From contig JALHQF010000001.1 of assembly GCA_022842085.1 (NCBI GenBank), positions 1 to 33,530 on the forward strand: a stretch of 33,530 nt of DNA, written 5' to 3'. The notes below the pieces were generated by a model. It saw only the letters and a list, made by a program, of their open reading frames with translations, had not been told where the DNA came from and ran no database searches. The translations under genes and the position numbers were made by a program. Positions 1 through 33,530 of the stretch are shown in pieces. How positions within the stretch are numbered: position 1 is the stretch's first letter; every line of letters begins with the position of its first letter. The stretch comes from Patescibacteria group bacterium. Its GTDB lineage: Bacteria; Patescibacteriota; UBA1384; CAILIB01.

Positions 1-932
1 ACATCTTTAGAGATTTTCTCAATTTCCGTTTCGTAGAGGCTATTGGACACTACGCCCTTTGAGGTAGCAAACGCTTCGAGCACCGGCACACCGGCCTCCA
101 TCAACGAGGCGAAGGTCTGTGTAAAGCGGGCGAGAATTGCTTTGCGAATAAAGCTGCCAAGCACCGGAAATCGCAGCTTAAGTCGGTCAGCAATTGCCCT
201 GCCTCGCGCCGTCTTTACCCAGGCCTTGTACCCGTACACCACGCCTCCACCAATGAGGATGAGCAGCCACCACTTCGTGATAAAGATGTCCGAGAGCGCC
301 AGCAGAAAACGTGTTGTGGCAGGTAGCTTTACGCCTGCCCCGCTAAAGAGCCCCACAAGCCTGGGTAGGATGAAGGTAATCACCAGGATGATCACCGATA
401 CCATGAGCACCGAGATTACGGCCGGGTACATGAGCGCACCACGCACCTTACCTTTGAGGTCGTACTCTTTCTGCTGCTGCACCGAGAGCTTCTTGAGGAT
501 GTCGGCCATGTTACCGGTGCGCTCCGACGATTTCACCATCTGCGCGTATACGTAGGAGAAGCACTTTGGGTGCTTTGTCAGTGCTTCCGAGAACGGCAAG
601 CCGCCTTCTACATCGGTTACCACCAAGCTCAGTACACCGCGCAGCTGCTTACTATCGGTTTCATCGCGCAGGCTCTTGAGAGCGTTTACCAGGGTCACAC
701 CCGCGTTGAGCATTACCGAGAGCTGTTCGGTAAAGATAATGCGCTCTTTCAGCTTGAGCTTGTAGCCACCCTTAGGAGCACCCGAGATCTTCCCCTGCTC
801 TTCTTCGAGCTTCGTAACGGTACCTCCAAGCGCCTTGAGCTTATCGAGAGCATCCTCGCGAGAAGGAGCCGTAACCGTTCCGGCTTGCGGCTTCTCCCCA
901 TCCTTCTTTACGACGTAGCGGTACGTTGCCAT
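1..932 (-). CDS. pilC: Type IV pilus / type II secretion platform protein, PilC/GspF family (partial; C-terminus runs off the left window edge)
   Basis: Absent from the supplied ORF track because it is open at the window edge. My reverse-strand translation from ATG at 932-930 reads MATYRYVVKKDGEKPQAGTVTAPSREDALDKLKALGG...ERIIFTEQLSVMLNAGVTLVNALKSL...GGLPFSEALTKHPKCFSYVYAQMVKSSERTGNMADILKKL...ALMYPAVISVLMVSVIILVITFILPRL. This is the typical T2SSF repeat architecture. An in-frame TGA at 939-941 bounds the start. The + strand ORFs 43..555 and 570..980 are its antisense shadows. Confidence 0.9.
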   Translation of the reverse strand, partial: MATYRYVVKKDGEKPQAGTVTAPSREDALDKLKALGGTVTKLEEEQGKISGAPKGGYKLKLKERIIFTEQLSVMLNAGVTLVNALKSLRDETDSKQLRGVLSLVVTDVEGGLPFSEALTKHPKCFSYVYAQMVKSSERTGNMADILKKLSVQQQKEYDLKGKVRGALMYPAVISVLMVSVIILVITFILPRLVGLFSGAGVKLPATTRFLLALSDIFITKWWLLILIGGGVVYGYKAWVKTARGRAIADRLKLRFPVLGSFIRKAILARFTQTFASLMEAGVPVLEAFATSKGVVSNSLYETEIEKISKD

Positions 933-1004
933 CCATACTCAGTGTACGTGCTCCTTGGCATAGGATGCAAAACCTGGTAGAAAACGAAACGTTTAGGCGC
1001 TGCC

Positions 1005-1511
1005 TTGAACCTTACTGTCATGGATCAACTATTCGAAAGACCCAGAACGCCTGGGCACCTCATTCTCATCAACACAACCAGGCAGTTTCTAAGTGACCCA
1101 AACCAGGAAACTTGGGGCGAGCTCGGACTTCAGCTGGCTGCGCGCAAAGAAGATCACATACCCGAAGACGACCATGGACCCCTCCTTACACTCCTTCTGG
1201 GGGCAATATCGGTCACGAGCATGGGTTGGGTGACCCTGCCAGCCATTCTGCAAGAGTTTCTCTTGACCCAGTGGTCAAAGAGCGAACTTGAAGTCGCGCT
1301 CGGTCAAACCGACTGGTGCCTTGTCACCATTCCATGTAGTTGCGATGAACAGTGCTCCGGAGATCTGCTCATCTGCAAAACGTCGGTGTTCCCAGACTTT
1401 GTTACACCAGAGCAGCGCGGCAGGTACGTTGCCCACCAGCGAAACCTGGTCACGACCCGTCTTGAAGAAGACCTGTTTAGGGTGATGTCCATGATGACTG
1501 CCCACAAGTAA
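1005..1511 (+). CDS. Hypothetical cytoplasmic protein with a Cys cluster (CLVTIPCSCDEQCSGDLLIC); no recognisable family
   Basis: It is the only long ORF in the 600-bp gap between pilC and pilB, and it lies on the opposite strand. The track start is TTG at 1005; the first ATG is at 1020 (MDQLFERP...). No TM segment or signal peptide. Codon choice (aga, agg, cta, ata used) looks different from the neighbours. It ends 3 nt before a perfect hairpin. Confidence 0.5.
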   Translation: MNLTVMDQLFERPRTPGHLILINTTRQFLSDPNQETWGELGLQLAARKEDHIPEDDHGPLLTLLLGAISVTSMGWVTLPAILQEFLLTQWSKSELEVALGQTDWCLVTIPCSCDEQCSGDLLICKTSVFPDFVTPEQRGRYVAHQRNLVTTRLEEDLFRVMSMMTAHK

Positions 1512-1513
1512 CC

Positions 1514-1535
1514 AGCACCCCCTCACGGGGGTGCT
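1514..1535. terminator. Perfect 9-bp stem hairpin between convergent ORF 1005..1511 and pilB
   Basis: agcaccccc (1514-1522), loop tcac, gggggtgct (1527-1535). It sits between the stop at 1511 (+) and the stop at 1538 (-). There is no clear U-tract on either side. Confidence 0.55.
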
Positions 1536-1537
1536 TC

Positions 1538-3517
1538 CTATTCCCTGCTCACGCGCCAGACTTCCTCAATGGAGGTAAACCCGCGCAGCACCTTCATGAT
1601 GCCGTCCATCTGCATGGTCATCATGCCGTCCTTAATGCTCTGTTCGGTAATACGCGTGTTGCTCTCGCGGTTCAGTACCAGCTGCTGTACGTGCTCATTC
1701 ACATCCAGCACCTCGGTAACGGTAAGGCGCCCCTTGTAGCCCGTGCCATTACACTTGTCACAGCCCTTACCACGGTAGAAGTGAATGCCCTCTTTCTGGG
1801 CGAGCTTCTTCCCCTCAGCAGGCATGCTGTCGATAATGTCCTTTACCTCTTTAAGGGTACCTGCATCGGGCTTGTACTCCTCTTTACACTCTTGGCAGAT
1901 ACGCCGTGCAAGGCGCTGCGCCACCACCGTGTGAATGGAACTCGTAAGGAGGAACGGCTCCACACCCATGTCGATGAGACGCGGGAAGGCGCCACCTGAG
2001 TCGTTGGTGTGGAGCGTGGAGATCACAATGTGTCCCGTAAGAGCAGCATTCACCGCCATATCGGCCGTTTCATGGTCGCGGATTTCACCAAGCATCACGA
2101 TGTCCGGGTCTTGCCGGACCACTGCGCGCATTCCGGTACCAAAGGAGTAGCCAATCTCGTGGTGCACCTGGCTCTGGTTGATCCCTTCAATTTGGTACTC
2201 CACCGGATCCTCTAGGGTGAGGATGTTTACGTCTGGCTTCATGAGCTTGCCGAGCACAGCGTAGAGCGTCGTGGTTTTACCAGAGCCGGTAGGTCCGGTT
2301 ACCAGGATCATGCCGTGGCTACGCTCCATGTTGCGCGTGAGCACCGCGTAGTTGCGATCGATAATACCGGTGTCCTCAAGCGCCAGGATACCCACCGATT
2401 TGTCCAGGATACGCATTACGATCTTCTCCCCAAACACAATCGGAATTGTAGAGAAGCGGAAGTCGATGCGTCGCCGCTCAATGTTCACGCTAAAGCGGCC
2501 GTCCTGCGGCAGGCGCTGCTCGTCGATCTTGAGGTTGGCGAGAATCTTAAACCGCGCCGTAATGGCCTGCTGCACCTCTTTGGGCAGCTCCACCTTCTGT
2601 ACCAAGATACCGTCGAGGCGAAAGCGCACCACCACGCGACGCTCGTAGGGCTCGATGTGGATGTCTGAGGCCTTCTCCTTTACCGCACGCTTGAGGATAG
2701 AGAATACGATGTGAGCCGTCGGGGCAGAGTCGTCGTCTACCCCAACCTCTTCATTGGCAGCAGCTTGGACATCCTTCTTAGAGATGAAGTCTCCTGCTGC
2801 TACAAGGTCCTGCACCTCGCTGGCAAACCCAGTATACTGGTCCAGTATCGCGTTGATGCCATCCTTGGTAGCGAGCGCCGGCTTGATAACAAGGCCGGTT
2901 TGCTTACGCATCGACTGGATGATGTCGAAGTCGTCCGGGTTGGTCATTGCCACCGTCAGGACACCTTCTTCAAGCTCAATTGGCACTGCACCGAGCTTTT
3001 GGGCGAGTTCGATCGGGACGAGCTCGAGCACCTCCTTCTCTACCCTCACCGAGCCAAGGTCGAGGAATTCGATAAACGATTCACGTCGCGGAACATCTGG
3101 GAGAGCTGCCTCAGCCTCGGCAGCTGCAAGTGTGTTCTCGGCTTCTTTCATGGTTTTGGCCGCATCTACGGCCGCAGCGATCTCATCATCCTCCTCGTCT
3201 TCACTTTCACTTACCGCTACAAAGAGCTCAGGATGATCCTTCTGAGCTTGTACCACAGCCTTGACCAGCCTTGCCGCAGGTTCATACACCACGTCTAGCT
3301 CTGGAAGCACTACCTTATCACCCTCAATGGCGCCCGTAGTGGTTTCGGTGCTAAACACCCCAAGCTCGGGCACCTGCACCTTCTCGCCTACCTCCAGCTC
3401 ACGTTGGAGGATTTCTACAAAAGCCTTAATAAGCTCTTCCGCCTGTTTTGGCGTGAGCTTTCCACTGCCGCCCAGCTGGGCGATAAGGTCTTTCTGTGTG
3501 AGCCCCTCAACTGCCAT
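1538..3517 (-). CDS. pilB: Type IV pilus assembly ATPase PilB (GspE family) with an extra N-terminal HU/IHF-like domain
   Basis: T2SSE N-terminal domain (FIEFLDLGSVRVEKEVLELVPIELAQKLGAVPIELEEGVLTVAMTNPDDFDIIQSM). Walker A is GPTGSGKTTT, Walker B/Asp box is DPDIVMLGEIRD, and the His box is TGHIVISTLHTND. Tetracysteine zinc motif CQEC...CDKC. Residues about 4-90 resemble HU, followed by an acidic linker SESEDEEDDE. Confidence 0.93.
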   Translation of the reverse strand: MAVEGLTQKDLIAQLGGSGKLTPKQAEELIKAFVEILQRELEVGEKVQVPELGVFSTETTTGAIEGDKVVLPELDVVYEPAARLVKAVVQAQKDHPELFVAVSESEDEEDDEIAAAVDAAKTMKEAENTLAAAEAEAALPDVPRRESFIEFLDLGSVRVEKEVLELVPIELAQKLGAVPIELEEGVLTVAMTNPDDFDIIQSMRKQTGLVIKPALATKDGINAILDQYTGFASEVQDLVAAGDFISKKDVQAAANEEVGVDDDSAPTAHIVFSILKRAVKEKASDIHIEPYERRVVVRFRLDGILVQKVELPKEVQQAITARFKILANLKIDEQRLPQDGRFSVNIERRRIDFRFSTIPIVFGEKIVMRILDKSVGILALEDTGIIDRNYAVLTRNMERSHGMILVTGPTGSGKTTTLYAVLGKLMKPDVNILTLEDPVEYQIEGINQSQVHHEIGYSFGTGMRAVVRQDPDIVMLGEIRDHETADMAVNAALTGHIVISTLHTNDSGGAFPRLIDMGVEPFLLTSSIHTVVAQRLARRICQECKEEYKPDAGTLKEVKDIIDSMPAEGKKLAQKEGIHFYRGKGCDKCNGTGYKGRLTVTEVLDVNEHVQQLVLNRESNTRITEQSIKDGMMTMQMDGIMKVLRGFTSIEEVWRVSRE

Positions 3518-3523
3518 AGGACT

Positions 3524-3529
3524 AGGGTA
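3524..3529 (-). promoter_or_regulatory. Candidate -10 hexamer TACCCT, 6 nt upstream of the pilB ATG (leaderless-type)
   Basis: The reverse strand reads G TACCCT AGTCCT ATG. It belongs to the recurring TAnnnT-N6-8-start pattern. Confidence 0.4.
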
Positions 3530-3545
3530 CCACGCCGCGTTTCGC

Positions 3546-3551
3546 TAAGCT
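3546..3551 (+). promoter_or_regulatory. Candidate -10 hexamer TAAGCT, 6 nt upstream of the dnaX ATG (leaderless-type)
   Basis: TAAGCT TGGGCT ATG. There is no Shine-Dalgarno sequence in the 40-bp pilB/dnaX divergent spacer. Confidence 0.4.
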
Positions 3552-3557
3552 TGGGCT

Positions 3558-5006
3558 ATGCCCATTTCGCGCGACGCTCGTCCAACTCGCTTTGCCGACC
3601 TGCTGGGTCAGGAGCTCGTACGCGATACGCTTCAGCGAGCACTCGCTTCAGGTAAACCTGGGCAAGCCTACCTCCTGCACGGACCACGCGGTACAGGCAA
3701 GACCTCTACGGCACGCCTTCTAGCGCGCGCACTCTGCTGCGAATCACCAACTACGAAGGGTGGCTTCGAGCCATGTGGGGCCTGCGCCGCCTGCCTGGCC
3801 ATCCAAAACGAGCAGGCAACGGACGTGCTCGAGATGGACGCCGCGAGTAACCGTGGAATCGACGACATCCGCAGCTTGCGTGACTCGGTCCGCTATCCCC
3901 CCGTGCAGCTGAAGCGACGTATTACCATCATTGACGAGGTACACATGTTGACCGTCGATGCATTTAACGCGCTGCTCAAAACACTCGAAGAACCGCCGGC
4001 TCACGCGACGTTTATCCTCGCCACCACCGAGCTCCACCGCGTACCGGTGACTATTCGATCTCGCTGTCAGATTCTGCCCTTCAGCCTGCTTTCAAAAGAG
4101 GTAATTGCCGAAAAGCTCGATCGCCTTGTCGCAAGCGCCGGCAAGCAAGCCACACCAGATGCCCTCGCACTCATTGCCGAGCATGCAGCAGGCGGCATGC
4201 GTGACGCAGAGTCGCTCCTTGAGTCGCTGCTGGCACGAAGCGATACATTGACCCTCGATATAGTTCGTACTGACCTTGGCCTCCCTGAGGCATCCCGTCT
4301 CACTGAGCTCTTTGCCGCCCTCGCAAACGGCGACAGCACAGCAGCCTACACCCACCTGCGTAGTGGCACAGCTGATGTAGTGCTCGCCGAGCTCCTCCGC
4401 ATGACACGCAGGGAGCTTGAGCTGCAGCCATCCCCAGTGCTCGGTCGATTGCTAGAGGTGCTTCTCGAGGCCAGCATCTTGCAGCGCGCTGCACCCGACC
4501 CCTGGATTCCGCTCGAAGTTGCCTGTTGGAAACTCGCAGCTACACAGCAAGGCACTCCAAAACGTGCAGCCCCAAAGCCAACCGAAGCGCTCCCACTCAC
4601 TGTTGTAGAGGTGGCACCTAAAGCGGCTACACCACCTCAACCAGAAGTTCCCGTTGTGGAACTGCAGCCATTTATTGAAAAGGATGTGCGCAAGGCCTGG
4701 GCAGAAACTGCCAAGCGCATTGGGCGAAGCAATCCACTCCTCGGCCAGCTCCTTCGAGAAGCCGAGCTCTACACCGCAGATGGCTCCCTACTCACGGTGC
4801 GCTGTCGGTTGAAGCTGCACGTAGAGAAACTCCAGGGAAAACAGCTACAAGCTAAGATCCTCGAGCTCATGGACGAGCTCACTCAGGGTAGCTGGCAGCT
4901 CTTAGCTATCCACCAGCCAAACTTGCCAAAGCGTCCGGCAACGAACGCACTCAGTGGGGAGGCAAGCTCGACAGCCGCGGCAGTATTCGGTACACAGAAC
5001 GTATGA
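3558..5006 (+). CDS. dnaX: DNA polymerase III subunit gamma/tau
   Basis: Walker A is LLHGPRGTGKTS. Zn module CGACAAC. DEVH box IIDEVHMLT. NALLKTLEEPP, then sensor SRCQ. Confidence 0.93.
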   Translation: MPISRDARPTRFADLLGQELVRDTLQRALASGKPGQAYLLHGPRGTGKTSTARLLARALCCESPTTKGGFEPCGACAACLAIQNEQATDVLEMDAASNRGIDDIRSLRDSVRYPPVQLKRRITIIDEVHMLTVDAFNALLKTLEEPPAHATFILATTELHRVPVTIRSRCQILPFSLLSKEVIAEKLDRLVASAGKQATPDALALIAEHAAGGMRDAESLLESLLARSDTLTLDIVRTDLGLPEASRLTELFAALANGDSTAAYTHLRSGTADVVLAELLRMTRRELELQPSPVLGRLLEVLLEASILQRAAPDPWIPLEVACWKLAATQQGTPKRAAPKPTEALPLTVVEVAPKAATPPQPEVPVVELQPFIEKDVRKAWAETAKRIGRSNPLLGQLLREAELYTADGSLLTVRCRLKLHVEKLQGKQLQAKILELMDELTQGSWQLLAIHQPNLPKRPATNALSGEASSTAAAVFGTQNV

Positions 5007-5323
5007 GTGAGCACGAGCATATATCGACCGTCGAGGTAGACCGAGACGCTTGCCTTACCGCCGCGATTTGCCTTGCCTACCAGCTCTACGAGCTCGACGA
5101 TGAGGGTAAGGCAGTGCTCCTCACGAGCAACGGCTCAAACAGCGACGACCCTGCAAACGAGCTTCAAACCGGCGGTCGAGTTGCCATTGAGCACCTCGCA
5201 AATCCCGAAGGCTGGGACGCCGACGAAATGCGTGCTCGAGTGCTCGAGTCAGCCAAGGCCTGCCCATTTAACGCGATTATCGTGCGCGACACCGCAGGCA
5301 AGGTTGTCTGGCCCCCGGCCTAG
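5003..5323 (+). CDS. Small ferredoxin-like protein (single-cluster type, C-x5-C ... CP)
   Basis: VDRDACLTAAICLAYQLYELDDEG ... AKACPFNAIIV fits the single-cluster ferredoxin pattern vD.d.C.....C....f.ldd.G...CP..AI. The start overlaps the dnaX stop (ATGA at 5003-5006). Confidence 0.55.
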   Translation: MSEHEHISTVEVDRDACLTAAICLAYQLYELDDEGKAVLLTSNGSNSDDPANELQTGGRVAIEHLANPEGWDADEMRARVLESAKACPFNAIIVRDTAGKVVWPPA

Positions 5324-6120
5324 AACCTCAGCTCGAGGCTTACCGGACAGTGGTCTGAACCCATAACGCTCGGGTGCACATTCGCACCCTTTACCTGTTC
5401 GCGAAGCACCGCCGACACGAGGAAGTAATCGATTCTCCAGCCGATGTTGCGCTCCCGCGCGTTCGCAAAGTGGCTCCACCAGGTATAGAGCGCCGGAGTT
5501 TCAGGCTCGAACATCCGGAGCGTGTCGATGAAGCCCGCGTCGATGAACGCTTGAAAACCCGCCCGCTCCTCATCGGTAAAGCCCTTCTTCCCTCGGTTTG
5601 CCTTAGGGTTTGCAAGGTCTATTTCCCTGTGAGCAACGTTGAGATCTCCGCAAAAGACGACTGGTTTCTCCTGCTCAAGCCGCTGGCAGTACGCCAGAAA
5701 AGCGGGGTCCCAGTGCTTATGCCGAAGGGGTACGCGACTGAGATCATCTTTGGCGTTTGGCGTGTAGACCGTTACCAGGTAGAAGTGCTCGTATTCGGCC
5801 ATCAGCACACGGCCTTCGGCGTTTGGGTGACCGTAGCCGTCGTCTTCGATCCGGTGTGCTTTGGCAATATCCTCTGGAAGATCGGCAACTACCCGCAAGG
5901 GCTGAGCCTTGGTGTAGATGGCTGTGCCCGAGTACCCCTTGCGCTGGGCTGAGTTCCAAAACTCGTAGTAATCAGGCAGGTCAACTATCGCCTCGCCAGG
6001 CTGGGCCTTCGTCTCTTGCAGACAGAGGATGTCGGGATTGTGAGCAGCGACAAATGGGAAAAAGAGCTCCTTGCGTAGGACGGCTCGAATTCCGTTGACG
6101 TTCCAGGACATGAGCTTCAT
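5320..6120 (-). CDS. xth: Exodeoxyribonuclease III (AP endonuclease)
   Basis: MKLMSWNVNGIRA ... DILCLQETK ... FCGDLNVAH ... WWSH ... GWRIDYF ... SDHCPV. These are the complete ExoIII/EEP motifs. Confidence 0.93.
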   Translation of the reverse strand: MKLMSWNVNGIRAVLRKELFFPFVAAHNPDILCLQETKAQPGEAIVDLPDYYEFWNSAQRKGYSGTAIYTKAQPLRVVADLPEDIAKAHRIEDDGYGHPNAEGRVLMAEYEHFYLVTVYTPNAKDDLSRVPLRHKHWDPAFLAYCQRLEQEKPVVFCGDLNVAHREIDLANPKANRGKKGFTDEERAGFQAFIDAGFIDTLRMFEPETPALYTWWSHFANARERNIGWRIDYFLVSAVLREQVKGANVHPSVMGSDHCPVSLELRF

Positions 6121-6126
6121 AGCCCC

Positions 6127-6132
6127 ATCCTA
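6127..6132 (-). promoter_or_regulatory. Candidate -10 hexamer TAGGAT, 6 nt upstream of the xth ATG
   Basis: The reverse strand reads GC TAGGAT GGGGCT ATG, inside the 27-bp mscL-xth gap. Confidence 0.4.
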
Positions 6133-6147
6133 GCAGGAACACGCTCC

Positions 6148-6468
6148 CTACTTTTTCTCGAGTATCGAGTCGTCTTTGAAGATCGCCTTCGCGGCAACGT
6201 AGACCACGAGTGCAATGATCAAGAAGTTAATGACCGCATCAATCACCTCTCCAACCATAAACTGCTGGCCACGTACGGTGTAGGAAAGCTCCGCAAGGCT
6301 TTGCGTCGGGTTAACTAGGCCGATGAGCGGGGTGATCAGTCCACTCACAATCTTATCGATGATACCGCTCACAGCGGTGGCCAGCACGAAGGCGATAGCA
6401 ACCGGAACAACATTGTACTGCTTGATAAAGGCCATAAAGCCTTTGGCTTGAGCGAGTGTTTTTGGCAT
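6148..6468 (-). CDS. mscL: Large-conductance mechanosensitive channel (short form)
   Basis: FIKQYNVVPVAIAFVLATAVSGIIDKIVSGLITPLIGLV parallels E. coli MscL ([39 protein letters not shown]). A second TM segment is FLIIALVVYVAAKAI. Confidence 0.88.
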   Translation of the reverse strand: MPKTLAQAKGFMAFIKQYNVVPVAIAFVLATAVSGIIDKIVSGLITPLIGLVNPTQSLAELSYTVRGQQFMVGEVIDAVINFLIIALVVYVAAKAIFKDDSILEKK

Positions 6469-6475
6469 AGGTTAG

Positions 6476-6481
6476 ATAGTA
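6476..6481 (-). promoter_or_regulatory. Candidate -10 hexamer TACTAT, 7 nt upstream of the mscL ATG
   Basis: The reverse strand reads AC TACTAT CTAACCT ATG. Confidence 0.4.
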
Positions 6482-6539
6482 GTCCTACGCTTACGCTAGC
6501 ACTCGCAGCCTGGCTGACAAGGGTAGGTGCGAATCTGAA

Positions 6540-6561
6540 AATGTTGATTAAATTCAACATT
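6540..6561. promoter_or_regulatory. 8-6-8 inverted repeat AATGTTGA-N6-TCAACATT (candidate operator) in the only AT-rich intergenic region
   Basis: Perfect 8-bp arms at 6540-6547 and 6554-6561, inside the 194-bp divergent spacer between mscL and the first glucan gene. TATTAA follows at 6565-6570. Confidence 0.45.
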
Positions 6562-6662
6562 ATCTATTAATGCTCTCAGACTTAGTTTTAGCGCACTGTC
6601 CCGTTAGGCGATTTGTTTCCAGATTGCCTAACCTGTACCGTGGGTAACGAACACTGTGCACC

Positions 6663-7913
6663 GTGCCTACATCTTCCGTACTCATGCTGGGCTGGGAGCT
6701 ACCCCCGTACAACTCGGGCGGCCTTGGTACTGCCTCGCTTGGTATCACCCAAGGCCTCAGCTCACTGGGAGTTGGGGTTCGTTTCGTTGTGCCCAAGGTC
6801 TTTGGGCCCTACCCCTTCTCACACATGCCAGTGCTCTCGGCCGTCGATCACGGCGAATCACTCCCTTGGGACGAGAGTGCGAGCCGTCAGCTGGGATACC
6901 ACACCGAACTACTCGAGATTAAGGGTCAACAGTTGGCGCTTCCAACGAAGGGCTACCTAAGCGCACAGCAGCAATCCGACTGGTACGCAGAAAAGGTGCT
7001 CGCCATCTCTGCAAAGGAGGCGCCGCCAAGCCTTATTCACACCCACGATTGGATGACCTACCGCGCTGGTCTGGCCGCTCGTGATGCCTTTCATGCACGT
7101 GGATTCCATACCCCCATGGTGGCACACATCCACGCCACCGAATTCGATCGCTCCGATCGGCACGGCAACCCAGAAATCTACGCCCTCGAGAAAGAGGGTC
7201 TCAACGGTGCCGATCGCGTAGTGGCAGTCTCCCAACTCACCGCAAGCATTGTGCACGAGGAGTATGGTGTGCCATTGGAAAAAATCCGCGTAGTCCATAA
7301 CGGGCACACAGCCCGCAGCAACCTCAAGCGTCACCCACACCCGCTCAAAGGTCGCCATCCGGTGGTGCTCTTCATGGGACGGGTTACCTGGCAGAAAGGG
7401 CCGGAGCACTTCCTCCGTTTTGCTGTCGCCCTCCTGAAGCTCGACCCTTCGGTGCGCTTTATCTTTGCAGGGAGCGGTGATCAGTACGAACGAATCATCG
7501 AACAGGCGGCAGGCAGCCAGCTCTCGGGTCGTGTGCTCTTTGCACCGTTTCTGCGCGGCGAAGAGGTAGACCGTGCCTACCAGCTCGCTGATCTCTTTGT
7601 GATGCCCAGTGAGTCCGAGCCGTTTGGCTTGGTTGCACTTGAGGCCATGGAGCACGGCACCCCAGTTCTCGCGAGCCCTCGCTGTGGCGTCAACGAGGTT
7701 GCCCCGAGTATCGTCGTAACCGATCACACCAACCCACTCGCTATGGCACGCGCTGCGCACACCATTCTGCACACCGATGATCGCGCAAAGCGCCTTGCCG
7801 CCATGCAGCACGATCTGCGGGCAAACAGCTGGCAGGTTGCCTGCCAGAAACTCCAAGCCGTCTACGACGAGCTCACCACTCCGGCACTTGCCCCCGTACC
7901 GGTAGCAGCATGA
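6663..7913 (+). CDS. GT4-family alpha-glucosyltransferase (glycogen-synthase-like)
   Basis: N-terminal E.PPYNSGGLG, then HTHDW, IHATEFDR, and the E-x7-E region PSESEPFGLVALEAMEHGTPVLAS. The track start is GTG at 6663; an alternative ATG is at 6684 (MLGWELPPY). Confidence 0.85.
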   Translation: MPTSSVLMLGWELPPYNSGGLGTASLGITQGLSSLGVGVRFVVPKVFGPYPFSHMPVLSAVDHGESLPWDESASRQLGYHTELLEIKGQQLALPTKGYLSAQQQSDWYAEKVLAISAKEAPPSLIHTHDWMTYRAGLAARDAFHARGFHTPMVAHIHATEFDRSDRHGNPEIYALEKEGLNGADRVVAVSQLTASIVHEEYGVPLEKIRVVHNGHTARSNLKRHPHPLKGRHPVVLFMGRVTWQKGPEHFLRFAVALLKLDPSVRFIFAGSGDQYERIIEQAAGSQLSGRVLFAPFLRGEEVDRAYQLADLFVMPSESEPFGLVALEAMEHGTPVLASPRCGVNEVAPSIVVTDHTNPLAMARAAHTILHTDDRAKRLAAMQHDLRANSWQVACQKLQAVYDELTTPALAPVPVAA

Positions 7914-9193
7914 CGCACGTCTGCTGCTACTTCGAGGTACACCAGCCGGTTCGCCTGCGTCGCTACCAACCTTTTGACGTTGCTACCGACGCTCCCTACT
8001 TCGACGACGCACTCAATAAGGAGGTAATGGAGAAAGTGGCCGAGAAATCGTACCGCCCAACTTTCAAGCTGCTCCACGAGATGCTCCAAGCAGATGAGCG
8101 CTTCTGCTTCGCGCTCAGCCTCACCGGCACTTGGGTTGAGCAGGCAAAACACTGGACACCCGACCTCCTTGCCCTGGTACAAAACCTTGTAGCCACAGGT
8201 CGTTGTGAACTCCTAGCCGAAACCTACTACCACTCCCTCGCAGGGCTCTTCGATGCCCGCGAGTTCCGCGAGCAGGTAGCGCTCCATACGAAGCTCATGC
8301 GAGAGACCTTTGGGGTAACCCCAACTACGTTCCGCAACACCGAGCTCATGTATTCAAACGGTATCGGAGATCTCATTGCCGACATGGGGTACCCACTTGT
8401 ACTCACGGAGGGAGCCGATCATATCCTCGCTGGACGGACACCAAACCACGTCTACCAAGCAACGAACCCCAAGCTCAAGCTCCTCCTCAAGCACTACAGC
8501 CTCTCAGATGACGTGGCGTTTCGATTTAGCGCTGCCCACCGGGCGGGACAACCCCTTACGGCCGATCGCTTTGCACACTTCATCCACGGAACAGCCGGCG
8601 AGGCGGAGTGCGTCAACCTCTTCATGGATTTCGAGACGTTCGGCGAACACCAGTGGGCAGACACCGGCATCTTCGAATTTCTCCGCGCACTTCCTGCGGC
8701 AATTCAAGCGCACCCCGATTTTACCTTTGGCACACCCGCACAGGTTGCGGCAAGTCACCCCACACGGGAAACCATTTCAGTAGAACACACGATTTCGTGG
8801 GCAGACCTCGAGCGAGACACCTCCGCTTGGTTAGGTAACGATATGCAGCGTGCCATGGCCAACCACGTGTACGCACTCGCTGAGCGTGTTCGCAGCGCTA
8901 ACAACCCGACACTTCTCCATACCTGGCGGCTTCTCCAAACCTCAGACCACACCTACTACGCCTCTACAAAGGGCTGGGGCGACGGTGACGTGCACAGCTA
9001 CTTCTCGGCATACGACCGCCCCCATGATGCGTTCGTAGCGCTCTCTAACGTCTTGGGAGATTTTGAGCTCCACCTTCCTCCGGCCACCAACGAGGATCCG
9101 CCACCCAAAAGCCGTCGGGCCGCTCTTCAATCGAAACACCTTCACCGCGCAGTAAGTCAGCCTGAAGAGCAGCACTCGCTGCGTGGTGCATAA
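7910..9193 (+). CDS. GH57-family glycoside hydrolase, alpha-amylase-type subfamily
   Basis: CYFEVHQPVRL (HQP region), FRNTELMYSN (nucleophile Glu region), FMDFETFGEHQW (acid/base Asp region), SDHTYYASTKGWGDGDVHSYFSAY. ATGA overlap with the upstream GT4 gene. The last 40 or so codons run antisense into the ATL gene. Confidence 0.85.
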   Translation: MTHVCCYFEVHQPVRLRRYQPFDVATDAPYFDDALNKEVMEKVAEKSYRPTFKLLHEMLQADERFCFALSLTGTWVEQAKHWTPDLLALVQNLVATGRCELLAETYYHSLAGLFDAREFREQVALHTKLMRETFGVTPTTFRNTELMYSNGIGDLIADMGYPLVLTEGADHILAGRTPNHVYQATNPKLKLLLKHYSLSDDVAFRFSAAHRAGQPLTADRFAHFIHGTAGEAECVNLFMDFETFGEHQWADTGIFEFLRALPAAIQAHPDFTFGTPAQVAASHPTRETISVEHTISWADLERDTSAWLGNDMQRAMANHVYALAERVRSANNPTLLHTWRLLQTSDHTYYASTKGWGDGDVHSYFSAYDRPHDAFVALSNVLGDFELHLPPATNEDPPPKSRRAALQSKHLHRAVSQPEEQHSLRGA

Positions 9194-9365
9194 TCGAAAG
9201 TCTTCCAACTTGGTTGACGATACGCCACCAAGGTAGCTCATCGTGCTTTCCAGCTAGCCACCAACCTACCTGTCGAGCCGCACGGGGCTGCCCTGCCATT
9301 CTCGCGATGCGCCCATAGCTAGAAACATAGCCTGCAGGAACTGATTGGATATACTGACCGTACAT
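9045..9365 (-). CDS. Alkyltransferase-like protein (ATL; MGMT DNA-binding domain without the acceptor Cys)
   Basis: VPAGYVSSYGRIARMAGQPRAARQVGWWL ... LPWWRIVN resembles E. coli YbaZ as I recall it (IPEGYVTTYGDVAKLAGSPRAARQVGGVL ... LPWHRVVN). Trp replaces the PCHR cysteine. The track start is GTG at 9374; I prefer ATG at 9365. Confidence 0.8.
   Translation of the reverse strand: MYGQYIQSVPAGYVSSYGRIARMAGQPRAARQVGWWLAGKHDELPWWRIVNQVGRLSIMHHAASAALQADLLRGEGVSIEERPDGFWVADPRWWPEEGGAQNLPRR
9350..9355 (+). promoter_or_regulatory. Candidate -10 hexamer TATACT, 8 nt upstream of the ATG at 9364 (inside the ATL coding region)
   Basis: TATACT GACCGTAC ATG. Confidence 0.35.
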
Positions 9366-9972
9366 GAAGCTCACTGTAGCCGAAGCACGTCCTCACCTCA
9401 TCCGCCTCAGCATAATCGCTGGGCTCTTCTGCATTATTCAGGCCACAAGCTACTGGAATAGCTCGGTGTACGATTACGAGTCAGCTATGAGCTGGAGTTG
9501 GGCAAGTAACTTTCTCAGCGACCTTGGGCGCACCACTTGGTACAACGGTATGGCTGCTCCCTTGGCGCAGCAGCTCTGGTTTGTGCTAGGCATGGGGAGC
9601 CTGGGCTTAGCCCTTGCACTGTGGTTTCGTGTGCACCGCGTGAGCACGGTACTTGGAACACTCGCAGGAACCGCTTTCCTTGGAGTAGCCCTTCTCCCTT
9701 CCGATATCGTGCGCTGGCCGCATCGAATTGCACTGCTCGCTGCACTCTGCCTTACCCTCGCAGCAGCACTAAGCGCCTGGCGCGCTTCGTGGGCAAACCG
9801 AGTCTTGGCGCTCTTCCTCCTTAGCTACCTAGCGTTCCTCGTGAGTTTTCCTCTTCCAGAAACGAGCAACGAAATCTCACTCGTGCATAGTGTTGCCCAG
9901 AAAATCGTTGTGCTCAGCACTATAGCAACAGTAGGAGCCGGCACGCTTCTTCCCTGGAAATCCCTGCGGTAA
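9364..9972 (+). CDS. Polytopic membrane protein (possibly DUF998-like)
   Basis: About 6 hydrophobic segments. The NFLSDLG motif after TM1 is reminiscent of the DUF998 family as I recall it. Family not verified. Confidence 0.7.
   Translation: MKLTVAEARPHLIRLSIIAGLFCIIQATSYWNSSVYDYESAMSWSWASNFLSDLGRTTWYNGMAAPLAQQLWFVLGMGSLGLALALWFRVHRVSTVLGTLAGTAFLGVALLPSDIVRWPHRIALLAALCLTLAAALSAWRASWANRVLALFLLSYLAFLVSFPLPETSNEISLVHSVAQKIVVLSTIATVGAGTLLPWKSLR
9373..9378 (-). promoter_or_regulatory. Candidate -10 hexamer TACAGT, 7 nt upstream of the ATL ATG at 9365 (inside the membrane-protein coding region)
   Basis: The reverse strand reads TACAGT GAGCTTC ATG. Confidence 0.35.
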
Positions 9973-9994
9973 CTTGCTATACCGCACATACCCC

Positions 9995-10000
9995 AGGAGG
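9995..10000 (+). promoter_or_regulatory. Shine-Dalgarno AGGAGG for the ketoacyl synthase gene
   Basis: AGGAGG ACGT ATG. It is one of only a few clear SD sites in the window. Confidence 0.6.
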
Positions 10001-10004
10001 ACGT

Positions 10005-11294
10005 ATGCTTAGAAAACCTAACATTTTTTTCAGTGGCCTTGGTGCCATAACGCCACTCGGACACTCGGCGCGAGCCACTTACCAAGCCCTGCTCGCAGGA
10101 AACACCGCCGTACACTCTCTCCAAGATCGAGCTGAGTTTCAAGGCATTGCCCCGGGTCATGCGGCGATCGTTACAGGCTTTACCCTTAGCGACCATGTGG
10201 GTGGCACCACTGTACGTGCTCTGCACCACCACGACCTCTCCCTGCACTACGCAGCTACTGCGCTCCAGGAAGCCCTCACGCAAGCTGGCGCCACCGTCGC
10301 TCCAGAGCGTACGGCACTTGTTGTAGCGGCAGGCATGGGCGGAATGGAGCTCCACCAAGCACACCAAAACGCGTTCCATGCCAAGCACCAAGCCTGGCTA
10401 GCCAGGCAAAGCGCCCCCGGCGCAAAGGTACGATCCAGGGAAATTGCCTCTCCACGCACCGTGGTTGGCATCATCCCCAACGCTGCAGCGGGAATGCTGG
10501 CAAACCTCCACGACATTCGTGGCGAATCCCTGGCGGTCTCCACGGCATGTGCCAGTGGAGCAAACGCCTACGGAGTCGCCGTACGGATGCTCCTGAGCGG
10601 AGAGTACGACCGCGTCTGCGTGGTGAGCTGTGATCAGGTTGTGACCCCACACAGTATGGCCGCCTTCGACGTGCTCGGTGCTCTTGCACCAGCAGGCGAA
10701 GATCCACAAACCATGAGTCGTCCGTACGACGTCTCAAGGGCAGGATTCTTGATGGCAAATGGTGCATGCGCCTACGTGCTGGAAACCAATTGCCAAAACC
10801 CACTCGCGATCCATGTTGGTTACGGCTCACGCAGTGACGGTGCCCGTGCTGAGGGGATGGTGAAACCTGCCGAAGATGGCGCTGCAGTTTGCGAAGCAAT
10901 CCAAGCATGTGGCGTTCTGCAATCAGGGTTGCGCAAGCTGTGGGTATCATCCCACGGTACGAGCACACCAATTGGAGACATTGCGGAGGCTCGTGGTATC
11001 TGCCGAGCACTCGAAACCACTGAGCACAGGTGGTCCGTAAGCTCGATCAAGGGTTCGCTAGGACATATGATTGGCGCAGCACCTGCCGCAGCGATTGTCA
11101 CTGGCGTACTTGCACTCACTACAGGTGGCGTGCCTGGTACGACAAACCTCCGCAACGTAGATCACGAGCTTCCCGAAGCCTTCCGGTACCGACTACTTAC
11201 CTATGGGAGCCAAGCGTGCCCAGACGCAGTACTCGTACTCGCCAGTGGCTTTGGTGGACACCATGCCGCACTTGCCTTTGCCAAGGTAGCCTAA
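10005..11294 (+). CDS. Beta-ketoacyl-ACP synthase I/II-type condensing enzyme (FabF/FabB-like), orphan
   Basis: Cys-His-His triad motifs are present: AVSTACASGANA, SSHGTSTPIGD and IKGSLGHMIGAAPAAA. C-terminal SGFGGHHAAL. No acpP, fabD, fabG, fabZ or fabI nearby. Confidence 0.85.
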   Translation: MLRKPNIFFSGLGAITPLGHSARATYQALLAGNTAVHSLQDRAEFQGIAPGHAAIVTGFTLSDHVGGTTVRALHHHDLSLHYAATALQEALTQAGATVAPERTALVVAAGMGGMELHQAHQNAFHAKHQAWLARQSAPGAKVRSREIASPRTVVGIIPNAAAGMLANLHDIRGESLAVSTACASGANAYGVAVRMLLSGEYDRVCVVSCDQVVTPHSMAAFDVLGALAPAGEDPQTMSRPYDVSRAGFLMANGACAYVLETNCQNPLAIHVGYGSRSDGARAEGMVKPAEDGAAVCEAIQACGVLQSGLRKLWVSSHGTSTPIGDIAEARGICRALETTEHRWSVSSIKGSLGHMIGAAPAAAIVTGVLALTTGGVPGTTNLRNVDHELPEAFRYRLLTYGSQACPDAVLVLASGFGGHHAALAFAKVA

Positions 11295-11398
11295 CCCAAA
11301 CCCGATCACACAGCTGGTCGGGTTCTTGCTTTTCTGGTGAAGCACTTGTACACTATGAAGGCCTTTTGTTGAAGGCTTTCAACATAGCAATATACCAT

Positions 11399-11701
11399 AT
11401 GGCCATTCCACAGGGCGTTGACGCCCGCACCTTCCACGCTCCCGATGAGAAAAGCTTCACCCTTGTCACGGGCGAAACGCTCCGCACCCTCGATGATCTC
11501 TCCGAGGCAATCAACCTCATCGAGCCCGAGCCTTTCTACCACCACGTGCACGATGGTGAAAACCACTTCGCCGATTGGGTAGAGCACGTCTTTGGCGAGC
11601 ATGAGCTTGCAAGCCAACTGCGCGATCACCCTACCCCGCTACGAATGATCGTCGCCATCGAGCGCTTCCTGCGCGACCGTAGCGTTCCTGCGGCAGCCTA
11701 G
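11399..11701 (+). CDS. Small conserved hypothetical protein (possibly DUF5752-like) upstream of the GT3 synthase
   Basis: MAIPQGVDARTFHAPDEKSFTLVTGETLRTLDDLSEAINLIEPEPFYHHVHDGENHFADWVEHVFGEHELASQL. The track ORF 11030..11701 overlaps the KAS gene out of frame, so the first in-frame ATG past the KAS stop (11399) is used; in-frame TTG codons at about 11369-11374 are alternatives. Family resemblance is from memory only. Confidence 0.6.
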   Translation: MAIPQGVDARTFHAPDEKSFTLVTGETLRTLDDLSEAINLIEPEPFYHHVHDGENHFADWVEHVFGEHELASQLRDHPTPLRMIVAIERFLRDRSVPAAA

Positions 11702-11706
11702 CTCCT

Positions 11707-13110
11707 GTGCCCCAGACCCCCTGGCTCCTGGAGGCATCTTGGGAAGTTTGTAATCCCGTTGGTGGCATCTTTACCGTTATCACCAGTAAGCTTCCTGAGG
11801 TAACTAAGCGGTTTCACGACCGCTACATTGCCGTTGGACCATTAGCTGGCAGCCGTACCGGTTTTCGTCCCGATCGCAGCTGGCTCCCCGCAACACTTAG
11901 CACCCTACCGCTAGAGGCAGGGTGGTGGGAGCCATACGGCGTGCGGGCGCTCCTGCTGCCCGGCATAGCTGAGCTCGACGTCTGGAAAACTCGTCTCTGG
12001 GAGGAGCACCAGCTCGATACGCTCGGCGCATCTATTGAGGTACTCGAACCGTTGGCTTGGTCGCTGCAGGTAGGTGAAGTTGCGCGGGCACTGAGCAACG
12101 ATGTCCCCGTACTGCTCCACACGCACGAATGGCTTGCAGCCGGTGCGCTCTGTACGTACCAGGGACCCTCGGTATTCACTACTCACGCTACGGTAGTTGG
12201 CCGCATCACCAGCGGTGCGTTTGAAATGACGCCAGATCAGGCAACCCAGACCGCGCGCGATCACCTCAGCATTGCCAAGCACCAGCTGGAGCAACTTGGG
12301 ATCAGGCTTGCCTCGGTTGCCACTACCGTTTCTCCCATTACGGCTCGCGAGTGCCAGCGAGTTCATGGCGTCCTGCCACGCGTTGTAGCAAACGGCATAC
12401 TCGAGAGCAGCATTAACCGGCGCCTGGCATACCAGACCGTCATGCCGTTCCTAGCGCGCAGTTGGATGCCTGGCCTTGATACCCACAGCAAGCTTATCGT
12501 GAGCCACGGTCGCCCAGAACTCCACAACAAGGGTTTTGACCTTGTTCTCGAAGCGCTTGCCGCTCTCCGCACGCTTCCCCTCAAGCAACCCATCATAGCC
12601 GTCTTCGCCACACCGGTTCCTGGAGTGCGGAGCCTGGCCGACCCAGGTGGCCTCTCACCGTTCCGCGAGCAAGATGCCATTGTTGACCTTGCGAGGCAGT
12701 ATGGTTTCCCAGGCGATCCCCGTGTACGGGTTTTCTCTATTGCCACCGATATCAACCATGGTCCCTTCCCTGGCTTCCCCATAGATACCCTGCTCGCTGC
12801 TGCCGACGTGGGGGTGTTTCCCTCCCGCTACGAGCCATTTGGCTACACTCCACTCGAAGCGCTGCGGGTAGGCACGCCAGCCATCACTTCTCCAACGGCA
12901 GGTTTTGCCGAACTTGCCGGAGGGCTTCCAGGGGTAGAGGTGGTTGAAGCGCTCAGCGCTCCTGCTGTAGCTCGCAGCCTACTCAAAGCCCTCGCCAACC
13001 CAACCCCAGAAGACCTTTGCCGTGAAACTGCTCGCCACTTTAACTGGCAGGCGCTCATGGAAGGATACGACCGTGCTTATGCCCAAGCCTCGCACCTTTC
13101 TAGGCGATAG
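11707..13110 (+). CDS. GT3-family (eukaryote-type) glycogen synthase homologue
   Basis: Compared with animal/yeast glycogen synthases as I recall them. LLEASWEVCNPVGGIFTVITSK matches E.AWEVANKVGGIYTVLQTK. FTTHATVVGR matches FTTHATLLGR. FPSRYEPFGYTPLEALRVGTPAITS matches FPSYYEPWGYTPAEC..MG.PS.ST. GTG start. Confidence 0.85.
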   Translation: MPQTPWLLEASWEVCNPVGGIFTVITSKLPEVTKRFHDRYIAVGPLAGSRTGFRPDRSWLPATLSTLPLEAGWWEPYGVRALLLPGIAELDVWKTRLWEEHQLDTLGASIEVLEPLAWSLQVGEVARALSNDVPVLLHTHEWLAAGALCTYQGPSVFTTHATVVGRITSGAFEMTPDQATQTARDHLSIAKHQLEQLGIRLASVATTVSPITARECQRVHGVLPRVVANGILESSINRRLAYQTVMPFLARSWMPGLDTHSKLIVSHGRPELHNKGFDLVLEALAALRTLPLKQPIIAVFATPVPGVRSLADPGGLSPFREQDAIVDLARQYGFPGDPRVRVFSIATDINHGPFPGFPIDTLLAAADVGVFPSRYEPFGYTPLEALRVGTPAITSPTAGFAELAGGLPGVEVVEALSAPAVARSLLKALANPTPEDLCRETARHFNWQALMEGYDRAYAQASHLSRR

Positions 13111-14608
13111 CCGCAGCTGGTTGCTGTGGGGTAAGGAATCGGTGAGCTCCTATGATGGATGGTACGTACCGTCAGGACCATTTCCTGCCCCCTACCAAAA
13201 GCTCCTGCACCGAATTGAGAGCTTCCAGGGCACAGCCCTTAACTACCAGTTTCCCAGGCCCGGCACACTGCGCGTAACGTCGGCCGACCCCACCGATCTG
13301 CACCTCTACTTTGATCCGCGCTTGCAGCATGCACCCGATTGCGATGGCCGAAGCTTTTCTGTTGAACATACTCAACATGGTGCTCGTATTCACTACAAAG
13401 GGCCAGATACGCAGCTTGAGATCCACCTTAGTGGCACCGGAGATATTGGTCGTGGCCGCTGGCGATCCGTAGCAACCCCTCTAGATGTAGCCCGCGGCAC
13501 TGGGCCAGGTGAACGGTGGTGCTGGGTGCTCGATGTCTTTGAAGTCACCAACCTCTCCATTGAGGTAGCCCCAACACTCAGCTGGGAAGCACCGCAGAGC
13601 CGCCTCACCAGCTACAACTCGCCAATTGCCCGCGCTGCGCGCGCCACACTAGAAGCTCTTGCCACCCCCCAAGGCTACCTCGCAGGATTCCCTTGGTTCC
13701 ACCAAGCTTGGACTCGTGACGAGCTCATTGCCGCCCTAGGGCTGGAGCCAGACGAGCGTGAGGCACTAATACAGCGCTACGCTTCACTAGAGCTCAAGGA
13801 GGGCGAGTGGCCCACCTTCGATGGGAGTGGCACCACCTGCTCAGATGGCCTCGCCTGGTTTACCCTCCTCCTGCAAGTGCATGGCTCAGTCTCGCAAGAG
13901 GCACAGATACAGCTAGAGCACGCGGTGAACGGCCTCCAGTCAAAGCTAGATAGCCACCTGGGCTTCGTAAGCAACCACTGGAACGCCACCTGGATGGATA
14001 CCATCGGCCGCGAAGGGTACCGCCTGGAGGTTCAAGCAGGGTATGCAGCGGCACTACGCCTCCTTGGCAGGGAGCGTGAGGCGCGCAGATTTGAGCGACA
14101 TGTACTCAATCACTTCTGGCAGAGTGGCAAGCTCCTCGACGGTTTCTTCCCCGATGGCACGCCCGACACCACTCCGCGCCTGAACGGTTTTCTTGCGTAC
14201 CTTATCGCCCCACACCTCCTTAGCCGAGCCCACTGGACGCGCACCTTTGCGGATGCCCTCCAAGCCTGCTCACTCCCCTGGGGTGGACTTGCCTCAGTGG
14301 CAACCCATCACCCCAGCTACCATCCGGACAGTGACGGCGCCCGTAATGGGAGCTACCACCAGGGGGATACCTGGTGGTTTATGCATGGCCTTGTGCTTAC
14401 GGCACTCAAACGACTCGGCGCCCGCAACCTCGCTGGATACCAGAAACAGCTCTGGCAAGCAGCGGAGCGAGAGTGTCTTGAGGGCCAGGTGCCTGGCTAC
14501 TGCGGTGAGATTAGCGAAGCGGTAACTGGTGAGAGCCTCGGGTGCGGCGTGCAGGCATTCTCAGCCGGCGCACTCATGCTCGCCTGTCGCGAGTATGGGC
14601 GCGACTAG
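13079..14608 (+). CDS. Amylo-alpha-1,6-glucosidase / glycogen debranching enzyme C-terminal domain protein (GDE_C)
   Basis: GFPWFHQAWTRDELIA and YHQGDTWWFMHGLVL are typical GDE_C (alpha/alpha)6 motifs. The track ORF starts at 13022 inside the GT3 gene. ATG at 13079 is the first Met after it; the true start is uncertain and may be a later GTG or TTG. Confidence 0.82.
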   Translation: MPKPRTFLGDSRSWLLWGKESVSSYDGWYVPSGPFPAPYQKLLHRIESFQGTALNYQFPRPGTLRVTSADPTDLHLYFDPRLQHAPDCDGRSFSVEHTQHGARIHYKGPDTQLEIHLSGTGDIGRGRWRSVATPLDVARGTGPGERWCWVLDVFEVTNLSIEVAPTLSWEAPQSRLTSYNSPIARAARATLEALATPQGYLAGFPWFHQAWTRDELIAALGLEPDEREALIQRYASLELKEGEWPTFDGSGTTCSDGLAWFTLLLQVHGSVSQEAQIQLEHAVNGLQSKLDSHLGFVSNHWNATWMDTIGREGYRLEVQAGYAAALRLLGREREARRFERHVLNHFWQSGKLLDGFFPDGTPDTTPRLNGFLAYLIAPHLLSRAHWTRTFADALQACSLPWGGLASVATHHPSYHPDSDGARNGSYHQGDTWWFMHGLVLTALKRLGARNLAGYQKQLWQAAERECLEGQVPGYCGEISEAVTGESLGCGVQAFSAGALMLACREYGRD

Positions 14609-14985
14609 CACTTCTCTAGCAGGGCGAGGCGATCTACCTCAAACTGGGCCTCGATAGCACGTAGCTGCTTAAGGAAGTATGCACGTTCCCTTGTCACCAT
14701 CTGCTCAACCTGCTGACGCTCGGCACGAGTGAGGTTCTCTGTGAGGAGGGTTTGATAGGTTTCAATCTGCGTAACCATCTCTGCCTCAACAGCGGCCCGG
14801 GCCACATCGGCTCCAGAGCGCAAGCGATCGAGCCCCTCACAGGTGCGCACACCGGCAACATCGCCAGCAGAAGAAACCTGCACAGGACCCAGTGTTTGGG
14901 TAAGCCCCATGAGACACATGGCACAGAGCGCTCCACTCACCGTGGTGCGAGCGCTGAGCTGGTGCCGTACGTGTGCATGTCGCAT
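14605..14985 (-). CDS. Hypothetical small protein with an N-terminal hydrophobic segment and a coiled-coil tail
   Basis: MRHAHVRHQLSARTTVSGALCAMCLMGLTQTLGPVQVSSA..., followed by a heptad-like Q/E/R-rich tail. The track start at 15075 would overlap the divergent membrane gene, so ATG at 14985 is used. No family recognised. Confidence 0.45.
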   Translation of the reverse strand: MRHAHVRHQLSARTTVSGALCAMCLMGLTQTLGPVQVSSAGDVAGVRTCEGLDRLRSGADVARAAVEAEMVTQIETYQTLLTENLTRAERQQVEQMVTRERAYFLKQLRAIEAQFEVDRLALLEKC

Positions 14986-14995
14986 ACGAAAAGCG

Positions 14996-15001
14996 TACCA
15001 T
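14996..15001 (+). promoter_or_regulatory. Candidate -10 hexamer TACCAT, 6 nt upstream of the ATG at 15008
   Basis: TACCAT ACCCCC ATG. Confidence 0.4.
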
Positions 15002-15007
15002 ACCCCC

Positions 15008-16273
15008 ATGACACCTGCGTCATCTCTCCCTACCCCTCCTGTCCGTTGGCTGCTCAGTCTTGGTGGTGCACTCACCGTTCTCGGTGTCTACCTCGTTGTA
15101 CGGAGCAGCTGGTCTGATCTCGCCCCAGTTGCTCGCATGCTCCTCGTGCTGGTTCCACTCATTGCCACCTATGCGATGGCATGGTCTGCAAACAAGCGTG
15201 AAGCAACCCGAAGCTTTGTCGATGAGCTCCTGCTGACAGCCGGCCTCATCCTGCCATTTTCGGTAGGCGCAGCCTTGGTGCAAGTGGGTGCCTTTGAGGG
15301 ATGGACATCACTCCTCACCTTTTCGATGGCGATGCTCACCCTTGCGGTAGCAAAGCTGTTAAACATCGTTTGGGGACAGGATAAGCAATCGGCACTCGTC
15401 GCACTCAGTGCGATCGTGGCATCAATTAGCCTCGGCAGCCACTTGAGTGCTCCACTCGGCTGGCACCTCATTGCACTCGCCGTAATCGGGCTGGGACTAC
15501 TCGGACTTGGTATTTGGAAAGGCGTAGCAAGTGCCTGGGAACGCACTTCCTACCACCGGATTGGCATGTCGCTTTTCGTGCTTGGTGGCTTTATCGCACC
15601 GTTTGCCCTCACCATGGAGCGGGGCATAAATATCGGCCTCACCTACTTCTTGGGATACGCTAGCTTTGGAATTCTCGCCCTAGCTATTGCCGCAAGTATC
15701 GGTAAAAGGTACGAGGCAACGCTACCCGATACCCTCCTGTACGAGCACCGCACCCTGGCAGAATGGAGCGCAGGTATCGCACTTTCGGCCGGCATGCTCC
15801 TGGCCGGAACGCAGGGTACCGCTGGCGAAATCATAGCCGGACTCGTAGTCTCCCTTGGCCTGCTTGCCCTTGGCTACAGTATCCCCTTCCGCCCGTACCG
15901 CTTCCTCGGTGGGGCTGCCTCTGTGCTCCTCGTGTTCGTACTGCTCATCGACACACTCGATGACTTACTTGCCTACTGGCCAGTTGCCCTTGTAACACTT
16001 GGAATCGGCGCCATGTGGTATGCACTACGAATCGCCGGCCGACAAACAGGAGCCGAAAAAGAAGGTGCTTTATCTACGGGTGAGCCCTGGAATAACATCG
16101 GCAAACCCTTGCCACAGCCGGCCATTCGAAACCACGCAGACGACGCGCATCCCGACACCCTTGCTGGTGGCTTACCCTACCCACCAGCACGCGGCGAAAA
16201 GAGCGACTCTACGAGTGGCTGGGCGAGTGTCGGTATCCTTATCGGCATCCTCCTCTTCCTTTCGATCCTGTAG
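15008..16273 (+). CDS. Polytopic integral membrane protein (about 11-12 TM) with a Pro-rich cytoplasmic loop before the last TM
   Basis: Continuous series of hydrophobic helices. The start is moved from the track's 14843 to ATG at 15008 (MTPASSLPTPPVRWLLSLGGAL...). It ends 9 nt before the phosphorylase gene. Confidence 0.75.
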   Translation: MTPASSLPTPPVRWLLSLGGALTVLGVYLVVRSSWSDLAPVARMLLVLVPLIATYAMAWSANKREATRSFVDELLLTAGLILPFSVGAALVQVGAFEGWTSLLTFSMAMLTLAVAKLLNIVWGQDKQSALVALSAIVASISLGSHLSAPLGWHLIALAVIGLGLLGLGIWKGVASAWERTSYHRIGMSLFVLGGFIAPFALTMERGINIGLTYFLGYASFGILALAIAASIGKRYEATLPDTLLYEHRTLAEWSAGIALSAGMLLAGTQGTAGEIIAGLVVSLGLLALGYSIPFRPYRFLGGAASVLLVFVLLIDTLDDLLAYWPVALVTLGIGAMWYALRIAGRQTGAEKEGALSTGEPWNNIGKPLPQPAIRNHADDAHPDTLAGGLPYPPARGEKSDSTSGWASVGILIGILLFLSIL

Positions 16274-16276
16274 ACT
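16271..16276 (+). promoter_or_regulatory. Candidate -10 hexamer TAGACT, 6 nt upstream of the phosphorylase ATG; it contains the stop codon of the upstream gene
   Basis: TAGACT TAGCCC ATG. Confidence 0.35.
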
Positions 16277-16282
16277 TAGCCC

Positions 16283-17971
16283 ATGCCTGGAGGGGATCAC
16301 AGCATTGCTTACCTCTGTGCCGAGTTTGGCCTCGGTGACCACCTGCCAATCTACGCAGGTGGCCTTGGTGTTCTCGCGGGAGACCTCCTCCTCGAGGCCG
16401 CCGCTCAGCAGGTTCCGCTAGTAGGCGTTGGACTGTTCTACCCACTTGGCACGTTCCACCAGGACGTTGACGCGCGTGGTCAACACGAGTCCACCACCCG
16501 TACCGACCCACGGCAGGTGCCGCTCGAACTGGTGCAAGACGGAAGTGGTGAAACGCTACTTACCCCTGTTCCTCTGGGTAATCGTGATATCTACCTGCAA
16601 GCTTGGCGATACCAGCGCGGAGGCGTAACCCTCTACCTCCTCGATAGCGACCACTGGCAGAACAGCCCTGAAGACCGCGCCATTACCGCCCAGCTCTACG
16701 GTGGAGACCAGCGAACCCGAATCCAGCAAGAAGTACTGCTTGGCATTGGCGGCTACCGTTTCCTCAAGCGTATGGGACACGCTCCGAAGACCTGGCACCT
16801 CAACGAGGGTCATGCTGCCTTTGCCGGCCTCGAACTCGTAAGTGAAGCCTGCGCAGCAGGTGATGCGCCAGAGCTTGGCCGTCGCAAGGTAAGTGGCAGC
16901 TTGGTGTATACCAACCATACGGTAGTTCCAGCTGGTAACGATGCATTCTCGATAGAGCTCGTCACGGAAACCCTCGAGCGGTACGCCTTCCAGAGCAACC
17001 TCTCGATGCACGATATTCTCAACTGGGGAGCCGAACCTGGGGAGCCAGGCCGCTTTAGCATGACACGCCTTGCGCTGCGCCTCGCAGGCACTTCGAGCGC
17101 GGTGAGTCGCTTACATGGGCAGGTTGCCCGCCAAATTTGGCCAGAGCACTCGTTTACACCGGTAACCAACGGCGTACACTTGCCGCGCTGGGTGGGAGAA
17201 GAGCTTACGGAACTCCTCAATGAGTATGCTCCAGCTTGGCAGACTCGAGCACACGACCCACGCACCTGGCTTGCCGTACGACGCATGTCGCTCCCCCTCT
17301 TCTGGGATGCAAAATTGGCCGCCAAGGGTCGGCTTGTACAGTACGTTCAACACGAGACTGGGATACTCCTCGACAACGAACAGCCTATCGTGGTGTGGGC
17401 ACGGCGTTTCGCAACGTACAAACGACCAGATCTCTTGCTTACCGACCTGGAGAAGCTCCGCACCCTCCTGGCACGCGGTCTTCAGGTTATATACGCAGGG
17501 AAAGCTCATCCAAGTGATACGCAGGGCAAGGAGATCCTCCGCCACATCGCTGAACTCTCTTTCGGTGAGTTTAGAGGAAAGCTGGTATTTCTCGAAGGCT
17601 ACTCGCTTACCCTTACCCAGCTTCTGGTACAAGGTGCAGACATTTGGCTCAACACTCCAATCGAGGGCCATGAAGCAAGCGGTACGAGTGGCATGAAAGC
17701 GGCGGCAAACGGCGCTATTCAGGTAACTACCAATGATGGCTGGGCCGCCGAGGTGGACTGGTACGGCATGGGCATGGTGATTCCCGAAGGTGCCGCCGCA
17801 GCCGAAGGTCTCTACCAACACCTTGGTAAGCTCATGGATCTCTACCAGCGACGCCATAATGGCGTGCCCGAGCGATTTGTGGCCATGCAGCGCGAAACCC
17901 TAGTTGAGGTGAGTGGACCCTTCTCTGCCACGCGCATGCTAAGGGAGTACGAGGAAAAGCTCTGGAACTAG
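16283..17971 (+). CDS. glgP: Alpha-glucan phosphorylase (GT35, short type)
   Basis: N-terminal IAYLCAEFGL..LPIYAGGLGVLAGD. PLP-lysine motif EASGTSGMKAAANGA. VYTNHT. Confidence 0.9.
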   Translation: MPGGDHSIAYLCAEFGLGDHLPIYAGGLGVLAGDLLLEAAAQQVPLVGVGLFYPLGTFHQDVDARGQHESTTRTDPRQVPLELVQDGSGETLLTPVPLGNRDIYLQAWRYQRGGVTLYLLDSDHWQNSPEDRAITAQLYGGDQRTRIQQEVLLGIGGYRFLKRMGHAPKTWHLNEGHAAFAGLELVSEACAAGDAPELGRRKVSGSLVYTNHTVVPAGNDAFSIELVTETLERYAFQSNLSMHDILNWGAEPGEPGRFSMTRLALRLAGTSSAVSRLHGQVARQIWPEHSFTPVTNGVHLPRWVGEELTELLNEYAPAWQTRAHDPRTWLAVRRMSLPLFWDAKLAAKGRLVQYVQHETGILLDNEQPIVVWARRFATYKRPDLLLTDLEKLRTLLARGLQVIYAGKAHPSDTQGKEILRHIAELSFGEFRGKLVFLEGYSLTLTQLLVQGADIWLNTPIEGHEASGTSGMKAAANGAIQVTTNDGWAAEVDWYGMGMVIPEGAAAAEGLYQHLGKLMDLYQRRHNGVPERFVAMQRETLVEVSGPFSATRMLREYEEKLWN

Positions 17972-17976
17972 CAAAA

Positions 17977-17997
17977 GCCCAGCCGCTATGGCTGGGC
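17977..17997. terminator. 8-bp stem hairpin between convergent glgP and the acyltransferase gene; the acyltransferase stop codon lies in the loop
   Basis: gcccagcc / loop gctat / ggctgggc. AAAA lies 5' on the + strand, giving a U-tract for the minus-strand transcript. Confidence 0.6.
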
Positions 17998-18621
17998 GCT
18001 CTTCGTTGCCTGATCGATGAGGGCCTGAAAGAACCCTTCGTCAGGAGGGAGGAACACCGCTCCCTGAAACGTAATGCTCGGAAACCACCCCCAGCGCATG
18101 CGCACACCAAAGGGCACGAGGATCGCACCCGAGCTCCTCATGAGAGCAGGAACGCTCTGAAGCACAGGCGCACAGCCGCTGCTGGGATCGTATCCAGCGC
18201 ACTTCCACGTATAGGTGCCATGGGGGTAGAGAATGATGGACTCACCCTGCTCTTTAAGCACCCGCAGTAGGGTGCGGTATGCCTGGCTCCGCTGCTCCCC
18301 TGAGCTGCGGTCTACAAACACACACCGTCCAACATCACCGTACAGCCACTTTAGGAAACGATTTCCCTCGTACTGGCTCTTTGCTACATAGCGATAGGAC
18401 ACCCGAAGGCGCAGCATGCACCACACCAGCATGGCCTGCTCCAGCCAGCAGAGGTGGTTGCCAGCAAAGATCACCGGAAGGGCGTGCTTCTTTGCGTGAG
18501 CACAGGCAACCTTTGCGTGCTGAAAACCGTGGACACGAGACCCAAAAAGGTAGCTAAGCGCACTGAGTGATCCGGAGAGAACGCAGCGCACCAACGTGTT
18601 AACCGAGTTCAAAAGGTTCAT
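17986..18621 (-). CDS. Lysophospholipid (PlsC-type) acyltransferase family protein with substituted catalytic motifs
   Basis: Block I is FAGNHLCWLEQ (H-x4-E instead of H-x4-D). Block II is YVAKSQ...GRCVFVDR. Block III is YPHGTY (instead of FPEGTR). Block IV is ILVPFGV. Confidence 0.65.
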   Translation of the reverse strand: MNLLNSVNTLVRCVLSGSLSALSYLFGSRVHGFQHAKVACAHAKKHALPVIFAGNHLCWLEQAMLVWCMLRLRVSYRYVAKSQYEGNRFLKWLYGDVGRCVFVDRSSGEQRSQAYRTLLRVLKEQGESIILYPHGTYTWKCAGYDPSSGCAPVLQSVPALMRSSGAILVPFGVRMRWGWFPSITFQGAVFLPPDEGFFQALIDQATKSAQP

Positions 18622-18627
18622 GGCGCG

Positions 18628-18633
18628 ACCATA
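18628..18633 (-). promoter_or_regulatory. Candidate -10 hexamer TATGGT, 6 nt upstream of the acyltransferase ATG
   Basis: The reverse strand reads TATGGT CGCGCC ATG. Confidence 0.4.
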
Positions 18634-18671
18634 GCGGAACCTATGAGAGCTGTCATGTCCTGTCGTACACT

Positions 18672-19766
18672 ATGTACGTGCCAAAGCATCTGCAAATCGA
18701 CTACTCACGCCTCCTCCAACACCACCTGGGAATCTTGGAGTCGATGCAAACCAAGAACGGCCTGTTCCTTGCTTCTCCCGTAGGCGTGTCTACTGGATAC
18801 GACAAGGCATGGCTGCGCGATAACTTCTACGAGTGCATGGCGTTTGAGTACGTCGGCCGCTGGGATGTGGTACACAAAACCTACCGTGCCATTCTCAACA
18901 TCTTCCTCAAGCACGAGGAGAAAATCGATTGGGCAATCTCCCACAAGCCAACCGAGAAGTTCCAATACATCCACCCTCGATACAACCCGGAAACTTTCGA
19001 TGAGTTTTGGGAAGAGTGGGGCAACAAGCAACACGACGCAATCGGAGCCATCCTCTTTCGCATTGGCGAGCTCGAAGACCACCTCGGGTTCACGGTGATT
19101 GAATCACCCGACGATAAGCGGATTATTCAGAAACTCGTCGACTACCTTGCGGCAATTCGCTACTGGGAAGACCCAGACAATGGGGTATGGGAAGAGAACG
19201 AAGAGGTGCACGCATCGTCCGTCGGCGCCTGTGTAGCAGGGCTCAAGAAGATACAGTCCCTCGATCTCTTCCATGTGCCGGATGAGCTCATTTCTCAGGG
19301 TGAAGCCACTCTGCGCCGCCTCCTCCCACGCGAGAGTGAGGGAAAGTTTGTCGATCTCGCCGAGCTCAGTCTCATCTACCCTTTTGACGTAGTAACTCCC
19401 CAAGAACGTGACCGCATCCTGGAGAACGTGGAGTACCACCTCGTAAAGGAGCGGGGCGTACTCCGCTACAAGGGCGACTACTACTACAACGCCGACGTCG
19501 ACGGCAAGTCACAGGAGGCTGAGTGGACGTTTGGCTTCTCGTGGCTTGCGATCATCTACGAGCGGATGGGCAATAAGGATAAGGCGAAGCACTACCTGCG
19601 GGAGGCTATGGGTACGATCAACGCGATCGGCGATATCCCGGAGCTCTACTACAGCAACTCACCCGCCCACAACGAGAACTCCCCTCTCGGCTGGAGTGAG
19701 AGCATGTTTGTCATTGCGCTCCTACGCTTCTACGACCAGTGGGTAGTTCCAACACCAAAACCATGA
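18672..19766 (+). CDS. Stand-alone GH15 (alpha/alpha)6 domain protein, phosphorylase-kinase alpha/beta N-terminal-like
   Basis: GLFLASPVGVSTGYDKAWLRDNFYE, IHPRYNPET...WGNKQHDAIG, NGVWEENEEVHASSVGACVAGL, LLPRESEGKFVDLAELSL, EAEWTFGFSWLAI, IPELYY and PLGWSESMFVIAL. Each has a collinear counterpart in the human PHKA N-terminal domain as I recall it. TACACT at 18666-18671 abuts the ATG, so GTG at 18678 may be the leaderless start. Confidence 0.85.
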   Translation: MYVPKHLQIDYSRLLQHHLGILESMQTKNGLFLASPVGVSTGYDKAWLRDNFYECMAFEYVGRWDVVHKTYRAILNIFLKHEEKIDWAISHKPTEKFQYIHPRYNPETFDEFWEEWGNKQHDAIGAILFRIGELEDHLGFTVIESPDDKRIIQKLVDYLAAIRYWEDPDNGVWEENEEVHASSVGACVAGLKKIQSLDLFHVPDELISQGEATLRRLLPRESEGKFVDLAELSLIYPFDVVTPQERDRILENVEYHLVKERGVLRYKGDYYYNADVDGKSQEAEWTFGFSWLAIIYERMGNKDKAKHYLREAMGTINAIGDIPELYYSNSPAHNENSPLGWSESMFVIALLRFYDQWVVPTPKP

Positions 19767-21016
19767 ACCAGTACCTAACCCCCGAGCTGCTCGCCTGGAT
19801 CCGCGAAGCACGTGCCGCCGGCCAAACCGAAGTGCAGCTCACAGAGGCCCTCCTAGCACAGGGCTGGCCAGCAAGCATGGCGGCGCAGGTGCTCAGCGAG
19901 AGTGGCGCAGCAAAGCCGGCAAGGCGCCGATCACTTGTACCCCTCATCGCGAGCATCAGTGTTCTCCTCGTAGCAGGCGCCGGCACGGCAGCAGCTAGCT
20001 ACCAGGGCTACCTCCCTGCGGTTTCTCGCCTTGCCGAGCCAGCGGTGGTAAACGAGGAGCAAGCCACCAGGCTAACCGAGGCCCTCATTGCACTTGCCGA
20101 GAGTGGCGCCAAGCTTCCTAACCGCGCCTTTAGCCTGAAGGTTTCCTACACTCCTTCCAGCACACTTACCGAAGGTGGCGTAGTGGGTACAGTTTCCCAA
20201 GCCTACGCAGCAGTTGATGGAGAGGAGGAGCTCTTCACCGAGGAGCCGTTCACCGCCGAAGCGCCCGAGCTTCCGCAAATCCAGCTCTTTGCCGACCTCA
20301 CGGCAATTGAAGAACAGCTCACAGAAGTTGCCATTGAAACCCTCCCGCTTGAAATTGAGCTTACCGGCTCGGTGTATGAAACACTCGCTGCGAAAGCCGA
20401 TCTGAGCATCAACCTGGAGTCTCTGGCTGCACAGGTGCCCGCTTGGCCAGCGACCTTCCCCAAGAAACCGGTGCTTTCACTTGCCATTCCTGAAGGAGGC
20501 ACCAGTGCATTCATCAGCAGTAACCTCCCACTGTACGTCGTTGGCGAAACACCTCCCCCAATAACCTGGTACGAACTCAATATCCCCGCCGATGAGTTCG
20601 TGAGTGGCGATGCCCTCAACCTAATGCCTGCACTGGGGGAGGCTGACAAAGCACAGATGGCGGATGCTGCACGTAAGCTAGTCCCCTACGTTAGCTATAG
20701 TGGGATTGTGCGCTACAACGATCAGCCAGCACACAAGCTACAGATTAGCCTCAATCGCGCGGCCATAGAGGCACTCAATGCCGAAGGGAGCGGGCTATTT
20801 CCTGCTGCAAACGACGCGCTCTCCGCACAAATTGATCTCATACTCCACCGTGATAGCAAGGCACTCCTCGACGCAGCGCTGCAGGCTACCTATACCTCGG
20901 ACGCTGTCGGAAAGATTGAGGTACGAGTTGCCCAGAAAGAGACACTCCTCGCCCCAGTTCCAACCCCTTCACCAGTCGCCCCAATCGAAGATCTCATCGG
21001 TTCGATTGGATTCTAG
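19763..21016 (+). CDS. Hypothetical single-pass membrane-anchored protein (small N-terminal helical domain, one TM, roughly 330-aa extracytoplasmic domain)
   Basis: The start is moved to ATG at 19763 (ATGA overlap with the GH15 stop): MNQYLTPELLAWIREARAAGQTEVQLTEALLAQGWPASMAAQVL. The TM segment is LVPLIASISVLLVAGAGTAAA. No family recognised. Confidence 0.7.
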   Translation: MNQYLTPELLAWIREARAAGQTEVQLTEALLAQGWPASMAAQVLSESGAAKPARRRSLVPLIASISVLLVAGAGTAAASYQGYLPAVSRLAEPAVVNEEQATRLTEALIALAESGAKLPNRAFSLKVSYTPSSTLTEGGVVGTVSQAYAAVDGEEELFTEEPFTAEAPELPQIQLFADLTAIEEQLTEVAIETLPLEIELTGSVYETLAAKADLSINLESLAAQVPAWPATFPKKPVLSLAIPEGGTSAFISSNLPLYVVGETPPPITWYELNIPADEFVSGDALNLMPALGEADKAQMADAARKLVPYVSYSGIVRYNDQPAHKLQISLNRAAIEALNAEGSGLFPAANDALSAQIDLILHRDSKALLDAALQATYTSDAVGKIEVRVAQKETLLAPVPTPSPVAPIEDLIGSIGF

Positions 21017-21613
21017 ATGAGCGCTATTCTGCACGGGACGAGGCACCTCGTATCGGTAGATCCGGTACTCGCTCGCACCATTGTCCAAGTTGGCGCATGC
21101 ACCTTGCAACCTAACGGCAGCCTCTACCCCGAACTCCTGGAAAGCATCGTCTCGCAGCAGCTGTCCGTTAAAGCCGCGGAAACCATTTGGGGGCGCATCA
21201 AGGAACACTACGGCGGTACCCCAACCCCAAGCCAGCTCTTACAAACTCCCGAGGACGCTCTGCGGAGCTGTGGCCTAGCGAGTAGTAAGGTTCGTGGCAT
21301 GCGCGCCGTAGGCGAAGCTGAGCTTTCGGGAGAACTCACCCGGATCGCTAGTTTAAGCACTCCGGAGGCCGAAGAGTCGCTCGTCAAGCTGCGTGGCGTT
21401 GGGCCCTGGACAGCCTCCGTGGCCCTACTCTTTGGTCTTGGTCGCTTAGACCTGCTGCCGGTGAGCGATCTTGGCCTCCAGCGGGGCGTACAACGCGCGT
21501 ATGGCCTCTCAAAGCGTCCAAACTCATCTGAACTCACCAAGCTTGCAAACGACAACTCTTGGCACCCCTACGCAGGCCTAGCCACTTGGTACATTTGGAA
21601 GGCGTGGGCATAG
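21017..21613 (+). CDS. HhH-GPD DNA glycosylase (DNA-3-methyladenine glycosylase II, AlkA-like)
   Basis: SIVSQQLSVKAAETIWGRI and the HhH motif LVKLRGVGPWTASVALLFGLGRLDLLPVSDLGLQRGV. The ATG directly abuts the upstream TAG. Confidence 0.85.
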   Translation: MSAILHGTRHLVSVDPVLARTIVQVGACTLQPNGSLYPELLESIVSQQLSVKAAETIWGRIKEHYGGTPTPSQLLQTPEDALRSCGLASSKVRGMRAVGEAELSGELTRIASLSTPEAEESLVKLRGVGPWTASVALLFGLGRLDLLPVSDLGLQRGVQRAYGLSKRPNSSELTKLANDNSWHPYAGLATWYIWKAWA

Positions 21614-21621
21614 AAAAGTGA

Positions 21622-21642
21622 CGCCACCCCGAGGGGTAGCGC
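21622..21642. terminator. Imperfect hairpin between convergent alkA-like and thyX genes
   Basis: cgccacccc / gag / ggggtagcg (9-bp stem, one C-A mismatch) in the 35-bp gap. Confidence 0.4.
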
Positions 21643-21648
21643 CAAGTG

Positions 21649-23490
21649 TTAGCGAGGCAACGGAACGTGCGGCACCTTTTCAGGGGTACGCGCAAACACG
21701 TAGCCTGACGTACGGTTCGTGCGAGAAAGATCGGCCCACCAGTTCAAGTCTTTGGCTAGGCCCAGGTCAAGCCCCAGCACAATCTGGCGCACTTCGTGGT
21801 TCACGTCAGATCCGCTTCGCCTCCAGCAGAAGAACTCTGCCTGCCGTGCATTCATCGTGTAGCTTGCGCCAACAATGAAGCCAAGCGGCAGTACGTACTG
21901 CAAGAGTCCCGCCGGAACGCCGGCCGCAAGCAGGTCCTCGTACAGCTCGTAGCCTTCATCACAAATCTCCTGCGCCGCCTCCGTGTAGAGCGGGCAGTCA
22001 AACTTGTTGTAGGCGTAGAAGCCAAGGTACGGGGTGAGGAGCGTGCGATCTTGCCTGCCAACCACGTGACGCTTTACGTCCCGGTGTCCGCGCAACGAGA
22101 TCTGGTAGGTGAAGTGCACAGCGGTGTGCTCAAACACCGTAGGAAGCTTGTCATGGCTCCCACGGATGCTGGTGCTCGTAACTGCTTCCACACCTTCCCG
22201 GCTGGACGTTTCTTGGTTTGCACCAGCAAACCTCCACTGCTTCAATCCTCTCAGGGTGAGCCCGTTGCGCGTAAGCTCGGATCTGAACTGATTCTGCAGC
22301 CCGATGACCACAGCACCATCCCGACCAGGCATGGGATACGTCCAGCCCATGCGCTCCCATGGAGTTGGCTCTGTATAACGCAGGAACTGGCCTGCGCCAA
22401 CGCCAACCGCTTGCTCCTCAATGAGCCGCGCCACTTCGTACGTTTCGGCAGTGCCGTCGTTGCGAAGGTGCTTGAGCACCTGCTGGAGCTCTTCGCAGCT
22501 CACCGCTACCGCAAGCGAGGTAAGTGAGCAGTACGGGATGAAGTTTCCGAGAACATCAGGCACTTCACCGTTTACACCCACGTTCATCTGCTTCTCGTCG
22601 GTAATGAGCTCGCCCCATTTGGCGCGCAGGAGAGCGCCAAGCAACTCATTGAGTCGCACGTACGCATCTTTGCACTTTTCGAGGTAGGCAATCACCCGAT
22701 CTGCAAGCTTGTTACCAACCAGGGCTCGGATCTCTTCGGCAATTGGGTACCTACCGGCGCCCTTCATGTTTACGAAGCGAGTTGAGAGTTCGATGATGCC
22801 AATGGCAATTCGTGCCCACTCAATGGCCGAGGCCACGTGTTGGGAAACGCCCTCCAAGAAGATGGTTGCCTTGGCCGTACGGGCGATCGAATCGTGTCCG
22901 TACTTGTCCAGGTTAAGCTTGAGAAAGCGGCGCGTGCGATCGCTTGCAGCGATTTGCTCCATTACGTGTGGGTCTTGAACGGCTCGTAGGAACTGCTCAA
23001 ATGCACCCCCGTGCTCGTTGCTGTGGGCAACAAACGCCTCAATCCCCTTGATGTCGAGTGCCTTTAGGTAGTCTGCGGTTGGAGTTTCGCTGCTTTCGGC
23101 AACGTGCTCGCGCACGATCCCTTCTGGCAGCATGCTCACGAGCAGCTCTGGCAAGAAGTGGTTTGCCCAGACATCGCGCACCCCTCGGCGAGCCGGAGGC
23201 ATACGTGAGTACATTGCGCAGAGCGCAGACATCACGTTTTCCGGCAGTCCCCAGCCAAAGAACACGCGGCCGGTAAGGGAGGTAAAGAACGGCTGAATAG
23301 CACGCACTTCAGCTTCGTTCCAAGCAAGTTCGGGCCACGGTGGGGTTGCGAAGAATTCTTGCGCTACGCGCATGGATGTTTCCGCGGGAGCAGGAAAGAG
23401 GTCAGTGCCAGAGCCATAGGTTCTACCAGGCTTCCAGCAGGTTTGTAGAGCGGTTGCCAGCATTCCTGCCGGTCTCAGATGTGTTTTCAT
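21649..23490 (-). CDS. thyX: Long-form (tandem-domain) ThyX-like FAD-dependent thymidylate synthase family protein
   Basis: The N-terminal half has SALCAMYSRMPPARR and GHDSIARTAKATIFLEGVSQHVASAIEWARIAIGIIELSTRFV. The C-terminal half has FEHTAVHFTYQISLRGHRDVKRHVVGRQDRT and NARQAEFFCWRRSG...HEVRQI. These are collinear with ThyX motifs (H.S..EH..f.F...isR......RHR..S...S.RY; R....f...R......EiR) but deviate from the RHR/S-x-RY consensus. Genomic context is tmk plus dcd. A GAGGAG SD lies upstream. Confidence 0.6.
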   Translation of the reverse strand: MKTHLRPAGMLATALQTCWKPGRTYGSGTDLFPAPAETSMRVAQEFFATPPWPELAWNEAEVRAIQPFFTSLTGRVFFGWGLPENVMSALCAMYSRMPPARRGVRDVWANHFLPELLVSMLPEGIVREHVAESSETPTADYLKALDIKGIEAFVAHSNEHGGAFEQFLRAVQDPHVMEQIAASDRTRRFLKLNLDKYGHDSIARTAKATIFLEGVSQHVASAIEWARIAIGIIELSTRFVNMKGAGRYPIAEEIRALVGNKLADRVIAYLEKCKDAYVRLNELLGALLRAKWGELITDEKQMNVGVNGEVPDVLGNFIPYCSLTSLAVAVSCEELQQVLKHLRNDGTAETYEVARLIEEQAVGVGAGQFLRYTEPTPWERMGWTYPMPGRDGAVVIGLQNQFRSELTRNGLTLRGLKQWRFAGANQETSSREGVEAVTSTSIRGSHDKLPTVFEHTAVHFTYQISLRGHRDVKRHVVGRQDRTLLTPYLGFYAYNKFDCPLYTEAAQEICDEGYELYEDLLAAGVPAGLLQYVLPLGFIVGASYTMNARQAEFFCWRRSGSDVNHEVRQIVLGLDLGLAKDLNWWADLSRTNRTSGYVFARTPEKVPHVPLPR

Positions 23491-23588
23491 GATGGGAAGT
23501 TTCTCCTCTTCAGGTTGCCTTGACGCTAGCAGCTACCCAGTCCGTATACTAGTCTGAGAGCATCTTTTGCTTATTCACCCACACCTGC

Positions 23589-23594
23589 TAGCCT
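23589..23594 (+). promoter_or_regulatory. Candidate -10 hexamer TAGCCT, 6 nt upstream of the tmk ATG
   Basis: TAGCCT CAACCC ATG. Confidence 0.4.
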
Positions 23595-23600
23595 CAACCC

Positions 23601-24266
23601 ATGTCGAACCTTCAGCAAGGCAAGTGTTTCGTTCTCACTGGGCCGAATGGTGGCGGAAAATCCACCGCCGGCCCCCAGATCGCTGCGAAGCTCACAGCAG
23701 ATGGCCACAAAACGGTGTACATCTATGGCCCCGGGGTAACCCCACCAGCCACCGCCTTAGCAAGCCTGGTAAAGAGCCAAGAAACTAGCCCGAGCAGCAA
23801 GTTCTCCCAGTCACTCGTCTGGCTCGCACAGCATGCCGAGAGCCTCGAGCACATTCGGGAAACCTACCTCGATCAGGGCGTGCATGTAATCCTCGATCGT
23901 GGCCCCGAAACCACCTGGGTCTACAACATCAACGGCATCCTCGAGGATCGCGAGCTCACGGCAGCAAACGCCGTGATTACCGCCCTCTACGGAGCCAACG
24001 ACGGCATCCCCCACTCGGGCATGCTCACCGTAGACGCCATGTTGGTGTTTGACGTCCCCATCGAAACCGCGCTCGTGCGCATGAAGCAGCAGTCCGAGAC
24101 GGATCAGTTCCAGGATGCCGCCCGCGAAGAGCATGAGCGACGTCGCCAAACCTACCTCAACGCTCAATTTGGCCAGCGCACCGAGGTAATCGATGCGAGC
24201 CAACCCATCGAAACGGTAGTGACCACCTGCACCAGCTACATCACGGGCATTCTCAACGCAGCCTGA
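23601..24266 (+). CDS. tmk: Thymidylate (dTMP) kinase-like P-loop kinase, divergent
   Basis: GKCFVLTGPNGGGKST (P-loop), YGPGVTPP (the EPGgT equivalent), VILDRGPETTWVY (DR motif), and a LID-like MKQQSETDQF region. Context is thyX/dcd. Confidence 0.65.
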   Translation: MSNLQQGKCFVLTGPNGGGKSTAGPQIAAKLTADGHKTVYIYGPGVTPPATALASLVKSQETSPSSKFSQSLVWLAQHAESLEHIRETYLDQGVHVILDRGPETTWVYNINGILEDRELTAANAVITALYGANDGIPHSGMLTVDAMLVFDVPIETALVRMKQQSETDQFQDAAREEHERRRQTYLNAQFGQRTEVIDASQPIETVVTTCTSYITGILNAA

Positions 24267-24272
24267 AAACAA

Positions 24273-24291
24273 CCCCGGTACCTCGCCGGGG
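24273..24291 (+). terminator. Hairpin ccccgg-N7-ccgggg after tmk, with a second hairpin cctcga-caca-tcgagg at 24302-24317
   Basis: 6-bp GC stems read directly. The U-tract is weak (ccttatgtt). Confidence 0.4.
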
Positions 24292-24359
24292 CCTTATGTT
24301 GCCTCGACACATCGAGGAGTTTCGCTAGGGTGGGTACAGCCATGTGTACATTTACAACT

Positions 24360-24365
24360 GGAGGA
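24360..24365 (+). promoter_or_regulatory. Shine-Dalgarno GGAGGA for dcd, with TACATT (24347-24352) as a possible -10
   Basis: TACATT TACAACT GGAGGA GCCG ATG. Confidence 0.5.
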
Positions 24366-24369
24366 GCCG

Positions 24370-25356
24370 ATGCCGGTACTCCCTGATCACGAAATCCAAG
24401 CCCTCATCACTGCCGGCGCTATCAAGCTGGTGCAGCCAGAGAGTGTGCAGCCCAGCAGCCTCGACCTTACGATCGGAAGTGCACTCGGGCAGCTTACGGC
24501 GAAACCTTCCCCGAGAGGCACCTACGTCGTAGGTGACCTGGAGCGCCTCACCTCGAACTACCTGCCAAACATTACCGGCGAAGGCTGGGCAATCTCTCCA
24601 GGACAAGTGTGGTACTCCACAGGGGTCACCAGCCTTGCTCTTCCGGATGGTGTCTGGGGTGCAATCGATCCAAAGAGCTCAATGGGACGAATTGATCTCT
24701 CAGTTCAGAGCATCGTGCCCGGAGGCAAACGGATTGGTGAAGTTCCCGCCGGCTTTCGTGGAAAGGTAACCCACCTGCTCACGAGCCAGAGCTTTCACGC
24801 CGTGCTTCCACCCAACCTGCCGGTTGCGCAGCTTCGTCTCTATCGCGGCGAGCGCGCCGTTGTGCGACAGCAAACCGTGCACCTCTCGCTACGTAACCAC
24901 GTGGTTGCCCAACCAACCGGCAAGCCCCTCATCATCCAATCTGGAGCCAACAGCGCTCGGGAGTTTTTCCGAGCTAAGCACGTGTATCAACACGAGGGGG
25001 CGCGAAGGATCATCCTTGAGCCAGGCCAGTTCCTCTTGGCAACCACCATTGAGGGAGTGGCAGTTCCACTTGATCAGTGTGCGGAACTTACGGCCGTAGA
25101 TCTAGGAAATGGGCACCTCATCATTCACTACGCTGGGTTCATCGACCCTGGGTTTGGCTTGGGACATGCGCGCGGCAACGTGATTGTGCTGGAGATCAGG
25201 AACATGGGCACAACCCCCATTGAGCTTGTGCACGGCATGGGGATTGGCACCCTCACCTACGAACAGCTCACCTCTCCGGCAGCAATGCCCTACGGTAAAC
25301 GCAAGAACCACTACGGCCACCAGCGGAAGCTGCAAATGGCAAAGTTCTTCGTCTAA
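24370..25356 (+). CDS. dcd: Long-form 2'-deoxycytidine 5'-triphosphate deaminase (DCD family, roughly 330-360 aa type)
   Basis: LPDHEIQALITAGAI...VQPSSLDLTIG, SMGRIDL, IIHYAGFIDPGFG and VLEIRN are dUTPase-fold dCTP deaminase motifs in a double-length protein. Confidence 0.75.
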   Translation: MPVLPDHEIQALITAGAIKLVQPESVQPSSLDLTIGSALGQLTAKPSPRGTYVVGDLERLTSNYLPNITGEGWAISPGQVWYSTGVTSLALPDGVWGAIDPKSSMGRIDLSVQSIVPGGKRIGEVPAGFRGKVTHLLTSQSFHAVLPPNLPVAQLRLYRGERAVVRQQTVHLSLRNHVVAQPTGKPLIIQSGANSAREFFRAKHVYQHEGARRIILEPGQFLLATTIEGVAVPLDQCAELTAVDLGNGHLIIHYAGFIDPGFGLGHARGNVIVLEIRNMGTTPIELVHGMGIGTLTYEQLTSPAAMPYGKRKNHYGHQRKLQMAKFFV

Positions 25357-25358
25357 TT

Positions 25359-25389
25359 CGTGCCACCCTCTCGGGTGGCACGCTTTTTT
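25359..25389 (+). terminator. Rho-independent terminator (10-bp stem plus T6) after dcd, convergent with pilT
   Basis: cgtgccaccc / tctc / gggtggcacg, followed by cTTTTTT. The pilT stop is 3 nt further on. Confidence 0.8.
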
Positions 25390-25391
25390 AG

Positions 25392-26471
25392 TTAGATGCT
25401 CCCAAACTGCTTGCGTAGCTCATCCCGGTTGGCAGCGTGTGCAAGTGCCGCATCTCGGGTAATACGACCTCGATGCGCCGCCTCCTTCAGCAGATCATCA
25501 AGCAGCGCCATTCCCTCCTTACCACTGGTTTGAATTACGGTAGGTAGCTGCGCATTGTTGCTCGTACGAATGGCATTCTTCACAGCGGTAGTACCAACCA
25601 TTACCTCCGCAAAGAGCTCAACGCCCTCTCCGTCCGCCCGGGGCACAAGTCGCTGGTTTACCACCCCTACCAAGATATCCGCCAGCTGTATGCGTAGCTG
25701 CTCTTTCTGCTCTGGTGGGAAGGAGTCGAGAATACGATCGATGGTGGCCACTGAGCTATTCGCATGAATGGTGGAAAGCACAAGGTGGCCAGTTTCAGCC
25801 ACGGTAATGGCGGCGCTAATACTTTCGCGGTCGCGCATTTCACCAACGAGAATTACGTCAGGAGCCTCACGGAGCACTGCTCGAAGCGCGCTCGCAAAAT
25901 CTACCGCATCTACTCCGATCTCGCGTTGCTCGATTACCGATTCTTTCGATTCGAAGAGGTACTCGATAGGGTCTTCGATCGTCACGATGTGTGCTCGACG
26001 CTGACGATTGATCTCTTCAATCATCGAAGCGAGCGTGGTGCTCTTTCCTGAGCCGGTCGGGCCAACCAGGAGGATAAGTCCGGTTTCGTGGGCCAGCATT
26101 TCCTTGAGCACCTCTGGAGCACCGATCTCATCGAGGAGCTTGATGTGTGGCTGCACGTAACGCATGACAAGCGCCGGGTAGCCACGTTGCCGAAAGAGGT
26201 TTACGCGGAAACGGTGTCCTTCCCACTCGTAGGCAAAGTCAGTTTGCAGCTTTTCCTCGTACTCTTTCAATTTTCGGCTGGGCAGCAACTCATGAACGAG
26301 TGCCTCTAGGTTTGCCTTCGTCATCTCCGGCTCGTCTAGACGCAGTAGGCCATGCTCGCGATCCTTGACGATTGGGGGTTGCCCGAGCGTGAAGATAACG
26401 TCGGCAACGGTTTTCTCAACTGCCTGCCTGAGAACCCCTGGGAGGAGCGATGCCTGCTTCTGCATAGGCAT
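25392..26471 (-). CDS. pilT: Type IV pilus retraction ATPase PilT
   Basis: GPTGSGKSTTLASMIEEIN, IVTIEDPIEY, PDVILVGEMRD and AETGHLVLSTIHAN, with length and architecture typical of PilT. Confidence 0.93.
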   Translation of the reverse strand: MPMQKQASLLPGVLRQAVEKTVADVIFTLGQPPIVKDREHGLLRLDEPEMTKANLEALVHELLPSRKLKEYEEKLQTDFAYEWEGHRFRVNLFRQRGYPALVMRYVQPHIKLLDEIGAPEVLKEMLAHETGLILLVGPTGSGKSTTLASMIEEINRQRRAHIVTIEDPIEYLFESKESVIEQREIGVDAVDFASALRAVLREAPDVILVGEMRDRESISAAITVAETGHLVLSTIHANSSVATIDRILDSFPPEQKEQLRIQLADILVGVVNQRLVPRADGEGVELFAEVMVGTTAVKNAIRTSNNAQLPTVIQTSGKEGMALLDDLLKEAAHRGRITRDAALAHAANRDELRKQFGSI

Positions 26472-26496
26472 AGCCTACGCTAGCTGTTGGGAAACC

Positions 26497-27528
26497 TCAA
26501 CAGAAGTAACGTGGCAGGTCTGGATGCATCCTCGTGAGAAGCTCGTAGCGACTCACTCCTGGCAAGCCTTGGTTTTCCACTACGGGAGCCAGCTGCACCA
26601 CATCCCCGACATCGTGGTGAGGTTGTAGTTCAACCATGCATGCATTCATGCACACACTGCCCCGAATCGGTAGGAGACTCCCATCTGCATGCCGAATACG
26701 CCCACAGTTGGTAAAGCTAAAGGGAATCCCTTCTGCGTACCCAACCGGAACTACCCCAATCCTCATGCGCTGCTTGGCCATGTAACGCCTGTCGTAGCCA
26801 ATCAACTCACCCGGTGTCACCTCATGTACCTGCTGCAGGGCTGCCTTCCACGTTGCAAACGGCAGCGTACCCAGGCCAGGGTCACCATACAGACCAAGCC
26901 CCACTCGCACCATCGCCTCACGCGGGAGTGCTGGCATATGTAGCACTTCGGTCTTGCTGAGGTGGTAGACCTCACATGCTGGCAGCACTGCGATTGCAGC
27001 ACCCCACAGCTCGGCTGCCCGTGTGCTACTTGACTCATCGACCGCGGGATAGTGCCCAAACAGCCCCTCAGCATGCATGCCGGCACTCGCCAACTCTTGA
27101 GCACACTGTGCAAGCTCCTCGAGCGACAGCCCATAGCGATGCATGCCCAGGTCCACCTCTAGGTGAATTGGCAGCGCTTGTCGCTCTGCCTTGCACCACG
27201 CCACGAGTGCGCGAGTCTGCTGGGTACTCCGAAGCGACACGCGCACCTGCTCACGGGCAAGCGCAGGAAGATCTTTGCTGTTGAATGGACCCAACAATAT
27301 AAGCCTCCCCACATACCCCGCACGCCGAACTAGCTCCACTTCTTCGAGGGTTTGTACCGCAAGCCAAGAGACCCCATGCTCCATGAGCTTGGGCACTACT
27401 TGGGCGATACCGTGTCCATATGCATTTGCTTTCACCACCAAACACACCTCTCGCTGTCCAGCGAGCTCGCGGATACGCTCTACATTTGCCGCGAGCTGCG
27501 CGGCAGAGAGCTCTAACCAGCTCATCAT
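26497..27528 (-). CDS. alr: Alanine racemase
   Basis: PLP-lysine motif VVKANAYGHG. C-terminal GYAEG and CMNACMVE motifs. Confidence 0.9.
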   Translation of the reverse strand: MMSWLELSAAQLAANVERIRELAGQREVCLVVKANAYGHGIAQVVPKLMEHGVSWLAVQTLEEVELVRRAGYVGRLILLGPFNSKDLPALAREQVRVSLRSTQQTRALVAWCKAERQALPIHLEVDLGMHRYGLSLEELAQCAQELASAGMHAEGLFGHYPAVDESSSTRAAELWGAAIAVLPACEVYHLSKTEVLHMPALPREAMVRVGLGLYGDPGLGTLPFATWKAALQQVHEVTPGELIGYDRRYMAKQRMRIGVVPVGYAEGIPFSFTNCGRIRHADGSLLPIRGSVCMNACMVELQPHHDVGDVVQLAPVVENQGLPGVSRYELLTRMHPDLPRYFC

Positions 27529-28037
27529 ATCCTGACGTCGATTCGGTTAGCCTCGCGGTAGATGCAGTGCTCAAGCAGAGCGTGACGGTCAGCACCCGCA
27601 GCCACGATAAACACCTGTTCACAGGCGGCAAAGCAACGTGGGGTTACCGTTACACGTGGCACCTTTGGTGGGAGGGCGGACTCTGGTACGTACACGGCTT
27701 CTGGAAGAGCCCAGAGAGCCTCTTGCCGAGGAAAACAGCTCGCTACGTGGCCATCAGCGCCAAGCCCTAGAATAGCAAACCTCGGCGAACCAATCGGACG
27801 CCCGGCAGTGCTCGGATGCGATCCCCAGCCATGCACGCTCAGGCCAAGCTCTGCCAGGGCACGCTCGTTTCGGTAGGAGTGATCAAGTGGAACAACCCGC
27901 TCATCACAGAGGAAGAGTGCGGTATGATCACCCAGCTCGGGAATGTGTTGAAGAAGGATTCGTATCGTACTGCCGGCAGAAATCCACGTCGGCTCGTCGA
28001 GCGCCACCGCATCCCGAAGCTGATCAAGTGGATTCAT
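27525..28037 (-). CDS. 6-phosphogluconolactonase/NagB-superfamily protein, truncated short form
   Basis: LFLCDERVVPLDHSYRN and FAILGLGADGHVASCFP match Pgl motifs (DER.vp.dh.dSN; LGmG.DGHtASlFP). At 170 aa it lacks the N-terminal strand-helix unit. ATGA overlap with alr. Confidence 0.65.
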   Translation of the reverse strand: MNPLDQLRDAVALDEPTWISAGSTIRILLQHIPELGDHTALFLCDERVVPLDHSYRNERALAELGLSVHGWGSHPSTAGRPIGSPRFAILGLGADGHVASCFPRQEALWALPEAVYVPESALPPKVPRVTVTPRCFAACEQVFIVAAGADRHALLEHCIYREANRIDVRI

Positions 28038-28082
28038 GCCTCGAGTATAGCGAAACCGAGCACCAGGAGTGCTCGGTTCGGG

Positions 28083-28364
28083 TTAGGTAGAATCTGAGAC
28101 TGCTCCGCCGCCAGAGAACACTGGCTCACACTCCGCGCACTTGGCACAGATACCGTTTCGGTAACCGACCAAGCAACGGTGCCCACACCAGGTGCAGGTG
28201 CTCGGCCAGTCTTGACTCCCCCGCTCTTGGTAGGTGTTCGTACAACGACCGCACTCGCAGACCAAACAGTAACTCGACGAGCCAAGGCCAAGGTTCGCGA
28301 GAGCAAGGAAACCTTCCCAGATCATGGCGCCAATTTTCTTTACAAAGTACGAAATCCGTCTCAT
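28083..28364 (-). CDS. Small Cys-rich (12 Cys) putative multi-zinc-ribbon protein with an N-terminal hydrophobic segment
   Basis: MRRISYFVKKIGAMIWEGFLALANLGLGSSSYCLVCECGRCTNTYQ...CTWCGHRCLVGYRNGICAKCAEC. It has repeated CxxC pairs. Of three overlapping reverse-strand frames, it is the only one that does not look like off-frame Ala/Arg/Ser/Val noise. The start is chosen at ATG 28364. Confidence 0.5.
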   Translation of the reverse strand: MRRISYFVKKIGAMIWEGFLALANLGLGSSSYCLVCECGRCTNTYQERGSQDWPSTCTWCGHRCLVGYRNGICAKCAECEPVFSGGGAVSDST

Positions 28365-28390
28365 ACGAGAGTGGTTGTAGCACCCTCTCA

Positions 28391-30994
28391 CTACCAGCGC
28401 AACTGCTTTACCACCTGCTTGCGCAGCTCATCCACTACGAGGACTACGACGGCGGGCAGGAGGACAAATGCAAGGTAGGATACTGGAAGCGCCTCAACGC
28501 GCAGCATCGAAGAGAGCGGCCCCCAGTATACCGCCAGGAGCTGCACAACTCCCATCCCCACCATTGCCTTCACGAGGAACTGGTTCTTGGTCCCCAGCTG
28601 GCGAAGCGTTCGGTATGAAGACCTGGCGCTCCAAGCGTAGCCAAAGTGCGCACCAGCAAGCGCCGTGAGCGCGATCGTCTGCGCAAGAGTTGGCTCGTAC
28701 CTTAGGAAGAGCAGGTAGAGTGCCCCAACGCTTACACCCATTGTGGAACCAATGAGCAGCATGGTGGTGGCGCTCCTGCGAGTAACGAGGGTTTTCACGT
28801 TCTTGTAGCGTGCCGTCATCAGACGTCGCTCAAGCGGCTCGGAAGCCACTGCCAACACGAGCACCCCATCGGTGATGAGGTTGAGCCAGATAATCTGGGT
28901 TGGAGAGAGCGGAAGCGGCAGTGAGCCAAGCAGAGCTGCCACGGTAAGCACCACCTGGGAAATTGAGCCAGCGACAAGGTAGCCCACCACCTTGCGTAGG
29001 TTTGACGAGATGCCGCGCCCCTCTTCTACCCCCGCCGCGATGCTGCCCAGGTTGTCATCAAGTAACACAACATCGGCCGCCTCTTTAGCAACTTCCGTAC
29101 CCCCAACACCCATAGCAATTCCCACATCGGCTGCAACGAGGGCCGGGGCATCATTCACCCCATCACCTGTCATGGCCGTCGTGAGGCCCGCATGCTGGTA
29201 GGCCTCGATGATCTTAAGCTTGTCCTCAGGCACGATACGAGCAAAAACGGTCACGTCCTGTACCACCTGACCAAGCTCCTCGACGGACATTCTCCCCACA
29301 TCGTTGCCGGTTAGTACCCGATCCCCCGGTCGGAAGATTCCCGCTTCCGTTGCGAGGCTCTGTGCGGTGGCAGCTACGTCTCCAGTGATCATTGCAACGC
29401 GAATACCAGCACGCTGAAGCCGCTGTACGGCAGCTCGCACACCATCTTTCAGGCCATCCTGCATAGCCACTAAGCCGTCAAACTGGAGCGTGGGAAGCTC
29501 ATCAAGATCTGGCAGGGCACGTGACACCTTGTGAGCAAGGGCAATGACCCGCAAGCCCTGGTGCGAAAAGGCATGTACTGCCGTGATGATACGATCTGCT
29601 TCGAGGGGCGAGCAGTTGCAGCGCTCGAGCACGGCCTCAGGAGCCCCCGCCACTGAAATTCGGTAGCCATCGGCCTGGTGGAGAACGCTATGAAGCTTTT
29701 TGCGGTAGTCGAAACCTGGATCACGTACGAGCTGCCAACCCGACTCTGGCGTGAGCTTGCGTGCTAGTACCCCAAGCGCTGCTTCAGTTGGCTCTCCCTG
29801 CACCTTCCACGCTCCTTCGTGCTCGGTAAGCACCGCGCTGTTGGTAAGGTCTGCTGTCGTAGCAAGTGCGGTAAGTGTCAGCTCCCGTCCCGATGTCGAG
29901 ACTACCGAACCAATGGGCTCATACCCATGTGCCTCAACATCGTAGAGATCATCCAGTGTCCACACCTTAGCAACTGCCAACTCGTTCCGTGTGATGGTGC
30001 CGGTTTTGTCTACCGCTACTACGTCTACCGTTCCTAGTGATTCTACCGCCGGAAGCTGCTTCATGAGCACGTTTCGCTTGGCCATGCGCGTAACTCCCTT
30101 GGCCAAGACGTAGGTCATCACGACCGGAAGTCCTTCAGGGATGATGCTAATGGCCAGCGCCAAGGCGAGCGCCACCATCGAAGACGGGGCGTCCCCTCGT
30201 GCCACACCAAGCACGATGAGGAGGGTTGCCAGAATACTCACTCCGATAATGAGCTGCCTACCCAGGAGTCGAACCTCGCGCTCAAGTGGAATAGGTGTAT
30301 CAACCTCCTTGAGAGAGCCGGCAATTTTACCAAGCTCTGTGCGTACGCCCGTGCCAACCACTACCACTACTGCGCTGCCATGCGAAACGAACGTACCACT
30401 AAACACCATGTTCTTCTGGGCATGGGGTGCCAGTGGCTCGTCGCTCACAATGCTCTCTGCCCGCTTGGCTACCGGCAGTGACTCCCCGGTAAGCACCGAC
30501 TCGTCGATGAGGATCTCATGGGTGTGGAGGATACGTGCATCTGCCGGTACTCGCTCACCTTCACGCAGCTCGATGATGTCTCCTGGCACCAGCTCCCTTT
30601 CTGGTACCACGGTGATGAGCCCATTGCGGCGGGCAGTGGCATTCACGACACTGTAGCTTCGCAGCGCCGCCAAGGCGCGCTTTGCTCGACCCTCTTGTAC
30701 CACCCCAATACACGCATTGAGCACCAGCACACTGAGTACGATTAGCGCATCGGCCATCTCATTCCGCACGAAGAGCACCACTACCGCCAGGAGCAGGAGT
30801 GAGATAAGTGGACTCGCAAACTGCTTGAGAAAGCGACTGAGGAGCGTCGGCTGTGGGGCTTCTGGTAGCTCGTTGTAGCCGTACTCGGATTGGCGCTTTG
30901 TCACCTCTGCAGCACGTAGCCCCTCTTCACGGGCGTGCAAGCGATCGAGCACCTCAGTGCCCGAAATTCGGTACCAGCGATCCGTTGCCTCCAT
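28391..30994 (-). CDS. P2-type cation-transporting ATPase (Ca2+-ATPase-like)
   Basis: TGES, DKTGTITRN, MITGD and TGDGVNDAPAL. TM4 is IIPEGLP and TM6 is WLNLITDG (type II Ca2+ signature). No CPC or heavy-metal motif. Confidence 0.9.
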   Translation of the reverse strand: MEATDRWYRISGTEVLDRLHAREEGLRAAEVTKRQSEYGYNELPEAPQPTLLSRFLKQFASPLISLLLLAVVVLFVRNEMADALIVLSVLVLNACIGVVQEGRAKRALAALRSYSVVNATARRNGLITVVPERELVPGDIIELREGERVPADARILHTHEILIDESVLTGESLPVAKRAESIVSDEPLAPHAQKNMVFSGTFVSHGSAVVVVVGTGVRTELGKIAGSLKEVDTPIPLEREVRLLGRQLIIGVSILATLLIVLGVARGDAPSSMVALALALAISIIPEGLPVVMTYVLAKGVTRMAKRNVLMKQLPAVESLGTVDVVAVDKTGTITRNELAVAKVWTLDDLYDVEAHGYEPIGSVVSTSGRELTLTALATTADLTNSAVLTEHEGAWKVQGEPTEAALGVLARKLTPESGWQLVRDPGFDYRKKLHSVLHQADGYRISVAGAPEAVLERCNCSPLEADRIITAVHAFSHQGLRVIALAHKVSRALPDLDELPTLQFDGLVAMQDGLKDGVRAAVQRLQRAGIRVAMITGDVAATAQSLATEAGIFRPGDRVLTGNDVGRMSVEELGQVVQDVTVFARIVPEDKLKIIEAYQHAGLTTAMTGDGVNDAPALVAADVGIAMGVGGTEVAKEAADVVLLDDNLGSIAAGVEEGRGISSNLRKVVGYLVAGSISQVVLTVAALLGSLPLPLSPTQIIWLNLITDGVLVLAVASEPLERRLMTARYKNVKTLVTRRSATTMLLIGSTMGVSVGALYLLFLRYEPTLAQTIALTALAGAHFGYAWSARSSYRTLRQLGTKNQFLVKAMVGMGVVQLLAVYWGPLSSMLRVEALPVSYLAFVLLPAVVVLVVDELRKQVVKQLRW

Positions 30995-31000
30995 GTGAAT

Positions 31001-31006
31001 AGTATA
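31001..31006 (-). promoter_or_regulatory. Candidate -10 hexamer TATACT, 6 nt upstream of the ATPase ATG
   Basis: The reverse strand reads GG TATACT ATTCAC ATG, in the 13-bp gap after the phosphatase stop. Confidence 0.4.
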
Positions 31007-31007
31007 C

Positions 31008-31586
31008 CTACTTCAGCAGACGGCGGGCGAATGTTGCATTCGCGATTTGTGGAACGAGCGATGCGGCTTCGAGCGGATCAACTCCGTCGATACACGCCAG
31101 AAGCGTACGAATAAAGCTTCCATGGCTCACAGCAATAACCGTTCCGCTCACATGATTTGATGCGAGCTTTTCTAGAAAGAGTCGAGCGCGCTCTGCCATT
31201 GAGGCAATAGACTCGACGCCTAGTGCACTCGTCAGCACAAGCTCCCCGCCCGGTTGACGAATGTACGCATCGCCCGATTTCCAGGTACCAACCTCACTGC
31301 CCGCCATGGGCCCGTAGTCGCGCTCCCGCAGCAGAGGCTCTAGCTCTAGGGGTACTCCGAGTTTCTCCACGGCAGGCTTAGCAGTGCCAACTGCTCGTAG
31401 AAGAGGGCTCGAAAGTACCCGTACGCTGCCACTCGCACGGTTAGTAAGAAGCCCACCAAGCAACTCCGCCTGCGCAAGACCTTTCTCTGTTAAGGAAACC
31501 GTATCGTGGGGAAACGTCCCGTCCACGTTTGCTTCACTCTCTCCATGGCGCACAAGGTAGAGATCTATCACGTTTCGAGTATCCAC
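31008..31586 (-). CDS. Histidine phosphatase family protein (phosphoglycerate-mutase-like)
   Basis: LYLVRHGESEAN (RHG motif) and a second catalytic His in AVSHGSFIR. GTG start. Confidence 0.85.
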   Translation of the reverse strand: MDTRNVIDLYLVRHGESEANVDGTFPHDTVSLTEKGLAQAELLGGLLTNRASGSVRVLSSPLLRAVGTAKPAVEKLGVPLELEPLLRERDYGPMAGSEVGTWKSGDAYIRQPGGELVLTSALGVESIASMAERARLFLEKLASNHVSGTVIAVSHGSFIRTLLACIDGVDPLEAASLVPQIANATFARRLLK

Positions 31587-31634
31587 CAGTTCACTAACCT
31601 GGACAACAACCTAAGATTTTGCTATCGCTACCGC

Positions 31635-32129
31635 ATGAGACGCACCGCTCTCGCCATGCTCCTCGGAGCGTTAACAATCACTGCCATTGCCCAAACCACG
31701 GGCCCCGAAACCCTTCAGCAGCTACGTGCTAAGCAGCGCGAGTTCCTAACCGGCGCCGAGCAGGTAAACCGCCTGCCCGATCCCAGCATGGACCGCGCCT
31801 TCCCGAGTGCACTCAAGTTCTGCAGGAAAGACGGTGTCGCCGGTCTCTGGGTTCCTGCCGAACTCAATGGCCTCACTGTCATGGTGGCACGCAATAACCT
31901 GGAGATGAATGCTCAGTTTGGCTTTGAGGACACGATTCCTAAAGAAATTCGGGTCGGCACCCTCAAGCACGGCACATTCTTTCCGCTCCCCAACCAGCAT
32001 GTCGCCCAAGCCCCAGGCACGCTCTACACCATGAGCCTCAAGCTGACGGTCGAAGGCAAAACGCTGGCGTGCAGCCGCACACTGCCAACCCTCCCGAGCA
32101 CACTCCCCGAGTGGAGTAGCCTCAACTAA
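31635..32129 (+). CDS. Hypothetical secreted protein (signal peptide MRRTALAMLLGALTITAIAQ)
   Basis: The start is moved from the track's 31506, which overlaps the phosphatase gene, to ATG at 31635. It has a classic n-h-c signal peptide. No family recognised. Confidence 0.6.
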   Translation: MRRTALAMLLGALTITAIAQTTGPETLQQLRAKQREFLTGAEQVNRLPDPSMDRAFPSALKFCRKDGVAGLWVPAELNGLTVMVARNNLEMNAQFGFEDTIPKEIRVGTLKHGTFFPLPNQHVAQAPGTLYTMSLKLTVEGKTLACSRTLPTLPSTLPEWSSLN

Positions 32130-32135
32130 CTACGG

Positions 32136-32163
32136 CCCCTCGCATTACGCGAGGGGTTCTTTT
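32136..32163 (+). terminator. Hairpin plus T-rich tail after the secreted-protein gene; the msrB stop codon lies in the loop
   Basis: cccctcgc / attac / gcgagggg, followed by ttcttttg. The 3' arm encodes the last msrB codons on the other strand. Confidence 0.6.
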
Positions 32164-32531
32164 GCTGCTGGAATAAAGAGGAGGGCAGCCGAGTTCATGC
32201 AGTACCGCAAGCCAGTTGGCTTCGGTCCATCCTCAAACACATGCCCGAGGTGTCCTTTGCAGGTAGCGCAGCGTACTTCATCTCGCAGCATCCCGTGCGA
32301 GGTATCGCCATGTATTTCGACCCTCGATGCATCTGAAACATCCCAGAAGCTTGGCCAACCGGTTCCGGAGTTGTACTTTTGGGAAGCGTCAAAGAGTAAA
32401 CTGCCACAGGCAGCGCACTGGTAGCTCCCAGCGCGCTTTTCGTTCCAGTATGCGTTGTCGAAGGGTGGCTCGGTACCGTGCTCGAAGAGCACGCGGTACT
32501 GCTCAGCGGTAAGGTGCGGGTAGCGACTCAT
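32145..32531 (-). CDS. msrB: Peptide-methionine (R)-S-oxide reductase
   Basis: Two Zn CxxC pairs (CAACGS, CATCKGHLGHVF), GWPSF, and RYCMNS with the catalytic Cys. Confidence 0.93.
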   Translation of the reverse strand: MSRYPHLTAEQYRVLFEHGTEPPFDNAYWNEKRAGSYQCAACGSLLFDASQKYNSGTGWPSFWDVSDASRVEIHGDTSHGMLRDEVRCATCKGHLGHVFEDGPKPTGLRYCMNSAALLFIPAAKEPLA

Positions 32532-33530
32532 GCCGCTACGGGCATAGCCGCGCTTAGTACAAGTGCACCGTCCTTCCAGCCAAGCTCTACCTCGGCACCC
32601 TCGTGCACTTTGCCCGAAAGAAGCGCCTCGGCAAGTGGCTGCTCCACCTCCCGCTTTACCGTACGGCGAAGCTCCCTTGCGCCATACACACTACTGAATC
32701 CAGCTTCAGCAAGGTGCTCGCGAAGCTCTGTAGTAAACGTGAGGACAACCCCCTGAGCATGTGCAAGACGCGCCACTCGCGCCAGCTGGAGCTCCACAAT
32801 TTGAGCAATGCCCTCTTTAGTAAGAGGCTCAAATACGACTACTTCATCGAGGCGGTTAATGAGCTCTGGACGGAAGAATTGCCTTAGCACAGGCTCAAAC
32901 TCTGTCCGACCTGGTGAGGCGGTCTTCTTGCTATCGAAACCAATGCTCGTACTCTTGCCCTGGAAGAGCTCGCTCCCGAGGTTGCTCGTGAGAATAACCA
33001 CCGTGTTGCTGAAGTCTACGGTACGGCCCTTGCCATCAGTGAGACGGCCGTCCTCGAGAATTTGCAGCAGCACATTTGCTACTTCCGGATGTGCTTTCTC
33101 AATCTCATCGAGGAGCACAACGGTGTACGGGTTGCGGCGCACTTTCTCGGTAAGCTGACCAGCATCATCGTGTCCAACGTAGCCTGGGGGCGCACCGATC
33201 ATGCGGGCAACGGTGTGCCTCTCGCCGTACTCACTCATGTCTAGTCGCACCATGGCTTCTTCACTCCCAAATACCGATTCGGCAAGTGCTTTTGTGAGCT
33301 CGGTTTTCCCTACACCTGTGGGACCTACGAACAGGAAGGAGGCAATAGGCCGTCGACCGTCGGTAAGGCCTGCCCGCGCGACACGCACGGCATGCGCCAC
33401 AGCTGCTACGGCTTGGTCTTGCCCGATCACACGCTCTTTTAGACGAACTTCGAGATTGAGGAGCTTCTCACGCTCTATGGCGGTGAGCTCAGCCACGGGG
33501 ACGCCGGTAATTTTACTGACTACGGCAGCA
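32528..33530 (-). CDS. Clp/Hsp100 AAA+ chaperone, ClpB/ClpC family (3' part only; the N-terminus lies beyond the right window edge)
   Basis: D2 module: the frame stays open to the window edge (...AAVVSKITGVPVAELTAIEREKLL), then VIGQDQAV, Walker A GPTGVGKTEL, Walker B VVLLDEIEKAH, sensor GAR, and the C-terminal small D2 domain. ATGA overlap with msrB. Confidence 0.9.
   Translation of the reverse strand, partial: AAVVSKITGVPVAELTAIEREKLLNLEVRLKERVIGQDQAVAAVAHAVRVARAGLTDGRRPIASFLFVGPTGVGKTELTKALAESVFGSEEAMVRLDMSEYGERHTVARMIGAPPGYVGHDDAGQLTEKVRRNPYTVVLLDEIEKAHPEVANVLLQILEDGRLTDGKGRTVDFSNTVVILTSNLGSELFQGKSTSIGFDSKKTASPGRTEFEPVLRQFFRPELINRLDEVVVFEPLTKEGIAQIVELQLARVARLAHAQGVVLTFTTELREHLAEAGFSSVYGARELRRTVKREVEQPLAEALLSGKVHEGAEVELGWKDGALVLSAAMPVAA

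Follow-up and report, generated by a model that had tools for sequence, protein, structure and literature searches.

Enzymes of the GT3, GH133, GH57 and GH15 families have already been reviewed for DPANN and other archaea (PMC11046441, PMC10266531), and glycogen storage with this enzyme set has been proposed as a hallmark of the DPANN (PMC10266531). A genetic tie to glycogen exists for two operons of S. acidocaldarius, amyA(GH57)-glgA and glgC-gaa(GH15)-glgX(GH133) (PMC8158581). Glycogen was lost in an amyA mutant of this species (PMC8158581, PMC11046441), and amylase-type GH57 enzymes have been proposed as the missing branching enzyme with reference to that mutant (PMC11046441, citing PMC8158581), while the archaeal GT3 enzymes are uncharacterised (PMC11046441). 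The bacterium that carries the locus analysed here is represented most closely, among genomes, by Candidatus Berkelbacteria. The locus shows the CPR/DPANN form of a non-classical module that is widespread among prokaryotes and based on GT3 instead of GlgC-GlgA(GT5)-GlgB. It is a genuine conserved gene cluster, probably for glycogen synthesis and degradation, in an uncultivated ultra-small bacterium.

A sequence-only reading of this DNA had proposed six alpha-glucan enzymes within 13 kb. Profile searches with Pfam and NCBIfam placed all six at the positions given there, as members of the GT4, GH57, GT3, GDE_C, GT35 and GH15 families and each above its Pfam cut-off, and added a seventh conserved member that had been overlooked, a 100-aa DUF5752 protein. 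The same reading had noted that glgC, glgB and glgX were absent from the window (the whole 33.5-kb stretch of DNA analysed), which was confirmed, as a domain search of its large ORFs detected no NTP_transferase (glgC/galU), GH13 (glgB/glgX) or GT8 domain. Neither the window nor a relative of it, locus L001, contains a sugar-nucleotide pyrophosphorylase, a phosphoglucomutase, a recognised branching enzyme or a primer protein. A hydrophobic N-terminal stretch was found in none of the six glucan enzymes, and thus all six are probably cytoplasmic, as judged from their sequences.

The glycogen synthase (11707..13110, + strand) is a shortened GT3 protein of 467 aa. Its best-scoring Pfam family was Glycogen_syn (PF05693, 1.4e-25, 90.4 bits, cut-off 27), and its best matches among solved sequences were human GYS1 (4e-26) and yeast Gsy2p (7e-25), far ahead of an archaeal GT5 GlgA (only 3e-7); the protein therefore belongs to GT3, as first read, rather than to GT4 or GT5. 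The blocks EVCN-VGGI, HEW, FTTHAT--GR, GR-E--NKG and YEP-GYTP-E are invariant across its relatives and the E-x7-E motif is intact. The window's protein lacks an insertion of about 75 residues found in these relatives, and its activity or oligomeric state may consequently differ from theirs.

The gene of the DUF5752 protein (11399..11701, +; PF19027 23.8 bits, cut-off 23) stops 5 nt before the GT3 start, and of 11 evaluable loci 10 have a DUF5752 gene immediately preceding GT3, an arrangement that seems not to have been described so far. The protein has 27 close homologues of 98-133 aa (54-91% identity), and its AlphaFold model has a pLDDT of 89.8. Among solved structures, only T. tenax OrfY (4CSO) is related to it, matched by Foldseek with a probability of 0.92 and by the family profile at E=1.3e-3 over two repeats. 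We consider this small OrfY/DUF5752-family protein a candidate partner or regulator of the GT3 synthase.

Further upstream, a GT4 retaining glucosyltransferase of the GlgM/Rv3032/'glgA_Coryne'-like type (6663..7913, +; Glycos_transf_1 1.1e-30, Glyco_transf_5 1.9e-15) carries the N-terminal motif GWELPPYNSGGLG and scored below cut-off with both TIGR02149 (92.7 bits) and TIGR02095 (84.5 bits); it is a candidate second synthase or initiator. Its stop codon overlaps the start of the following GH57 gene in a shared ATGA (7910-7913), just as the sequence-only reading had described; L001, DPANN loci and 38 metagenome loci have the pair as well. The GH57 protein is of the short amylase type (7910..9193, +; 427 aa; PF03065 3.7e-72, 243 bits). 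Its five conserved regions do not vary among 11 homologues; they include E145 and D240, assigned here from GH57 motifs as the nucleophile and the acid/base, respectively. When its profile was compared with solved structures, T. litoralis 4-alpha-glucanotransferase was best (5e-9), followed by AmyC (0.01) and the Thermus branching enzyme (0.08). Because of this last value, and because the Pfam search found neither DUF1957 nor a branching-enzyme C-domain, assignment to the branching-enzyme type was rejected. The earlier statement that the locus has no branching activity is nevertheless not established, since amylase-type GH57 is a published candidate for this role (PMC11046441), and the enzyme is a candidate for branching or 4-alpha-transfer.

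The remaining three enzymes would act in degradation. The stand-alone GH133 (GDE_C) amylo-alpha-1,6-glucosidase (13079..14608, +; PF06202 1.6e-15, 57.3 bits, cut-off 21) starts with an ATG at 13079 and overlaps the end of GT3 by 32 nt, an overlap that is identical in L001. Its profile matched the eukaryotic debranchers, C. glabrata GDE (5e-16) and 8zeq (1.2e-14), better than the solved archaeal-type enzyme 7VMA (7e-6), in agreement with the proposed likeness to the eukaryotic debrancher. The GT35 alpha-glucan phosphorylase (16283..17971, +; 562 aa), which contains EASGTSGMKAAANG, similar to the pyridoxal-phosphate lysine motif, is of the short prokaryotic type: TIGR02094 gave 514 bits (cut-off 191.7), whereas the glycogen/starch/alpha-glucan phosphorylase model TIGR02093 gave only 95 bits (cut-off 552.9), and a eukaryote-type phosphorylase was accordingly rejected. 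The third is a short single-domain GH15 protein (18672..19766, +; 364 aa; PF00723 1.2e-13, 51 bits) resembling domain D1 of phosphorylase kinase alpha/beta. With the sequence, the only solved matches at E<=1 were phosphorylase kinase alpha (3e-11) and beta (7e-8); with the family profile, only alpha (3.5e-17) and beta (4.7e-12) were matched among solved sequences; and the top six Foldseek hits were again alpha/beta subunits (TM 0.70-0.80), with isomaltose glucohydrolase 5Z3A next. All three comparisons bear out the kinase-like reading. W173-E174-E175 and E324 are invariant and align with the WEE and SEQ Glu of the long glucoamylases, and the protein is a probable exo-alpha-glucosidase. In all, 3527 homologues of 60-76% identity are spread over CPR and DPANN, and this unusual conservation seems to be undescribed so far.

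The locus had been called a eukaryote-type toolkit. This stands for GT3, GH133 and GH15, which among solved proteins come closest to human and yeast glycogen synthase, to fungal and animal debranchers and to phosphorylase kinase alpha/beta, respectively, but not for the prokaryotic GT35; moreover, all these glucan families occur widely among CPR, DPANN and Bacteroidetes-like bacteria. Nor is the arrangement a peculiarity of one bacterial locus, as the module recurs in CPR, DPANN and other metagenome lineages, including human-gut contigs. L001 has an identical gene order, with 75-95% protein identity to the window, and the order is also kept in L002. Loci L003-L008, from Berkelbacteria and other Patescibacteria, have DUF5752-GT3-GH133...GT35-GH15 in common, with GT35 directly upstream of GH15 in L001 and L004-L008, and DPANN loci L045, L053 and L065 show GT4-GH57-DUF5752-GH15-DUF5752-GT3 plus GH133 and phosphoglucomutase. 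Among 80 GT3-anchored metagenome loci, GH57 was present in 38, GT4 in 39 and GH133 in 31; GT4-GH57-GT3/GT35 occurred in 30 of the 80, from other lineages, with GH133 preceding in 22. In 82 loci anchored on GH15 only, an HMM survey gave DUF5752, GH57, GDE_C, GT3, GT4 and GT35 as the top neighbours (9 to 15 loci each), the nearest unrelated family being found in 11. Additional genes in related loci encode phosphoglucomutase, a PGM-GT35 fusion, a TrmB sugar regulator and glycolytic enzymes. The glucan genes cluster more than expected by chance, and the conservation of their order in relatives indicates a functional cluster.

As the families exceed curated cut-offs, the conserved residues at putative catalytic positions are intact, the genes overlap or lie as little as 5 nt apart, and synteny holds at three depths, we consider it likely that the locus serves the synthesis and mobilisation of an intracellular alpha-1,4/alpha-1,6-glucan (glycogen) in this Patescibacteria (CPR) bacterium; the substrates, the donor nucleotide and the roles of GH57 and DUF5752 are what we infer. 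In such a cycle, NDP-glucose (to judge from eukaryotic GT3, probably UDP-glucose) would be made elsewhere in the genome, and GT3 would elongate alpha-1,4 chains from it, with the OrfY/DUF5752 protein acting with or on the synthase. GT4 may be a second or initiating glucosyltransferase, and the overlapping GH57 a transglycosylase. GT35 would then trim the outer chains to glucose-1-phosphate, GH133 would take off the alpha-1,6 stubs, and GH15 would free glucose from the small oligosaccharides left over.

CPR bacteria are thought to be host-dependent, and a role in scavenging is therefore possible: the hydrolases and phosphorylase would degrade host-derived or imported maltodextrins or glycogen, and the glycosyltransferases would make a cell-surface glycan or compatible solute, with no storage polymer. 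The window's lack of an NDP-sugar supplier and a recognised branching enzyme would fit, as would DPANN loci L060 and L046, in which the short GH15 adjoins genes for a PfkB kinase and glycolysis, and environmental studies take DPANN GH57, GH15 and GH133 as starch or glycogen degradation (PMC11606122). We nevertheless regard it as unlikely, because GT3 belongs to the glycogen-synthase family with the blocks common to human and yeast glycogen synthase intact, a glycosyltransferase gene overlaps a hydrolase gene in both GT3/GH133 and GT4/GH57, the synthase-plus-hydrolase module recurs across phyla, the hydrolases lack secretion signals, and glycogen is lost in the amyA mutant of S. acidocaldarius (PMC8158581, PMC11046441).

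The glycogen cycle also has to be weighed against a modified glucan, either acylated, as suggested earlier, or MGLP-like, in view of the resemblance of GT4-GH57 to mycobacterial Rv3032/Rv3031 that had also been noted; a ketoacyl synthase (KAS) and an acyltransferase would add acyl groups to it. The fabF-like KAS (10005-11294, +; ketoacyl-synt 9.4e-28; TIGR03150 217 bits, below the cut-off of 494) retains ACAS, HGT and GH motifs, read as a Cys-His-His triad, and lies amid the glucan genes, as does a PlsC-type acyltransferase (17986..18621, -; PF01553 1.4e-9). L001 and L002 retain KAS and a 202-aa membrane protein (9364-9972, +) with 58-65% identity, but both genes are missing from all other related loci and are probably lineage-specific and outside the glucan system; the acyltransferase, on the opposite strand, splits the otherwise conserved GT35-GH15 adjacency and was not found in L001 or L003-L008. 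The analogy itself breaks at GH57, Rv3031 being of the branching-enzyme type and the enzyme here of the short amylase type, and the domain search detected no methyltransferase or acetyltransferase in the cluster. A modified glucan is thus improbable and without comparative support, and KAS, the acyltransferase and the majority of the membrane genes are lineage-specific insertions.

It is just as doubtful that GT4 is a GlgM-type alpha-maltose-1-phosphate synthase feeding a GlgE-like maltosyltransferase rather than an elongating or priming synthase, a question also raised for archaeal GT4 genes clustered with GH133 and GH57 (PMC11046441). GlgM (6TVP, 1.8e-12) is among the closest solved relatives of GT4, with P. 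abyssi GlgA (7e-12), but a MshA-like enzyme (1e-17) outscores it, scans of the window and of neighbour genes in related loci found no GH13 (GlgE), and GT3 already supplies a direct synthase. That unrelated carbohydrate genes of a small genome came to lie together by chance, as the interleaved non-glucan genes and promoter and terminator scans no better than shuffles might suggest, is hardly credible: starts and stops of neighbouring genes overlap, and the same families recur in the same order in CPR, in DPANN and in further lineages.

Between GH133 and GT35 lies the gene of a DUF2157 membrane protein (14843..16273, +; PF09925 36 bits), and a DUF2157 protein is found at the matching position in L001, L004 and L007. 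Finally, no further glucan gene lies within 10 kb in 65 of 83 GH15-anchored loci, the window included, indicating that the short GH15 is not exclusively tied to the glucan cluster.

The window, with a G + C content of approximately 57%, has a run of genes at 6.6-19.8 kb, most of them in one direction, in which all six of the alpha-glucan enzymes noticed in the sequence-only reading were present, each family being verified by Pfam and NCBIfam. A GT4 glycosyltransferase gene (6663-7913; Glycos_transf_1 1e-30 and Glyco_transf_5 N-domain 2e-15 in Pfam) shares the ATGA of its stop codon with the start of a GH57 gene (7910-9193; PF03065, 243.5 bits). Further downstream are the genes for a GT3 glycogen synthase (11707-13110), a GDE_C-type GH133 debrancher (13079-14608) that overlaps the GT3 gene by 32 nt, a GT35 phosphorylase (16283-17971) and a short GH15 protein (18672-19766). 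A seventh conserved member, which that reading overlooked, encodes a DUF5752 protein of 100 aa (11399-11701), with a stop codon 5 nt before GT3. As the same reading had stated, glgC and glgB are absent from the window: domain scans detected no NTP_transferase/nucleotidyltransferase, GH13 or GT8 domain within it, and the classical GlgC-GlgA(GT5)-GlgB pathway is thus not encoded there. The run is probably a cytoplasmic cluster for glycogen synthesis and degradation, of a GT3-based and GlgC/GlgB-independent kind; the sequence-only observation is confirmed and its interpretation upheld in part. Genes for PilB, DnaX, MscL, ThyX, Tmk, Dcd, alanine racemase, a P-type ATPase and the like make up the remainder of the window. 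Scans of positions 6100-21700 gave 4 promoter predictions, compared with 5.1 expected from shuffled sequence, and 14 terminators, compared with 11.1 expected, which is no better than shuffled sequence; the putative operon boundaries are drawn solely from gene overlaps and spacing.

The assignment of the 11707-13110 protein to GT3 was borne out, as PF05693 (cut-off 27) was the top family with 90.4 bits, ahead of Glycos_transf_1 (53.9 bits) and Glyco_transf_5 (23.8 bits) in Pfam. Its best solved relatives were human GYS1 (4.3e-26), yeast Gsy2p (7.4e-25) and the C. elegans synthase (5e-21), whereas the archaeal GT5 GlgA of P. abyssi was matched at 3e-7 only in the same comparison with solved sequences. 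Across 11 aligned sequences, E9, W12-E13-V14-x-N16, G19-G20-I21, H140-E141-W142, F157-T-T-H-A-T..G165-R166, R269/E271/K275-G276 and Y375-E376-P..E384 were invariant, the last of these being the E-x7-E motif (YEP-GYTP-E); we recognise these blocks as typical of GT3 and take them to be the catalytic and donor-binding sites. With 467 aa, the protein forms a shortened type together with its only two close relatives (75-77% identity, the next being 36%), while other relatives reach 580-600 aa. The shortened proteins are missing an insertion of approximately 75 residues (alignment columns 355-435), which is present in all other prokaryotic GT3 proteins compared and whose counterpart region in eukaryotic synthases forms inter-subunit helices. 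An exact-sequence look-up of the window GT3 returned no identical record; homologues of the family are abundant in prokaryotes, with more than 1400 found.

The GH133 protein (509 aa; PF06202, 57.3 bits, cut-off 21) contained GDE_C and MGH1-like domains only, and the N-terminal GH13 4-alpha-glucanotransferase domain of the eukaryotic bifunctional debrancher was found neither on this protein nor elsewhere in the window. As the single GH133 and GH57 sequences matched no solved structures, profiles from related loci were used instead; that of GH133 matched C. glabrata GDE (5e-16), 8zeq (1.2e-14) and the archaeal-type 7VMA (7e-6). The GT35 protein (562 aa), which contains EASGTSGMKAAANG, resembling the pyridoxal-phosphate lysine motif, scored 514 bits against TIGR02094 (NCBIfam; cut-off 191.7) and is of the short prokaryotic phosphorylase type. 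The long type (TIGR02093, approximately 800 aa, including the eukaryotic glycogen phosphorylases) was rejected at 95.1 vs 552.9 bits. Between GH133 and GT35 lies a DUF2157 membrane protein (14843-16273), which recurs in a close relative (L001) and two Berkelbacteria-like/Patescibacteria loci (L004 and L007), and a small minus-strand ORF recurs at this place in L003-L008. A perfect GC-rich hairpin (17977-17997), with a terminator score on both strands, is located between the convergent ends of the GT35 and acyltransferase genes.

The short GH15 protein (PF00723, 51.3 bits, cut-off 22) consists of 364 aa and a single domain, which was modelled by AlphaFold as a helical barrel with an (alpha/alpha)6 fold (pLDDT 81.8). 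Both of the predicted catalytic glutamates, E174 (in WEE) and E324, are invariant; hhalign paired them with the WEE and SEQ glutamates of the long GH15 enzymes (probability 97%). The likeness to the N-terminal domain of phosphorylase kinase (PhK) alpha/beta, proposed in the sequence-only reading, was confirmed in sequence and structure: PhK alpha (3.5e-17) and beta (4.7e-12) were the only solved sequences matched at E<=1, whether by the protein alone or by its family profile, and the top six Foldseek matches of the model were PhK alpha/beta (TM 0.70-0.80). In contrast, the long glucoamylases found alongside the short form in some DPANN loci gave a profile that matched classical glucoamylases and not PhK. 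The PhK subunits exceed 1000 aa, and neither the domain scan nor the model of the 364-aa protein revealed their D2-D5 domains; domain scans also detected no protein kinase domain within the window. Thus, given a single domain and no kinase in the window, the name 'phosphorylase kinase alpha/beta subunit' used in databases describes a domain-level resemblance and not membership. PhK alpha retains both glutamates yet showed no activity on maltose, isomaltose and glycogen (PMC10978961), and an assay of the short GH15 could clarify why PhK carries a glucoamylase-like domain without detectable activity (PMC10978961).

The next structural match after PhK, and the best one of known activity, was the isomaltose glucohydrolase of Kribbella flavida (PDB 5Z3A-F, 7C24-27; TM 0.74-0.75 and 0.72-0.73 when scaled by query and target length, respectively), which is likewise a single (alpha/alpha)6 barrel of approximately 370 aa without an N-terminal beta-sandwich. 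However, the two proteins are 19-20% identical and there was no sequence match at E<=1, and thus the substrate preference of the K. flavida enzyme is not transferable to the window protein. Homologues of the short GH15 number more than 3500 in prokaryotes and are 60-76% identical across bacteria and archaea. Between the window bacterium and the DPANN archaea, the short GH15 is 60-66% identical, while over the same distance the other cluster proteins reach 25-49% (GT3 26-32%, GH133 27-29%, GT4 33-38%, GH57 42-49%). This marks it as a conservation outlier among the sequences compared and suggests either very strong constraint or a recent inter-domain transfer. In L004-L008, the GT35 and GH15 genes are at most 12 nt apart or overlap.

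The assignment of the DUF5752 protein is borderline in its own sequence (PF19027, 23.8 bits, cut-off 23), and several close homologues carry a precomputed PF19027 match; its strongly conserved core comprises approximately 80 residues, and the helical AlphaFold model has a pLDDT of 89.8. The sole solved relative (profile E=1.3e-3; Foldseek probability 0.92) was the DUF5752 prototype, OrfY of T. tenax (PDB 4CSO, deposited as 'transcription factor'), with which it shares a small helical domain and an NDF(A/S)xW motif. OrfY contains two tandem copies in 216 aa and the window protein one copy in 100 aa, and the fit is weak, both by that E-value and by TM (0.46 by query length, 0.24 by target length). 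In 10 of the 11 evaluable loci, from CPR and DPANN alike, the DUF5752 gene immediately precedes GT3, with an overlap or a gap of no more than 20 nt, and the DPANN loci have a second copy after GH57. The best guess for the DUF5752 protein is a role as GT3 partner or regulator, and it is a testable candidate for the start or control of synthesis by prokaryotic GT3 without glycogenin. In L007 (2021-4247; Patescibacteria), GH133 comes straight after DUF5752, without an intervening GT3, so that DUF5752 can persist without an adjacent GT3. The domain is widespread (3316 representative clusters), and the fusion partners of DUF5752-like domains are heterogeneous (protein kinase plus S1, a HerA-like ATPase, an unknown partner) and gave no functional hint. 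A literature search found no paper on DUF5752/OrfY and nothing useful on K07190 in a glycogen context; as far as searched, the PhK-like GH15 and the GT3-coupled OrfY/DUF5752 are known solely from automatic annotation. In three DPANN loci (L060 2292-3062, L046 1594-2364 and L040 19358-20131), a gene for a ParA/MinD-type ATPase lies between two DUF5752 genes, in the order GH57-DUF5752-ParA-DUF5752-long GH15; it is conceivable that this ATPase positions something, e.g., granules.

The gene order of the window is conserved in relatives, as expected if the juxtaposition is not due to chance. In the close relative L001, on a 125-kb contig, the order from PilB to Tmk is identical except for the antisense acyltransferase. 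A GH15 family scan of the GTDB species representatives gave 531 confirmed matches, the best of which were in Candidatus Berkelbacteria and other Patescibacteria (69-74%), which makes the host most likely a CPR bacterium with no near relative among the sequenced representatives. By tblastn and HMM, the order DUF5752-GT3-GH133...GT35-GH15 is common to the Berkelbacteria-like loci L003-L008, with the exceptions of L007, which is without GT3, and L004, whose contig begins within GT3; L006 and L008 have GH57 upstream. The DPANN loci L045, L053 and L065 have a compact GT4-GH57-DUF5752-GH15-DUF5752-GT3 arrangement, with GH133 and a phosphoglucomutase convergent with it. The gene adjoining GH133 in these three loci was taken for a phosphorylase when BLAST clustering placed it with a phosphoglucomutase (PGM)-GT35 fusion; a Pfam scan identified it as the phosphoglucomutase. 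When every ORF of the 82 GH15-anchored loci was clustered without bias, the true neighbours that recurred most often were the glucan families. In a GT3-anchored metagenome scan covering 80 loci of other lineages, the GH57 subfamily occurred in 38, GT4 in 39 and GH133 in 31, and 22 loci showed GH133-GT4-GH57 followed by a GT3-GT35 fusion of approximately 1400 codons; DUF5752 and the short GH15 were found in none of the 80. The window thus belongs to a widespread non-classical glycogen module, of which it is the CPR/DPANN form, and this core is shared by very distant lineages.

The flanks of the related loci were also searched for a sugar-nucleotide supplier, and only GalT/HIT-like genes were found, in two DPANN loci and none in the window. 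These genes (GalP_UDP_transf, DUF4921) lie inside the clusters of L063 (7175-8131) and L065 (16853-17770), and possibly act as NDP-glucose suppliers replacing GlgC or GalU. The GH15-anchored locus L069 encodes a PGM-DUF3417-GT35 fusion of 1162 aa (15058-18546). Together with the phosphoglucomutase of L045, L053 and L065 and the GalT/HIT-like genes, this fusion shows possible places for supply functions in related loci; the PGM-GT35 and GT3-GT35 gene fusions tie the pathway together.

Concerning the branching activity, all five conserved GH57 regions (HQP, G..E, NTE(145), D(240)xExFGEH and SDH.YY) showed no variation across 11 sequences, and from the motifs of the family we take E145 to be the nucleophile and D240 the acid/base, the roles of the regions being assigned in the same way. 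The features of the branching-enzyme subfamily were not found, as there was no PF09210/DUF1957 match in Pfam and no solved relative with phmmer; the GH57 profile best matched the T. litoralis 4-alpha-glucanotransferase (5e-9), followed by AmyC (0.01) and the Thermus branching enzyme 1UFA (0.08). By the missing DUF1957 and the E-value of 0.08, the protein is not of the Thermus TTHA1902, T. kodakarensis or Rv3031 branching-enzyme type. However, short amylase-type GH57 proteins have been proposed as the unrecognised branching enzymes of archaea without GlgB, since an amyA mutant of S. acidocaldarius loses glycogen and amyA is co-transcribed with glgA (PMC11046441, PMC8158581). By analogy, the window GH57 is a candidate for this role, an activity that would be compatible with a subfamily other than that of the known branching enzymes (PMC11046441). 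Alternatively, it could provide the 4-alpha-transfer step missing from the stand-alone GH133, which would fit the T. litoralis match. Tests of this protein could resolve the puzzle of the 'missing' branching enzyme of archaea and CPR (PMC11046441). The adjoining GT4 is below the cut-off for GT5 GlgA (TIGR02095, 84.5 vs 328).

The adjacency of a GT4 alpha-glucosyltransferase-like gene and a GH57 gene is shared with the mycobacterial Rv3032/Rv3031 pair of the MGLP locus, and together with the interleaved non-glycan genes it had led to the suggestion of an acylated or MGLP-like glucan. The ketoacyl synthase (KAS) gene (10005-11294) is fabF-like (217 bits, below the equivalog cut-off), and its ACAS, HGT and GH motifs are read by us as a Cys-His-His triad. 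Nevertheless, we give this product little weight. The KAS and a 202-aa membrane protein are confined to the window and its close relatives L001 and L002, and the PlsC-type acyltransferase, which interrupts the GT35-GH15 adjacency in the window, is missing even from L001. In addition, domain scans found no methyltransferase in the cluster, which has none of the methyl- and acyl-transferases known from the MGLP locus. GH57 proteins of the Rv3031 type are branching-enzyme-like, with approximately 520 aa and a DUF1957 C-domain, whereas the window GH57 has 427 aa, no DUF1957 and an E-value of only 0.08 to the solved Thermus branching enzyme. With the KAS and acyltransferase confined to a narrow lineage or this genome and no methyltransferase present, the suggestion is without comparative support. 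Little weight is likewise given to a GlgE route. CPR bacteria are usually described as lacking fatty-acid synthesis, and the fabF-like KAS lies inside the glucan cluster of a probable member of this group.

Compared to known systems, the GT3-based cluster shares with the archaeal (DPANN/Sulfolobus) one the synthase, amylase-type GH57, GH133, GH15 and GT35 families, the pairing of a GH57 gene with a synthase-like glycosyltransferase gene and the lack of a GH13 or recognised GH57 branching enzyme; GT4, GH57, DUF5752, short GH15, GT3 and GH133 are all present in L045, L053 and L065. The differences are that the host here is a CPR bacterium, that Sulfolobus has a GT5 GlgA with glgC in the operon while the window has GT3 and no glgC nearby, and that the archaeal GH15 is a glucoamylase of approximately 660 aa instead of the short PhK-like form, both of which co-occur in some DPANN loci. 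A 2024 review of prokaryotic alpha-glucan enzymes groups DPANN GT3 near PVC bacteria and eukaryotes and describes archaeal GT4-GH133-GH57 clusters, with no mention of CPR. The bacterial GH133-GT4-GH57-GT3/GT35 clusters of the metagenome loci (L083-L162) contain the same five families and the same GT4-GH57 pairing, and their GH57 and GT4 proteins scored 440-670 bits against HMMs from the CPR and DPANN proteins. However, they have GT3 and GT35 fused in one ORF of approximately 1400 codons (JGI name 'phosphorylase/glycogen(starch) synthase'), which are separate genes in the window, and are without the DUF5752 and short GH15 that the window has.

The description of the toolkit as 'eukaryote-type' was thus only partly appropriate. 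In its favour, the closest solved relatives of GT3, GH133 and the short GH15 are eukaryotic: GT3 is nearest to GYS1 and Gsy2p and keeps the shared conserved blocks, the GH133 profile best matches the C-terminal glucosidase part of the fungal and animal debranchers, and the GH15 is nearest to the glucoamylase-like D1 domains of PhK alpha/beta, with the glutamate equivalent to E185 of PhK alpha retained. Conversely, the phosphorylase is of the prokaryotic TIGR02094 type, the families are abundant in prokaryotes, and glycogenin (GT8), the GH13 branching enzyme, the debrancher's GH13 transferase part, domains D2-D5 of PhK and its kinase subunit are all missing from the window. The solved eukaryotic synthase chains are also longer (634-762 aa vs 467 aa), and the window GT3 is without even the helical insertion of its prokaryotic relatives.

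It is a rather unlikely possibility that the CPR/DPANN module preserves free-standing prokaryotic counterparts of three eukaryotic parts, namely the glycogen synthase, the glucosidase portion of the debrancher and PhK D1. If so, the short GH15 would be an active enzyme working with, and perhaps binding, the phosphorylase encoded directly upstream, and would show the ancestral condition of the enigmatic and apparently inactive PhK D1; OrfY/DUF5752 would be a dedicated partner of prokaryotic GT3, perhaps a scaffold for initiation or a regulator, and would make up for the missing glycogenin. With this cluster, a CPR bacterium joins the GT3-based, GlgC/GlgB-independent systems hitherto discussed mainly for DPANN, methanogens and Bacteroidetes, and small single-domain eukaryote-like enzymes become available for biochemistry: a minimal 467-aa GT3, a stand-alone GH133 and a PhK-like GH15 with both predicted catalytic glutamates.

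Two genes outside the cluster have unusual features. The PilB-type T2SSE ATPase (1538-3517, minus strand) carries an N-terminal HU/Bac_DNA_binding domain (residues 6-60, 4.7e-8), a fusion also found in L001. The ThyX homologue (21649-23490, minus strand) is unusually long (613 aa), with the Thy1 domain matched in part, and a 603-aa version is encoded in L001.
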